Of a DNA stretch of 64,000 nt, positions 1 to 64,000 are shown piece by piece (position 1 is the first letter of the stretch; the number at the start of each line of letters is the position of its first letter). Made by a program: the position numbers and the translations under genes. A model generated the notes under the pieces. The model had not been told where the DNA came from. It saw only the letters and a list, made by a program, of their open reading frames with translations, and ran no database searches. Origin of the DNA: Amoebophrya sp. A120 (taxonomy: Eukaryota; Protista; Dinoflagellata). The DNA is taken from positions 1,047,536-1,111,535 of the forward strand of contig CAJINV010000004.1 in NCBI GenBank assembly GCA_905178155.1. Reading direction: 5' to 3'.

Positions 1-366
1 AAACTGCTTTCTCAGCTGTTCCTCCACTTCCTTTTCCTGGTTCTCCTTCCGCTTCTCTGCCAATTCCCACAGCTGCTTGATTTGTTCCTTCAAGTTCTTT
101 TCCAGCTCCCGTAAATTTTGCTCCAGCCAAGTATCGATTTGCGCTTCGCGGCTTTTCTGCTGGAGTTGCAGGTTCTCTCTCGTTTGGTAGAACTGAAAAC
201 CATGATCGGTTCTCAACTGGTGGCCGGGATGTAGTTGTAGAGGGGGCGTCTGGCGGAGACGCAACTTCGCAGGCGAGTTGCTGCGGGATGATGTGGAAGA
301 AATTCGTGGCGGCCGGAGAAGCGATGCCGCTTGCGGAGCTGGAGGTTGTGCTGGCTGCTGATACAT
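1..366 (-). CDS. Partial CDS running off the window edge; coiled-coil protein (MYQQPAQPPAPQ...NLRELEKNLKEQIKQLWELAEKRKENQEKEVEEQLRKQF)
   Basis: Open - strand frame from ATG at 366 to position 1; E/K/Q-rich heptad-like sequence. Start codon uncertain. Confidence 0.55.
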   Translation of the reverse strand, partial: MYQQPAQPPAPQAASLLRPPRISSTSSRSNSPAKLRLRQTPPLQLHPGHQLRTDHGFQFYQTRENLQLQQKSREAQIDTWLEQNLRELEKNLKEQIKQLWELAEKRKENQEKEVEEQLRKQF

Positions 367-1607
367 TTTCTGTCCTCTTGAACTTACCAGAAAAGTGACA
401 GGAGTGGTTTCTGACTCTGACGGGCAGGGATTAGCGCAAAAACCATCATAAGACTACAAGAACTCTTGCTCTACTTCTCACCAGGCACTTTGCTCGTACT
501 CTCGTTTTTATTCACCACGCTCGACAGATCCATGAATGCAGATCTTCATCATCGTCCCACGTTTCTAGTCGAGCAGGAATGCTCCTCACACCGCATGCGA
601 AGATCTTCTTCCTCAGAGATCCTAGTTTTGGCAGATCGTATAATTCGCAGCATGATTGGCCAAACCGCTCTCTGCTGGTGTTTCCGAGCAGCTTCGCTGC
701 AAGAACTCTGCGCGCGCTCTTCACAAGAAGCTGCAACTCCTTCTTGGTCATCATCAACAGCAGCGTGATCATAAACTAACTTTATCTCTCACAACTTCTC
801 TGCAGGAGCCCTTCCAAAACCCACACCACGTGCAATTCCAAACGACGCCCTCAGCTGGCACGAAAAGAACGGTTGCAACGCCGCACGAAGAACATGTGCC
901 ATGAGTTTGCTATCAGAGTGTCGCAGCTTCTTCATCTTTTTTGGGCTCGGTTGGTACAGCAGGGGGCGAGTTCTCATTTACGTTTTGCTTTTGTTTTCAT
1001 TGCAAGCTCAACAGTCACCTTCATATCATACTCTTTCGAAGTGGGACAAGCCGCTCGGATGAAATAATGTCAGCTCTTTTTAGACTGGTACATCAGCAAG
1101 CAACGCAGCTGTGTCTATTCCTATTCATTTTAATCCGATTCCGAGGTAATTATTTTCCACAATCATCAATTGTCAGCCATACGAAATGAATACGTGTACT
1201 AGTATCTCCATCTGTTGTTCATTTGAAACCTATTCGAGAAGTGCCTCGGCATCTTCCCGCGGTAATTGATATCGAGGTACTGACTAAGTGAAGCAACTTT
1301 TTTACGATGGGCATTTAGAACTACTTACTTGGGCGAAAGAACTATTGAAAGAATCTGGCGGACGCTGTTGAAGCGTGGCGACCGCATCGGATTATCATTA
1401 TTATACAACAGTAGCACAAGATTACGCAGGGTGTATTTCTGGTATCTGAATCAATGGCTCTACTCTTACTTTGCAAGGACGCAGCTATTCGAAGCGCGTT
1501 AATCAGAAGATCACAGCCCAGGCGGGGTTTGACGACCGTCACACCGTGGCTTCATCTTTCGTCTCATAAATTCACATAAGTAGCTACTTAAGTATGCGTC
1601 CGCCCCT

Positions 1608-4600
1608 TCAACGAAAATCCCAGAACACGTCGGGAATGGCAATTCTTTGCCGAATGTAAGAACTTTTTGACTTGGTGTTGCTTATTTCCATAGTACCAAT
1701 CGGCTCGTTGGAACTTCCGGTCAAAGAGGACAGAAACTCCTCCTCCACGGAGCTGTGCGAATGCTGGATAAAGTCGTTCTCGATGTTTTCCCGTTCCCGC
1801 GACGCCTCTTGCAGCGAATCCGCGTCTATGGCGTTCTCAACTGTTACATTCTCAACTGTTACATGAATTTGTGATGCAAAAATGGCAAAACTGAAAGGGG
1901 GAAGATAGCGCCTTTTGCATGACAGATTTGGCACAGATTCTCAGCCTGTTTGGGCCTTCCAGAATTTGTCATGCGCAGCAGCTTGATCGCGTCGAATCTG
2001 ATTGGAGTTTTGCATGACAAATCATGTAACAGTTGAGAATGTAACGTTTGAGAACGCCATAGCGTCGTCGTTGAGGTTGCTGTTGGTAGAAGCAGGGTCA
2101 CCACCAGCAGCTTCGGAGGAAGTCATTGACGTGGGGTTTTGATGTTGTCTTTTTGCATTTCCATTTCCTCCACTTCTCTTCTTCACTTTCACAAACCTCG
2201 GCTCGGAATTTGCGTTCCTTATCACCTCTTTCTTCTCTCTTTCATCCGCGGGAGACGTCTGCAAATCGACATCCGCGTCGTTCGCCTTTGTTCTGCGGTA
2301 TTGGAGCTGGTTCAGGTTTATACCGGAGCTGAAGGGGCCGAAGATGGCATTATGATCTTCTTCTTCTTGATCTGGGTCTTCTTCCTTCTTCCGTTTGCGG
2401 GAGCGGTATGGCGTTCTCAAATGTTACACTCATCTCAACTGTTTTTAATGCAAGAACGGCAACAGTGAAAGGGGGAAGACTGCGCCTTTTGCATTACAGA
2501 TTTGGCGCAGATTTAGATGCTGTTTAGCCCTTCGGAGATTTGTCATGCGAAGCAGCTTCGTCGTGGCGATCTTGCTGGTAAATTTGCATGACAAGTCATG
2601 TACTAACAGTTGAGAATGTAACGTCTGAGAGTCCCATAATCGGGTATCGCTCGTTGGGCTGTCCTGCAGGTACTCGTGCTCATGGGAGAAGTGGATCCAC
2701 TGCTTTTCCCGCTTACTGTGATCATTGTCGTAACTGTAGGCCACGCCCTGGTTCTTCGCGATGCCCATCAACGGGATGCCTGTGGCCTCGGGGAGACGGA
2801 GGGCGGGAACGATAGTGTGAGGCTGGGTTTTGGAGGTTTTTTTGCCCTGATTGGAAGTCGTTGATGTGCTGTTGCATAAGAAGTTACTGGCACCTCCGCC
2901 TGTTGAGGGACCACCTTGCTCGTCGTGCTGGTCTTCTGATGTTGTTGTAACCGGACCTTTATTTTTTCGCGGGTCCTGGTGCCCCTGCTTTGTCTGCTCT
3001 TTGCTCGAGCCCTTGCTGCTAGTTGTATTGGCGGTCGTTTTCTCATGCGGTTGCGGTCTGGACCGCTGCTCCCGCTGACCGTGTTTAATATTGTCCTTCT
3101 GGTGCGCCCCGGCGCCCTCCACAGGTGCACCAGCTCCTGCTGCGCCAGACGGTCGCTTGCTGCTGGAAGCTGAAGCACCACTACTGGCATGTTGACCTTT
3201 TGCAGCTCCTTTCATCCCCGCATGATGATCCGATGAACCAACGACCCCAGCGCCAGTTGATGTTTCCGTTTTCTTGTGTCGCGCCGGCGGGGCCGACTGC
3301 GGTCTCGATGTTGGACCACCAGTACTAGCGACTACTTTGCCACCTTTACTGCTCTTATTTCCGGAAATCTCAGCTGGCTGCTCCTGGTTAAATCCCTGAC
3401 TCGCTCGAACTTTCGCTGCAGACTGGGGGCGAATAGAAGCCGATTGCGGGCGGCCAGATATTTTGGTTTTTGCGCCACCACCACTTGCTTTTGCTTTATT
3501 ACTCCCAGTATGGATTGCAAAAGTGTCTGGGTCTGGAAGATTGCTGAGGTTTGTGATGCTGTGTCTGCTTGACACAGAAGGTGTGCCATGCAAGACCTAG
3601 CATCACAGGTTTTGAGACGGTTTCGCAATGCTTAATCCGCATGACAAACGCCTTCATTCGGCGACAGGAACAGGAGCTCCCTTTGCTGTCTAAGCATGAC
3701 AGATCTTTGTGTGATCCAAGTATGCATCACAAGATCGCATCCTTCCAGACCCAGACCTTTTTGCACTTGATACCCAGTCTTCACTTTGTCGCCAGAGATC
3801 ATCTCGTCCGGATTATGGCGCTCTCAAACGTTACATTCTCAACTGTTACATGAATTTGTCATGCAAAAGTGCCTTCAGCCAGCAGATGATCGAGCGGCTT
3901 CGCATGACAAATTTCGGAAGGGCTAAACAGCATCGAAGTCTGCGGCTGCGCCAAACTTGTAATGCAAAAGGCGCAATCTTCCTCCTTTCACTTTTGCCAG
4001 TCTTGCATTGCAAATTCATGTAACAGTTGAGAATGTAGCACTTGAGACCTCCATACGGATCCAACCCGGCTTCGACCACGACTTCTCGATTTCGCTGCAG
4101 CCACTGCAGCGCGGACCTTCGCTTTCGCTTCAACTTCCGATGCAAGGCCTCCGCATACTCGTGCATCTGGTGCTGCCGTTCCGCCCACTCGATTTCCTCC
4201 CCGACGGGTCGGTTTTTGGGCCACGCCTGGCCGTGCGCGAAGCCGTCGTAGGGCGCTGGGTGGCCCACGGTTTTCCAAGCGTGATTTTTCAATTTGTCCG
4301 GCGAGGTAAGGTTTTCGTAGTACTTAGCGAAGTTCTTGTTGGTCATCTTCGAGGATAATTTGGACGGACTGCGGAAGTTTTTTGATGTTGAACATGTTGT
4401 AGTTCTATAATCACGTTGAAGATCTTGATCGCCATCTTCTGTTCTTCGTGTGGCATCATACTGCAGCTTCGCAATGTGACTTTTCAAAGCTTCCTCTGCC
4501 TGTTCGCAATCCTCTAGCGCGCTCATCATCTGTTCGACCGCTTCTAGATGATCACTTGTTGCCGCTGTGCCGTCTTCTATCATGTTTTCCACTTGCTGAA

Positions 4601-7600
4601 GACTGACTTTATTCTCTGTCATAGAGTGCGACGGAACGAGGAGCTGCAGCTTCTGCTTTTTGTTCCTGGTCTTCATATGGTCGTTATTTGGGTCGTTTGC
4701 GTTATTTCCATTTTGGGTTTGCCTGATGGTAGTACCAGCATTGTTCCTGTTCTTGCTTTTACTCGACGCCGGCCCTTTCTGTTTGTTTCGGGCAACAGGA
4801 CCACGTTCTTGCACGCCGACCATATTTTTCTCCTCCTCTCCCGCCCTCGGTTTGATTTCCTTCATCAAACTAAAAGTATTGTCCCAGGGCGGCCGGTCCG
4901 TGATGCGGTTGGCCGTGATCGCCGAGAAGGCCTTTTTCATCGGCTTTCCTCCGGAAGATGTTGGATCAAAATCATCACCGTGGTCGTGGTCCTCACCAGC
5001 TGCGCTAGAATTATCCGCCTCCAGCCGCCACCTCGCATCAAGCACTGTCCGCTTTTTCTGATTCGCGAGCCGCGTTTCCAAGGGCAGCTTCGAGGGGGAG
5101 TATGAATTGCAAATAAAGTAACGCTGTACTAGTATAAATTGCAATACAAATTGGCTCAGCATTACAAATTGAATTTGTCATGCGGATTTGCCTTAGGAAC
5201 TAGATTTGTCATGCATAAATGCAAAAATTAGTACGAGTACGATACTTTTGCACATGATAGGGAGGACTCCTTGCGGATGTCCGGCGTGTCCAGCGGCGAG
5301 GGCTGAAAGTGGGAAAACAGGTTCTGGAAGTTCCAGTCCGGAGGGCGGGGCGTGGTAGGGGAGATTTCTAATTCTAGGTGTTTAGTGTTTATTTCGTCAT
5401 GCTGTAGCTGGCCCCTCTTGCTTATTCCCGGCGGCGACGGGGGAAGTGAGGGAGACCTGGAAGGTGACCGAGAACGAGACTTCGCCTCCACAAGCGTCGC
5501 GACTCTCAGGAGCTGGTGGTCCCACGTGTTTGGCTGTTAGTGTCATCAGTTTTGGAAATTTCAAGTCTCATCTACGAGATGGTGAACTTCTTCGTCGAAA
5601 CATGATCATCATCACGATCCAAGAATTGTACTTCTGACAGACTCTGCATACATCAACATCCCTTAGAAGATTCCTCTAGACCCTCTTGTTATGTTTAGAT
5701 GTAGAAAGCAGCTGAGTGCTATCCGTTGTACGTACCTCCTCTCCTCCAGCTTCCGCACTTTCCAATTTTCTTGCCGCTAGCGAATCGCGCCGCGCCGGCG
5801 CCTTACTGGATGAAGATGATGAAAAACTCGGCCCGGCTGGAACGGTGCTCGCTGATGTAGTAGGCGGTTTCTGCGTGCTAGCAGTGCTCTGGTGACCACT
5901 TTTCGGTAGTTTCGCCGACTGCGGTCGCGTAGAAGATGTAGTAGCTCCACTACTCTTTGTTCCTCCACCTCCACGCCTTTCAAACACTTCCTGGGACCTG
6001 CGCCGCATCTCCAACAGGCGCTCCTCTTCGCTCTGTTTCCTGGTACTAATCCTGATCGTGGTCGCTTCTTGCTCTGCATCATTTGCACCCTCTTGCTCTT
6101 GTTCCGTATCATCATCAAACACTTTTCGCACGGATTTTCTCCTCTCCTGCACCGTTTCGTGGTGCTGTTCAATATCCTGCGCAAAGGTAAAAGTATCGCA
6201 CCCGTAGAAGTACTTGCAATCGAATCATGCATGACGAGTCTAACTTTGTGCCCGATCTAGCACGACAAATTGCGTTTTTTTGTTCTAGCAACAATTTATG
6301 CTAAATGCAACTCATACTCGTACTAGTACTACCACTAAGTGCGATACTTCTTTTGCAAAAATGCATATTCCATCTGCGCGTAAAGTTTCCGTGCGTTGTC
6401 CAAGACACCTTCCAACTCCTCTCTCGTCTCGTCATCCAGTTCGATCTTCTTCCCAAGCGCCTTGCACCGCTCCAGCAGACTGTGTATCACCGGCGGGTCA
6501 GAGCGTTGCGGCTTAAACTCGGAATCGGACTCCTCGGGTGGGGCGGGTCGTTCTTTTTGTTGATCCCGATCCGTAGGAGGTTCTTGCTGCTCGTGCACCA
6601 CTGGAGCTGCATCAGCAGCAATCTCAACAGCTGGAACGTGCTGGCTCACTTCTTGCGAAACAGGTCCTTGCTCGTCCATGATTTCCATGGCAGCTTCTTC
6701 CTGCGGTCCTACAGCACCAACTTCTACCTCGGAAGCTCCTGCTGCTCCACGCGGCTCCTCCTGGTCTTCTTCCTCCGCAGCTTCGTGATGACCGGCACCG
6801 CCTGCTTCCGGTGTCTGCGGTTCATTTTCATCAAGATTCATCTCGTCCGCCCCCTCAGCAGTTACTGGCACAGGCCGCTCCTCTTCAGGGCTGACGACGT
6901 CTTTTTGCACGTTGTACAAATCTTCTGCGTTTTTGCCACCGCCTTTATTTATTTCCGCAGCCCCATGATCCGTCGGGGAGGCGAAGGGCAGGTCCTTCAG
7001 CGTTTTACTGGCTTGCCCTAGATCATCAACAACTCCGCTGCTGGAGTATGTTTTGTCATCGTTCTTGTCGTTGACATCGTCGCGGCTTTTGCTGTTCATC
7101 TCTACTTCCAAACTAATTTCTCCTCCTTCTCCATCTCCATTTCCTCTACCTCCATCATGTCCTTGCTCCTCCGTCACCACGCTGATCGACTTGGAAGCTG
7201 CAAGCTGATCCTGCTCTGAACCACTGTAGTTTTTGTTCTCTTCCTGTTTGTTGTTCTCGTCCTGATTTATTGTTCTCACCGCCAGCGAAGCCGCCACGTC
7301 ATACAGAATGCCGTTGACGAAAGAGGAGGAGATCGCGTCTTCGGCGTTTATTGGGTTTTGTACTCCTGCATCAAGAGGTCGTTGATCTTTGCTTGCTGTT
7401 TCCACTTTTTGATTTCGATTAGCTTCAGCTTCATGTTCATCACCAGCCGCATCACTTGTTCCGTGAAGATCCATCCCTCCCGCATCGACATCATCTTGAT
7501 CTTCTTGCTTTCGTTCGTCCGCCTCTCCTGCCTGGTAGAAAGTGAACGGATGTGAATGATGTGAATGTTTCAGCGTAGTGCGCACTAATGGATCTTGCGA

Positions 7601-10600
7601 AGGATCTACGACCTCGTCGTCGACCACTTCAGAAGATGTGGGCTGTCGCTGCCCCTGTAAAGATTCTGCACCGACAGGGAGAACCTCGCGCTGCGTAATT
7701 TCCATGTTCATTTCCACTTCCACAACTCCATTGTGCGAACTGGAAGTGCAGCTTTCCTCAAACAATTGCTCCTCCTCCCCCGCAAACCCCTCCTCATGCG
7801 GCGACGCCAAGCGCGTCCCGGCCGACGCAGACGTGAAGTCGTCTTCCGCCGCCGTGTTGTGCACTTCAAGCTCGTTGTTGGTCTCGTTTAACAGATTATT
7901 GTCGTCTAGTTCTTCATCCTCAATTGTTTCTTGACCTGCAACTACCGCAGCAGCGTCCACAAGATTGGAGAGAAGACTACTGCCGCTTGATGTATTGGAA
8001 TTGCCACGCTGTCGGTTGTGCAGATGAGCTTCTTCTTCATCGCATTGTACTAGTGTTCTTGCCCGTGCACCACGACCGTGGCTGTCGTCTAGTCTCTCGT
8101 CTTGATGCGCATTGATACTAGACGCACTTGCCTCCTGCTGTCTCATCAAATTGTAATTCGCGGCGGAGCTGGCTGTGGCACTGCTGCTCTCTTCATCCCC
8201 GAGTACTGCGCCGTTGTCACTACCTGAGTCAGCGGCCTCCACTCCATCTACCTCGTCCTGCGGCAGTGGCGGCGTCCGGGGAGTGGAGAATGTACTGGTA
8301 GCAGGATGAAAACCCTCATATCTGGAGTCCGTGCCGGGAGCAACAATTCCTTCTACTCTAGTAGGATTATTATCATCCGCCGGCGTGCTGGTCTGCGACA
8401 GAACGACTTCTCTGCTGCCATCATGATTCTCGTCCACGACCTCGCAGCTCGACCCGCCCAACAGCGACTCGTTGGCGGTGCCCGAATGGGAGTGCGAATT
8501 ACTGTCCACATTCGCGGAGCCCGTGTGCGAGTGGGTAGCGCCGAGGAGGCGCGCGTTGGAGCTGGAATTGTGTAGCGAAGAATTGTCGGAGGACGCTACC
8601 CGGAAGGAGGAAGAGCTCGAGGAAGAAGAGTTACTGCTCTTCACCCCCTCGCTTTCTCCACTTTTACTCAACTGTTCTTCTTCTACATTATCGCGTCCTC
8701 CTCCAGGCGCGCCTCCATCTGCGCCTGCCTCCGAGAATGAACTTTGACTTTCTTCGCAAGAGGAATTTACCTTCGACATCGACGCTAGAAAATGCTGGCC
8801 TTCCCGACAGTCATTTACCTGGTGGCGGACCATCCAGTCGTATGCAAGAAAAAAACTGTGTAAGTGTAACTCCGTGTTGCAGACGTTGCAATACAGTTAC
8901 ACTTGTCATGCTGGATGTGCATCAGAGCCTATTTTCATGCGTGTTTTCGCGTACCAGCTACGCATGACAGGTTTTCTCTGTCATGCAAAACAAATCTGTG
9001 ATGCTGTTCCTGCAAGAAAGTTACACTTACACACTTTTTTCCTTGGATAAGTCGCGGCTGGGCACTATTACCACCTCGTCGAACCCCTGGGGCGCTCTGT
9101 ACACAACCGTGCAGGTATCAAATGCAAAAATGTCTGGGTCTGGAAGATTCTGAGACTTGTCATGCATGTTTTGCATTGGCCAGCATGTCTGTGATGCATG
9201 CCCTAGCATCACAGATTTTTTGAAGGCTTCGCGATGCCTATTCCGCATGACAAATGGAAATGCCCTCTCCGCGTAGCAAAAATTGCATTCCCTTTGCTGC
9301 TCATGCAATACAGATTTTTTTGGAATCCAAATTCAGCATCACAAGTTGCATTCTTCCAGACCCAGACATTTCTACCTTTGATAGCAGGATTTTTTCAGCA
9401 ACTCTTTCTCGAACCTAGGGATCGGGACCGAGAGTTCGGGCTTGTTTTCTCGATCTTTTGACGTCGCGGATTTATTGTTCCTGCCGCCCTCTTTTGACTT
9501 CTTCTTTGTCACTGCCGAGGTGGTGTTGGCTCTCTGCAACGTCGAGGACCCGCTTCTTTGACGATTTGCAGCTACTACCTCTGCATCGGAGGAGGAAGAG
9601 TTTTTATTTATTCCATCAGTCGCATGGGTTGCAGCTCCAAGGGTTTTCGATCTCCGAACCGGTCTGGAGGTAGATGCTGCTGCATGATCCACGGGATGAA
9701 GTAAATCTTCCGGACAGGAGCCCCCGCCGGCCCCGCTTTGCTCCGCGGAATAAACAAGCTCCTGGCCAGCAGCAGAGTTTTTGCTCTGCTGTGTAGCAGC
9801 TTCTGAAGTAGAGGTTGGCTGAGACGAAGAGGACGAAGATTCCATTTCGGACGAAGACTGGTCTTCGCTTCTCGCGTCTTCACCCCGCCCATCGATTATG
9901 GTATAATGATCTACACCGCCAGCACGACGAGCTGCCGTTCTTGTTCCCCCCTGTTTAGAAGGCAGCTTCACATGACTCAGAAACCGGTCCACTTCGCTCT
10001 CGTCGCGGTAATGCTTCAGCAACCCAAGTTCCAGCCCGCTGGCATACTTCGGGTGCCCGGCGTTCGCGGAGGCGAGAAAGCTGCTGGAGGACGACTTTAT
10101 CACGCCGGGCAAAAGCCGAGTGGATGCGCCGGTTCCTGCGGCAGTTACAGAAGAACTCCCGTTCATCTGCAAGAACGTCGGTCCAGCCGGCTGATATCAA
10201 GTGCAAAAATGTCTGGGTCTGGAAGAATGCATGTTTGTCATGCTCGTCTGGCATGTCTTTAAATCTGTCATGCACGTTACCCAAGAGAGCCATTTTTCTG
10301 TGGTGCAGGAACGCAGTTTGTCATGCAGAATAGACAACACCTAGAAGCTCAGAAACTTGTCATGCTGAGCCAGCAGCATTTGTGGCCTCATCATGAGACG
10401 CCACCCAGCATCACAAGTTTCCAGACCCAGACATTTTTACATTTGATAGCTGATGCTGGTCGACGATAACTTTCTTCCGCAATTCCAGGCTGTTCCCTGC
10501 AGCGAGTATCGATTCGTCGTAGACAATGTGGTCTTTGTCCCCGTCTGGGCTGTTGAGAACCACCTGGATACCCCGCGGAGACATCTCAGAACAGATCGCT

Positions 10601-13600
10601 CCTGGTTGGTTCGAACGAGAACAACCGAGCAAGTTGCTATGATTTAGAGCTTTAACACCCGTTAGCATGAGAAGTGGCGAGTTTGTAGTGAATTTTGCAT
10701 GACAAATAGCAGAGGAGACTGCCGGGACATTGTCCCTTTTGCTCTTCTGGGAAGTGGGTTCTGCACACCGCAGAAGTTGTCCAGGCTTATGCGGCGGGCA
10801 GCTGGACATGGCCTGGGCGTCATTCTTTGGCCATGTCTTTTCGTCTTCCTGTGCTTGCAAAAGAGCAAGCACTGCAGCAGCCGCGGCAAAGACGCCAAAA
10901 ACAAGAGCCGCGAAGCACATAAGTGCAGTTTAGGCAAGATGAGGGCGCGGAAGCAAAGGTGAAAGGACCCGGCCGAGAGCTTTGACGCGTCTATCCGGCA
11001 GGCGCGTGAACTCTCCAGGCCTTATCGGCAGAATATAGAGGCGCTAAGGGCAACAGCGGGCGCCTGTCTTTTCCCCTCGGCCCCACTTCCCAGGGTCTAC
11101 TTGTGCGTTTTTTTGAGCACTTTTCTGCGCTAAACTTTGCTTATCACGGTCGAAAAGTGGCGCTCGGTGAATTTTGGGGTGAATTTTGGAAAGGACGCCG
11201 GTGAATTTTGTCCTCCGGCTCTTGTTCAAAATGCGCTGGCGCATGAGAAACTCCGGGTTTTGGGGCTTCCAGAAAGTGTCGCAAAAACAAAAAGCCTTAA
11301 AATTCACCAAGGGAATTCTTGGCCTGGGGGTCACGTCGAATAAGACTTGCTCCGGAGGCAAAAAACACCTGGGGAGTTGTAAGCCGAGCACAGCAGGCGA
11401 AGCAAACTAGTGCCCGCGGCCGAGTCGTGCCTTCCCTTCCACCCGAGGCTACTCCCAGATATCCAATTCCAAACCACAACTCGCGAGAGCGTGCGCGTTG
11501 TACTCGTGCCCCTGTGTTCAGGCGTCGCCCTCCCTTTCGACCATTTCGGAGAGGAACTTCTGAGGTGAGCGCGCAGATGAACAAGAGCCCCACGATCCAC
11601 CTTCTTTGGTTATGCACTACACGGTCCGGCGGGCCCCGTAAGACCGCTTCTTTCGGTGCTGCAAGTGCCACCTGGCACCGAGCAGCCCTTCACGCTGCGT
11701 GAGCTGCTTGGGATCGTGTCCAGCCCTTTACCACGCAGCGCACTTCTCTTTTGAAGTAAATGCAAGTCATGCAAGACAAATTCACTGCAAATTCACCCCT
11801 CTTATGCTAACGAGCGTCCAAGGCATAAGTTATGATCTTTTCCGTGATGGGTAGAAGTTTTCTTCAATTTTTTCCGGAACTTCCGCTCTTCCTTTTGCTG
11901 CTGGCGGATCTCGCGCGCCGCCTTCCGTCGTTCTTGATTGTAGGCCGAGGAAGACCCGCCGGAATCGTCTTCTAGTGTCGCGCATCAAATGCAAATATGT
12001 CTGGGTCTGGAAGGGTGTAAACTTGTCATGCAGATTTTCATTTTCCATGACCCATGAGGTCAGGAATGCGGAATTTAGCATAACAGACTCTGCGAGGTGG
12101 TCTCTGCCACTGCCATGCCTATCCTGCATGAGAAGCTCCCTCCCAACTTGGTCGAAAGTGGAAAGCTACTTTTGGCACTCATGCAACACAGATTTTTGTA
12201 TGCTTCAGATTTACCATGACAAGTTACCACCTTCCCGACCCAGACATATTTGCAATGCATATCGCGTCGGCAGAAAAGAGGTACTTGAACGAAACCGCGT
12301 ACTCTGTTTTGTTCTCTTCGTTTTCGTTCTCTTCGTTGCTGCTTCCGTGGTAGTTATATGCATTGCAAATATGATGTCTGCATCTGGAACTTGTGATGCA
12401 AGGAAGGGAATAATGAGCACGCTGTAATGCGCTGCCCAGCATGACAAGTTCTTCCGTGGTTCTGGGTTGCGTCATCATCATCATCATCATGTAGTGGACA
12501 CTCGCTCCCAGCGCCACAGGTCAAGGATCCCCTCCCCGGGGGGTGGGCGAGGAAGCACTTTCGGCGACCTCAACATACAAAAGCCGAGCGCTACCACGGC
12601 AAGTCGCCCCAATACAAGTGCCAACCAGTCGGGAGCTACCCACCACACCTGATCAGCACAGCCCGGCCAGCTAGCCGAGCGCGACAGCCCAACATACAGA
12701 ACGATCCAGGACCCGACCCATTTTACGCCATAAGTTTTTGTTCTCACGGAAGAGACGACGTACCCCTTTGGGCTAAGGGGCGAGACTCTCCCTTAAGCCG
12801 CAACCCCACCCGGACAGGGGAGGCTGGACCATTTGTGCCTTACCTGCGGCACGGACGAAAAAGGCAAGTGCCGCGGACCACAGATGTCAAACCATTGGCC
12901 AGTTGTTTGTCACTGCTGACTGGCAACCCACCTGGGGCACAGTGACAACTTAAAGGTTTAGTTTGTGCGTGGCAGTCTTAGTGCAACTACTTGACTTATT
13001 CTGCAACAGAAGCAAAGGGGGAGAGGGGGGGCGGGGGTCTTACGCCAGAGTCGCGACGGGACTTACCTGAACGTAGGGTGCCTGGCAATCCCCTACTAAC
13101 CCCATAACCCTTGCGCGCCCGTAACTTCGTCTTCGTCAGCACCGCGGCCAGGAATTTCGACACACCATTTCCAGCATGGCGGCCGCCGTTTGTACGAAGT
13201 CCCACACGCAACTCCGTGGCCAGAAAGTCCGATACGAATCTTTCACGCCATGTCCATGGCGGCGGTAAGACTGCGCGTCGTGCCTGGTTAGCTCGTGATA
13301 GTCGTGCTGGAGTTGCTCGTGGTAGTCGTGCTGGTGTGCTGCAGTTGCTCGTGGTAGTCGTGCTGGTGTGCTGCAGTTGCTCGTGGTAGTCGTGCTGGTT
13401 AGCGTGACAGCAACTTGAGTGTACTACATAGCGCGGTAGTTCCGAGTCTGGTCGTCGTCGGTGTCCGCACGTTGTTGCCGTTCCTCCGAGTAAAAGCATG
13501 GTCATCTCGATTCGATGGCTGGCACTCCTGATAGTGCTGCTTGACGAGGCCTTGTACAAACGCCGCACCTCCGTGTAGGACACGAGCAGCAACAGAACAT

Positions 13601-16015
13601 ACGGCGCTCCGAATGGACCAACAAGTACTACATTTGACCGAGAAGAAAAAGCGCGTCCGTCGCGTAACTTGAACGGCATTTCCGAGCGGAGAGAACGCGC
13701 TCCGAGAACACACCGAGAGCGACATGCGCATCAACCAGTCTCCCGGTACAGACTGCTTATCGATTATCCGGGTAGAGAACACTCTTCAACAATCCTCGTC
13801 CTGGGTTGGCGCGAGGACGGACAGCACGTGGCGAGAGCCGCGCGCCGCCCTTCCTCCATCTTTATTCCGCTTTTGCATGAGAAACTGCGTTTTTGCATGA
13901 CAGGCAAAAGGGGCCCTTCGCGGCCACGCAATACAGAGTCCAACGTCATACCAGACTAGCATGACAAAATTCGAAATCTTCCTGACCCAGACATATTTGC
14001 AGTTGATAAGTTATCGTGTTGAGGTACTACTACACCAATTTTTCCCCCCGAGGAACTACTGGAGGACTTCGTTCGCTGGTGATTCATCGCTCCTACGGAG
14101 AACGAATCCGGCTCCTGTTCGGCCAAGGCAAATCCACCTGCTAGTGGTGATTTTTGCCCGCTACAACTCTTCGGACTTTGACTGCGTTCCCGGATCTTGT
14201 GGAATTTTTCCGCGGATTTTGACACTGCCATAGCGAGTTTGATTTCCGCCATGATGTCCTTTTCTCGCCCCTCTTTTACCTCTCTCAAAAGCATCTCCGC
14301 CATCTCCGGATCCTCTTCCGTATTGAAATCCGGGTACGCGTGACGCAGCATGCGGAGCGACTCGAGTTCTGCCAGGCGCTCCTTTTTCTTTTGCTCCGCT
14401 TCTTTTCTCCTCTTTTCCTCCTCGAGTTCTCTCACTTTTTCCTCGATCCTTTGCTCCACTTTCACCAACTGCTCTTCCAATAACCGCATCTGCCCTTCCA
14501 AGACTCTCGTCTCTTCCCCCTCTTTCTGCTGCGTATTCGCCTCCAGCAAAATGGCGGCTTTTTCCTTCTCGGAAACCAAAGTGCGCGGATCCTGGGAGTG
14601 CAGCGTGTTGGTCTTCTTGCCCCCTGCTGGTAGATCTTCCTGATCTCCAGAAGATTTGTTCTTATTCCCGTGCTATCAAACGTAAAAATGTCTGGGTCTG
14701 GAAGAATGCATGTTTGTCATGCTTGTCGGGCATGACCATTAAATCTGTCATGCACGTCGCCCAAGAGCCGCATTTTTCTGTCATGCGGAGACGCAATTTG
14801 TCATGCAGAATAGGCAACACCTACAAGCTCAGAAATTTGTCATGCTGAGCCAGCACTTGTAGCCTCCTCATGCTACGCTACTCAGCATCACGAGTTTCCA
14901 GACCCAGACATTTTTACGGTTGATACGTGCCCTTTCTGCGGAGAAAAGTAGAACTCGGAAAGGCGTTTCGCTTCGCGACCGGGGGAAAAAGATTTGAAAA
15001 GCTGCTGGTTTAGCTCGTTGCTCGGATTTTTTGCAGGTTCACTCTTCTTGCTGGACAATAGTTGCGACTGCTGGTGCTGGAGCTGCAACTGCCGCTGCAA
15101 TACGTCGAGTTGTGCTGCTTGCTGCTGCTCTACAACTTCCTTCACTGACACTGTGCTACTTCCCTTACAGCTGTTCGCTCTCGTCCTTCTTGTTACAGGT
15201 GACACGCTAGAGCTCGGCCTCTGCGGAAGTAGAGCATCTACTTCAGCCGGCTCCTTATTCCTCCTACTAAACGGCGACGGCGGATATTGGTCAATGTTGT
15301 CCATTTGCCGCTGAATCTCCTGAATTCGCTGCTGCCGTCTGGAGTCAGTGATATCCACAATTTGCAGCGCTTGGTTCATTATGTTCGTCCCATTGGACGT
15401 GGAGCCGTTGTTTGTGGTTGCAGCGGCCATGTTGCTTCCGTTTGAACCAGCAGCACCCGCCCTCGACTTACTCGCATTTTTCTGCAAAATAGCAGCTCCT
15501 GCAGCGGAGGAACTGCTACCCTTGCTGCCATTTCTGCTCTTAGAGGGAGGGTTCCTCGTCGCGGAGCTTCCTCTTCCGGCTGCTGCACCGGTCGTCGTCG
15601 TTCCGTTGTTCATCTTCGAGCTCGATCTACTCCTTACAACCGCTCCCGCAGACGCCGGGCGCTGCTTCATTTTCGCTCCGGCAAGGAGCGAAGATCCTCG
15701 GTCTTTCGCGCTCTCCTCCCAGGTTCTGGCCAGTTTCTCCGGACTTGGGTTGAACGGCGGGAGTCGGACCTGTTCATTGCCTTGCTGCGCAGGTTGTACG
15801 GCACCCCCCGACGGATCTGCTTTGTTGGCCTTTTTCCCCAAATGGATCTGCCCGCCGGACGAAGTCGGCACCCTCGGCCCGGCGGATCGCGGACGGAACT
15901 TTTTCACATTCTGCTGCAGCACATTCGCCTGCCACTCTGCCTCCGCCTGTCTCTTTTTCCCGGCCAGCCAAATCTCGTGGTCGCACGCCACGTCCCACGC
16001 CGTGCGGGCCGGCAT
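1608..16015 (-). CDS. Spliced gene, ~2902 aa low-complexity/coiled-coil protein of unknown function; 13 introner introns + 1 GT-AG intron
   Basis: ATG 16015 (MPARTAWD). Removing the 14 introns (5699 nt in total) leaves 8709 nt = 2903 codons. Junctions: QKGH|GNKNK, QHDN|YHGSS, SADA|TLEDD, KDHN|LLGCS, DQHQ|PAGPT, KKSC|TVVYR, PSRD|WMVRH, AQME|QHHET, GGEE|PNTWD, KESS|PSKLP, GLDP|DEMIS, VKTG|SNKAK, SDTR|SRKRK, NDDA|DSLQE. Confidence 0.8.
1827..2061. mobile_element. TIR introner, family B
   Basis: TIR tatggcgttctcaa...ttgagaacgccata; TSD gcgtc (1822-1826 / 2062-2066); removing 240 nt keeps the frame. Confidence 0.92.
2407..2638. mobile_element. TIR introner, family B
   Basis: tatggcgttctcaaatgttac...gtaacgtctgagagtcccata; TSD agcgg/atcgg; removing 237 nt keeps the frame. 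Confidence 0.88.
3509..3772. mobile_element. TIR introner, family A
   Basis: tatggattgcaaaagtgtctgggtctggaag...cttccagacccagacctttttgcacttgata; TSD cccag. Confidence 0.92.
3814..4055. mobile_element. TIR introner, family B
   Basis: tatggcgctctcaaacgttacattctcaactgttacatgaattt and its inverted copy; TSD cggat. Confidence 0.92.
5101..5259. mobile_element. TIR introner, family C
   Basis: tatgaattgcaaa...gatacttttgcacatgata; TSD gggag; removing 164 nt joins ORF 5228-5491 to ORF 3846-5162. Confidence 0.88.
5534..5735 (-). other. Canonical GT-AG intron (202 nt)
   Basis: - strand GAG|GTACGT...ACTAACAG|CCA; phase 0; bridges two frames and skips a stop codon. Confidence 0.75.
6173..6367. mobile_element. 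TIR introner, family C, diverged and inverted relative to most C copies
   Basis: tatcctgcgcaaaggtaaaagtatcgca...tgcgatacttcttttgcaaaaatgcata; TSD ttcaa/ttcca; removing 200 nt restores the frame. Confidence 0.82.
8841..9049. mobile_element. TIR introner, family D
   Basis: tatgcaagaaaaaaactgtgtaagtgtaac...gttacacttacacacttttttccttggata; TSD agtcg. Confidence 0.9.
9116..9383. mobile_element. TIR introner, family A
   Basis: tatcaaatgcaaaaatgtctgggtctggaag TIR; TSD gcagg; very similar to 33927-34188. Confidence 0.93.
10195..10448. mobile_element. TIR introner, family A
   Basis: tatcaagtgcaaaaatgtctgggtctggaa TIR; TSD gctga; very similar to 14674-14925 and 32806-33271. Confidence 0.93.
10636..11827. 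mobile_element. Long (~1.2 kb) TIR element acting as an intron, family F
   Basis: Imperfect ~65-bp IR (cgttagcatgagaagtggcgagtttgtagtgaattttgcatgac vs gtcatgcaagacaaattcactgcaaattcacccctcttatgctaacg); direct repeat aagtt at 10631 and 11827; removing 1196 nt gives KDHN|LLGCS in frame. Ends uncertain by 1-2 nt. Confidence 0.72.
11983..12261. mobile_element. TIR introner, family A
   Basis: catcaaatgcaaatatgtctgggtctggaagg...ccttcccgacccagacatatttgcaatgcata; TSD tcgcg. Confidence 0.9.
12471..13870. mobile_element. Nested insertion with a (CAT)6 end; possible non-autonomous retroposon
   Basis: Absent from sister introners; starts with (CAT)6 at 12473-12490; no recognisable RT ORF; boundaries approximate. 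Confidence 0.5.
13298..13398. repeat. ~32-bp tandem repeat (tagtcgtgctggtgtgctgcagttgctcgtgg), about 3 copies
   Basis: Seen directly; the first copy is shorter. Confidence 0.85.
14674..14925. mobile_element. TIR introner, family A
   Basis: tatcaaacgtaaaaatgtctgggtctggaa...ttccagacccagacatttttacggttgata; TSD cgtgc. Confidence 0.93.
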
Positions 16016-16972
16016 AATTTCTACTGATGTGCGCGCTTTATTGTTGCACCTGGTCCAGCGGCAGGAAGTGGAGCGAGTAGTGACAGAAGTTGTCCCAACC
16101 ACGCACGGAAAAGAGCTACGCTCCGAAGCCGAACAACGTGTCATGAACACAAAAAATTTATGCATCTCATAGTTCCAATTTTCAAACCAAGATTGGTATA
16201 AAAGTTCGCTGCCGGGGTGAGATATGATTTCTTTACGCCATGATTCTAGACACATGATACGAAATTTGGTGTAACACGACCTTCCACGAGGGCCGACAAG
16301 AGACGAATGAAACGAAGTTCGCGCACGAGCAATAAAGGAAGACGAAAGGAAAAACAAACGCTCACTCTCTCAAGCAACATTGAAACTGTCTTCTGCCACA
16401 ACCCTCTGTCTCTTCAAGACTTCTGAAATGATGTACGACTCGAATTGCGAGTAGAAATTGCAGCACAAGGTCGAGCTTGTCCTCGTCAGTGCAGAGCAGC
16501 GGAATCGCCAGTAGCCGACCACGATCGAAAATACGACTAGCACCAGGAACGGTCTGAAGCTCCTTACGGATTGAAATACTGTTGCAACACAACATCTGGG
16601 TTCTTTGCGCAACACATGAAATTTTCGTACAACTAGTCGTCGTAGTGTACTCGTAATTCCTTTTCAGATGTAACAAGAAGTAGCAGTACTAGGTATGGAC
16701 CAGGGCTTTCAGAAGTTGCTGCAAGTGAAAGTGTATTCCTATTGGTATTAAGCTGCACATTCATAAGGGAGGTCTAAGCCTCTAACACCTGTACGTCGCT
16801 ATCTGCATGCACGTGCTGGCACTTTTTTCCACGAACGCGAAACAACCTAAACAAAGACGCTCGATCAATGAGCATAGAGTTTAGCTCGTGTTCGTGTTCC
16901 TCTTCCTCTGCGAGAGAAAACAACATGTGTGCTCGCCTCTGGGTGGGCAAGGAGGCGTATGCTAAGATATGT

Positions 16973-19768
16973 TTACAAACGCACGACATCTAGTCCAAGG
17001 TTCTCAGTTATTCGTACACTGGGTGCTGATGTTCTTGCAGCTGCGCCTTTTTCTGGTCGTGAGCCACTTTTGTCATGATCCAATCTCAGGTTACCCAGCC
17101 TCTCGTCGATGTGCCGCAGAGCAGGGGAGACATCATGATCACCTAGCAAACGCCCCTCGTCCGCGTCGGCGTCTTCATATCGCGTTAACAAGAAAGGGTC
17201 CCCGTCTACTGCTGCAGGTTCACGACCACAGGTGGCTTTGCTCTCCTCGGCAGCCGCTGAAGATCCTTGCTCAGCTCCGGAGGAACGAGTTCTCCCCGCT
17301 TTAGAAGATGCTGCTTCATCTGTAATCCGGACCCCGCCCCAGAGAGTCGTCGTTCGTGGCGACACGACCTGCTGTTCCTTGTCCTCATTCGCAGCCGCTT
17401 CCGCCCCGCCAGCGGTGAACGGCGCGAAGAGAAACCCAAAAGTAGAAGCTGTAGTGTCGACGGTTTTTGTACGACGGCCTTGCTGCTTGTGTTTTATTTC
17501 AATTTCTCCGTGTGGCGCTGACAGAGGGGCTGCGCCGGAGGGGCCAGCACCCCTCTTGTTCCTAATATTGTTCCCTCGCGGCACAGGAAATGTCGATGTT
17601 GGCGACCGTTGAATGTGAAAATCTTCCGCCGCCGGTGCGGCCGCTGGTGCGGCCCTTGGATGTGAAGGAGGTGAGAAGCAACGTTCGGCGTAGAAGAAAG
17701 ATGACGGACTAGTAGGGCTGCTACCACTACTTCTACCCGCAGTACAAAAAGTAGACGCGGGCGTTAGTGTGGCAGTCGTGCCTCCAGGGGTCTCCGGCGC
17801 AGTCGTCGCGGCAGATGCGGCGGACATTTTGCGGTTAAGGCGGGCAGAGTAGTCCAGTGCCTCCGGTACTCTCGCTAGTACTTCTCGTTCTTCTTTAGGC
17901 TCCTTTGTAACAATACAACTCCTTGGTAACATCAAAACGCCCGGTTCATGCTTGAAGCCTTGCAGGTCTCTGTCTCGCCGGGCTCGGTGGCGCGCGGCCA
18001 TTTTGGACGGAGATATACCGGTAGCCTCTTCGTAATCGGGGTGGATTTGGTGTATTTGGTCGTCTAATTGTAGGAGCTGTTTACGAGCACTCCGCTGCGG
18101 TAGCGCAGCGGCGGCGGCGCTTTGTGGTGGACTTGCTTGTTCCTCTTCCACCTCCTCCTCTCGCTGATGATCGTTTTCATGCTCTTCTATTGGCAAAAGG
18201 CACTCCTCTTCTAATTCTTCGTCCGCACAACTGCTAGCTTCACCTTCTGAAGGTTCTTCCTGGACGTGAAACTCATCATCAAATGCGGCACTCAACACCT
18301 CAGCGGGAATCACACCCCCGCTACGGCGACGCGGAAGTAGCGGGAAACCACCTCCCGGGTGGACCACGGCTGAAGGAGCAGAGGAAGGAGTTCCCCACCT
18401 TTTCCGCATTGCTACTGAAGGAGGAATTATTTCTGTTTCTCCAGACGATATTGGTACTGGTGCGGGTATCCATTTTTCCCGTATCATAGTTCTAGTCGTA
18501 CTCGTCGTCGCTGTTGTTGTCTTCACACCAAGAACATCCTGCACTTCACTCGCAACGCGTCGTTTTTCTTCGACTTGGTCCGAGCAAAGACTAGCTCCTG
18601 TCGGTGGTTGTGCCCTTTCGCGTTCCACCACTGGGTCCATTTCATTTTCCGGTTCCTCGATAAAAAATTTTTGCCCATCAGCATCTACATGTTCTACAAC
18701 TTCCGAACCACGCAGGGACTGCGTTGGCGCAGGCGCTGCAGGATTACCTCCATTCGCCATGAACGGGCCCCAGCCCCACTCCTCGGACAGCGGCTGTTCC
18801 AAATCCGCATCGACGGGTAGGTTGAAGCCTCGAAGAACCTGCGATTTCACGTACTTCTTGCTTCTGTGGTCAACCTCCCGCTGCTCTCGGTCCCAAACAC
18901 TTAATCGTGCGAGGTGTCTCGGATCAAGAAGAAGCGGTTCTTGATCTTCGGGGCCGAAGTGCGATTCTTGTTCTTTCGCAGCGCCGGCAGTGCTCGACGA
19001 TGCGGAAGCATCGTTATCATCTTCCTGTTGTGCTGGGTCGTACTCGCCCTGCCTGGTTGCCGATACAGGGAAAAGTTCATCATCTCTTGCTAAATCTTTC
19101 CTTTTCGGCGAATTGAGAATCCCGCCTGCATCAGGAGCTTGTTGTTCGTCAGATCTGTGCTGGCCGTCAGATGTTTGTCGCCGCCGAAATGAACTGTCTG
19201 GAGCTTCTGATGTGTTGGATGAACAAGAAGATCGCGCACCACCACGAGCCGTGCGCGGCTCATTTTCCTCCCCCACCCCGTCGCTCGACGTGGACCGCAG
19301 TCTTCCCCAGCAAGAGCTTAGCGCGTTACTAGAAATAAATTGTTCCCCCGCATCTTTACTAGCACCAGCTGCCTCTCGTCCTGCAGTACCACCGCAAGCT
19401 GCAAACGTCGTCTCTTTTAACATAGTCGCGCCACTGTGGCACTCGGCAACGCTGTTTTTCGGGCGAAACTCCCGAGTGTCGTGCCGCGGATTGTTGCCGT
19501 CGCGCTGGTGGGCCGCCGCAAGGTAGGGCTCCGTGTCTGCGAGGAAGGAGGATATTCGCAACCTTTTTCGTAGTTGGAAGCCGAAGGCCGCGAAGGGACG
19601 AACGGCTGATGTAGTACCGGTTGGTGTCGCGCCGGTGAAAGAAAAATCATAGTAGCTGTTACTGTTTAGCAGATTGATGTGAAGAGAAAAAATTATGCAA
19701 CTGCCTAGCAATAGTTGCTCTAGAAAAAATGCAAAAGTCCGCGAAAAAATCCGCTTCGGCGCAGACAT
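16973..19768 (-). CDS. 931 aa low-complexity protein with a hydrophobic N-terminus (possible signal peptide/anchor); unknown function
   Basis: Single long ORF starting at ATG; FAFFLEQLLLGSCIIFSLHINLL near the N-terminus; no domain recognised. Confidence 0.75.
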   Translation of the reverse strand: MSAPKRIFSRTFAFFLEQLLLGSCIIFSLHINLLNSNSYYDFSFTGATPTGTTSAVRPFAAFGFQLRKRLRISSFLADTEPYLAAAHQRDGNNPRHDTREFRPKNSVAECHSGATMLKETTFAACGGTAGREAAGASKDAGEQFISSNALSSCWGRLRSTSSDGVGEENEPRTARGGARSSCSSNTSEAPDSSFRRRQTSDGQHRSDEQQAPDAGGILNSPKRKDLARDDELFPVSATRQGEYDPAQQEDDNDASASSSTAGAAKEQESHFGPEDQEPLLLDPRHLARLSVWDREQREVDHRSKKYVKSQVLRGFNLPVDADLEQPLSEEWGWGPFMANGGNPAAPAPTQSLRGSEVVEHVDADGQKFFIEEPENEMDPVVERERAQPPTGASLCSDQVEEKRRVASEVQDVLGVKTTTATTSTTRTMIREKWIPAPVPISSGETEIIPPSVAMRKRWGTPSSAPSAVVHPGGGFPLLPRRRSGGVIPAEVLSAAFDDEFHVQEEPSEGEASSCADEELEEECLLPIEEHENDHQREEEVEEEQASPPQSAAAAALPQRSARKQLLQLDDQIHQIHPDYEEATGISPSKMAARHRARRDRDLQGFKHEPGVLMLPRSCIVTKEPKEEREVLARVPEALDYSARLNRKMSAASAATTAPETPGGTTATLTPASTFCTAGRSSGSSPTSPSSFFYAERCFSPPSHPRAAPAAAPAAEDFHIQRSPTSTFPVPRGNNIRNKRGAGPSGAAPLSAPHGEIEIKHKQQGRRTKTVDTTASTFGFLFAPFTAGGAEAAANEDKEQQVVSPRTTTLWGGVRITDEAASSKAGRTRSSGAEQGSSAAAEESKATCGREPAAVDGDPFLLTRYEDADADEGRLLGDHDVSPALRHIDERLGNLRLDHDKSGSRPEKGAAARTSAPSVRITENLGLDVVRL

Positions 19769-20388
19769 GGTGCTGGTTCTTCTTCACACTGCTCACGACC
19801 ACGGTGCCTAAACGTTCACAAGAAAAGAAAAAACATCGTATGTAGTTGTAGGTGGAACTGGCTTTACATGTAGAATGCACGAAAACTGAAAAAAAATCCA
19901 CACAAAGAAAGGCAATAAGAATAAAGATGAAAAAAAAAAGTCCACACAAGTTGAACTGGAGATCGATGTAAATCTTCAATCATTCTCTGGTAATCTTCAT
20001 CTTCAATCACTCTACTCCGTTGCGATCTTCATCTTGCCAAAAATAAGTAGGATCACGAAAGGAGCGAGTCTCTGACGACCATCCAAAGTTGCAAGGGCGG
20101 TGGACACCACCTTCAATTCGATTGAATCGAACGATTCATTGATCTTCAACAAGAAATAGATCGGTGCGGCAGAGCAGGAACAAGATTGCTCTTGATGACG
20201 ATAGTTAAAGAAAAATACTTGTCGCGAACTTGCGGACTTGCACCTGTCTCCCACATAGGCGGGATAGAAATTCGTTTCGTACAAAGGAGTTGTAGGAGCT
20301 CTTCTACTACGTCATATACACATACTGAGATTATTTGATTCATTCTCAATTCCATTTTCGCTATATTCAAGTCCCTTCGGCTGCTGCT

Positions 20389-23300
20389 CTAGAAGTTGAG
20401 CGCGCAGCCGAGCACCGACGCAAACGGGGAGGCTCGGAGGGCCGTTCCCAAATCGCGCCCTGTGTTGTACAGTCTGCTCAGCATTTCCACCGGGGTGCTT
20501 TGGAATGGACACAGCGCTAGCATCGCCGCGGATCGATCCTTGGGCAAGACAAATCCGTCGCGCTGCAGTTTGCCAGAATTGAACTTTTTGTCCCAATCTC
20601 GCGCGTCCAGCCCGTCCCCTTGCGGTCGGGGCGCAAGCCCGAGGTACAGGAACATCTGCTTCCTCAACTCTATCGGCGCATACACACTCCCGCCAAACAC
20701 GTGGATTGACGGCGGAATGGGCACCGGCTCAATCCAGGTTTTCTGCCCCAGGCGGACCACCGCTGAAAATGGAACGAGGCAGAGCTTCGAGCTCACTCTC
20801 ACGGACGACGTAGTCGCCGCAACCGTTATTGCCTTCGAGCTGCTGGACGCTGCACCAGTAGAACAAGAGTTGCTCTTCAGTTTAGAGGCTGTTGCAGCCG
20901 TCGTTTTGTTGTTCTTGTTCTTCTTTGCAGCGTCCTTCTCATGATTCTTTTTCGCAGCTACAAGAATCTTCATCATCTGCACCTTTGCTTCATGGGAAAA
21001 CGCAGTAGTTTTTTTACCTGTTGCTTTGCTCAACTCAGCCTTTTTCTTCGACGACACATCGGAAGAACCTTTGGTGCTTTTTTCCTCGTCGCCATTCTCC
21101 TGCTGGTCGAAGTCGTGGTCAGGTGTCGCTTTGGGACCGTCAAGTGCAAGTAGCCGCATGCAGTTTTCCGCCTCAAAATTTGAGACAAGAACGGCACAGC
21201 AGCGATTCGTGTCGACGACGACCCAGCGGGGTGCTTTCATGTACGGGTCTGCGTTTCGCTTCACCGCGACGGTCTTCTGAAAGTTGGATGTGATGAACAC
21301 TGTCCACGAAGATTTCGTGTCGCTCTTCTTCGACGTCGACGATGAAATGTTTGCAAACATACCCTCCACTTGACCGGCCATGCTGGTTGCTTCGAAAGCT
21401 GCTGCGAGTGGTAGCAGCTCGCGGGTAGAACGCGCCGGTTTGAGAAAGCACTCCAGCCCAGAGGAAATCGAAGACTCCTGTACGGGATTCGCCGATGGCG
21501 GTCGGTGTACTTGCACTTCCTGCTCCAATTCCTGCTGCAATTCCCGCTCCTGCTCCTCGTCCAGACCGCCCGCACTGCGTGTTACCCGGGGAACCATGGA
21601 TTCTATCCGCTTGACAATCCTCTTCGCGAAGATCTCCATCGCCGACGAACTACTGCTGCCCTTGTTCTTTGCAAACGCCCCCAGGCGCGCCCGCGCAAGC
21701 TCGGTAAGCGGACGCTCTTCCCTCGACTGTCCATACAACCGCTCCAGCTGCAAAACTTCGCTCTCGAGACACGCGCTGGACAGGTCCTCCAGCGTTTTCG
21801 AGGTCGAATACGCTTCTGCTTTAGTCATCGAGGAGCGGCACTGGGCTGCGAAGTAGGTCACAAGATCAGCAATTCGTCGGCACGTGTTCTGCAACGCCCA
21901 AGAAACCACCGCGCTCACAACTGCCAGCTCAGGAATGGAGCCGCCATTATTCTTCTTACTGGCTGCTAAGTAAGCCTTCAACTGCGTGTTTACTTCATGA
22001 CTCGCTACGAAGAGCAAACTCTGGCCCCTTCCCAACTGTCGCAGCCGCATGCTGCTTTGCAGAAGTTTGTCTTTACACATGTTGGCGCCGAGGGTGAGAA
22101 TCGCCCGCGCGGTGAGGGGCAACTTGAAATCCGAACCCCGGCAGTGTGCGTCGTCGAGATACAGGAACGCGCACGACATATCACTCGCGCAGGGGCTGAG
22201 ATTGAACCTTGTTATCTCGCCACTGCGTGACAGCACCTGGATGTCGTGGATCTCATCGAAAAAAACCACGTAGTTGCGGTCCGTACGAGCGGCCAGCATT
22301 TTCTCGGCGAATTGCTTGCTGGAGTATTTGAGCACCAACGCTCCTGGATCCAGAATCACCGTGACAGCGCCGGTTTTCCTGAACAGCTGCAGAATCGCCT
22401 CCGCGTGGTCCTGCAGCTTCAGCGGCACATACGTGTTGTTCTCTTCGCGGAGGAGGTTGATGAGCTGCAGCCCGGTGGTGTGCTTCAAGTGCGGTGGATT
22501 TCGCTGTTGAATAGTTTCTGGGTTCAGAAGTTTTGTGTCATCGGTGCCGGAAAATCCTTGCGTGATGCTGGTCCAGTCGGAATGCAAGCTCGAGTCGCGA
22601 CACAAATCCCACGGCGTCGCGACGAGCTTTTGCGGGAACTGTTTTGCCTGTTCCGGAAACACCATGCGCCGCAGGTAGAAGTCGATCACCGACATGTTGC
22701 GACAAAACGAAGGATGCACCACCTGGCGAAAGTGCTCCTGATCCGCCAGGTTCACACCCGTCCGCGCAGAGGGCGCTGAACGCCTCACGGAAGTGGCGCT
22801 AGTGCTGCTGGTGTCTGGCACCGAGGTGCCCACCTTCTTTGGCAGCCAACTAGCGTAGAGCGCGTCCGCCTCAGAAGCGGAGATTTGTCCGAGTTTGCGG
22901 AAGACCGTCTCCATTTGGCACAGGTTGAGACCACGCTGGAAATAGCTCGCGACGGTGCAGAGCAAGAGAACCTCCGCATGAGCAAATTCGTTCCGCTCAC
23001 TTGCCAAGTCCTTGGCAATAAACGGAACAGCGAGCTCGTATTTTGTGCGCGTCGGGTGGATGCCGTAATTGACTCGGTATCGTTTCTGAAGAACGCACCG
23101 CAGCACGTCGAACCCGAGTAGCCCTCGGAGCGTCAGGGCGACGATGCGCGAGTTCTTTTCCTCCAAGGTGCGCAGATCCAGCTTGTCGTACGACGACTGC
23201 AGGACGAGGCGCTTAAAGGCTTGCACCTCTTCTGGCCGGAGTTTCAAAAATCCGCGATGGAGGATCTCTTCCACTATCAGTCTCTGCAGCTCTGCGTACG

Positions 23301-26300
23301 CTTTTGGTTCATCCGCGTGGCGTAGCAAACGGATGACTCGGTATTCCTGCTGGTGCAGTGGCGAGTCGTCACTACTTCCGATTTCAACCACTGCTGAACC
23401 GTACTTGTCGCGCAAATCGGGCCCCAGCTCCGACGATATCTGCAACACGAGTGACGCCAGACGATGCCGCATCTCGGCCCCATCCATCGCCCCCGCCACC
23501 CCGAGTGTGTACATCAGTTGCCGGCTCGGAAGAAGAATCTCATCGCTCTCGTCTAAAAAGGATCTTGTGCGCCGGTCGAAAATTTGACGGATACTGTGTA
23601 GAGAAGCGGCAGCCTTCGTACAGAAGTGGGAACTCTCCCTAGAACCACACTCCAGCGCTCTGTTTTCGAGGGAGAGGCGATATTCCGGAGTGGTAATCAC
23701 TACACCGCCGTCTTTGAGCAACTGTTTCAGGTCGGTTACCCAGTTCTCCGGCTTACTGAGTTCCAAGTCGCGTCGGAACAGAAAAGGAACAATCCGTCGG
23801 GACATCACGCCACCAAGCTGAAACTGCAACTCGCGGCCGTTCGTCAGAAAAAGCGATTGCAGTACCGTCACCATAGCCAGCTTCGCCTCCCTTCCGGCGG
23901 CGCTGCGACTGCCGACCGCAGCAACAACGAGCGGAATAATGACCGCAGTCTTGCCCTCGCCCATGTTGAGTTGCAGTAGTTTGTTAGTCGTGGTGTCCTC
24001 CACAAGACTTTTCGCTACGTCCGCCTGCGTCTGCCGTATACAGAGCGAGTTTTCCACTTCGTACGCCAGCCACTCGGGGTATTTGGCAATGTCCGCCTCA
24101 GAGAGACCCGTATTCTCCAGCTCCAGCTCCAACTGCCTGGCAATGACACTCCCCTTGAGAAACATCTGCAGACAGCGGCGAGCGCGCTGCAAGGACCGCA
24201 GAGCGACTGCGAAATTTACGACCAGTCGATGGATCCGTGGGTCGACCTGCGACATCTTCCCCGCGCTGAGCAGCGCATGCGCCTTTCCCAAGAAGCGCGC
24301 CAAAACTTCGGTTCGGCTGGTGTGTCGATGAGGTCCACAACGCAGTAGCACTTGAACCTTGGCGCAGTAGATGTCCACGCAGTCCTGGCACTCGCTCAGC
24401 TTGTCTTTGAGGTAGTTCAGGACAGCTCCACGGCTTCCAGGCTCGTACAGGCCACGGAAAGTAGACACCGCGTTCTCATAGTTGGCCGACGAAGAAGATG
24501 CAGAGTTCGTTACTTTCTTCTGTGCCAGGTCCCAGCTTTCGTGCAGTTCCTTCATGTAGAGGCTTCGCAACTCCTTGTACTGATCCCCATCAGAGGAAAT
24601 CACGCCGGACGTGTCTAGCAGCTGCAATCGTTGTTGAGCCACCGGAGCCTGTGCTGCCAGATCGAGCCTGCGCCGCTTGTTGGCACTACTATCAGATGAT
24701 GACAAAGCACCTACACGTGCGTCGGGACTGAAGGGAGCACCATTCGCTGGCAGCAGCGCAAGTACCTCAGCGAGAGTCGGTCCTTCCGGGGGCTGTGGAA
24801 GATTCGCTGGACGCGCCTTCGTGCCGAGGTTCTTCACGGACACCATCTGTCGAAAGTTGTGGGCTCGGGGCTTCTTCGCCAGCGAGCGATCTACCTCCAA
24901 AAGCAGCGAAAGCCCGCTTTCCGATGGGCAAGCGGGGTGGTTTGCGTCCGTATCCAGGGCGGCGAGGTTCGCCAAGCTCCTCCTTGCGGCGGCAGTCAGC
25001 TTTTCGGTGAAGAGTTGCAGCTTCTTTGCATTCCGCCAGTCGGTAAACTTCTCGTCAACCTTGGCAGAAAAAGTTTCCCAGTTGACAAACGTGTCGCGGT
25101 GCTCCTCGGATACAAGTGACTTGACATGTTTCGACGAAAAATCGTAGCCATTGTTGAACGCGTACCTGGCTACTTTTAAAACCTTGTCGGACGCTTTAGC
25201 GCAGGCATTTTCATGGGTCTGCTTCTTCGCCTTCCACGCATCGAGTGCAGCATAGTAACTCGCCCGACCCTGAGCTTGAAAATTATAGGAAGAAGCACTC
25301 GACTGCTGGTAGTAGGAAGCTACGTTGTAGTAGCTTGCCGGAGAAGGTTCACTTTGCCAAAACCGCCTGAGCCCCGCATTGCCGTCGAGTAGAGACTGCA
25401 GGGAAGTGCGATTCGGGGTGTTGCAGTCTCCGAGAAACTCGCTCTGGTACGGCTCCTCGTACTTTTTGTGATCGGGGGGCTTTGGCCATGCGAATCCACT
25501 AGCTGCGGTGAGCGAGACGAGGAGTAGAAACTCGTACTCCGGCGGGTCCTGCAGGTTCGCCAAAAGAACCGCAAAGGCCCCAAACTCATCCACTTTCGTC
25601 TCCGTACTTCGGGCAATGTCATACAATGGTAGGAATTGGTTTCGGTTGTCGCCAAAATCCTTGTGGAAGCGGTCAAGCACCTTTGCAAACTCGACCACGG
25701 AACCGGTTTTCAACTCGTTGTCAACCGCGACATGATTCGTAAGAATCTCGCGGTCGACGCGAGCGTTGAGACTTTCTAATCGGTCCGAGCCGCTTCCGCA
25801 CAGCAGGGAGCAAAAGTTCCACGTACTAGCTAGCTTCTTCAGCATGCTCGGGTTGCGAATATACTCCATCATCTCGTTCACACGAAGTTCGAATTTCTCA
25901 TCTTCATCCGGTTGCGAACGTGTATGTGTAAGCCTCGTAGAACTGGCGCAAACAGCAGCTTCGTCGACAGGTTTTGCTTTACCCCAACGGTCACCACTTG
26001 TCATGTTCGTACACAGCGTACGCAGGTACGCTGTACTGCAGTGATCTCCGTCTGACGCCGCGTAATTTTGTGTTCGCAGCAGCGCTCGAAAAGAAAGAGA
26101 TCCCATCCGCGGTGCGAGTTCGCCCTGTTCGGTATTTGGATCTTCAGTCTTATCACCAGCTAAGTAGAACTCCCTGCCGAGGCGCTTCAAATGCGAATCA
26201 CTAGCGATCGATTTTCGTCCTGCGCGCAGCAGTCCACTGTTGATGTGTTCCGCGACGTCATTTGCGTAAAAGCTGTACTCGTTGCGGGCGGCGAGCGGCT

Positions 26301-29300
26301 CCAAGCAAGACGTACTCAAATTGTTGTATTCAAAGTGCCCGTTGTCGGGGAAGGAGGCCCGATGCGGAGCAAGTGCTGCGATCTGCAGGAGCGTTTGCAA
26401 CTGCGCCAAGTGCTGCGCATCGCTATCTTTGGTTCCCTGCATGGAAGGGACGAGGTTTCCATCGACTCGGCCCGAGGAGAGAATCTTCATCGCCTGAACG
26501 TAGCCTGGAACTTCGAGGAAAGCATCCGGCGTCACGCCTGACGTGACAGCGTGCAAGTGCGCGAGGTACAAGCTGGCCATTTGCTCCTTCTGCGGATGTA
26601 GGTCCCGCAACTCCGGGCGCTTGACGTAGACGAAGACTTTTGGCTCTCGCAGGGACGAAAGGTCCACGTGGACAGCACCAGTCTTCCGGAAGGGCTTTAA
26701 ACTAATCGAGTTGGGCATCAAGAAAATATCCGGCAGTGCCTGCTTGTACTCGTGCGTCGGAGTAAGCACCAGTCCTGCACTCAGTCCATGGAGCGTTCCA
26801 AGATTCTGATCGGATGCCACAATGTAGTTCGGGTAGTCCGCGGCAAAAATTTCGACTTCCTTTTTTGTCTCCGCTCCTGCTACGACGATGTCCTGTTTCG
26901 GTCGTTTCTTCGATGATGTTTTGTGTGGGGTGGCTACATGCAGAACAGCTTTTGGCGAAACTGCAGCCTCGGTTTTAGTTGTTGCTGTGAAATCAAAGCG
27001 CAGTCCCTGAAGTTCCGGTAGCAGCACGACGGCCAGCGTCGAAGCGTCGACGCCACTGCCGGCATACGTGAACATGTGTGACAACGGTGTCAAACGGTAA
27101 AAAACCCCCTTGTGCAGCTCCTGCACACAGTCACTTTGAATGTCAAGTAACTCCCAGTCGCGCTTGACATCACGACAGTGCTTGGTCTTCAAGTCCAGGA
27201 TGTAGTCGGCAGAGTTGTCCTCGAACCCTTGGTCGAAGTACCGCACCGGCCGAAATCTGAGCTTCTTCTCAGACACCCAGTGACTGTACTTGCAGATCAT
27301 ATTCTTCGGAAAGTCCGCGCGCGTTGCTTCATCTTCATCCGTTAACTCGGCTTTCGTCGGAGGGTCCTCCTTATATGCGTATTTGTGGTCCGCGATGTGC
27401 TCTCCAAGCTCCCACGACATAATGCGCTCCTCCAAGCTTTCGTCTTCGGGAAGAAAGTCTTCATCGCAAAAGGCGCCGTCCGGGACGAGGGCCGCTCGAG
27501 TGCCTGCACGCTCCTCGATGATTATTGGCTCGCCTTCCGCAACCGTTGGTGTGGCGCTTTCCCGGAACAAGAAGTGCGATCCGTTGATTGCAGACCGCGT
27601 TTTGTACGTGCGTCCGTCGACAGGCTGTACCAGAAATGCTGCTTGGCCAAACAGCCTTTGGTAGGACCGGCTTGTCAAGATGGAAGATGGCAGCCGCCCG
27701 GATGGTTTTCCATTGACAAGGAAGCTACCACTGACGACGTTGAGCTGCAGTGTGGTCTTCTCAGCAGCTGATGCGCTTGCTTTCGCCGCTGTCGGTGCTC
27801 CTACATCGAACTCAAACCAGGGGGTAAGTCTCTCCGATACCCGACTGTCGGAATACCTAACGGAAGCACTCAGTGTGAGGTTCGTGCCATGCGCCGATCC
27901 AGACCAAAACGCCTTCAAAAAATACAGAATGATGCGTCCCCCATTTTCCGTCTCTAACATGTTACGCAGCGCTGGAAAAATCGCAAGAGCGGTCTTCTCG
28001 GCCAGAAGCGCATGTCTACCCAGCCATGGTTGGCTTTTCAGCGTTTCCGCGGAGCTGTTGTCGTGCATCGTTGCCCGGAAAAACAACCAGTCGACCGCCA
28101 CGGTCCTCGCCTTCATGGTGCTTATCTTTAGCGTGGTGTCGCATTCGAACTCTTCGGGGCAGAATGCACAGCAGGCGCCGCAAGAGACTGCCAAAATCTG
28201 GTTGCGAAGCTCCTGTCCTTGGTCGTCGTTGCAGGTGGTGCTAGCACGCTCCGTCAGCTTGTGAATCCAATCTTTCGCGATCAGGCGGCATTTCTGAAGC
28301 ACACGGAGGGCGATGTCGCAGATCGTGTGTTCGAAGACGGCTTTGCAAATCGATCCAACGACGAGCAGCACATTCTGTTTTTCCCAGTTGTCCTTGGCCG
28401 AGTCCAGCAGGTCGTCGCACTCCCGGACAAGCGCGGTCGAGAACGTTGTATCGGCCAACAGAGCAGTAGCTTCACGGAAGTACAAAGTGTCTTTCAAGAC
28501 GGGGCTGTCATCTTCTGGGATCACAGCTGCACCCAAATTTGGGTGCGCGCAGTAGAAGTTACGCATGGACTGCATCAGCGCCGACTTGTCCTTTGCAACA
28601 TCACTTTCCGACAAAAGCGGCGGACAGACCTGCCAGAGCGCTGCGACGACGAGCAGATAGACGTCTTGGTTGTTCCAGTCGAGCGCACGCTGCTCCAGGG
28701 CGGAAAGTAAACGCGCCAGCTGGAGATTGTGCCCAGCCCGCAGAACTCCGTAAGTCACGTATTCACGGAGCTCCACACTCTCCGCCACCGTCGCCCCGGC
28801 CGAAGCCTCGCTTTGCGACGCGATCACCGCGTTCTCCTTATGGTCTGTCTTCATGAGGAAGGTCTGTCGCGCGTTTTCGTACCTTTCAGTCGCCTCAGGA
28901 AGCGTGCTGTCGGTCATCTGCTGCTCATGCATCATTGTCCAGTTCCATTGTTCCACAGCCCTCAGCTTCCGCCACCCGTTACAAGTTTGAGGAACACTGC
29001 TCAGCGCCACACGGACCCCCAACGTTGCATTGCTTTTGTTCGCCACGACGAAACAGGCATCGCCAGCGGTGCAATGGAGAGCGCCGCGCCCGCTTGGGAG
29101 CGGGTGTGTCGTACCCAGGCACGGCCGGTCGCGCGCGTGCTCCGGTTTGTCGTCTTCCGGCCAGACGGTCCACGAGGACGTGTACGCCGTGATGCCGCCC
29201 CGACTGCCGAAAACAGACCGAGCAAAATGGAAAAGCGCCTGCTCCAGTATGCCGATTTCCTCGGGCTTGTGCTTCTGGTACATGATCGCGTTGCGTTTTG

Positions 29301-31784
29301 TCTCGCTGTCTGGTAAGTCTCGCACGTGCGGGAACAAGGTGACGCTTCTCATCTGCTTCCTTAGCCGGCAGTAGGTGCATCCGTCGTGCACCGTTCCACA
29401 CAGTCGGTTTATCATACGTAAGCGATCTGCAGCAGCGTTGCCGTAGTACGTGGTGCCATAGCTGTAGGAATAGCTATTCAGAGGGTATCTCCGGTTCGCG
29501 TCTGCAGTATGCAAAGAAGAACAGGTACATGTGTGCCTGTCCCTCTGGCGCTGCAACTCGTCGTGTCGCTTGCGCTCGGATCGCAATTCCTCCAGTTTTT
29601 CCTTCTCAGCGAGCTTGCACCGACCGAGTCTTTCTTTCTTCTTTTCCTGAATCGCTTCGTCTTGTTCCGCAAACCGCACCGCGAGGCTTCGCGGTCCCTG
29701 CTCGCCCGCGACGCCGAAAGGATCCTGGCTTCCTTTTCTCCGCTGCCTCAAGTACGTTTCCACCCTGATCAGGTGCTCGCGATATTCCCTTGAGTCGAGG
29801 TAGAGATCGTGTAGGAACTTAGGAGGAATTTTCAACGGGTGCTCAAGTAAAATCTCGTGCTCTTCGCAGGCTTTCAGGTCCAACAGGAGCAGCATCGTGA
29901 ACGCCGTCAGAATCCCTTCACTTTTCGCCCGAAAGCAGGTCGCGTAGCAGGCAGTGCTGCGTCCGAGGTACAGCTTGTAGAGATCCAACAAGGCCTGCAT
30001 AGAGAAACGCGTGTTCTTCCGACAGAATGACGCTATCGACCACTGCTCCACATCGTACAAGATTGCTACGGAACGTTGCCAATCGAGATTCGGTTTCGGT
30101 GAATCCTGAAGCAGGTCGTACAATTCCTGCACGTCGGTAGCCTTGAACACCATCTCCTTCGTCCACTTCTCCTCGGCGCCGCGAAACCGCGGCTCCAAAA
30201 CCTGCGAGGACACTGTGGTGGACTGCCCCGGGTTCGTTTTCAGCTCCTGCAGGAGTCGATCTATCGTCGCCTGCGAATAGAACAACTCATGCTTCCGCGC
30301 GGAATCCGCTGTTGCTTTATTCAAGCCCGTGAAGTCTACCTTCGGCACTAATGCCATGCGCCGCTTGTCTTCGAACACCGTGACAAATTTGTTTTCCGTG
30401 TCTAGGACGCGGCGAACGCACTTGCTCGTCTCTGCAATCATCTTCTTGCACGAATTCGCGACGCCGACGGTACACCGGTTCTCCAGCTTCCACTGTCGCC
30501 GTTCGATCTTTAGAGCTGCCTCCCGGAAGCTGCTGAGACAGAGGACTCGGCGACTGGACTTCAGAATTGCGTTTGCTCGGGCGATGTTCTTCTGGAGACA
30601 ATCTGCCAAGACAATCTGAATGATGCACTTGTACACACAAATTCCGTCGGTGTCAATCGTACTCGGCTCAGAGTCAGTTCCTTCCCCGCTTTTTTCCTTC
30701 GCAGCTAGTGAGGAAGATGCGGCTGCACTGGCTTTCTTTTGGCTGCACGTGTTCACAGCCGCGAAGCAAGCGAAGGAGCGGAACGCTGCCCACGCTGGCG
30801 AACGTCGCCAGTAGTCCTCTGTCTTGGTGGACTCCTTGCGGACCTGGTCGCGGACCTTCTTGAAGGTTGTCAAGGGCTGAGTGGCGTCGGTAACGTCCTC
30901 GCTTCTCGGGATCAGGCGCATCAGCACTTCGTGGCAGTACCTACTGGACGTGTACCTGTAAGCTGGTCCCCGCTTCCCCTGAGGTGCGACGGAGATGTAA
31001 CTCTGGTGGTTCTGGTTGTTCGCGATTTCGCTCAGCAATTTCCAGAATGCGTCCGACTGCAGCATGCTCCAGGGACATGTGATCGCCCGCTCTGGGATGG
31101 GCTGTAGTTCACATATCGCAAATGAACATCACGTTGACGGCGCATCGCATAAAATTTCAGTTCAGTTCTTTCATACATAATATGCCAGAAAATAGAAAAA
31201 AGAAAAATTCCTGTCTGTCGTACCTGAACAAGATTGTCGCTTTCCATGACGTGCGCCACGCAATGCTGTACGGTCCAGCAACTCAACACTGCGACGTCCT
31301 TCGGCTTTTTCTGGACTGTCAGTATCGCGTTTTGACATTCGAGCCAAATTCCGACGATGTCGCCGTTATTCACCGCCTTTGATTCCAGTTGTTTTTTGAT
31401 CGTAGAATAGGAGACTCCGTTTGCATGTAGATCGATAAACTTTCGCACCGCTTTCAGCACCGATCGGCACCCCTCTTCAGATGTAGTTCCACCTTTGCTA
31501 GCCAACTTGAAAACATCCGTTGCTGTGCCGTCGCCACTGAAGCAGTGTTTTGAAAGCTTCTGAAGAAATTCAAACACATGCTTCTCCTCGTCAGGCACAG
31601 GCTTTGTTGGCAACACGTTCGGCAGGAAGATTGTTGGGAACGACACTTCCTCACTCGAAGCGCCAACATCTCCCTCCGATTGATCCTTGTCGCTGTGGCC
31701 GGAGCCATCAAACGATTCGAAATCGCTTTCCCTTTCGGCCAGTTTCGGCCGTTTGTTGCTCCTCATGCTTTTGCTGTTCTTCAT
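20389..31784 (-). CDS. ~3757 aa DUF6606-DUF3638-DUF3645-like giant protein with an SF2-helicase-like P-loop NTPase core
   Basis: 3558 aa ORF plus an upstream exon joined by GT-AG intron 31102-31223. Motifs: KKVRDQV...YWRRSPAW, LQLNMGEGKTAVIIP, FLDESDEIL, RYRVNYG...LAVPFIAKD...EFAHAEV, QGFSGT, YLDDAHCRGSDFKL, LLQSSMRLRQL. Start codon tentative. Confidence 0.85.
31102..31223 (-). other. Canonical GT-AG intron (122 nt)
   Basis: CAG|GTACGA...AACTACAG|CCC; phase 0; DNLVQ|PIPERAI. Confidence 0.8.
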
Positions 31785-32407
31785 CTTGGTGATTTCTTTA
31801 CATTCTTCTCCTTGATGGTTGTAGAAAGAGAAACAGTAATTGAGACATTCTACTGAAACCTCTGTGTAGGAACGACATTGTATTTCAAATTTCTCAGCGT
31901 TGAAAGAATCACGTGTCAACGAAAAAGGTCCACTCCAACATTCCCGTACCATGGCACCGAGAATCCCAACGAATAGAAGATACTGGGAGTTGTTGTACTT
32001 ATGTATGATCGGTCTTCCGGACATGAGCGACAGACAAAAACGACGATCGAAAGAACGACTCAAAAATTCTCCCCGGACAAAATGAAAATTCTAAATCTTT
32101 GTCAAGAATGTATGACTTTTCTTCATTTGCGTAGTATCTCTTCTTGTCAACTCGGAGTCCGAAACCCGTCGAAGTCCGAGACAGCAGATGCAAAAGAAAA
32201 GAACGCGTTGCCTAAAATTCAACTGTGAGCAACTAAGGACAAAAACCGACTCAATTGAGCGATTCGTGGGCAACATCGGTTCTATTCTTGGCCACGTCAG
32301 ACAGTGTGCGCTGAAGCTATATTCTCGTTAGAAAAACTGGTCCTGCACTACCAACTTGGCTGTGGAGTGGAAGTGGGTGTCAGAGATTGCATCCATGCAT
32401 GGTCATT

Positions 32408-35400
32408 TCACACAATCCGTGCCGGATCCTTCCGCGGGCTGTGTGTCACAATAAAGTTGCTGTTGATAAACCTCCGCAGCGTTGCATTTTCCTGCCGCAA
32501 TAAATTGACCGCTTTCCGCAACGTCCGTGCCTCCTCCACCGCTTTAGGCGCAACCCACGACATCGGCGGCTCCAGCTGGATATGCATCACAACAGTATCG
32601 CACCTCTAGGTTCAAACTGCAAGAAGACCATCTTTTTTTCAACGAACAAAAATGGTGTTTGTCATGCAGGTATTCAATTTATTTGCCTGACAACTACAAT
32701 TCATACGACTAGTACGTTACTTTTGCAAAGGATACTGGATCGGGGGTCTGGTCGAAGGAGGGGGATTCATCGCGGGGTAGGCCAGTTTCGCGTTGTATCC
32801 CGCCGTATCAAGTGCAAAAATGTCTGGGTCTGGAAGAATGCAAGTTTTTCATGCTTGTCTCAAATGGCTCTTGAATTTGTCATGCACATTACCCAAGGAC
32901 CCCTCTTTTCTGTCATGCAGAAACGCAGTTTGTCATGCAGAATAGGCAACACCTAAAAGCTCAGAAACTTGTCATGCTGAGGCAGCACTTGTGGCCTCCT
33001 CATGATACGCCACCCAGCATCACATCGGAGGTCTAAGGGCAGTCCGTCCCTGTGCCTTTTCTAGGCCTACTAAAACCAATAAATCGCGACTACGTAGTCA
33101 CTACTGAAAAGCTAAATTGGAAAACTTAGTATGGCTACTTATACGTAAGCGCTAGTAAATAGGTATGCGATCAAAAAAGGTTTTGGCATCGCATAATTGT
33201 TGCCACCACAACAAGTGCGAATGACACCCAGCATCACAAGTTTCCGGACCCAGACACTTTTGCATTTGATACGCCGGTCCCGCGCCCGGGGGCGAGCCGC
33301 TGCCCCGCCACTGGTTTTTCTTCGCTGTGTACGAAGCCAAATAGCTGTTTTTCCGCTTTTGGCGCGCAGGACTGCGAGAGCGGCCGTTGTTTGTAGTTCC
33401 ACTGCTCCTTCTTGGGCTGGATTGGGAAAAGCTGGACCGTCGCTGCGGACTTCGGCCAGAGGACCCCCGGCGACCCGCGCCTGGCGAGGACGTGACACTC
33501 CGTCCCGGGCTGGTGATCCTCGATCCAGGTGCCTTGTAGTCGTACTTCGGGATCCCTCTACGCTGGAACGTGGTCTCGCCGGTAAGATGCTTTTTGGGGT
33601 CCACTATCAACTGCAAATATGTCTGAGTCTGCAAGGAAGCGAACTTGTGATGCTGCATTTGGATGTCTAAAAAATTTGTGTTGCATGAGCAGCAAAAGGA
33701 TTCTATTTTTTGCTACGCAGAGACGGTATTTGTCATGCGCAATAGGCATCAAGAAGGCCTCAAAAAACCTGTGATGCTAGGGCATGTATCACAGACATCA
33801 TAGCTCGTGCAAAACGTGCATGACAAGTCTCAGAATCTTCCATACCCAGACATATTTGCATTTGATATCCACGCTTGCGGGCCGGGAGTACGCTTTCGAC
33901 TTCGTGATTTGCTCGGGTTCCGCGGTTATCAAATGTAAAAATGTCTGGGTCTGGAAGATTCTGAGACTTGTCATGCATATTTTCCATGACCCATGATGTC
34001 TGTGATGCATGCCTTAGCATCACAGATTTTTTGAGGGCTTCGCGATGCCTTTTCCGCATGACAAATGCCCTCTCCGCGTAGCAAAAATTGCACCCCCTTT
34101 GCTGCTCATGCAATGCAGATTTTTCTGGAATCCAAATTCAGCATCACAAGTTGCATTCTTCCAGACCCAGACACTTTTACATTTGATAGCGGTCTGCGGA
34201 GAGACGACGCGTTTCAACACGGTCACCGGCGCGGTTTGTCTGCGGAACACGCTGCTCAGGTCCAGCTTCTTGCTGTTACCTGTGCAAAGTGGAATTGATT
34301 ATTTGCATGGTTCGGCGTTGTGGTAGTGTCTACTTTCCTCTCGTGGTGGAAAAGTTCCGTTGCTCTGTGGAGATGGCTTGTTCACTTCGTCACCAATTTG
34401 TCTCTAACACAAATACCATCGAAATAAACACGTTGACAAGGAAGCTCAAGTACCGTACCTGCCTGCGAAACGCTGCTCATTTCCGCAGCAAGGTTGGACC
34501 GCTGTCGAGCCCGCGCTTCGTGCTTCTGTTGCGCTATTCTCACGTTTCGCGCTGCAATGTCGCGGTTTCCTGAAGCAGATATTAGGTTTTTAAAACGTAG
34601 TTTTGCTACACGGGATAAATTTAAATGTCAACACATCAAATGAGAGAAACAGTAAGTAACAACAAATCACATCGCAAGTTCATAAGTACTCTCTTGATCT
34701 TGCTTAGCTTCCAGCCTCCGCTCCGTAAATGTCATCGCCGTCGGCGCTAACCCGTCCGGTGCGTGCTGGAGCCCCTGGATGTTCACGCCCTGCGGCCCCA
34801 CCTCGGGGGCCGCGCTCTGCCGGTGAGAATCGTAGAGCCGCGTGCGCTGCTGCATATGCATTGCAATAGTATCGTATTAGTGTAAACCGCATGACAAATT
34901 TTCCCAGAAAAAAAAAAAAAATTTGTCATGCAGGTTCAGGTAGCAAGGCGGATCTGTCATGCCAGACTGCGACTAGTACGAGTGCGATACTTTTGCACAG
35001 GATACTGCAGCTTTGGAACCAAATTTCTCGCTGTTCTTATGTCCGTGCTCCACATCCGCTGCTCCCGCACGTCCGCCACGGGCGGCCGGTCGTCCTTCTC
35101 TGGCTCATATCAAATGTCAACAATGTCTGGGTCTGGAAACTTGTGATGCTGCGTTGGGAATAGGGAATGCTCTGTAATGCACAGCCAAGCATCAGAAATA
35201 TCTGCGCTTCTTTGTGTTGCGTTTTTCCCATGACAAACTGCGTTTTTGCATGACAGGCAAGGGGGTCTCTTCTTGAACACGCATCACAAACTTTTTGGTC
35301 ATCCCAGACAAGCATGACAAATCTCGCAGTCTTCCAGACCCGGACATTTTTGCACTTGATAGCTCAGGCGGAGGAATGCTGGACCCGAAACCAACTCCGG

Positions 35401-38244
35401 GTGGGGATACTGGCCCTGCTGTCGTTCCAATTGCTCCATTTGCCGTAGTTGTACCAGAGCCCACGAGGGCTGACGACGAGGACAACCCACCAGGCTGTTC
35501 ATCTTGCACCATTCTCGTAGGTCCTGTGGAGGCTGCGGGAGCGGGTGGGGGTACCACAGCAGCAGCAGGTGCTGTAGACCGCGTGTAGTTGCTGTCGGCC
35601 CCCGCACGTGAAGATGATGATCCACCACCCGCTCCGCCTCCGTACGCCGAACGTATCGCCGATGTCGATTTCGCTCGGACCGGTCGGATCCCTCCCCGCA
35701 ATGCCGGCGTACGGTACTTGTTGAAGGCCTGCTTTTGTCGGGACGGCGGCTGGAACGCTCTATTCGGGTTGTTCACCCCTCCTGTATGCATTGCAAAAGT
35801 ATCGTCATAGTATAAATCGCAATACAAATTGCCTCAGCATTAGAAATGGAAAGCTGTTTTACCTTAGGAAGAAGATTTGTCATGCATAGTTGCAATTTAC
35901 TACGAGTACGATACTTTTGCACAGGATATCCTGATGTTCGCGACAATTTCCGGATGTTAAACTGCGCCGCCGAGGAGTACGCCTGCATCTTATCCGGGTC
36001 CCGCCGGTCCCCGCCGCCGGCGTGGTGACGCTCGCCGCCGTGGTGGTGATACGCGTTGAAGTCGTGGTGGCCACTGCCACTGGCCCAGTGTCCCGGCTTC
36101 GAACCGGTGTCGCTCAGAAACCCGACCGGATTCAGCTGCTTGCTGTGGTGCACCGAGTTGCTTGTTCCCACCGCGGGCTCCGGCATGAACAGAAAGGGTG
36201 GGGATTGGGCCGGATGTGTTTTTGACAGTGGTCCGCTGCTCCCTCCACTTCTACTTGATGCGGACGTAACTTTCCTACCAACTGCTGCTGTATTGATGTT
36301 GCCTTCATCTTCTTGCGGCTTCTTGCCGACATAGTCCGTCAGCGGTAGTCGGATCTTCGTGACCTTTGCGGGCCGGGTCGTTGTTGTAGAACTTCTACGT
36401 TCTTGAGACGGATGTTGTAGTTGTCCTGCTCTTGTCCGGAGGTTCATCTGCGTAGAAGCAGAGGGCGCAACGTAGTTGTTGCTGGCTCTAGTACTTCTAC
36501 GTGTCGTGCCGGCTCCTGGTTTGTAATTTCCTCCTCCGGGTCTCGTTGTTGTTCGTGTAGTTCCACCCGGCGCGAAAGACTGCCCCAGTCCCTCGCGCGG
36601 TGCCGGATCTGCCAGCGGGACGAAGCGCGCCTGCGATTGCGATTGGGAATGAAATCTGTCGTCATCATACAATTCGTTGCAGTACACAGGAGCGACGGCT
36701 TCCACTGCAGCTGTTCTACAACTGCTCCTGCTGGTTTTATTGTTTTTCGTTTTCTTCACTTCCTGCTTCAGCAGTCTCCATTCGCGCTCCAGGTGGTCGT
36801 TCGTGCGGATGGGCGACGGCGGAAGGCTGGACACGTACTCCAAATCGCTGTCAATCTGCTGCGACAGCGGTTTTCGGTTGTTCTTTACGTGGTCGACAGA
36901 TTTATTTCGCCCCCGTCGGATCGTCGCCTCGTGCTCGTAAATCTGGAGCGATCGGTTTAGATTGCTGTTGCTGTACTTGTTGTTGTAGCCATCCGGTGGA
37001 AACAAATTATTGCTTTCACGAGGATCTCCATCTGCGTTGGTGTGCATCCTTTCTTCCCGCTGATTATCCTCATCTTTGTTCTCCAGATCCCTAACATACT
37101 CGATCAGCGACCGGGTCCGCTGCGTGCCACAGTCGAGTGCCGGCTTGTGCTTATAATTTCTACTACTTGGTGATGAATTGCTGTTGTTCAGCTTGTTTCT
37201 TTTTCGCCCACTTCTTGTTTCTCTACTCCCAGAGAAAGGATTTTTATCCTGGAACGCAGCCTGATGATCCACTTGCACCACCTTCGGCGTCACCAGCCCC
37301 TCTCCGCCGCCCCCGTGGCCGAAGAGGCTGCGGTCGAGTTGACTCGACGTCGTGTTCACGTCGGCGATTTCGCGCTGCCCCCCGTTTCGCTGGAATAGAG
37401 AACTGCTCCTCGCTCGGCGAGTGCCGGGGTCCAGGGGGGTCTCGTCGTCCTCCAGTGGCTCCTGTCGGCGCCGGTGGAAACGATTTTGACTTTTGTTGTA
37501 GTTCTTCTTGGAAAAACAAGCAGACGGCTTGTAGTTGCTCGTTCTGTGCTGCTGCCCGTTGAACAATGCGGCACTGGCACTGCTAGACGAGGACGCGGAC
37601 GAACTAGAAGTAGCCGATCCTTGCTTCGGTATCTTCCGCAGGTAGGCTGAGTTGAGCGCGGGATCAGGATCCTCTTCGCTGTCCAAATTTGGTTTGTTCC
37701 CTTCGTGTTGGCGGAGCATGACCAATCTCGACGCCGTGTTCCGCCCTGGTGCAGTCCTCGTTTCGAACCGCTTGCCGCTGCGGTTCCTGTTGTAGAGAAA
37801 TGAAAATGATGATAAAGCTTGTCTGAGATGCTTCTTCTTGACAGGGTGTATCTTGTTTGTGTTCGGAACGCGATTTTTGAATGATCTTGAATTAATACCT
37901 GATCATCGTCATCCTATCAATGGAACCTCTACCACCTCTAGCACTAGACTATGAGAAAATAAACAAGACACAAATAAAAAGATAATTCCAATTATTGTAC
38001 CCTCCTAATACCTGAAGACATCGTAGAAGTGCTGACTGCGTAAAAGCTTTTCTTTCACGGAAGCGTCGGTACTGCAATCCGAGTCTCGTTCCGAAGAACT
38101 GTCGAAGTCCGCTCGCTTTCGCGTCGCTTTTATTCCGCCACCCGAAGACGAGCTTCCCGGGGGTTGCGGCCGGCCGTACAAGGCTTTGTCCTTCAATACG
38201 CTCAGCTCCGCCCGGAGGGTCTTTATGTCTTTTTCCAATGACAT
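32408..38244 (-). CDS. Spliced gene, ~1207 aa low-complexity protein with short coiled coils at both ends; 7 introners + 4 GT-AG introns
   Basis: ATG 38244 (MSLEKDIK). Predicted GT-AG introns at 37938-38011, 37787-37898, 34570-34689 and 34280-34458 plus 7 introners leave 3624 nt = 1208 codons, ending ...RQENATLRRFINSNFIVTHSPRKDPARIV. Confidence 0.72.
32581..32734. mobile_element. TIR introner, family C
   Basis: tatgcatcacaacagtatcg...cgttacttttgcaaaggata; TSD ctgga. Confidence 0.85.
32806..33271. mobile_element. Family A introner containing a 200-bp nested insertion
   Basis: Family A TIRs; TSD cgccg; removing 471 nt keeps the frame. Confidence 0.92.
33025..33224. mobile_element. 200-bp insertion flanked by a 14-bp duplication (cacccagcatcaca)
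   Basis: Direct repeat at 33011-33024 and 33225-33238; single copy in sister element 10195-10448. Confidence 0.8.
33605..33867. mobile_element. TIR introner, family A (opposite orientation to 33927)
   Basis: tatcaactgcaaatatgtctgagtctgcaag...catacccagacatatttgcatttgata; TSD tccac. Confidence 0.92.
33927..34188. mobile_element. TIR introner, family A
   Basis: Family A TIRs; TSD gcggt. Confidence 0.93.
34855..35004. mobile_element. TIR introner, family C
   Basis: tatgcattgcaatagtatcg...cgatacttttgcacaggata; TSD ctgca. Confidence 0.9.
35108..35361. mobile_element. TIR introner, family A (opposite orientation to 10195)
   Basis: Family A TIRs; TSD gctca. Confidence 0.93.
35785..35928. mobile_element. 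TIR introner, family C
   Basis: tatgcattgcaaaagtatcgt...acgatacttttgcacaggata; TSD tcctg. Confidence 0.92.
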
Positions 38245-38879
38245 TTTTCCCAAAGCGCTTGATGCGGTAAATTTGAAATTTTTGCAAGGAAACGAAAATT
38301 GTCTGCAACGAACTCTACGGAGACGGTGTGGTCGGGAGAAAGATTTAACTACCATGTGGTCTTTTCGTGAAATCCAAAACGAAAATTCTCCACATCGAGA
38401 AAATTTACATACCAAGCCGCGACACAAGCAACAACAAACCTGACACGCGACTGCGCACGCTCCTGTGAATCAAACCCCTCTGTGCAGCCTCTCTGTCACT
38501 CTACCGCTCGATAACTGATCCGCGGCGCGCGCTGTCCGCTCTCATACTGTAGTCACTATCCTGAAAATAACTCTCAGGCTCTCACTTCTACGTCTGAGTA
38601 CAAGCGAAACAAGCAACAAAACGGAAAACACGAATGAAGAGTGTGGCAAGAACACGGCGAAGCCCGAAAAGGAAATGATCCAGTCTGCTTTAGCGCCGTC
38701 TTTTCATCCCATAGAAAGAAGCATCCAGGGATTTTGATTCCTGGACGAAATGTGAAAAAAATGCTAACGCATTGCATTTCTTGATGCCCGTCCCTTCCCG
38801 CGCGCCGGCCACTCTCTTGACCGTCAGATGGTACCAAAGCTGCTAGCCACTTGTCCTCTTCCTCCCCCGAGATGATTCT

Positions 38880-39935
38880 TCAAGCGCCATCTTGATTGGC
38901 GCTCGCGCGACTACCATCATCTACTTCAGCCTTCTTGTTCATATCGGCCGTATCAGGTGGTTCCCTTACCGAGTTAATCTCATGGTCCTCTTTTGGAGAA
39001 GTAGATGTGCCACTACCCACTGCTCCGCCTTGTGATTCTTCTTTTGTTCCAGCACTGATCTCCCCCTCCGTCTTCACGTCGTTTTTTTGGTATGTTTCGT
39101 TTGCAAGATTTATTTCACCAAAGAGAAAGAAACCTCCTCCTTCGCTTGTCGCACTAGCTGTTCCGGTCGCTGTGGCTCCGGTTGCTGTAGTCGTCCCATC
39201 GTCCCCCGCAGCGGCTGCCACGACCCCTCCAGGAAAATTTTTTGTTTCCGCTTCTGCTACTTTATTTATATTTTCATCATTTTCCGCTTTTTCGTCTTTA
39301 GTACAACTTGCAGAAGTAGCCTCGTTCCCCTTCGCGTCGTCCCTACTACAACAGATGAAAATAAAGCCCGCCACGACTCCGAGCACGGCCAGGAGCCCCG
39401 TTACGATCACAATCGCGGTCCGAAGCAGACCGAATTCCCCGATTGTTCGGAACAAGCGCTGAAAAGAACTACAGCAGCCCTCTTCTTCCCGGTCGTCGTC
39501 AGTTTCAGAGGGTACTTCTACGTGATCACCCAGCCCATTTTTCGCCAAAAAATCTTCGTCATTCAACGACCCGCGGAACGTTATCGACGCCCCTGCAAGC
39601 CGTCCGCTGTTCCCAAAAAGGGTTTCGCTTTCGTCAAACACTTTTAGCTTTCGTTGCTTGGTGCCGATACAGAGAAGCGTTTTCGCTAGGTGCGGTGCGG
39701 TGAAGGAGCTCCTGCTCGTCGTAGTTGACGAGACTGCTGGTGAAGGGGGGGTTGATGTAGTTGACGAGACCGCTGGTGGCACTACTCGTTGAGAAAACTG
39801 ATTAGAATTACCTCCGATCTCGTCTTCACGGGAGGCATCAGTTTCAGTTGTACTACCTGAAGATCCTGAAATAGTACCATACCCTGCTGTTGCTGCGTGC
39901 AGCACTAGACGTGGTTCCCTCGTGTACTTCTTCAC
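38880..39935 (-). CDS. 351 aa ORF with one transmembrane helix; probably the C-terminal part of the upstream PAN-like protein
   Basis: AIVIVTGLLAVLGVVAGFIFICCS followed by an acidic tail; no ATG start; overlaps the end of ORF 39853-42753 in another frame. Confidence 0.55.
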   Translation of the reverse strand: MKKYTREPRLVLHAATAGYGTISGSSGSTTETDASREDEIGGNSNQFSQRVVPPAVSSTTSTPPSPAVSSTTTSRSSFTAPHLAKTLLCIGTKQRKLKVFDESETLFGNSGRLAGASITFRGSLNDEDFLAKNGLGDHVEVPSETDDDREEEGCCSSFQRLFRTIGEFGLLRTAIVIVTGLLAVLGVVAGFIFICCSRDDAKGNEATSASCTKDEKAENDENINKVAEAETKNFPGGVVAAAAGDDGTTTATGATATGTASATSEGGGFFLFGEINLANETYQKNDVKTEGEISAGTKEESQGGAVGSGTSTSPKEDHEINSVREPPDTADMNKKAEVDDGSRASANQDGA

Positions 39936-42753
39936 CAGTCACGAGCACTGGCACCTTAGTCAGTACGAGCAGGGGGCAATCGCTGAAGAGAACACAGGTC
40001 GTCCTTCTCTTTCTAGCACTTGTACTTCCACCACTTGATGTGCCACTATAGGTGGAAAACGCCGACGGCGCCCCGTCGATCTTCGAAATCGTGGTGAAGC
40101 TGACACAACCGCGATTTCGGGCGCACTCCAGCCTGCATGTGTTGTCATCCAGAACGGACTCCTTAAACCAATAGGCTTTGCAGTTGTCTCCCTCTTGCGT
40201 CAAGTCCAGATCCTCGGGCGCACCTACTTTTGCGCAGGGATGCACGGTCTGTGTGAGCGAGCGAGAAAACGCAGCTGAAGCTGATGAACCTTCTGGTGCT
40301 GGGCCGCTGGTATTATCTTTCAAAACTTTATCCTCGTCCTCGCCTGGCGGGCCAAGTGGATTTATTTTATCACCTCTCTCGGATGTGTAGCCACACGTGC
40401 GGACGTAGGCGTGAGAAGATTTTTCCTGTGAAGGAAGTGATGCTCCCATCGTCGCTGCAGAAATCACTTCTTCCACGTGGAAAAAATCTGGGTCCGGCTT
40501 ATCTACATCTTCCTCGTTCTCTTCTGTCTCCGAAGATCCGGCCTCCGATCCGGCCTCCTGATTTTGTTCCGCCGGCCCGCCACGTTCCTCCCTAGTCTTG
40601 GCAAATTCAACGAATCTCCGGGGGCAGTAGAAATTCAGAAATTTCGAAACCCGCCACTGGCACATCGGGAGGAGGTAATCATAACCCACTTCGTTGATGC
40701 CGTTTTTCAATGTGCTTGTGTCGTCGAGCTTGTGTAGTTCTGCATCTTCTTGGTTGTGTTCTACTTCTTGTGTATCTGGAGATGTTGACGTTGACCCCAT
40801 ACGACCTTCATCTTGTTCCGTGCTGTCTGTTATTGTTTCGTTTTGTTCTTCACGACCAGCAGTGCCAATTGATGTTGTATTCGCTTCTGCCCTTTCTTGT
40901 GCTGTTTCACTTTCAGCATCATCCCCCACAAGAACTTCCGTCCAACTCTTGCTTGCTGTCTTTGATGTCACATTCGAATACAGTTGCACCAAAAACTTGT
41001 CACCGGACCTGCCCCCCGCCACTTGCGCGTCAAATAAGCTGCTCTTATCCACCTTTTGTTCTGCTGTATCGCCGAAGAGACTGGTGACGAGTTTTTCCTC
41101 GGCACTTTTCGCCTTCTCGTCCGCTTCTTTGCGCTCTCTTTCCGCCTTCGCGAGCTGCTGCGCAATGGTCAGGCGCTCCTCGTATAGATACAATTCACAG
41201 GCGGGTTTCGTCGTACCGCTCCCCCGCACCGTGTATCCATGGCACGACGAGTTTCGGGTGCAGTAAGTGGCGCAGGTTTCGTCGATAAGCGAGAGGTTTT
41301 GGTAGGATTGCTGCCTCAGCTGGAGAATTAGTTGCTGCTCCTCGGGGCTGAGCTGGTTCTTGATGTTTTCGTCGTGGAGTAGGACAATCTCAGAAGTACT
41401 ACTAGAATTAGTGCTGTTCTTGCTTGACGTGCTATTAGCATTTGCATTTGCATTATCACCCCCGCCGTCTGTCTTGTTATTTGTTCCATTTGGGTGCACC
41501 GACAGCAGACCGGCCTGCAGCTCAAAACTTGTCGTGCTGTCGTTTGCGCTATGATAATTCGCAGATGATCCGTGTTTCTCCTGCTCCAGCAGACTGCTCA
41601 ACGAAGCGGCTGCATAATTGCCGCTTTTTATCATACTATCCAAACCTGCAACACCAACCACAGCCCGCACCACCTCCTCCGGCACGGGTCGTAAGTCCGG
41701 CGTGCAAACATTCGAAGCCACCCGGTTCTCCGCCTGTCTTCCCGCCGTCGCCTGCGCGTTCCGGCCGTCCATAAACTTCCGCGTTTTCAAGGCCCCGCGG
41801 TCGTGCCGAACGCCGTATTTGCCGCGGGCTAAGGAGCCGTCCGTATTTTTATTTGACAGACGTTTTTGTCCTTGGTGTTCTTGTCCGTCGTTTTCATTCA
41901 AAACGAGCGGTGGCGTCGGCATGCCACTGCCGGTGGTCGCAACATCATCTCGTCTAGCTTTATTTGCGGACAGACCTTGTGCCTGATGCTGATTATATCC
42001 CTCGAAGGTTCTATGTTGCAGCTCGGCCCCGGTGGCTGCATTTCTTCCTTTCTCCTGGGCAAGAACGCGTCGATTTTGACGGCGGAGGTTATTTTTCCTT
42101 GCAATCTTCGTCCTTTTCATCTTCCCGAAAAGCAGTTGCGAAAAAGAGGAAATTACACTGGAAACACCGGCAGTAGACGCAGGAGAGCCATTATTGTCGT
42201 GATTGTGTAATTTATTTTCCAGCTTAATATTTCTCTGTCCTCTTCCACCGCGGGGACGAGATGAAGATCGGCCATCACGTTGCTCATCCCGTGTTCCTGC
42301 TTGCCATTCCATTTTCTTGCTAGAAGAACTACCTTCCCTGCTCGTACTGGAACTGGAAGCAGCAGCAGCAGCGGTGCTAGAATCTTCATCCAATTCACTA
42401 TCACCTTGGACGAGTTGTTCATCTTTAGAAGTTGAAGTCGGCCGCCAATTCAAACTCTGTGACACCGTGTTTTTCCGAATTTCGTCACAGATACAGGGCC
42501 CGGACCCCACGATCACGTACCCCGTTTGACTGACGAGCCCGCGAAAACCACTTATCACCCTGGTGAGCCGCGGTGGGACTACTGCATCATGCTGTTCTTC
42601 TTTTTGTACTACACGACCTTCTAGAGATGTTGATGAACCCTGATAGAACTTGAAATCTTCAGCTCCCTCGCTGGAAGTAGAAGTTCTTGTTCTAGAGGGC
42701 CCCCACCAGCTCATCCGTTCGACCGGATTTCCGCCCGCCTGCACCGCCGCCAT
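39853..42753 (-). CDS. 966 aa ORF with two PAN/apple-like Cys modules (candidate adhesin ectodomain)
   Basis: CATYCTRNSSCHGYTV...CELY and CRLECARNRGCVSFTT...CVLFSDC fit the CxxxC-x5-C-x2-aromatic...CxL pattern. Confidence 0.6.
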   Translation of the reverse strand: MAAVQAGGNPVERMSWWGPSRTRTSTSSEGAEDFKFYQGSSTSLEGRVVQKEEQHDAVVPPRLTRVISGFRGLVSQTGYVIVGSGPCICDEIRKNTVSQSLNWRPTSTSKDEQLVQGDSELDEDSSTAAAAASSSSTSREGSSSSKKMEWQAGTRDEQRDGRSSSRPRGGRGQRNIKLENKLHNHDNNGSPASTAGVSSVISSFSQLLFGKMKRTKIARKNNLRRQNRRVLAQEKGRNAATGAELQHRTFEGYNQHQAQGLSANKARRDDVATTGSGMPTPPLVLNENDGQEHQGQKRLSNKNTDGSLARGKYGVRHDRGALKTRKFMDGRNAQATAGRQAENRVASNVCTPDLRPVPEEVVRAVVGVAGLDSMIKSGNYAAASLSSLLEQEKHGSSANYHSANDSTTSFELQAGLLSVHPNGTNNKTDGGGDNANANANSTSSKNSTNSSSTSEIVLLHDENIKNQLSPEEQQLILQLRQQSYQNLSLIDETCATYCTRNSSCHGYTVRGSGTTKPACELYLYEERLTIAQQLAKAERERKEADEKAKSAEEKLVTSLFGDTAEQKVDKSSLFDAQVAGGRSGDKFLVQLYSNVTSKTASKSWTEVLVGDDAESETAQERAEANTTSIGTAGREEQNETITDSTEQDEGRMGSTSTSPDTQEVEHNQEDAELHKLDDTSTLKNGINEVGYDYLLPMCQWRVSKFLNFYCPRRFVEFAKTREERGGPAEQNQEAGSEAGSSETEENEEDVDKPDPDFFHVEEVISAATMGASLPSQEKSSHAYVRTCGYTSERGDKINPLGPPGEDEDKVLKDNTSGPAPEGSSASAAFSRSLTQTVHPCAKVGAPEDLDLTQEGDNCKAYWFKESVLDDNTCRLECARNRGCVSFTTISKIDGAPSAFSTYSGTSSGGSTSARKRRTTCVLFSDCPLLVLTKVPVLVTGEEVHEGTTSSAARSNSRVWYYFRIFR

Positions 42754-42762
42754 TGCGTACGG

Positions 42763-43974
42763 TCACAGCTGATCGCCAGCCTTGCGCTCAATTTGCAATT
42801 TCTCCTCGTCGGCGTGATCCATAAATTTCTTCTTACTGCTGGTGTGCATCAGTTCAGCATCTTGATCTTGCCCCGTACGCTTCAAATACGCGATCATGCG
42901 GTCGTCGGCGTTTCGTTGCTGTTTCCAAAACTCCATATTCATCTGCCTGTCCAAAGGGCTGGACCACTTCGACTGGATGAGTTCCTTGCGTGTCCCCTCT
43001 CTAAAGACGACTCCTTTCCCATGCCCCTTGGTCGTCCTCTTGGAGGTTTCTTCTTCTTGAGCAGACTCGAGGACAGTGGTCCCTTGGAGACAACACGAGT
43101 CGAGTCCCAGGAAGTGATTCGAGTTCATCTTCGATAACGTCGCTCTTCTACTTCCGGGGTCGGGGTCCTCGACCTCGAGCTCGTCGATGTTCAAAATCGG
43201 TGTAGAAGTCATCACATTCATCCTCCCTGGACAGCACATCATGCTGGGCGGGGACGAGGGGTTGTACCATGTTTCTGCACGATTTCTGTGGTCAACAACA
43301 TTGTCCTTTCCATGACTGTCGAAGTACTTTTCTCTGCAGAAGCGGTAATTGGAGCACTGCTGACCGCTCGGCTTCCCGACTCCTGATAAAAGAGACAAAG
43401 CTCCTGCAGACGAGGACGATCGTGAAGACAGAAAGGACGTAGTAGAGCGCCATCCTGAAATTGTGGTAGGTGCATGTGCAACTTGATCGGGGACGACTGC
43501 ATAATGATCCTTGATGGCTTCGTTCAAGTCGTTCCGAGGATGCTGCAACATCGACATCGATAACGAAGGTTCTTGTCGTGCTGGGAAAGCAGCTACATGG
43601 GAGATGCCTCCATCAATCGCGGCTTGTTGTTCTACCTTGGCGGATTCAATCCTATCCCCCTCTCTACTGTCGGCACCATTGTTAATGCCCGGGCGACGTC
43701 GTCGAAGAAGCCTCTTGTGCTGACCTCTAGAAGTACTGTGTTTTCTTTTCTCTTGCGGAGAAACTTCGTGCCGCGGTTTCCATTCTTTGATGGACCTACG
43801 ACCGTGCTCGGCAAGAAGATTTGTTCCAAATCCAATGGCGCCACTGGTGCTTTCCACAAGAAATAAAAAGCAAATCAAAACTTCCATGACTGCCAAAAGG
43901 GGCCAAACCCAAAAGTTGCGAAGTGGCGGTTTCAATTTCATCAATTTCATTAACATGAACATCCTTATCGCCAC
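42763..43974 (-). CDS. 403 aa ORF with a signal-peptide-like N-terminus; same frame as 39853-42753, separated by one TGA
   Basis: FWVWPLLAVMEVLICFLFLVESTSG; Cys cluster (CSNYRFC, MCCPG, SCCL). Confidence 0.6.
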   Translation of the reverse strand: MAIRMFMLMKLMKLKPPLRNFWVWPLLAVMEVLICFLFLVESTSGAIGFGTNLLAEHGRRSIKEWKPRHEVSPQEKRKHSTSRGQHKRLLRRRRPGINNGADSREGDRIESAKVEQQAAIDGGISHVAAFPARQEPSLSMSMLQHPRNDLNEAIKDHYAVVPDQVAHAPTTISGWRSTTSFLSSRSSSSAGALSLLSGVGKPSGQQCSNYRFCREKYFDSHGKDNVVDHRNRAETWYNPSSPPSMMCCPGRMNVMTSTPILNIDELEVEDPDPGSRRATLSKMNSNHFLGLDSCCLQGTTVLESAQEEETSKRTTKGHGKGVVFREGTRKELIQSKWSSPLDRQMNMEFWKQQRNADDRMIAYLKRTGQDQDAELMHTSSKKKFMDHADEEKLQIERKAGDQL

Positions 43975-44805
43975 GTACTGTTATTTTCTTGTTTGGTTCA
44001 AGAGTAGGACCCTAGCACCTACTCGACAAGCGCAACGTAAATAAAGGAACAGCATATACAGCTGTTGGACAACTCTACGTAGTTTTATTATTGGTGTTGA
44101 ATACAGCAACCTTGAATACAGCAACCAGGGTCAGGGAGGGGGTCAACTACTTCTTAAGGGTTTCAATAGACCGTAAGCGACCCGTGCTCGAGTACTGTGC
44201 CTGTAGTAAGAATGTCACGAAAACAAGATATACTCCAAATGAAATTCGTACTACCTGTACTTCCTGCTGACTCGCTTGCTGTTGCTACTTAACCACGCAC
44301 CGGGTAATAAAGTAGGCTTGACAATAAACGGGAGTACTGCTTCAGTGAGTACGACTTGCTACAGAACGAAACGATGCCGGACGACACCAAGGGAAATGGC
44401 CACGATTGTGAAGGGATAGTACAGACACGCTAGGTCGTCCAGCGCACGACAGATGGGAGTCAGAACTACCAACGACTTAATTCACGAGGGAAGCACACGA
44501 CGTGGTGACTAAAAAACTAAAAAGAAAAACACGTCAACAGCCAAACGCGAACAACAACAATTCTCGATGGATGTAGCTAGAAGCCCTAGGAGGGCCCCCG
44601 CCGGCTGCTACATCTTTGGCTGACCAAGCAGAACAAAGGTTTGCGAGCGCAGCGCCAGAAACGCGGAACTAGTACACGGGATCTGACGAACAAGCAAACA
44701 TTCTAAATAGCTAGAACAGGTGCACTTTACCTTCATCGTACGTCGACGTACGTACAGAAACAGGTTGTACAAGAACGTAGACGACGCGCCTCTTTTCATT
44801 ATTTT

Positions 44806-47800
44806 TCACGTACTTTTCATTTCAGTTTCGTTTTTTATCAGGCAGTTCTCCAAAACAGCAATGCACACTTGATTCCATTCGGAGATTGCGTCGTCCTGCG
44901 CTTGCTTCCCTCTCGAACTCTGGTCCTTACTGCGGCCGGTTGTTCGGATGCCATTTTGTTGCAAAATTTGTTCTGTCCTTTTGATCATAACCTCGATAAA
45001 ATCCTGCAGTTTCTGTTTGAGCTCGTGTTCTTCTGTATCTTGTTTGAGTTCTTGGTAGTCGCGTTTGTCGTTAGTATCGCCCCAGTGCTGATGTTTATCG
45101 TCAGTAGCAGTCGGCCCACCGGTGGTTTTTGCAACCAGAGCTTCCATTAACTCGACTGGTGGTAGTGCGAGTGCCGTCGGGGAAGTAGTTGTACAACCTT
45201 CCTCCTCGTCTGGTATCGCTATTTGATCAGCGACTTCAGCCACCAGATCCAAAAACCGGGCCGGCGGACAGACCTTTTCATCTTCGGGGGCATGATCCTT
45301 GTTGCTGCTGTCGTGTGCCCCCTTAGTGGTCTCGGTGGTTATTTCTGCGCCCCCATGAAGATCAGAGTTGTTGTAGACCCCCATCATCGTCCACAGCACC
45401 GAGAAGAGCGGCCGCAGTACGTGCACGAACTTTTTCCACTTCGGTTTCTCCGCGAACTTCACGAAGTCCCGGTAATTCTGCTTCCCGTGGTTCCACCACG
45501 CCAGGCACAGTTGGTGTCGATCGAGCTGCTGGCGCGCGAACGGGAGTAAGATGCGCTGAATCGCTTCAGTCGTGCGAAACAGCACCGGAGAAAACAGCAA
45601 ATGCACCATGGACGGGTTCGAGGTAGTCAGCATCTTGCACGAGTGCCGTATGACAGTGCACAACTCCCCCTCCCCCTCATTCGTCATGCAAAATACCCAA
45701 TCCACCCTTTGCCACTTGGCACTGTGTGCATGACAAGTTCTGGTAGTCCAAATAGCACTATACTCTAGTGCAAATCTGTCATGCAAAACCGGCATTGTTG
45801 CTGATGCTTGTATTGCCGTTCATGCTATACAAATGAGGGGGAGGGGGAGTTGTGCACTGTCATATGCCGGATCTCCCAACCAGAAATCTCGATGTCGATG
45901 GCACTGCTACTGGAATTTGTTGTGGTAGACGTCGCTCCTGGTACAACTAGATGATCTGAAATCGTGCTACTAGACTCTTGATGTTCAGGAAAACTACTAC
46001 CAGTAGCTCCAGCGGACGTCGAGGACCACGCGGACCCGCAAGTGAACGATGGAAAGACCTTCCGAAATTTCTGGACCGGCTCCAGAAAGGAGAAATAGGC
46101 CTGGTGACTGTCATGCGCGAAAATTACATGCACGTCGTGGTCACTGGTTTCGGTTGCCGTACCAAGCAGCTGCGAACAGCAGGCGTAGCCCGCGTGGAGA
46201 ATTTTTATCTTCTCCTCTGCTTCGATTTGCGCAAGGATCTGCTGAATTTGCTCGCTTATTTCTTTGCCGGAACTGGATCGGGTGGGGTGCAACAACTGGA
46301 CCATGTTGCAGCTCTGCCTCCCGGACGTCGCATCCACTCCTTCTACAGGGAATGTGGTGGCTGATACTGGCGTCGGAATCACGCCAGGTTCCTGATCCAG
46401 CGACCTCGACGTAGTTCCAACGGTTTGAAGATGATGTTTCCCTTGTTCCGCAGGGGTTAAGTGAAGCGTGCCGCTTTGAAGATGTTCAACACTTTTAATA
46501 CCGCCGCGAACAGGCGGCGTGAAAGTAGTTCCGCTCGTACTAGGCAGAACAGCACCCACTATCATCTTCTCTCCGACCGTGCTCCCAGAAGATAATTCCC
46601 GTATTATAGACCGTGGAGAATCTTCTTCGAAAGAGTTCGCCGTTTCGGCAAACATACCTGTCATCAAATTATCCCGATGCTTGTCCGCCGTTTCCCGCAG
46701 GCGGACGGTGAAAAGCCAATCCGAGAGCTTTTTCACGTCCACTTCCGCGGGTAGGAGCTTTTTCATCTTCGTTACTTCCGCTTTTTCTTTCAATGCTGCG
46801 TACTTCTGCAGCGGCTCCCGCAAAAACCCTTCCGCCTCTTCCCGGCTTCTCGGCAAGCACCCGAGCCGACTCTGCATCACAAATTCGTGTTGTTTCCCCT
46901 CCAATTTCACCAGCGGCTCTTCTAAGTTTAGAATCCGCTGCAACTCAAAAATCTTGTGCCACGCATGGTAGAGAAGCTTGGAGACGCGTTTGGCGGCTTG
47001 CGTCTCTTGCTCGGACAGGTCCAAGGGGGACATAGTCATCTGGTGCGAGGGCGCCGCGGGGAGAACGCTGACGCCCTCTTGTCCACCTCCTGTAGTCTTT
47101 TGCGCCACACCGCCACGCTCTTTATTCCCATTCAGCTCCACAAACTTTCCGTCTTTATCTTCCTCTTCAGCCAGAAGAATTTCCGGCCACTCCGCCACCT
47201 CCTTCTTCGCCCGATACAGTCTTTCCCCAATGAAGCCAAGATACTGCGCCACGCTTCGTAGCGTCAGGAACATCCGCCGCTTTTGCACGAGTTCCACCCA
47301 GACGGAGCTCCCCTCGAAGTGCTTATGCAATGCAAAATTCGAAAAGCATAAGCATCGTACTTCTACTTGTTGTATGAATGATTGCATGGCAAATTTATTT
47401 TTCAAAAACAACAATGCAAAACTTCACTTGTCATGCTAGACCAGGTAGCAAGTTAGATTTCATCACGAGTGCAGTTTTACAGATGCAGATGCTTTGGCGC
47501 AGGATAGCGCTTCCGCGTGAACAACATCTCCAAGTTGCGTGGGTTCCCCTTGCAGAGCTCACACAAAAACGCTCCCAATTCCCGCCCCGTGTACTATGCA
47601 TTGCAAAAGTATCGTACTAGTATGAATTCATTGCAATACAAACTTTCTCAGCACGAGATTAACTTCTTGAGAAAGAAATTTGTAATGCATCAATGCGAGT
47701 ACTACGAGTACGATACTCATGCACAGGATATGTACTCCACCGTGCCGAATTTGTCGCTGGCAAACCCACCGGAGGCAGCCTGGTGGAACTGGAACTGCGT

Positions 47801-50043
47801 CGGGCCGGGAACCCGGGAGCAAAGGTCGCCGGAGCTGGCGAGAAAGATGATCGAGTAGTCTTCGTCGGAAGTCTTCGTGTGCAGGTCGTACAAAAAGGAA
47901 CCCGTTTGCGCCAGAAACACCAATTCCGCGTTCCGCGGCCACTTCGCCCGCAGTCGCGACGCCCAGGAGGCGGGCAGCGTGCCGTAGGTCAAGGGCAGGT
48001 AGTCGTGTAGTTCTTGCGGGGCGGAGGTCAGATTCAATTTCTTCAAAGCGCCGGGGCTGATCGGTGTAGTTGTACTCTTGGCGGCAAAGTTTTGGAAATC
48101 CCGGGCCCGAATCCGGTCCACCCAGTCGTCTAAGGCGACCGAGAGACTGTCGAGGGAGGTGATTTCCAACGTGGTTTTCATCTGCTTGTCCACCATTCTG
48201 TCAACGTCAACATTTTGGTCCTCTTGCACCTTCGACGCAAAATCAACCAGCAGTCCATCCTTCGACTTTGTTGCTGCCGTCATCAGGAAGGAAGCAAGCT
48301 CACGCATCTCCGCCTTTTCAAAAATCTCTGGCACCACGACATCAGAAGCTATACTGGGCGAATTACTGGGTGGTCCTTCAGTGGTTTCACCGCAGCAGAG
48401 GCGTGAAAAAGAATCCGGAAGCACACTTTTGTCGATCCCAAAAGCCGCACGCTGCGCCAAAGCGGTACACAGTGTAGTTTCCTCGGCGGAGAGAAATAGA
48501 TTGGCTGCAGTTGACGGCGGTTCTTTTGTTCGTGGGTGTAGTACTGCCTCTTCTAGTATAGGAGGCGCGGCTCCATCCCCTGCTCCCAGCTCGTTGGGCT
48601 TTCCGCCTTGCGTGCTCGGCTTTTTTTTATAATTGGCATTTACCTTTTCTCTCCCCTTGGAGTTCTTCGCCGACATCCATTTTCCCGCCTTCACCAGACT
48701 CAACAACGGCCCGGCGCACGCGCAGCGGTTATGGGATGCTCAAATGTTCTCACATTCATCAGCACTGTAGGTATACTTGGTTTATTGTCACGCCAAATCA
48801 CTACCACCGTCCACGCGATCGAGCTGCTTCGCATGACAAGAAGAACTCGATGCTGGGACTGGGCCTAACTAGTATAGGAATCCGCGCCAAACGCGTAATG
48901 CAATACGCGCACGCTCTCGTCCCCCTCCTCCCTCTCGCTTTTGCTATTCCTGCATGACCAAATTGTAATGTAACAGAGAGCAATTTCACATTTGAGAATC
49001 CCATAGCGGTAGCACTTGTGTTTCAGCAGCGCCTCTAGCACCGGAGGGGGACAAATGGTCTGAATGATCGGGAGAAAGTCGTCTGAGACGAACAGGGTCG
49101 TCGTACCAAAGATTTCTCCGGCAACTACATCTGTTTCGCGCGGACGGCTTGCAGCTGGTTCAAGAACGGTTGTGCCACCAGGCGACTTCTTGTTGGCAAA
49201 GTAATGTAATAGATCTGGGTCAAATCCTTCTTGATACTTAGATGCAGCCGCGACTTCTTGTTGCCCCCGCTCGCTGCCGGCCCGACTTCTCTTTATTTGC
49301 TTTTCTCGATCCGAACCTAATAAAAAAAACCTTTCGATACTCCAACGGTACAGCACCTCCAGCACGCCGGGATTGCCCTTCACCAGCAAGTGCGCAAACT
49401 GGGTTATGTCATGCCACGAGACGGAAACAAGCACTCGACGTGGTCCTCTCGATGATGTTGGAGAAGGAGTCTCCTGCAACTGCTTCGCAGAAGCCCTAGT
49501 AGTAGAATCTTTTTCAAGAGAAGCCACGTTTTTGATACCGCCTTCCTGTAGTTTTCGTCCACTTTCATCCTTTGTTCCGACCACCACTTCAGGGCTTGTT
49601 TTAGAGGAACAAGGGCCCTCGTCGTCCGCCTTCGGTGAAAAAATCTCGAAGACCTCCTGTCTCGGTTGCAACGTTGCCACTTGCTTCCCGCTTACGATCT
49701 CTTGGAGCTTGTCGAAAATCTGCAAACGCGCTTCAACTGGGGTTGAGCAGACGGCGATCACGTGGTGCGTCCTCGTGGATATTTCTGCTCTACCTGCAGG
49801 TGCAGGGCTCGATGTACTACAATCACCTCGTGCGTCGACGTGCGTGTTCTCAAGAACGGCGTTAGAAGAATTTCTTGCGCTTCCTGCTGGCAAAAAGCAC
49901 TGCGAATTGTAGCTCCCGCCCCCACCAGCGAGCGGGAAGATGTCCAATCCAGCGAAAAGCAAACGCGGAATTCGTGCTTGCAGCTCCTTCACGAGAGTTT
50001 CCACCTCCTGTGACGAGGAAAGTTGCTCCGGCGGAGTCGCCAT
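44806..50043 (-). CDS. ~1468 aa protein with tandem RlaP/YcgL-like (Pol-beta superfamily) nucleotidyltransferase domains; 4 introners
   Basis: Removing 831 nt leaves 1469 codons. Motifs LAQTGSFLYDLHTKTSDEDYSIIF...ELGAFLCELCKGNPRNLEMLF and CCSQLLGTATETSDHDVHVIF...SGWEIRH|SCKMLTTSNPSMVHLLFSPV are completed only across the introner junctions; a degenerate first repeat reads HDITQFAHLLVKGNPGVLEVL. Confidence 0.82.
45649..45864. mobile_element. TIR introner, family E
   Basis: Perfect 33-bp TIR tatgacagtgcacaactccccctccccctcatt; TSD tgccg. Confidence 0.95.
47324..47506. mobile_element. TIR introner, family C-like (decayed)
   Basis: tatgcaatgcaaaa...tttggcgcaggata; TSD gtgct/gcgct; removing 188 nt restores the frame. 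Confidence 0.8.
47595..47730. mobile_element. TIR introner, family C
   Basis: tatgcattgcaaaagtatcgtactagta...tacgagtacgatactcatgcacaggata; TSD tgtac. Confidence 0.92.
48730..49005. mobile_element. TIR introner, family B-like
   Basis: tatgggatgctcaaatgt...acatttgagaatcccata; TSD gcggt. Confidence 0.9.
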
Positions 50044-50623
50044 TTTCCTTTACTTTAACCAATCTAATTAGCGAAAAATTAATGATACGCACCAATCTGA
50101 TTACACGAAATTTCGTCCCTAGAGGTAGAGCTAGAGCTAGACTACAACGAACTACATAAATACATTTCTTCATATTTATACTACTTGATTTTTCACATCT
50201 CTCACGCTCCAAACTAATTCTCTCGTCTCTGGTGGATGCACGACTTGGCTTTTGGTTTTAGCAAGCCACGGGGGCCCAAACACAACTGGCTATTTACGGA
50301 AAAAAACGATGCGTGCTATAGCTATGGCCCACGAAGCCGGCGCGCGCTCTGCGCGCGCACGCATTTGGCTACCAGATTTATTACTTACGTGGCCGTAAAA
50401 TAAAACACGACTTCGTGTACTTTCACTGATTCTTTTTTTCCGACAAAAGTCAATTTATTTGTGACAACTCCAGTCGTCGATACGGATGGTTCTTGTAGTT
50501 TGTTGCTAGGCGATTGTACAGGTTTGAGAATCGATGACCTCACTTTGTGTGCAACGTAGTGTGAAGCAGAAGCGTTTTTTTATCTTTTTACCACATCATG
50601 CATATCAAATGAATTTGAATTCG

Positions 50624-51289
50624 TTAACTTCCTTTCCCCTGCTTCTCCTCGTCGTGCACGCACGTTGCAAAAACGCCGAATCTGGCCATATCATACATGA
50701 GTGCGTAGTCCACGAAGTAGCCGAAAAGCAGGCGGAAGTCCGGCCGCACAAAGTGCAACCCGAAATACATGGCGAACGGGTAGTAGAGTTTCACCACAAT
50801 CCAAAACAAAGCCAGCAAGTTCCGTTTTCGTGTGTAGTAGGCTGATGAACTACCACACAAAACCGCATGCAGCACCAACATCGGTAGGAAGACCAGACTG
50901 TGTTCCTGGTAAGCCAAAAGGGACGCCGCCATGGTGTCGCGTGTTTTCACAATGAAGGAACCTTGTACATCTGTCGTCGCTTGCGCCGCAATCAGGTGCA
51001 GATAGTACAGAAAGCCCCAAATTAACACCAAATCTATCGGGAAATGTTTGAGGAGGTTTCTTTTGGATACACCGAGGACACCGTCGGCGTGCATATTACG
51101 CCGGTCGCAAACACTGCTTGTTGCCGGCGCGGCGGGGGCATTTCTAATATTTTCGGCCCGGTAGAAGCCGAATAGCGCAATCCGGAAGCTGCCGTTGCGT
51201 CGAAGCAGTGAGGTCATGAAGAGGAAACAAAAGGCAGAGAGGGTGGTCAGGGAAAGACCCACCCGGATCAGGTTAAAAACAACACTCAT
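50624..51289 (-). CDS. 221 aa multi-pass membrane protein, unknown function
   Basis: ORF starting at ATG with 4-5 hydrophobic segments. Confidence 0.65.
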   Translation of the reverse strand: MSVVFNLIRVGLSLTTLSAFCFLFMTSLLRRNGSFRIALFGFYRAENIRNAPAAPATSSVCDRRNMHADGVLGVSKRNLLKHFPIDLVLIWGFLYYLHLIAAQATTDVQGSFIVKTRDTMAASLLAYQEHSLVFLPMLVLHAVLCGSSSAYYTRKRNLLALFWIVVKLYYPFAMYFGLHFVRPDFRLLFGYFVDYALMYDMARFGVFATCVHDEEKQGKGS

Positions 51290-51974
51290 ACTGCGGTTTG
51301 GTGTCAGTGGCTTACTTCTTCATAGAACAATTTCATAAGTAAAAAGGCAGAAAAAGATCTATCTATGAATAATAATCTAAGAGCTTTACGATACAAAAAT
51401 GCTGCTTGTTGGCAGTAAACATGTTGTATTAAACCAAAATCTTACAGTCTCTGTCTCATGATGATGATTATACTGAAAGACAAGCAAGCTTTCGATGAAG
51501 TCATCCTTTCTGAGTAAATATTCAATTTCAAATTCTTATGGCCAGCTACAGAAAATAAGCCAAGCAGCAGGGCGAGTAGCATCCTACTATTTGTCTCCCC
51601 CCGCCTCCAGCGCTATTGATGTGTCCAGAATATACTTTTTTTTTATTTATTGGATCCATCCAGAATTTACTTCACGTTGATCTCTTTCATATTCGTTCGT
51701 GCAAGAACTCACCGCTTTATTTCCATCGAGTGCCATAGCCATACTGTCATTTGATCTGAATCATCTTCGTTTCTTTATCGAGCGCACTACAGCGGGAAAA
51801 AAAATCTTATCATTCGCTTCAAAGTCAAGAGCCTGCCTCACGATGCAAGAAGTAGAACAGCAAAGGAACACACTTTCATAAAATTCGCTCGCCAAAACCG
51901 AAAACACAAACAGTAGGGGATGCTGCGCTCGTTCTTTTTCAACAGTTCATTTGAAACAGTCGCAATCCCCTTCT

Positions 51975-54900
51975 TTACGAACCAACGCCGTCAACAGGCA
52001 ACACGCTACCACTTTCCCCCTCGGCGGAGGCGATCGCGGCGTCTCTTCGGTCTTTCCGCATTTGGTCAATCTTTGCACACACCTCACTCATGCCCTTGGA
52101 CCGTGCGATCATGTAACCCGACTTACCGATTGGCGACTTTGCGTCCTTGATCAACGGCAAAAAAAGATCCATCTGGGTCTGGATGATACTTAGTGCCAGT
52201 GTTTCTTTTTGTCATACTGTTTTTTGTGCTCGAGAATGAAGGTCTCGTGTGGCTTACGGCTACGGGCCATATTAGCATGACAGATTGTAATATTGAGAGG
52301 GTTTTTCAATGGCTATGGTCCCGCATGAGAAATTATCCCCTCTTCCGCTTGGCGACAAGAAGTTGGCAACTACGCTTGCAGCAGTGGTCCATGACGGGAT
52401 AATTTTCTTTGTGTGAAGATCTGAAAGGCACATCATCAAAAGTTTCGTTTGCAGGAATTCCCAGACCCAGATGGATATATTTGCACTAGCATAACCTTGA
52501 AATTCGCCACGTCGCAGGTCGCGAGGTCGAAGGATTTGTGCGCCAGAATGGCGAAGCAGAGGCGTTTGAACCCGAGCTGCGCTGCGCGGGAGAAACAGGT
52601 CCGGCCAGACGAGTATCAAAATGAAAAATCCCCCCTCCCCATATCAAAGCGGATTTTTGTGCTGCTGATTTGTGGCCACAAATCAGCTCTGCATTGCAGG
52701 GAGGCACTGCGGCCAGATCCCCAAGCTAGGTAGGGGCGTATGGGTCTAGTTGTTCAGCATGGCAAACGGCTCCCCTCTAGGCCCAACAACGTGACAAATC
52801 GCCTCCATAATGGGGCGGAAGCTTCTGCCCTTGTCTTCTTGCAAGACAGATGTGATTTGTGACCTCAAATCCGCAACACAAATTTTTGGAAACATACCGT
52901 TTCAATATGGGGACGGGGGATTTTTCCTCTCTATAACGAGGTCTTCATGTTCATCATCGTTCTGTCCAGGCTATGCGTTGCAAAAGTACTGTCCTATCAT
53001 AGATAGGTGCCAATACAGATTTCACATGTACTAGACTTTTATTTTGAAAAGGAAATGCACAGTGGGTCGTGAAAAATGCAGGTTCTCCTATATCTACTTA
53101 TACTTTGCGGTTGTATTGCCAACATTTATTACACGAAGAATACAATACTTTTGCAGTGGATAAAGGTCCGGGCGCTGCAGAATCTCCAGCCCGAGGTCCT
53201 CGTTGGTTAAAACGGTCAAGCAGGTTTCCCCGTGTTTGTCGTTCCGGTTAAGTGCGAACGTGGACAAAAGGTAAAACTCGGTGGAAAATAAAACGTGGTC
53301 TTTCTGCTCCTGTCTAGCTCCTCGTCGACACACCTCAGAAGACACCACGACCTCGGGACCCACTTGGCACCGCACCAGATTGCTTTCGTTCTCGGTCTCC
53401 ACGACAATCTCAGTCACGATTACAGGGGGCTCCGTGGTTGTACTGCATCTACTACGTGAAGTTGTAGATGAAGAGGCCGCGGCGGCACCGTCGTACCAGA
53501 GGTTTCGGCAGAACAGTTGCCCCTTCTCCCCGTGCTCAACCCAGAAATCGGATGGGTGCAGTGTGCTGCTGTCGTCGAATGGTGGTACTGGAGGTGGCCC
53601 GCTGCTGCTAGAGCCGCCGCCCGTGTTGAAGTTTATCATCATGCCAATATTATCGGACGAGAACACAGGATGAGGACGAGAAGAACCTGCGACATCAGTC
53701 GTACCAGCGGTACTAGGATCATCTTCACGCCCCAACGAGGACGAGAGAGCTACAGCTTGTTCTGCTTCCTGTGCTCCCGCCGCCACCCCAGTTCTTCTTG
53801 TTGTACTTGTAGCAGGAGTTTTCTTCCTCCTCCTAACAACCCGCACGCGACGTCTTATCATCAGCCGGGCCAGGCTTGTGTCCTCGGCGCAGACAAATTG
53901 AAACAGACTGGATCCGGACTCCCGGTCGCAGTGGTTCACCATCAAAGGCGGCGTGAAACTGGACTCCAGGAAGGCCTGGAGCGTTGCGATGGCGGAAGAC
54001 CGCTTGACCCTGAATTGCGCCGGCGTAGAGGTGCGAGCGGAAAGAAACCCGGTGCGCCAGAGGTTCCAGAGGTACCGGTCGGAATAGTGCAACGACTGCT
54101 GCAGCTGCAGCTGCGCGTCCCGCGCCAAGATCTTTGCGTTCGCGAGTCTCTGGGCTTCTAGTGGATCATTTATTTTCACGCTACTTTTTTTTGACAAGGC
54201 AGTTACTTCACCTCCGTGGTGTTCCTTGTCCCCGGCCCCCGCAGATGCTGTTGTATTTGCATCGGGACGTTGAACAACTTCTGCTGGGTCTGTTGTTAGA
54301 TTATCGGCATTATGAAAATCTTCAGCTTCACGGAAGTTCATCAAGGCTGCTGGCGTGGTAGTGATACTGTTTAAATTCTCCGGATTTTGTTCCGCCTCCA
54401 GGATTTCGTGGGCCACCGCCACCATGCGGGCGTTGTAAGCCAGCTCGTTGGCCTGCACCAACCGCGCCTGGAAATCGGCAAATTTCCGCATTTCCCGCTG
54501 GTAGATCCAGGCCCGAAGAAAATCCACGCGCGACTCGAGCTCCAGTTTCTTCGCTGCGACGGCAGAGGTTGATGTTCCTGCAGTATTAACAAGCGGTCTT
54601 TGATGAAGAGGTGGCCCTGCTTTTGGCTCCACGATGGCCTGATAGATCCAGAGCCGGCTGTTTTTCCCGGGCGGCTTCCCATCAGGGTAAAACTCGTGCT
54701 GCTTGATCAGAAGCCTGTACTTCTTCTTCGAAGATTTATTATTTGGCGGAGGCAGGAAGTTACTACAAGCTCTAGCTCCCGCTGCATCTTTATTGCCACC
54801 TCTTCCAGGAGCTTTGCCTAACTGCGCCGCTACTGTGCTACCGTCCATGCTTGTAGAAGTTAACCTGTAGGCATCAGTTTTGGAACGACCGTCTCTCTTC

Positions 54901-56535
54901 GCCGCTTCGTGGAGCAGCTGCTCCTCCACCGCATCACGGGAGGTCCCAGCAACAGCATCTGGCTCTTGCATGAGTCCTCGTCGCTCCTCGAGCAGCCCGT
55001 GGTTCCTCCGGCCGCTTTTCTGCATCTCCCTGGCAGCCGTCTTTTTTGCCATCTTCAGCCAGGCGGCCTCTTGTTTCCTCCTCGAACCCGATGAAAAAAG
55101 CTGAGCTTTCTGCTGCTTGCTGTCTTGCGAGGGCTCGAGGTATTCGGGCACCGCAAGCAGGGAATGAAGAAAGTCACCGTCGAGATCTTGCACATAGTTT
55201 ATTCTATCCGGCGGCACAAAGGATGACGCGGTGGTGGACGTTGGACTAGGGCTTGGGCCGCGGGCGCGGCCCCCACCATGTAATATAGAAGAAGTTGGAG
55301 TACTACTAGAACTCGTACTAGTATACCAGCCAGGCGGCGCTAAATTTTTCACATCTTCCTTATCGTCCAGGTGTCTACGCGGCATTAGAACTGCTGGCGA
55401 AACTGGACCATAAACTTCGATGTAATCGCTCAAGTCCTCGCCCTCTTCGGCTTGCGTTTGTGTACTACCGTTTGTTTGCTCGTCCCGAAGCAATTCTAGA
55501 TCTTCGTCCGCTTGCCTTATTCTTATCGGACCGGCGCCGTCCCCCGGACCTCCCGCTGCAACTACAGGTGTTCTACCACTTTGCTCGTCAGTTCTGCTCG
55601 TTGAATCTTCATTATCCAGATCGGAGAGAAAGTCCTCCTCGCCCTTGAAGAAGTCTTCGTCGTCGCTATTGCAAGCAAATTCGTCGTCCTCGTCGAAATC
55701 TGCTAAACCTTCTTGATTTATCTCATAAAATCCTTTGCCCAGCGCGCCTCCTTCCCGCGGCGTGGAGTGGTCCTCCTCGTCCTGCTCTGTGGTACAAGCC
55801 CCCTCTGAGGAATAATTATCGCCACGGCCGATTTTTCCCTTCACAGGACGACTCTTCCTGGTCCCTACTCGTCGCTCGACCGCCTGTAATTCCTCGGGAA
55901 GGAAAATTTGTCCCGTTTCGCGATCTACCTCGAACAGAACGATCAGACACGCGGGAATCCCGTGCTGAATGTACAAAAGTCGCTCGAAGTCACACCGCTT
56001 CACCAGCAACTTCGTCTGGTTGTAATCGTTTAGGCCATGAAGTGATGTAGTTGCCGGTGTTCTTGTAGTGGAGTTCTGTTGCTCCGCCGTGGTGCTGGTC
56101 TGCAGCCGTTGCTTTCTCCGGACCACCAGATGACCCCAGACGCAGACCTATCCTTTGTAAAAACGTCCCCACCCCACAGCTGTCAGGCAAATCGGCATCG
56201 GTGAAAATGTCTCTCATGCGGAGCTCCATGAGAAGGAGCATTTTGTAGTCGCGCTTTGGATTTTGTACCGCTCCAATCAGCATGATATGCTGACGACCTG
56301 GCCAAACAGGATCACACTACGAGGCCAAACCTGTCATGCGCAACAGCCAACGCTTGCTGATTTGTCTTGCAGATTTACCAACTTGACTATGAGGTGGGTG
56401 CGTTTTTACATAGGATAAGACCGTAACGGGATTCCCCGCCAAATCCTCCAGATCGACGGCATAGCGCTCGGCCGATACGTCGTCGCGAAGATCAGCGGGA
56501 AAGGATGACGAAGGTTCTTCTTGTAGTAGCGGCAT
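51975..56535 (-). CDS. ~1137 aa protein with C-terminal ankyrin-like repeats and a possible N-terminal ubiquitin-like fold; 4 introners
   Basis: Removing 1147 nt leaves 1138 codons; the spliced C-terminus reads LNRNDKHGETCL...ILQRPDL|DRTMMNMKTS|SGRTCFSRAAQLGFKRLCFAIL...NFK|DAKSPIGKSGYMIARSKGMSEVCAKI. Confidence 0.75.
52149..52493. mobile_element. TIR introner, family A-like (decayed; GT-AG compatible)
   Basis: gatcaacggcaaaaaaagatccatctgggtctgg...ccagacccagatggatatatttgcactagcata; TSD tcctt/acctt. Confidence 0.8.
52614..52935. mobile_element. TIR introner, family E-like
   Basis: tatcaaaatgaaaaatccccctccccatat...atatggggacgggggatttttcctctctata; TSD acgag. Confidence 0.88.
52972..53162. mobile_element. 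TIR introner, family C (decayed)
   Basis: tatgcgttgcaaaagtactgt...acaatacttttgcagtggata; TSD caggc/aaggt (3/5 match); removing 196 nt restores the frame. Confidence 0.78.
56149..56417. mobile_element. TIR introner, family E-like
   Basis: tatcctttgtaaaaacg...cgtttttacataggata; TSD agacc. Confidence 0.88.
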
Positions 56536-58552
56536 GATTTTACAACTTATCTATTTTTCGTGGACCACGTTCGTGAGCTGACGCAACACCGGTTCTTTTT
56601 GTTCCTTGTTCTAGGCTACGGCACCGGCCTTATTTTCCGAAAAGAAATTAACGTCCACAACCCCGCCACAACTGTATCTTTTAGCTGGACGATGGTACCA
56701 CAACCACGACCGGTGAATCGAAAATGACGCGCCGGTGGTCCTGGTGCCGAAAGTCATATTTTCATCTCGTCCGCGATAAGTAACAACCCCAGGCGTGCCA
56801 TGGAATCTTCATGGATGCAGCTTTGAGCCGTACTTCTTCTATGCGTGCGACTGAAAGCATTGGTAAAAAAATCGAAAATAAACTGGTGGTCACAGGAGTC
56901 ACAGTCAGTGAAGAGAGGTTTTCAAGAAAATAAAACAAGACGAGATTGTTGTTATTTTTATCGGCGGATCTTGGTACTCTGTTAACATACCGCTCCAGCA
57001 GAAGACACTTGTCGATGGTGGCCTCGAAGATGTTGTCGCTGAAATAACGGAAGAAATTTCTTGGAGCTCCACTCGACGTCCTGGCGCCGTGGCCTACAGA
57101 ACGAACAACAAACAACTCAATGCAAACTCAAATCACAAAAACAAAAACCTTCGGGAGGATCATCTGCATGCGGTCAATTCATTGAAAGCAGGTCAGATCT
57201 CCTCGTCTGGTCGGTGGGCCCCCAACGCGCGTTGGTGGATCTAGTATAGTGATCTCAAAGAAGGATGTATTTCTTGAGCGCGATGATCTCAATAAAGAAG
57301 GATCAGCTGCGCAGCCGGGGCCGGCCGCTACAGAAAAAGTACTGTCGTCCATAAGAGTTGTGGCTGGAGTCACTCTGTGCTGATCACAAAGCAGATCTTC
57401 ATCTTGGTGGTCCCGCTCACATTCAGAAATCGATGTGTCCTGCTGTGAGACTTATTGGATCTTTGCGCGATGTTGGAATGGCCAACAGGTGCAGCTGTGG
57501 ATTCGGCTGCATCTTCCTCTCCGAGCTTGTTCGTGGTTGCAGATGAAGATGCTATATTTAGAAAAATCCTCGTCGGCCCGCCTCGGGAAGTGGAACAGGG
57601 GACCGAATTGGGATTGTGTCCGCTTTTCATCTCGGCATCTTCTCCTTCTTGTTCGGAGTACACCTTGTTTAGGACAACAAATTACTCTGTCGATGATGAT
57701 GAAGATGTACACACCAGGGAAGTAGAGCAGGCAACATCTTCAAGGGGACATCAACATCAACATGGTCCCCAAGAAGCACCACGACAATTATGGATTGCCG
57801 CGGATTTTCTTTCACTTGCCTGCTCTTCACACGATCCGAGTGCCTCCTGAACTACTAGATGTTCTTGCTGACAGAGTGTAATTGTGATACCACGAGTTAG
57901 AGCCCAGGCGATCTTGCTCCACTTCTTCGTTTTAGTGCTCTCTTAAAGTTAAAGCTAAGCTGGTAAAAAAAAATCAGAAAAACAACAAAATGCTGTAAAA
58001 GAGGTAAACAAAGTTTGAGTGCATGCGAAAACGGACCTAGATTTTTGTAGACTTCGTGAAGAGCCTTTCGTATAATCAGTTCAATCAATCGGTAACCGAA
58101 GCTGTATGTGTATATTTTTCAAACAATAAATTCACTGACATCCCATTCCTTAATTGACAGAAGTACACCACCAGGTGCAGCTGTGGGTGACTCTGGCGCC
58201 TTGTTCTCGCCGTCTCGAGATGATAATAAATACTGATAGTGTACTTAGCTTTAGCTCCTCTCCTCGGTTGCATAAAAAGGATCCTTGATAGATAAAAGAA
58301 AGGGAACAAACCAATCGTCTGCTCCTATGCTCAAACGCAAATAATTTTGCATGTCAGGCAAGAGGAGCGATGCGTGGGCGTGGCTATGCAATACAAAGCC
58401 CAGAGTCAACAACATGCCAGACGAGCTGCGGCACAAATCCTCGCTCGGCAAAAATATGTCTCGTCCTCGTCCCGTGTGGTCGACAAGACGAAGGTCATCT
58501 CGCTCTACTTCGCCACCAGGATCATGTTGGCTGCGTTCTTGGCTCCGAGCTG

Positions 58553-58640
58553 CCTAGCAGCAACTCACGAAGCTGCCAAAGCCGTGGCCGGTGCAGCAGG
58601 TGTAGATGAGTTTCTTCCCCAGTTTTTCTCCTTTCTTCTT
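58553..58640. repeat. Third, partial copy of the duplicated exon (KLIYTCCTGHGFGSF)
   Basis: ctagcagcaactcacgaagctgccaaagccgtggccggtgcagcaggtgtagatgagtttctt is identical to the sequence from 62437 onward and similar to that from 60150 onward. Confidence 0.85.
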
Positions 58641-60149
58641 CGTTCTACAACTACCCAGCTTTGCCAATCCTGTCAGAGCCGCTCCCCCCTTTGTTCACAC
58701 AACGAACAAAGCGCGGAGCCTGCTACTTGCGGATTGATGAGTGTAATTTGTTGACACTACGAATTTTTAAAGCGTTTTGACTATTTTGCTCATTTCTTAT
58801 TTATTCCCACTGAACAACTACTATATTACCCAGCAAGCAAGGTAGAGGTCCGCCGTCGGATCCACCTTGGCTCGCGGGACCAATTCTAAGTACGTGAAGA
58901 TTCGGCCGTTGGCACAGGTTTTGTTTAGGAGTCCCAACAAGATGACCTCCCACTGCGGCCACGGATCCATGTAGATGAGATTGCAACTACCGAAGATTTT
59001 TTCTAGAACAGTTCTTGGAATTTGATTTGTTCTTCAGCTCTACTGCTCATCTTTTCGTCCAGGCGAAATACTACCAGCGCCTTGGAAGTAGATACACTCC
59101 CGATTTTTTTTTTAGCAAAATACCACACCGGGTTTGCTTGTTCAGACCCTGCTGTGACACCTTGCTTTTTTCCACCATTATTTCGAAAAAGTAGGCACAA
59201 AGAAGTAGTCGAGATTGTTGAAAGAAACACGACCTTTGTACCAAAGTAAGTCTCGTCTCACAACTCTGCTTTTCACCCACTTTGATACCTTGCTTTGTTT
59301 TCTGAGAATTGGCTCTGGATTTTTTAACTTTTGTTGTTATCACGACATGGACGTAAAAAAATTCACTTTTTCTCACTGAAGACATAGTCACGACTTTTTT
59401 TTCAAAATAAGTCATCACCGCTAATAGTTTGCCAGAAAGATATGCGCGTCTCACCGATGCATTCTCTTGTCTCACCGCCATCTCATATTACGTTTTCACC
59501 TTTTTCTTTTTCACCGCCTAGTTAAGATACTACCGAAAATTAATATTGCAGCATAGTACGGACGATTTGTAAGGAGCACGACGACAATTGAGATTGAAAA
59601 ACTTGAACTGTTTTTCCGTTTTCACTCACTATTTTACGAGGCCGTTGTAAAGGAAGTACGCGATGAAAGTTTCGTCTGGAAAGGAAGTACGTGTCTGCCA
59701 CGTGATCGCGTGGCATTTGGCACTAAAACTTGAAGCTGAAAACAAGCATCAAACTCGGTGTAAAACTTGTTGAATATTATCGCGCGTATTGCTCGATTTT
59801 TACTGAATCTTGGTACATCAAACACTTGTACCATCTTAAAGGCACATCAAGATGTCTGCCGCAACCGCAGACGTGTCGTCTCAGGACGATGATAGTGCAA
59901 CTCTGATGCTCCGCCTGGCCTCCATGGGCTACAAAGCCGATGCAGACGCTCCGGGGACCAGCGGTGGGATAAGTTCCGGCACAGAAAATCATCCAACGAA
60001 TAATGCGGGGGAAGAGGTGGATATTGCGAGTGGCGCCACGAAAACAGGCACCGGCTCTCAACTGATCGGGTATAACATGCTTTTTTTTGAGAAAAATGGA
60101 AAATTGAAATCTTGATCTTCCGTGAAAGATCTCTAGTAGGTGTGTTGCT

Positions 60150-61646
60150 GAAGCTGTCAAAGCCGTGGCCGGTGCAGCAGGTGTAGATGAGTTTCTTCGA
60201 TTGTTTTTTCGATTCTTTTTCCGTCCGTGGCGGTTCCGCAGGCAAATTCAAAGTTGCTGACGCCGCCGCCGGATTGTACTGCGCGTTTGCATTGCCGCCA
60301 ACTTCTTCGGATCCGTTGCTGCAAACTTCGTCCTTGTCATGATACGGTTTGCCAGTCAAGGGATTTATCTGCGTCACCATGGCAAAAAACTCCCCACAAG
60401 TCTTGGGTGGTTCGTCGGCAGCCTGGGTTTTTCCCTGACCGTGAGCAACACTGATGCGTATCACCAGCAAATAGTGATGTGGGTTCGCAAGATCGTTGTA
60501 GCATGTGCCATGCACATGCTTGTCTGGCACAGCTCTCAGCTCTCTACTAATACAGGCGCATGATGAAGTAGAGATCCTGGTCCTGCTCCGCTGACCCATA
60601 AATATAATGCGCAAACGCAACGCCTCATGCAAAATACGCAGCACATCATAGCAAGGGAAAATCAAAGAAACTGGTCTTGCTTCGCTGCGTAAGGTTTGTG
60701 CGGCAGTGCGGGTGCGGCCATCATAGTTTACAACATTCAGAGAATTGCATCACGACCTAGCAGACCCAGCCAAATTTGCATTCGATAACGCGATATCCAA
60801 GACAAAAACTGTAATTAATACACCCACACCCTCAGCAGAGAGAGATGCCAAAAATCGTGCGTTACCCAGTTTTTTCTTGTTGTGTTACAGAAAGAAAAAA
60901 CCGCCTGTGGTTCTTCAGTATCGTTGTTCAATTTTATTGCATTGCGGCGCTTTTCTTTGACTTTGACTCTGTCGTTTCATTTATGATAGATTAATATCTT
61001 CATCTCGCATTGCATGACATATTCTGCATTTTGCTTACCAGTACCGTAGGTTTGTATTTTTTTGAAAGAATCTAAGTTCATCAAATTTGACAGCATTATC
61101 ACAACATATTCTTTTTCGTCTCCGCTGGTCCTGGTCCTGCTTCTATGTGTTGTGTATAATTTGCTTGTTTCTGCTTGGATATGCGACTCAGCAGCTGCGC
61201 CACGTCCACGCCCGCCACCGCCTCGGGACCCCCTGCTCCGTTGAAGGCGGCGCCACCACCCAGAATACCCATCGTTCGGCGAAACTTCATTTTGACCCTC
61301 GAGATGAAACGCGACGGCGAAAATTTCAACAAGTTCAGGTGAAATAGCAAGGTGCAAAACAAAGGCGTAGAAATTGAAAATGAAATCGTAAAGGATCAGA
61401 AAATAAATGTTCGAATATGTTTTGAGTGCTGATTTGTCAAATGAGGAAGTTGTAGGGACCTGCTTGGAAAAGGGAGATGATGATGAAGCAAAGAAGGGAC
61501 GTGGTAAGAGATACAACGTATTTCAACATGCTCGTCCTCCTTTTCCTTGTATAACAATATCATGATGATGTAAGTACCCAACCGGGGGGTCAAAGAAATA
61601 AGATTAAGAACTTCATTTCCTGTTCATCGCATGCAAAAACTAAACC
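60150..61646 (-). repeat. Tandem duplication, copy 1; exons of a small Cys-containing, probably secreted protein
   Basis: Colinear with 62452-64000; shared peptides GGNANAxYNPAAASAT, KKLIYTCCTGHGF and ELVEIxAVAFHLEGQNEVSPNDG. Full exon structure not resolved. Confidence 0.8.
60459..60787. mobile_element. Old family A-like introner shared by both duplicates
   Basis: tatcaccagcaaatagtgatgtgggtt...gacccagccaaatttgcattcgata; TSD atgcg/acgcg. Confidence 0.75.
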
Positions 61647-62765
61647 GCGCACCACACCGAGATTCCAGTTCCACACATCACAAACGTACGACGAATACAA
61701 CTACCGATGTGATTCATTTTACCGCGACAAGACCGATCCGTTATAACTTTCCATTTGTTCCACATCAAGAACGAGACCGATGAGTAGAGCAGTCCTCTCC
61801 TCCAATGACCGACACTACACGAGCACAACCACACGAGGACGCATTGGCATTTTGGATACACATATGGTAATTGATTCTTCATATCACCGACATACTTTTG
61901 GTCCGAATTAAACCGAGTTGGAGTTGTGATGTCACTTTGCTGGACGACATGGAAACAAATTATCGTAGTCTTTAGGAGGTGTTGTACTTGTTTCTCTTGG
62001 AAGATTCGTCGGTGGATGTTCTGAAGAAATAAAGAAGTCCAACAGCTAGGGCAAACCGATCACTACTCAGACTACTTAGTGCATCACCATTTTCATTCCC
62101 GTTCGCTTGCCTGTGCTGGAGGAAATTAGAATTAAATTGCAAAGTATCCATCGATCGGGCCGTGTGTTGCTTTCGGTTGTAAAGAGGTGTCAAAAGGGTT
62201 GATAATGGGACGTAACGGTCACCTGTACCTGGTCCTGGAAAGTACATCAAGTTCAAGTATTGTATGCATTTACAATAAATTTCAACCTTTGAATCGATAG
62301 ATGGTGAGATCGACTTCAGTAAAGTTCTTTCGTTGTTCGACATGAAGGTAAAATGAATCAATCATGTGCAGATCACTTCTTTGCGCCTCTGGCTCTGCTC
62401 CCCGGCGCGAGGCTTTCCTCGTCCCAAGTAGCACAACTAGCAGCAACTCACGAAGCTGCCAAAGCCGTGGCCGGTGCAGCAGGTGTAGATGAGTTTCTTG
62501 CTCTCTTTTTTTCCTTCTTCTTCGTTGCCGGGGGCTTCTTTAGGCAGCGTATAAGTTGCTGACGCTGCCGCCGGGTTGTACCTCGCGTTTGCATTGCCAC
62601 CAGCATTTTTTGAAGTCATGCTGCAAAATTCATCCTTGGACACCTGAGTCTCGGTCTGGGAGGATACAATCGAGGATAATTCCGAGAAGATTTCGTCACA
62701 CGTCCCGGTTTGGCCGGGGCCGAACCCCTGCTGCGTCTCCCCAGTACCATGAGAAGTGCCGACGC

Positions 62766-62919
62766 TATGAATTGCAAAAGTATCGTACTCGTATAAATGC
62801 ATTAGTTACAAATTTCCTCAGCATGAAAAATGAAATTTGTAATGCTGATTTGCCTTAAGAGAGAGATTTGTAAACGCATGACTGCAATTACTACGAGTAC
62901 GATACTTTTGCACTGGATA
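62766..62919. mobile_element. TIR introner, family C; present only in duplicate copy 2
   Basis: tatgaattgcaaaagtatcgtactcgta...tacgagtacgatacttttgcactggata; TSD gacgc. Confidence 0.93.
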
Positions 62920-62925
62920 GACGCG

Positions 62926-63200
62926 TATCAACTGCAAATATCTATCTGGTCCGGCAGTCATGCTTGTCTGACACAGCTCTCAGCTAATGCAGGCGCACGA
63001 AGTAGAGCTCCGCTGACCGGTAAAAATGCACAAACACAACGCCCCATGCAAAATACGCAGCACATAGCAACAGGAAAACTGGTCTTGCTTGGCTGCGCGG
63101 CAAGATTTGCATTCGTGTCGCAGTGCTGCGCCCATCATAATTACATCATTCAGATAATTGCGTCACGACCTAGCAGACCCAGACAGACTTAAATTCGATA
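62926..63200. mobile_element. Old family A-like introner, paralogous to 60459-60787
   Basis: tatcaactgcaaatat...gacccagacagacttaaattcgata; TSD acgcg/atgcg. Confidence 0.75.
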
Positions 63201-64000
63201 ATGCGATATCCAAGACAAAAGCTGTACAATTACAGCCTCAGCAGAGAGAGATGCCAAATCAAGTAAGCGCAATCGTGATGTGTGACGCATTTTCTTGTGT
63301 CACAGAAAGAAAAAAGCGCCTGTAGTTCTTCAGCGTTCTTTCTGTTCAATTTTATTGCATTGTGGCGCTTTTCTTTGATTCTGTCGTTTCATTATCATCG
63401 TGATCTCGCAGTGCATGACATATTCTGCATTCATGCTTACCAGCGCCGTAGTTTTGCATGTAATCTAATTTCGTCTAATTTGACGGCATTTTCATCATAT
63501 CATCCTGATCTTTTTCATCTCCGCTGGTCTTGCTATTTTGGGTTGTGTAGAATTTGCTTGCCTCTTGGATATGCGACTCAGCAGCTGCGCCACGTCCACG
63601 CCCGCCACCGCCTTGGGACCCCCTGCTCCGTTGAAGGCGGCGCCACCACCCAGAATTCCCATCGTTCGGCGAAACTTCATTTTGGCCCTCGAGATGAAAC
63701 GCGACGGCCAAAATCTCAACAAGTTGAGGCGATATAGCAAGCTGCAAAGCAAAGGCGTAGAAATTGAAAATGAAATCGTAAGGGATCAGAAAATAAATGT
63801 TCAGTAAGTTTTGAGTGCTGATTTGTCAAATGTGGAAGTTGTAGGGACCTGCTTGGAAACGGGAGATGATGATGAAGCAAAGAAGGGACGTAAGAGATAT
63901 AACGTATTTCATCATGCTCATCATGCTCCTCCTTTTCCTTGTTGACAGTATTAAAGAAATAAGGATTTATTTCGTGTTCATCGCATGCAAAAACTAAACG

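Follow-up and report, generated by a model that had tools for sequence, protein, structure and literature searches.

Removal of transposon-like introner elements from coding sequence in a 64-kb stretch of Amoebophrya sp. A120

Host genes and inserted elements

The window analysed here, a stretch of DNA of 64,000 nucleotides, carries four long genes and two small tandem paralogs on its minus strand, all interrupted by TAT...ATA elements:

1611..16015, minus strand: host gene 1 (P0001, 2786 aa, without a Pfam family), 13 elements plus a single GT-AG intron at about 5.5-5.7 kb
32411..37902, minus strand: host gene 2, two restored frames of 890 and 241 aa, 7 elements
44809..50043, minus strand: host gene 3 (P0004, 1468 aa, RlaP nucleotidyltransferase, PF10127), 4 elements
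51978..56550, minus strand: host gene 4, restored frame of 1142 aa, 4 elements; largest exon without Pfam match
59850..63785, minus strand: two small tandem paralogs (right one P0003, 144 aa), 5 elements in clusters spaced by 6 bp

GT-AG introns probably connect the two frames of host gene 2. One exon of the window matches the 2786-aa protein P0001, named Amoebophrya sp. A120, with 100% identity, and the same holds for other genes of the window and further proteins named A120.

A strict scan of the window for TAT...ATA flanked by exact 5-bp repeats revealed 28 matches, and in 22 of them 11 or more of the 20 end bases were complementary; each of 20 Markov-shuffled control windows contained 0 matches of the latter kind. 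Extension of the list by a terminus profile and inspection led to 33 elements (E1-E33), which make up 16.5% of the window:

E1, 1827..2061, minus: family C, perfect 5-bp repeat; junction in P0001
E2, 2407..2638, minus: family C, silent repeat mismatch at position 4; junction in P0001
E3, 3509..3772, minus: family B; P0001
E4, 3814..4055, minus: family C, orientation opposite to E1; P0001
E5, 5101..5259, minus: short family A; P0001
E6, 6173..6367, minus: family A-like, mismatch at position 2; P0001 residue is that of the upstream copy
E7, 8841..9049, minus: P0001
E8, 9116..9383, minus: family B, 91% identical to E17; P0001
E9, 10195..10448, minus: family B; P0001
E10, 10638..11827, minus: 1190 bp, irregular; exception to element plus five
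E11, 11983..12261, minus: family B, left end CAT and not TAT; P0001
E12, 12357..14008, minus: family B arms flanking a nested insertion of about 1.4 kb; perfect repeat; element-plus-five junction in P0001
E13, 14674..14925, minus: family B; P0001
E14, 32581..32734, minus: family A-like; frame evidence only
E15, 32806..33271, minus: family B with nested insertion of about 200 bp; frame evidence only
E16, 33605..33867, minus: family B, orientation opposite to E17; frame evidence only
E17, 33927..34188, minus: family B; frame evidence only
E18, 34855..35004, minus: family A; frame evidence only
E19, 35108..35361, minus: family B; frame evidence only
E20, 35785..35928, minus: family A; frame evidence only
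E21, 45649..45864, minus: 33-bp perfect inverted ends; RNA-like gap of 221, element plus five; interrupts RlaP domain
E22, 47324..47506, minus: mismatch at position 4; RNA-like contigs keep the upstream base (from piece ends)
E23, 47595..47730, minus: joint gap with E22 of 329, both elements plus 10
E24, 48730..49005, minus: family C; junction in P0004
E25, 52149..52493, minus: changed end base, mismatch at position 5; gap of 350, downstream base kept; GT-AG fits too
E26, 52614..52935, minus: RNA-like gap of 327
E27, 52972..53162, minus: mismatches at positions 1 and 5; gap of 196; cut after 1-4 repeat bases
E28, 56149..56417, minus: GT-AG possible by sliding; no RNA joint, little cover
E29, 60459..60787, minus: mismatch at position 4; gap of 334, upstream base kept while E30 is present
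E30, 60794..61181, minus: 6 bp from E29; retained in RNA-like contigs, no spliced joint seen
E31, 62766..62919, minus: missing in the paralog at 60454
E32, 62926..63200, minus: counterpart of E29 (71%); 6 bp from E31 and 6 bp from E33
E33, 63207..63571, minus: counterpart of E30 (76%); joint gap of E31-E33 of 809, the elements plus 15

All 33 lie within minus-strand coding frames, in line with the original prediction that every element interrupts coding sequence. The predicted number of 31 fits the short elements (136-466 bp), and two long ones (E10 and E12) raise the total to 33; the last short element ends at 63571 and not at 63205 as had been given. The 5-bp repeats are perfect in 24/33 elements, carry 1-2 mismatches in 8/33 and are irregular in E10, and a TAT-type terminus, followed by A-rich positions 11-15, is kept at 64/66 ends, with CAT at 11983 (E11) and GAT at 52149 (E25) as the changed ones. 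The predicted architecture of TAT...ATA ends and a 5-bp duplication therefore stands with these amendments. Read in transcript sense, the 5' TAT is present in 33/33 and the 3' ATA in 31/33. About 6-7 families, close to the six proposed before, occur in both orientations. Sliding the junction within the repeat reaches GT-AG at 52149 (E25) and 56149 (E28) only (2/33), the same two sites that had been named.

An empty site is found at 60454, where the paralog has no counterpart of E31 and becomes colinear once the element and five bases are removed. Sequencing depth in element-bearing bins rises to about 100,000 compared with 45, which shows that the elements are repeated in the genome. Between 14.9 and 32.6 kb, an interval with a frame of 3579 aa, the window contains no element. 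A Pfam search with a 244-aa frame inside E12 matched no family, no transposase was found, and a search of viral contigs gave 0 matches. The motif GCATGACA has 53 copies inside the elements of the window and 2 outside, and is present in 252 of 298 elements of a second assembly (JACKZZ01, see below); it is probably a transposase or chromatin signal. It is frequently located about 46 bases from an element end.

A scan of a metagenome collection detected at least 146 loci, and the 80 matches listed were all on JACKZZ01 contigs. Among these, the elements are mostly 70-85% identical to those of the window; the 30 longest matches, not confined to one element, are element matches and not exons. Pairing of ends for elements up to 700 bp yielded the 298 elements, with a perfect 5-bp repeat in 209/298, one mismatch in 36/298 and 1-2 mismatches in 47/298, while perfect repeats of 4, 6, 7, 8 or 9 bp were found in at most 1/298 each. 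Out of 256 elements with at most two mismatches, 216 could be oriented. These 216 showed no selection for G at +1 (69/216) or for AG (13/216), no bias in repeat composition and no bias in orientation, and sliding reached GT-AG in 11/216. Among them, mismatch counts by repeat position were 15, 12, 6, 12 and 5, and conservation of the 5' and 3' ends did not differ significantly (213 vs 209 at base 1). Neighbouring elements cluster, with 31/113 spacers of 35-100 bp compared with 8 expected; the six-base spacing is not general (0/208 JACKZZ01 spacers).

Removal of the elements from transcripts

Removal of each element together with five bases restores frames of 923, 890, 1470 and 1142 aa, and one of 2117 aa if E10 loses one extra base. 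Junctions in database proteins agree with this length in 12/13 cases for P0001, 4/4 for P0004 and 3/3 for P0003; these proteins are likely derived from the same transcripts as the RNA-like contigs described below. E10 is the exception, as element plus five is out of frame there and P0001 implies the loss of 1190 bases. The junction motifs GWEIRH/SCKML and VEY/TGRELG of the original prediction are both contained in P0004, and homologs align across them without a gap; RlaP homologs are gap-free across E22 and E23 in 15/15 sequences and across E21 in all 7/7 that cover this site. A homolog search for host gene 2 (E14-E20) found none in the database. The weak criterion of any frame of at least 150 aa does not single out five bases, since 33/33 sites also pass at +1, +2, +4 and +7; the value of five is singled out by the full-length frames, the database proteins and the RNA contigs, and with the exception of E10 these agree with the frames predicted upon removal of an element and one duplication copy. 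Retention of the element would shift the frame at 22/32 sites.

Contigs of sequencing runs were aligned over 44600-64000 of the window, a part with 13 elements. Run X1 (contigs only; possibly the assembly's own sample, one stage) is DNA-like, with a flat depth of about 45x and contigs unbroken through E22, E24, E25, E27, E29 and E30. Runs X3-X6, two samples of one study, consist of cDNA contigs and were labelled RNA by guess; their depth varies between 0 and about 790 over bins, as in RNA, with zero cover where X1 is flat. RNA-like contigs show gaps of 221 at E21, 329 at E22 and E23 together, 350 at E25, 327 at E26, 196 at E27, 334 at E29 and 809 at E31-E33. Every gap equals element plus five for each element spanned, as had been expected, and together they cover 10/13 elements in this part. 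The joint of E31-E33 is the weaker one, as these elements are part of a multi-copy family in which the copy expressed is not identical to that of the window. For E24 and E28 there was no RNA-like joint among those listed, and E30 was retained. Across all 33 elements, removal is supported by RNA or a database protein for 23 and by frame evidence only for 8; E30 is seen only retained and E10 conflicts. The elements are transposon insertions with a 5-bp target duplication, and RNA-like contigs lack exactly the element and five bases.

Unspliced, half-spliced and spliced forms are all contained in the RNA-like runs: one X6 contig lacks E29 and still has E30, and X5 has both in place. X1 has depth 0 for the 809-base joint, so the excised form is absent from this DNA-like run. 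Because RNA-like contigs lack the elements, DNA-like ones keep them and a half-spliced form exists, removal acts at the RNA level and excision from DNA is unlikely. The earlier proposal of removal from RNA or possibly from DNA is narrowed accordingly, with its first part borne out by contigs lacking the elements and its second at odds with X1, which keeps them.

Cut positions and candidate machinery

Where the two repeat copies differ, the RNA reveals which copy is kept, and the cut can be expressed as the number of upstream-copy bases kept. This number is 4-6 for E22 (from piece ends), 4-5 for E29, 1-4 for E27, at most 4 for E25, and 4 or 5 for the E31-E33 triple. Assuming one rule, only a value of 4 fits all brackets, and the intron would then be N-TAT...ATA-NNNN; the cuts thus likely keep a constant distance from the element ends, one base ahead of TAT and four past ATA. 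This register is based on three single-copy mismatch sites, two giving at least 4 (E22, E29) and one at most 4 (E27), and its upper bound leans on E27, with one sample, a depth of about 6 and 32 letters on the short side, as E25 is weakened by its possible use of GT-AG.

At this register 32/32 regular donors are NT with A at +3 and T at +4, the acceptor is AG in 0/32, and the first exon base is C in 9, G in 8, A in 8 and T in 7 cases. The sole GT-AG intron fixed by P0001 starts with GTACG. The donor N-U-A-U matches positions +2 to +4 of the GUAC donors of this genome, minus the G, and no base is fixed at the 3' end. With four upstream bases kept, the 6-bp spacers of E29/E30, E31/E32 and E32/E33 leave exons of one base, and the half-spliced form suggests that the downstream intron of a tandem pair is removed first. 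As 1 + 4 equals the duplication length and the ends are palindromic, removal would be scarless in either orientation.

A removal system reading a terminal stem plus the direct repeat had been suggested originally. Despite 1-2 repeat mismatches, the length removed is unchanged at E22, E25, E27 and E29. Predicted folding of 31 elements gave a terminal pair probability of at least 0.5 in 20; the terminal TAT/ATA pair is predicted to be open (probability at most 0.1) in nine, five of them RNA-verified, and E22 and E29 pair little from end to end. The suggestion is supported in part, most elements folding well; fixed offsets from TAT and ATA fit better, and the repeat would do no more than make the result seamless. 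A bulge-helix-bulge substrate needs complementary, not identical, flanks; on this reasoning it was rejected.

Taken together, we consider it reasonably probable that the elements are non-coding mini-transposons that are kept in DNA and lost from RNA-like contigs as element plus five, with cuts likely at -1 from TAT and +4 from ATA, most likely made by a relaxed spliceosome. A TIR element would insert with a 5-bp target duplication and stay in the DNA, and the intron N-TAT...ATA-NNNN would be removed from RNA without a scar due to the 1 + 4 offsets. Paired arms may bring the intron ends together, the 3' site may be set by its distance from AUA, and the chemistry would be done by a relaxed U2-type spliceosome. 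Scarless removal in either orientation would explain the spread of the elements.

The relaxed U2-type spliceosome is a candidate with slightly better than even chances. The match of the donor to +2 to +4 of GUAC speaks for it, as do the presence of nearly all spliceosomal proteins, the layout shared by 15% of the GT-AG introns (PMC7789003) and the precedent of Fritillaria, where transposon introns need the U2 spliceosome. The absence of selection for G at +1 or for AG, the equal conservation of 5' and 3' ends and the implied one-base exons speak against it; at the proposed register the donors are NT and AG is found in 0/32 and 13/216 elements, so U2-type GT...AG ends are lacking. A branch-point search via the GT-AG 3' consensus found none, the signal being too noisy. 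One GT-AG intron hinted at a fixed branch-point distance, which further candidates did not confirm.

A non-spliceosomal system of the kind proposed for Euglena, in which proteins recognise the palindromic triplet pair at its fixed unequal spacers within a hairpin, cleave the RNA, join the exons and set free a circular or linear product, would give the same RNA-level removal and offsets and is a possible, less probable explanation. Its code N1-TAT...ATA-N4 would parallel the tested N3-CDG...CHG-N5-6 (PMC12501133); it would account for the missing G, AG and branch signals, the strong folds (terminal pair probability at least 0.5 in 20/31) and the U1 snRNA reported as undetected (PMC7789003), and one-base exons would be easier for an intron-defined enzyme. 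However, U at +2 and A at +3 are those of a GUA donor, hybrid introns that combine GT-AG ends with this repeat layout are frequent in A120 (15%) and reported as rare in Euglena, five RNA-verified elements are predicted to be open terminally, E22 and E29 pair little end to end, and no such enzyme has been identified. The fuller claim is a shade more doubtful: in this Amoebophrya lineage, a second nuclear splicing system, independent of the spliceosome and convergent with that of Euglena, with the code N/UAU...AUA-NNNN/ (slashes marking cuts) and no fixed terminal bases, would remove tandem introns singly across one-base exons and render tens of thousands of insertions invisible to selection.

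Homology-guided joining, in which the machine aligns the repeat copies and may cut variably within them, appears improbable. It could accommodate E10, which disobeys the 1 + 4 rule, the five brackets, which are also compatible with site-specific registers, and the borders called variable in PMC7789003; yet 1-2 mismatches in the repeat do not alter the length removed, one register accounts for all informative joints, and 47/298 JACKZZ01 elements persist with 1-2 mismatches. Programmed DNA excision at some life stage, as of internal eliminated sequences in ciliates, with RNA made from the excised DNA, is very unlikely. The ends are transposon-like, and X1 may represent a single stage of the assembly's own sample in contigs that drop rare variants, but X1 keeps the elements with depth 0 for the 809-base joint, RNA-like runs hold all three splicing forms, and the infecting stage would have to pass the elements on. 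Slightly less likely still are template switches of reverse transcriptase across the hairpin between short repeats, with real splicing elsewhere: strong hairpins with short direct repeats are the usual setting for such artefacts and all RNA evidence is cDNA, but switching should retain the downstream copy, which is copied first, and E22, E27 and E29 keep upstream bases, homologs independently demand element plus five at E21-E23, and 22/32 elements would shift the frame if retained. Such artefacts are described in PMC8240250.

Described introners and other intron systems

The elements of the window are the introner elements already described for Amoebophrya A120 by Farhat et al. 2021 (PMC7789003), as the original prediction had stated for the genus. 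There, more than 60% of RNA-supported introns are non-canonical, and introners of about 240 nt have inverted repeats that begin with TAT + 7 + AAA, direct repeats of 3-5 nt and non-GT-AG ends. The window elements share the TAT-start inverted ends followed by an A-rich run, 5-bp repeats within the 3-5 nt range, non-GT-AG removal from transcripts, repetition in the genome and the A120 host. The same paper reports 83/89 spliceosomal proteins, no detected U1 snRNA and the introner-like repeat layout in 15% of A120 GT-AG introns; its main text has 0 occurrences of 'lariat'. The nine top A120 site types of its Table S4 have NT donors throughout and mostly AN acceptors, and we do not count them as support since aligner preference can yield such AN acceptors. 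Gozashti et al. 2025 (PMC12130899) distinguish 58 A120 introner families; among 19/58 A120 rows most are TIR DNA of unknown superfamily.

The finding itself is real and already described; the detail of the cut position is new and thinly sampled. New here are the proposed single register, the one-base exons, the order of removal and the presence of the same families in a second assembly. PMC7789003 states that the border position 'remains unknown' and calls borders variable, in contrast to the single register proposed here, and calls families strain-specific, whereas those of the window also fill JACKZZ01, at 70-85% identity. A literature search found nothing that fixes the introner border or the removal machine, in agreement with the mechanism having been called unresolved; subscription papers or figures could fix them. 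About two thirds of A120 introns do without GT or AG in their removal. If true, a fixed register would mend gene annotation, in which borders are now set by aligner preference; U at +2 and A at +3 would point to a spliceosome that dropped the checks for G and AG, and the unequal spacers around a palindromic triplet would mirror the Euglena code.

The elements resemble MITEs of TIR DNA transposons, which are likewise short and non-coding, with TIRs, a fixed duplication, many copies and empty sites; the duplication here has a fixed length (209/298 perfect at 5 bp) and E31 provides the empty site. We know of no TIR superfamily that combines TAT ends with a 5-bp duplication.

The nonconventional introns of Euglena (PMC12501133) likewise have a MITE-like origin, inverted ends, a triplet pair at fixed unequal spacers and no GT-AG. 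Their triplets are CDG/CHG at +4/-6, compared with TAT/ATA at +2/-5 here, and the window elements do not carry the Euglena consensus N3-CDG...CHG-N5-6 with a purine; a purine is preferred at the exon start in Euglena, whereas no such preference is seen here (C9 G8 A8 T7). Euglena is reported to release circular introns, and its lineage is unrelated to Amoebophrya.

For a relaxed U2-type spliceosome the closest parallel is Fritillaria borealis, whose introns are likewise MITE-derived, with TIRs and a target duplication, and mostly non-GT-AG; these transposon introns need the U2 spliceosome, with U2AF duplicated and U1 intact (bioRxiv 2025.08.15.670264; PMC11282704). Their preferred ends are AG-AC/AG-AT, in contrast to N-T and N-N here, and U1 snRNA is undetected in A120. 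As Amoebophrya strain Kv has GT-AG introns and U1 (PMC12005148), it offers the natural comparison for A120.

Genes with and without introner elements

20392-32090, minus strand: giant gene, with frames of 3579 aa and 352 aa and matches to DUF3638, DUF3645 and DUF6606
44809-50043, minus strand: RlaP-domain protein of 1468 aa (PF10127, RNA repair polymerase-beta family)

The giant gene contains no introner elements and lies in a 17.6-kb stretch free of them. Analysis of the RlaP-domain protein revealed a second, more diverged copy of the domain; a search detected 26 relatives, and two matched stretches were present in two of the three tested. At residue 1002 of P0001, the 2786-aa database protein of another host gene, three residues of the window frame are missing from the database entry, the site being a His/Ser repeat.

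The small tandem gene family

58550-63900: small tandem gene family with a cysteine-containing motif at its end; three related stretches in the window
59668-60069: separate repeated sequence, on the plus-strand frame near 59850

RNA depth over the family is high in the RNA-like runs X5 and X6, and DNA depth together with sequence differences indicates additional, collapsed copies. For element E30 (60794-61181) the RNA-like contigs showed only the retained form, while E33, its counterpart in the right paralog, was mostly removed. The gap between the paralogs is also covered by RNA contigs. The separate repeat displayed loose ends at 60069 in every RNA-like run.

Spacing and length of elements in the second assembly

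Across loci L001-L146 of the second assembly, gaps of 35-100 bp between elements are about four times commoner than expected by chance, and the length distribution of the elements has maxima at about 150 and 260 bp. The 35-100 bp gaps are of linker-like length; nucleosome phasing is a possible cause.

Insertions nested in elements

12470-13860: insertion of ~1.4 kb in element E12, partial match at L021:3372-3559
33024-33226: insertion of ~200 bp in element E15, ~13-bp duplication at its flanks

Comparison of the E12 insertion with its second-assembly locus showed 96% identity over 188 bases, which far exceeds the 70-85% of the elements and suggests that the insertion is a younger mobile element. 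The flanking duplication of the E15 insertion differs in length from the 5-bp type of the introner elements.

Follow-up and report, generated by a model that had tools for sequence, protein, structure and literature searches.

The signals used by the spliceosome (donor, branch point, and acceptor) are strand-specific. The locus described here raises the question of whether inverted-repeat elements that lie within protein-coding genes can nevertheless be removed from RNA in either orientation and, if so, by what signal. A sequence-only reading of the window (the whole 64,000-nt stretch of contig CAJINV010000004.1 of Amoebophrya sp. A120) had proposed that removal is independent of orientation and that the signal is symmetric, residing either in the stem formed by the terminal inverted repeats (TIRs) or in a motif present at both ends. 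The accessible parts of the genome study and of a 2024 review (PMC7789003; PMC11282704) pose as an open question the removal of the signal-less introns of Amoebophrya, which number in the tens of thousands. For the introners of strain A120, the portion of the genome study available describes TAT, seven looser bases, and at least three A residues, a length of ~240 nt, direct repeats of 3–5 nt (5 bp in the legend of Fig. S19), and no end dinucleotide signature (Farhat et al., 2021; PMC7789003). In the same portion, gene blocks are co-oriented, a hairpin model is proposed, cut positions are termed variable or unknown, and no family-specific motif was found; the set of spliceosome proteins is nearly full, while U1 and minor-spliceosome snRNAs were undetected. 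The elements analyzed here share the inverted repeat of TAT, 7 nt, and at least three A residues, the boundary repeats, the division into families, and removal without GT-AG ends.

Anatomy of the Elements

Self-comparison and TIR scans revealed ~28 inverted-repeat elements of the form TAT...ATA within the 64-kb window. They fall into several families, are mostly 140–330 nt long, and are each flanked by two copies of a 5-base word whose sequence varies among insertion sites, i.e., a target-site duplication. Relatives were collected with a metagenome scan that yielded 144 loci (559 kb including overlaps), of which the 77 loci listed belong to one assembly and were selected by the family A pattern. 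De-duplication left 345 elements; a codon model assigned the host strand for 308, and the 37 without a clear strand were dropped. Local and regional calls of this model agreed in 175 of 180 cases. Among the 308 elements, 278 form 14 clusters and 30 further elements were assigned to no family. In this larger sample, 175 elements lie in coding-like sequence, and its orientation counts derive from sequence rather than from removal.

Among 380 TIR pairs from the window and the scanned loci, picked without a duplication criterion, 267 carry an exact 5-nt repeat and 51 a duplication matching at four of five positions, with repeats of other lengths at background (0–35 pairs). The TAT is unchanged at 515 of 536 ends in a relaxed search (it had been the seed of the original search), and A occupies positions +11 to +14 in 82–96% of the 308 elements at both ends. 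Each terminus can thus be written TAT[C/G]-N6-AAAA, with the base frequencies at one end mirroring those at the other. As judged by their sequence, with TIRs, a fixed-length duplication, many copies, and no coding capacity, the elements are to be classed as non-autonomous DNA transposons of the MITE type. No transposase was found in the eight elements longer than 420 nt or by a Pfam scan of the window's open reading frames and 78 of the 94 long open reading frames of the scanned loci.

Several features of the window touch on the history of these insertions. The element at 12357–14008 contains an insert at 12470–13870; its six internal open reading frames gave no Pfam match. A 188-nt part of the insert is 96% identical to L021:5372–5559, which also lies inside an element, so elements nest or carry cargo. 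At 60459–61181 and 62766–63571, within a 2.4-kb tandem duplication, head-to-tail TAT...ATA arrays with similar duplications stand ~6 nt apart, which suggests insertion beside pre-existing elements. Additional TIR-like ends at 47324 and 52972–53162, not paired with a 5-bp duplication by the scans, are likely further, older elements.

Orientation of the Copies

Orientation within the window was scored on elements shortened by 40 nt at either end, which prevents the inverted repeats from aligning with each other. The claim that 33605–33867 is the reverse complement of its sisters was borne out: the trimmed element aligns inverted to 33927 (153/183), 9116 (155/188), and 3509 (110/157), while its same-orientation scores of 22 lie within a shuffled null with a maximum of 26. 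Likewise, 35108 and 12357 proved inverted relative to 10195, 14674, and 32806, the right end of the element being the part aligned for 12357. For 6173, whose trimmed core is too short for scoring, a single alignment places it only as the reverse complement of the other family C copies. A case beyond those first proposed is 3814, which is inverted relative to 1827 and 2407. The statement that all host genes lie on the minus strand is narrowed to the two expressed genes tested, for which it held, and to the 21 window elements scored, for which the codon model predicts it.

In the larger sample, orientation relative to the host was counted by family for the 308 strand-assigned relatives (metagenome-scan loci plus the window), giving 57:49, 24:20, 12:21, 11:13, 19:4, 7:3, 3:5, 6:2, 5:1, and 3:3. 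The four largest families are near 50:50. The only departure from even orientation is the 19:4 family (p 0.0026 alone); the pooled p is 0.028 and becomes 0.32 without it. This family, to which 8841–9049 belongs, comprises 23 copies and may be two subfamilies. A branch word as the cause of its skew was considered and dropped after inspection by eye.

Removal From RNA in Both Orientations

The RNA evidence consists of four contig sets from two samples of one study, presumed to be RNA. A canonical minus-strand intron at 5534–5735 is absent from the contigs, which are therefore cDNA. In raw RNA runs X9 and X10, 15 and 3 partial reads matched. Between 1500 and 15300, 11 of the 12 catalogued elements have, among the joints listed, a joint that removes the element plus five bases, i.e., the element and one copy of its duplication; such "+5" removal restores the pre-insertion sequence. 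In all four runs, joints were found for 1827..2061 (family B, plus, duplication GCGTC, joint 1821>2062), 2407..2638 (family B, plus, imperfect duplication, joint 2401>2639 with a slide of 1), 3509..3772 (family A, plus, CCCAG, joint 3503>3773), 3814..4055 (family B, minus, joint 3808>4056), 5101..5259 (family C, plus, joint 5095>5260), and 6173..6367 (family C, minus, imperfect duplication, joint 6167>6368 with a slide of 3). Single contigs span all six, covering two families in both orientations each. Removal is thus not confined to one orientation, the element and one duplication copy being absent both ways within single contigs, and the joint falls at the same element+5 position whichever way the copy lies (1827 and 2407 versus 3814; 5101 versus 6173).

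The remaining joints of this region were found in fewer runs. Three of four runs removed 9116..9383 (family A, plus, GCAGG, joint 9110>9384) and the inverted family A2 element 12357..14008 (minus, AGTTA, joint 12351>14009). The inversion of the latter had been recognized correctly; its extent had not, as it runs to 14008 with ~1.4 kb inserted, so that removal is precise over 1652 nt. Two of four runs removed 14674..14925 (family A2, plus, CGTGC, joint 14668>14926), and one of four each removed 8841..9049 (a copy in the rarer orientation of the 19:4 family, joint 8835>9050) and 11983..12261 (family A-like, plus, joint 11977>12262). The transcript 3' end of 11983 reads ATG instead of ATA; removal is still seen with this last base altered. 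The twelfth element, 10195..10448 (family A2, plus, GCTGA), has no joint among those listed, and +5 fits its frame.

Over ~1600–16369 on the minus strand, taking out 13 interruptions of the TIR type together with a single GT-AG intron opens one frame of 3022 codons; three of its exons were scanned and gave no Pfam match. A possible exception to the +5 rule occurs at 10638–11827, in a degenerate element (TATG...CATA, 1190 nt) where a joint 10638>11829 (one contig, X7, depth 4) does not fit +5. This skip, not pinned exactly, is in frame, and +5 would break the frame. Two further joints with sides of 24–25 nt, 9362>12238 and 10803>10871, were attributed to copies at other loci and disregarded.

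A second host transcript, 32293..37296 on the minus strand, is represented by one RNA contig of 2977 nt with at least 953 open codons, its low end being inferred from the contig size. The contig runs directly across 35785..35928 (family C, 144 nt, plus, TCCTG), with 35779 and 35929 contiguous, and elsewhere has a 514-nt gap between the pieces listed. This gap is filled exactly, opening 953 codons, if four elements are taken out with +5 and two canonical GT-AG introns are taken out as well (34280..34458, 179 nt, and 34570..34689, 120 nt, both minus and fitting in sequence and length). The four elements are 33605..33867 (family A, 263 nt, minus; duplication TCCAC at 33600–33604 and 33868–33872), 33927..34188 (family A, 262 nt, plus, GCGGT), 34855..35004 (family C, 150 nt, plus, CTGCA), and 35108..35361 (family A2, 254 nt, minus, GCTCA). 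Their removal is inferred from length in one contig; 33605 and 33927, which lie in opposite orientations, would thereby frame a 54-nt exon. Keeping any one element closes the frame, as found for every element tested in the gene at 33–37 kb. Toward the low end, 32581..32734 (family C, 154 nt, plus, CTGGA) is whole in a DNA contig and its removal is deduced from the frame, and at 32806..33271 (family A2, 466 nt with a 200-nt internal insertion, plus, CGCCG) an RNA piece ends at 33272 and +5 opens the frame. The long exon of this gene matched no Pfam family and, in a weak search, no homologue among longer proteins.

With a joint at 45649..45864 (an element of another family, duplication TGCCG, 45643 and 45865 contiguous in an RNA contig), the direct joints total 13, and four more removals fit by exact length. 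The proposal that all elements restore the frame by the same +5 rule finds its basis in the 5-bp target-site duplication. DNA contigs enter or cross the elements with a depth of 18–31, similar to that of the flanks, and include the left end of 33605. Homology offers another view of the register: in the RPB1 gene of locus L055, +5, and not +2 or +8, gives a gap-free alignment at four elements, with two uninformative. This gene (L055:1117–9744), from a locus with the same element families, is interrupted by TIR elements within highly conserved motifs, TAVKTSETGY among them. Its named matches are among apicomplexans and dinoflagellates, and a further match, the best, stands at 86%.

Two other genes of the window may be mentioned. 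A 3579-codon minus-strand frame at 20389–32090 matches DUF3638, DUF3645, and DUF6606 and has no element inside; one RNA contig set was compared with 30000–31991 and gave no coverage of it. An expressed minus-strand gene at 45825–47423 has a weak match to the RNA repair nucleotidyltransferase RlaP (E 2e-4, under the curated cut-off).

Position of the Cuts

A perfect duplication leaves the joint free to slide, so the imperfect ones are informative. At 2407, the RNA holds the transcript-upstream base at position 4 and thus at least four of the five nucleotides of the upstream copy; at 6173, it holds the transcript-upstream base at position 2. The upstream copy of the duplication is kept at both testable sites. 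For 2407, this places the 5' cut 0–1 nt ahead of TAT and the 3' cut 4–5 nt beyond ATA. Codon fit was uninformative for choosing the exonic copy in 46 cases; the mismatch position was uniform (p 0.47). Among 268 elements, the first T of TAT is altered at one 5' end and at six 3' ends (p ~0.13 by hand), a weak hint of a requirement for a 5' U; overall, changes in TAT are balanced between the ends (10 versus 11).

Conventional Splice Signals

If each strand carried its own conventional signals, removal in both directions would need no symmetric signal. Such signals were not found. A register giving GT/GC/GA-AG ends is available in 36 of 308 elements, against 37 ± 5 expected by chance with random duplications, and in 1 of 20 window elements. 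The duplication shows no base preference, all five positions matching the exon background in the 308 elements, and the same holds for every candidate 3' end; a G precedes TAT in 94 of 308, which is the background level. A YTRAY-like branch word occurs in only 4 of 12 and 1 of 21 family C copies in the two orientations, and no branch word is common to the elements, the candidates being inconsistent across families and orientations. The features of U2-type introns, a branch word and an AG at the 3' end, are accordingly absent. At 6173, a CAG preceded by a run of pyrimidines lies 4 nt within the transcript 3' end and is passed over, the joint lying beyond the TIR. With registers at chance and the branch word mostly missing, conventional signals on each strand do not account for the removal.

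Stem or Motif as Candidates for the Symmetric Signal

Removal in both orientations and mirror-image ends agree with the suggestion of a symmetric signal. Of the two candidates proposed for it, the TIR stem is predicted and a shared motif is present, and neither is singled out. A stem of ~20 of 24 pairs is predicted in both senses: a terminal stem, such as that of 33927, is expected in the transcript sense for 270 of 296 elements and in the antisense for 278. Transcript-sense stems show no excess of G-U over A-C (195 versus 210 in 295 elements, p 0.49), and the transcript strand has no folding advantage; thus, there is no sign of selection on RNA pairing, although long stems may mask it. The motif TTGTSATGC or its reverse is found in 306 of 308 elements at 15.5 per kb, compared with 0.57 per kb outside, and in all families it peaks near each end, pointing inward in mirror fashion. 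Any signal within the TIR is present both ways round, as in the introners of Polarella and Aureococcus; therefore, symmetry alone is no argument against the spliceosome.

Possible Mechanisms

Taken together, we consider it likely that removal occurs at the RNA level and is defined by the element ends, with the cuts set by distance. The two cut sites would be brought together by pairing of the ends, or by a factor attached to each of them, and the 3' cut would be set by distance. More speculatively, a cut 1 nt before TAT would let the intron start with N-UAU[G/C], i.e., a spliceosomal donor minus its first base; GUAUG and the U12-type AUAUC are known donors. The same start would be offered at either end of an element, making orientation irrelevant and the insertion exactly reversed. 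Catalysis by a rewired spliceosome has in our estimate an even chance. The nearly full set of spliceosome proteins published for the matching elements, with U1 undetected, speaks for it; the absent 3' preference, the ignored CAG of 6173, and the lack of a shared branch word all count against it. The best overall explanation, namely TIR transposons whose ends define removal from RNA, probably by a rewired spliceosome, is held with no greater assurance.

The total lack of 3' preference also counts in favor of the strongest rival, a non-spliceosomal cut-and-join process that recognizes the base of the stem and releases a circle, as proposed for Euglena; we rate it a serious but less probable alternative. 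Also in its favor are the lack of an end dinucleotide and of a branch word and the unused internal CAG of 6173. The sources seen in part (PMC12501133; PMC11282704) describe Euglena nonconventional introns that lack GT-AG, have paired ends and short direct repeats, and are suggested to originate from MITEs, as here. Also similar are cuts set by spacing, with the longer spacer on the 3' side (Euglena rule N3-CDG...CHG-N5-6), and machinery unidentified in that literature; Euglena introns are further reported to exit as circles. In contrast, the CDG...CHG (CAG/CTG) motif is absent from the elements, which end in TAT...ATA, the purine at the first exon base is not enriched (177 and 155 of 308 against a 58% background), and the stems lack a signal of selection. 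Euglena is, moreover, an unrelated lineage, for which the parts of these sources available describe no recent families of high copy number with a 5-bp duplication of fixed length.

A protein bound to sequence at both ends, either the TAT[G/C]-N6-AAAA terminus or the inward TTGTSATGC, could replace pairing and be combined with either catalytic route. The near-universal motif with its mirrored peaks and the missing G-U excess speak for such a protein. Sub-terminal repeats are, however, equally expected as transposase sites, and the two ends read differently in RNA, so that a single RNA-binding factor would not recognize the two of them; we regard this possibility as rather unlikely.

Precise, stage-specific excision at the DNA level, like that of ciliate internal eliminated sequences, with transcription from cleaned copies, would explain why all signals are strand-symmetric and DNA-like and why removal is the exact reverse of insertion. 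It is highly improbable: DNA contigs carry the elements at flank depth (rare joined DNA may still occur beyond the 15 of 786 DNA joints listed), the upstream copy is kept in two of two cases, and element ends joined to other flanks occur in RNA contigs, indicating elements in transcripts or contaminating DNA. Still less credible is reverse-transcriptase template switching over a hairpin with flanking direct repeats, an orientation-blind artefact documented for exactly such anatomy and pertinent to evidence that is all cDNA, as six elements are missing together from single contigs in four of four runs, a retained element closes the frame everywhere tested (in RPB1 also by homology), the shared sequence needed at the jump shrinks to 1 nt with the upstream copy kept at 2407, and a 1652-nt element with a weak end match is removed as well.

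Relation to Known Introners

The elements themselves and the general idea of introners in either orientation are already known. Introners in either orientation are attributed to Huff et al. (2016) in the parts consulted of PMC10228655 and bioRxiv 10.1101/2020.10.14.339549, the latter of which describes TIR introners of Polarella glacialis and Aureococcus anophagefferens with target duplications that form introns either way round. The elements described here likewise are DNA-transposon introns formed in both orientations. By that partial account, the Polarella and Aureococcus introners differ in drawing GT/GC/GA and AG from the element or the duplication, in having constrained duplications (GHN6 etc.), and in showing an orientation bias throughout; here, no such ends occur, the duplications are unconstrained, and most families are ~50:50. 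Non-canonical introns of Fritillaria, as far as the sources were available (PMC11282704; PMC13326754), share an origin from transposons with TIRs and target-site duplications and removal without GT-AG. They have dominant end dinucleotides, AG-AC and AG-AT, and their removal is reportedly spliceosomal; the elements here have no dominant dinucleotide.

Two-way removal of Amoebophrya introners seems to be previously undescribed. A literature search returned no statement on the orientation of Amoebophrya elements, which Figures S19–S25 of PMC7789003 or the datasets of PMC12130899 and PMC9860276 may show; the method in the accessible part of PMC9860276 allowed opposite-orientation copies. Relative to the published description of A120, as far as its text was at hand, the present analysis adds removal in both orientations, a constant 5-bp duplication, the kept upstream copy, and the shared TTGTSATGC. 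What is new is two-way removal without splice sites or target constraint, together with an initial placement of the cut register.

Implications

Because removal ignores orientation, the duplications are unconstrained, and the upstream copy is retained, the range of mechanisms narrows to a rule that is symmetric and set by distance. Nature has also supplied experiments for which no genetics is required: sister copies lie in opposite orientations within the same transcript, and the imperfect duplications (51 of 345 elements) allow the cut to be located from RNA reads. A bolder version of the end-defined reading, which we advance only tentatively, is that a machine distinct from ordinary splice-site reading recognizes any paired TAT...ATA ends and that its fixed 5-nt stagger cancels the duplication in any context and either orientation. 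If true, this parasite would possess an "undo" function, acting on RNA, that serves for transposon insertions in general, and transposons with a duplication length equal to the stagger would be harmless in coding DNA and free to spread without limit.

Follow-up and report, generated by a model that had tools for sequence, protein, structure and literature searches.

Three introners stacked at overlapping target sites in Amoebophrya sp. A120 are probably spliced singly, with two predicted one-base exons

More than 60% of the introns of Amoebophrya sp. A120 are non-canonical, and many of them carry inverted repeats starting with TAT and direct repeats of 3-5 nt (Farhat et al. 2021, PMC7789003). 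In the available text of this genome paper the position of the cut relative to the hairpin is given as unknown (legend of Fig. 3), and it was left open how tens of thousands of non-GT-AG introns are removed and where the cut falls. The elements described here, E1, E2 and E3, are members of the published introner class. They share with it the organism, the TAT inverted repeats, the 5-nt boundary repeats, the non-GT-AG ends and, in the case of E1, the occurrence in a repeated family. They differ in that three elements are stacked, that their target sites overlap and that mismatches bound the cut register; the class of element is known, and what is new is the arrangement. Perfect target duplications conceal the cut, whereas stacked and aged elements with mismatched duplications expose it. 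The terms micro-exon, small exon and short exon do not occur in the same text.

Introners of Micromonas, Aureococcus and Polarella/Symbiodinium (PMC9860276, PMC12130899, bioRxiv 10.1101/2020.10.14.339549) are MITE-like, with terminal repeats, a target duplication and intron ends that derive partly from the duplication, as here; unlike those found here, their ends are canonical or near-canonical with AG. Insertions 1 nt apart are not reported in the portions of these papers that are accessible, and the corresponding portion of PMC12130899 does not mention nested, twintron, recursive or adjacent. The nonconventional introns of euglenids (PMC6221363, PMC12501133), as described in the available text, also have variable borders joined by a terminal stem, but in another lineage. 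One-base exons inside a codon have been described, a single one in each case as far as these accounts extend, in Arabidopsis APC11 (PMC4674806), Fusarium CYP621A (PMC12940212) and placozoan mitochondrial cox1 (PMC5436844). In contrast, two consecutive ones are predicted here, which would stem from transposon insertions, lie between non-canonical ends and distribute a single codon among three exons. Fungal [D1,2] stwintrons (PMC12403724, PMC8469720, accessible text) are alike in their repeated hairpin-ended introns, successive removal, one-base offset and occasional one-step missplicing. They are nested U2 GT-AG introns with a forced inside-out order (PMC12403724), whereas the elements described here are adjacent and non-canonical, have duplicated target sites, and include a middle one, E2, that is removed while its neighbour is intact. 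Searches of an open-access library and of the text of PMC7789003, PMC12130899, PMC9860276 and bioRxiv 10.1101/2020.10.14.339549 brought up no stacked introners, consecutive one-base exons or A120 cut register.

The window, that is, the whole stretch of DNA that was analysed, comprises 64,000 nt and contains two copies of a gene on the minus strand. In a homolog search, positions 62440-62760 (minus strand), which belong to the last coding exon of copy 2, matched P0001 at 100% identity; this is a protein of Amoebophrya sp. A120 with 144 aa (CAD7944182.1, model GSA120T00015616001.1). Three homolog searches, with longer proteins left out, returned only P0001 and a second protein, P0002, and no outgroup or ortholog. 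A Pfam search of P0001 gave no family, and an Atlas search with it gave no usable match; the predicted structure was of low confidence. Six of the 11 runs listed were used (X1, X2, X4, X5, X9 and X10), and the list contained no run recorded as RNA. The RNA evidence consists of assembled contigs of runs X1, X2 and X4, which are presumed to be RNA. These contigs covered 20, 20 and 18 of 30 bins, respectively, in a comparison over a part of the window that includes copy 1. In the same comparison run X5 behaved like DNA, with 30 of 30 bins covered and a flat depth of about 43x in single-copy bins; the DNA-like control covers copy 1 and not copy 2. From the raw-read runs X9 and X10, 0 and 1 reads aligned. 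On exon 1 the depth of X5 rose to 150-195x against 43x in single-copy sequence, and this ratio therefore points to two or more close paralogs outside the window.

Copy 2 contains three non-canonical introners, E1, E2 and E3, and copy 1 contains E2 and E3. In the sense of the gene, copy 2 begins with a first coding exon (63573-63680, minus strand; Met1-Arg36) that matches P0001 and whose 3' edge presupposes the cut register proposed below; an X1 contig starts at 63571 with a depth of 800. The 365-bp E3 (63207-63571) follows, with TGCGA on both sides and a predicted intron at 63203-63572. A spacer of 6 nt (63201-63206, minus strand) separates it from E2, an older introner of 275 bp common to both copies (62926-63200; predicted intron 62922-63201). 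Another 6-nt spacer (62920-62925, minus strand) leads to E1, a young introner of 154 bp present in copy 2 only (62766-62919; predicted intron 62762-62920). E1 has a perfect 5-bp duplication, GACGC, with its outer copy at 62761-62765 and the second at 62920-62924. The last coding exon (62437-62761, minus strand) would run from the third base of Ile37 to the stop.

Copy 1 is built in the same order: first coding exon (61183-61290, minus strand), E3 (60794-61181, 388 bp, one mismatch in the duplication), a 6-nt spacer (60788-60793, minus strand) with a predicted 1-nt exon at 60789, E2 (60459-60787, 329 bp) and the last coding exon to its stop (59847-60454, minus strand), in which the deposited P0002 starts at an internal Met. 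Base 60789 is diagnostic, as it is absent from both outer flanks. Copy 1 (59847-61290) has no stop after the terminal Cys pair and reads on into a different tail; it may be decaying. A third, shorter paralog piece lies at 58554-58694 and ends in the common C-terminal stretch KKLIYTCC...SCC, and other variants of this piece occur in the contigs (58576; with a depth of 663 in X1 and of 75 in X5).

All five elements start with TAT, end with ATA and have terminal inverted repeats, a feature that measures 8-20 nt in the published class; the repeats match at 13/16 positions in E1 and in E3 of copy 2 and are decayed in E2. The direct repeats agree at 5/5 nt for these same two elements and at 4/5 for the other three. 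The duplication of E1 shares 4 of its 5 nt with that of the adjoining E2, and when all three duplications are projected onto an ancestral site of 7 nt they occupy positions 1-5, 2-6 and 3-7, each offset by 1 nt. E3 of copy 2 carries 5-9 stops in every frame. The deletion of all three elements, with 5 nt for each, yields the deposited 144-aa P0001, with the frame LLSRIGT (SRIG) across the site.

An earlier reading of this DNA, made from the sequence only, had noticed the 154-bp element at 62766-62919, found in copy 2 and not in copy 1 between two GACGC, as well as the 6-nt spacer 62920-62925 in front of the shared element (at 62926, and at 60459 in copy 1) and the overlap of the new duplication with that of the old element. 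All of this was confirmed. Its description of two introners 6 nt apart was correct in the spacing and incomplete in the number, as the third element, E3, and the second 6-nt spacer (63201-63206; 60788-60793 in copy 1) had been missed. As a consequence, the stretch CLGYR, which it took for an in-frame exon, proved to be the terminal repeat of E3, whose frames are closed by the stops mentioned above, and the RT-PCR product it proposed corresponds to the E3-retaining form and not to the mRNA.

The sequence-only reading also proposed that E1 was gained after the gene duplication, and this is likely, since E2 and E3 are shared and diverged between the copies and E1 has close relatives in the window and in the contigs. 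In the aligned columns the two copies are identical at 234/266 for E2 and at 295/340 for E3, with indels in addition. Contigs at least 90% identical were found on the bins of E1 at depths of 1,023-1,669 in X1 and 298-601 in X4, and on those of E2 at 12 and 0. Six relatives of E1, 58-81% identical, occur within the window; E2 resembles other elements at its end only, and E3 resembles its paralog only. E2 and E3 would thus be older than the duplication, E1 would have entered copy 2 later, and every target site would lie 1 nt from the previous one. The reverse history, in which E1 preceded the duplication and was then precisely lost from copy 1, would change the history only. It draws on the fact that no outgroup or ortholog was found by which a tree could show the polarity. 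Against it, the duplication of E1 is perfect, its terminal pairing is the strongest and its close relatives are numerous; E2 and E3 have diverged by 12-13% plus indels and are without such relatives. A precise loss is rated improbable.

The degree of divergence is uneven along the gene. The first coding exons (61182-61291 and 63572-63681) agree at 108/110 nt and the introns at about 87-88%, and the last exons (60135-60458 and 62437-62765) are only 71% identical. The N-terminal similarity next to a fast downstream change may reflect either gene conversion or a strong N-terminal constraint.

The spacing of the elements was compared with chance. A list of 27 elements was compiled for the window, which leaves out the weak candidates at 50689 and 63498 (3/5 repeats) and two found later (6173 and 11983); 22 of the 27 have a perfect 5-nt direct repeat. 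Three of the 26 gaps among them are of 6 nt, all at this pair of loci, and the next smallest is 36 nt. When 25 insertions were placed at random in 28.5 kb (200,000 trials), a pair 1 nt apart was obtained in 3.1% of the trials and a triple in 0.0025%, odds that are to be read with the post hoc choice of the locus in mind. A search for the spacer pattern yielded 9 matches, which fall at 5 places; 0.74 were expected (0 of 100 shuffles). The shuffles disregard that the elements themselves supply these motifs, and the junctions account for 3 of the places only. The match at 60985 is internal to E3. The other one, a fourth 6-nt spacer at 2639-2644 (site 2635-2648), has no partner end within 900 nt and was discarded as a chance match.

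Splicing products were examined in the contigs. For copy 1, X2 contains a 701-nt contig, free of mismatches and at a depth of 65, that skips 60454-60787 (334 nt, that is, the 329 nt of E2 plus 5) and keeps E3. The corresponding joint 60453->60788 is absent from the DNA-like X5, where 60169-61203 is unbroken, as it is also in X1. One element can thus leave alone, at 6 nt from a neighbour that is kept. For copy 2, an X4 contig consists of 210 nt identical to 62552-62761 joined to 26 nt at 63201 (joint 62761->63201), at a depth of 4.5; this product lacks E1 and E2 and retains E3. The fully spliced junction (62761->63571, a skip of 809 nt) is present in X1 with a depth of 467, and a loose end of 24 nt, identical in X1 and X2, leaves no letters in between. 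Copy 1 occurs mostly in the E3-retaining form in X1 and X2, and its fully spliced junction was not found among the 15 of 21 joints listed. All partial forms seen retain E3. The removal of E2 was seen alone and that of E1 and E3 within joint products, with non-GT-AG ends throughout; removal of E1 only is represented by a contig end, with no direct junction in the contigs.

These products show that the locus is transcribed, and the deposited model needs all elements removed, so that an untranscribed or pseudogenic copy 2, which the sequence-only reading had named as one outcome that would overturn it, was not found. The term twintron-like, which it had applied to the locus, does not hold, since the elements are adjacent and not nested, each pairs with its own ends, and E2 leaves while E3 stays.

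The signals assigned to copy 2 might instead originate outside the window, in close paralogs devoid of E1 (or E2), while copy 2 would be poorly spliced or decaying and crippled by E1. Variant letters of X1 contigs at 62513-62547, 62717-62726, 63614 and 63749 fit such a source, as do the extra paralogs implied by the X5 depth. In particular, 5 letters and 3 gaps at 62717-62726 distinguish copy 2 from the X1 contig that runs up to the fully spliced junction, and unseen paralogs may supply this junction or some of the contig ends. However, the X4 contig without E1 and E2 matches copy 2 across the diagnostic 62717-62726, the frame of copy 2 is intact and deposited, and the removal of E2 in copy 1 is specific to that copy and not seen in X5. 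Paralogs as the general source are on these grounds thought quite unlikely.

Reverse-transcriptase template switching between short direct repeats is a known artefact, and every element of the locus is a hairpin between direct repeats of 5 nt. The partly spliced contigs could have arisen in this way, and the X4 contig has a depth of only 4.5. Against this, the open frame requires removal, as there are stops inside the elements, and the retained spliced paths have depths of 65 and 467. In addition, more than 60% of the introns of A120 are non-canonical (PMC7789003). An artefact of this kind is considered very improbable overall, though it may have affected the low-depth contig.

The gap between the elements was expected from the sequence to require either a microexon or a stepwise removal. 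This is supported, though one long cut had been overlooked. The first and the last duplication overlap at positions 3-5, and since one long cut yields a product of the same length, the mature mRNA alone is no proof of microexons. The mature mRNA could accordingly arise by one cut over the whole 809-nt block through this 3-nt overlap, with the single-element forms as side products and no microexon at all. Four cut positions lead to an in-frame product of the same length, one pair of which gives the observed base, and the mature junction looks alike for one cut or three. Fungal twin introns are also removed in one step, which is reported as missplicing in the available text (PMC12403724). On the other hand, the cuts that give the observed base end in AT..GT or TA..CG with unequal offsets at the two ends, the outer ends of the block hardly pair, and partly spliced forms occur in both copies. 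One single GT-AG intron can be set aside: of the 15 cut positions that skip 809 nt, none has GT-AG or GC-AG ends, and the sole AG end in register (CA..AG) gives the wrong base. Folding, carried out without a shuffle control, gave -20.9, -26.9 and -35.5 kcal/mol for the self-pairing of the ends of E3, E2 and E1, and -6.4 kcal/mol with 0.0 expected cross pairs for the outer ends of the block; the predictions thus favour three separate hairpins. Removal of the block in one step is on the whole regarded as unlikely.

The preferred reading is that the three side-by-side introners are probably spliced singly, at a fixed distance from the hairpin, so that two one-base exons complete Ile37; we give it a probability of about two in three (0.66). 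Any uniform offset leads to 1-nt exons; if the whole block were cut out at once with a uniform offset, 1-2 nt would be lost. From the junctions described and the contig ends we infer the one-base exons, the cut register and the removal order as follows.

The register was evaluated as the number of duplication nucleotides kept on the left side of the plus strand. Position 3 of the target site varies among the repeat copies, and since it differs among them it is diagnostic. The E2-only, E1+E2-out and fully spliced junctions require an offset of 0-1. A control element at 52972-53162, which belongs to a different gene on the minus strand, carries mismatches at positions 1 and 5 of its duplication; X4 record 16 stops there at 53164 and not at 53163, which requires an offset of 1-4, a lower bound given by one X4 contig end with a depth of 9, whose joint is not among the 15 of 21 listed. 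Offset 1 is the sole offset that fits all four junctions, and the introns would then end in AT..GC, TT..CG and CT..GT. T at +2 is what this register predicts, and all 9 predominant non-canonical sites of A120 in Table S4 of PMC7789003, in its available part, have it (GT, CT, AT, TT), although these sites may reflect the placement of ambiguous junctions by the aligner. An attempt to fix the register from the deposited protein at the element 2407-2638 was dropped, as the mismatch there is synonymous. This element and that at 6173-6367 have one duplication mismatch each, which could fix the register.

In the sense of the transcript, each intron would consist of 1 nt, the element and 4 nt, and would start with N-T-A-T. 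Whichever way the element is oriented, the TAT of the repeat would fall at +2 to +4 of a spliceosome-like 5' site. The predicted 1-nt exons at 63202 and 62921, one in each spacer of copy 2, would provide the first and the second base of the Ile37 codon, so that Ile37 would receive one base from each of three exons. As a guess based on Farhat et al., the catalyst may be a modified spliceosome without U1. The sequence-only reading had held such a splicing pattern to be hard for a conventional spliceosome. The one-base exons weaken this argument, since they are known in GT-AG systems (PMC4674806, PMC12940212, as far as accessible) and do not by themselves lie beyond the spliceosome.

The removal would proceed from 3' to 5', that is, E1, then E2, then E3, and with this order no step would handle a free one-base exon. 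X1 contigs end or start at 62920, 63230, 63201, 63571 and 62738, with a start exactly at 62920 in the E2/E1 spacer and an end at 63201 in the E3/E2 spacer. Four of the X1 contig ends were compared with simulated isoform sets (k=31): of the 64 sets, 4 fitted when the offset was 0 or 1, and none fitted when it was 2. Each of the four fitting sets includes the E1-out and the E1+E2-out forms, and none includes a form from which only E3, or only E1 and E3, have been removed. The smallest of them comprises the unspliced, E1-out, E1+E2-out and all-out forms. Assembled contigs lose minority paths, and the absence of E3-first forms is for this reason weak evidence.

The locus offers a one-base test of the proposed mechanism, as Val or Ile in the mRNA of copy 1 separates stepwise from one-step removal. 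If the preferred reading is true, two consecutive one-base exons exist and transposons provide a route to microexons. In that case long non-canonical introns in A120 may be composites, and the counts of introns and introners would be too low. Going further, A120 introners might prefer insertion sites 1 nt from an introner already present and be spliced as by a ruler (with cuts 1 nt ahead of the hairpin and 4 nt behind it; N-T-A-T, no AG), which would produce chains of one-base exons and codons from three exons all over the genome, hidden in long introns annotated as single. This extension is tentative and at present doubtful.

Other elements of the window show related features. At 52614-53162 two introners lie 36 nt apart, and when each is removed with 5 nt a stretch results that we take to be ankyrin-like. 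The element at 52614 is of very high copy, with an X5 depth of 38,000-49,000 in its bins. Related elements were found in both orientations (1827-2061, 2407-2638 and 3814-4055; 33605-33867 and 33927-34188), as expected if symmetrical ends permit splicing either way. The element at 11983-12261 has a left end CAT instead of TAT, with a perfect 5-nt repeat.
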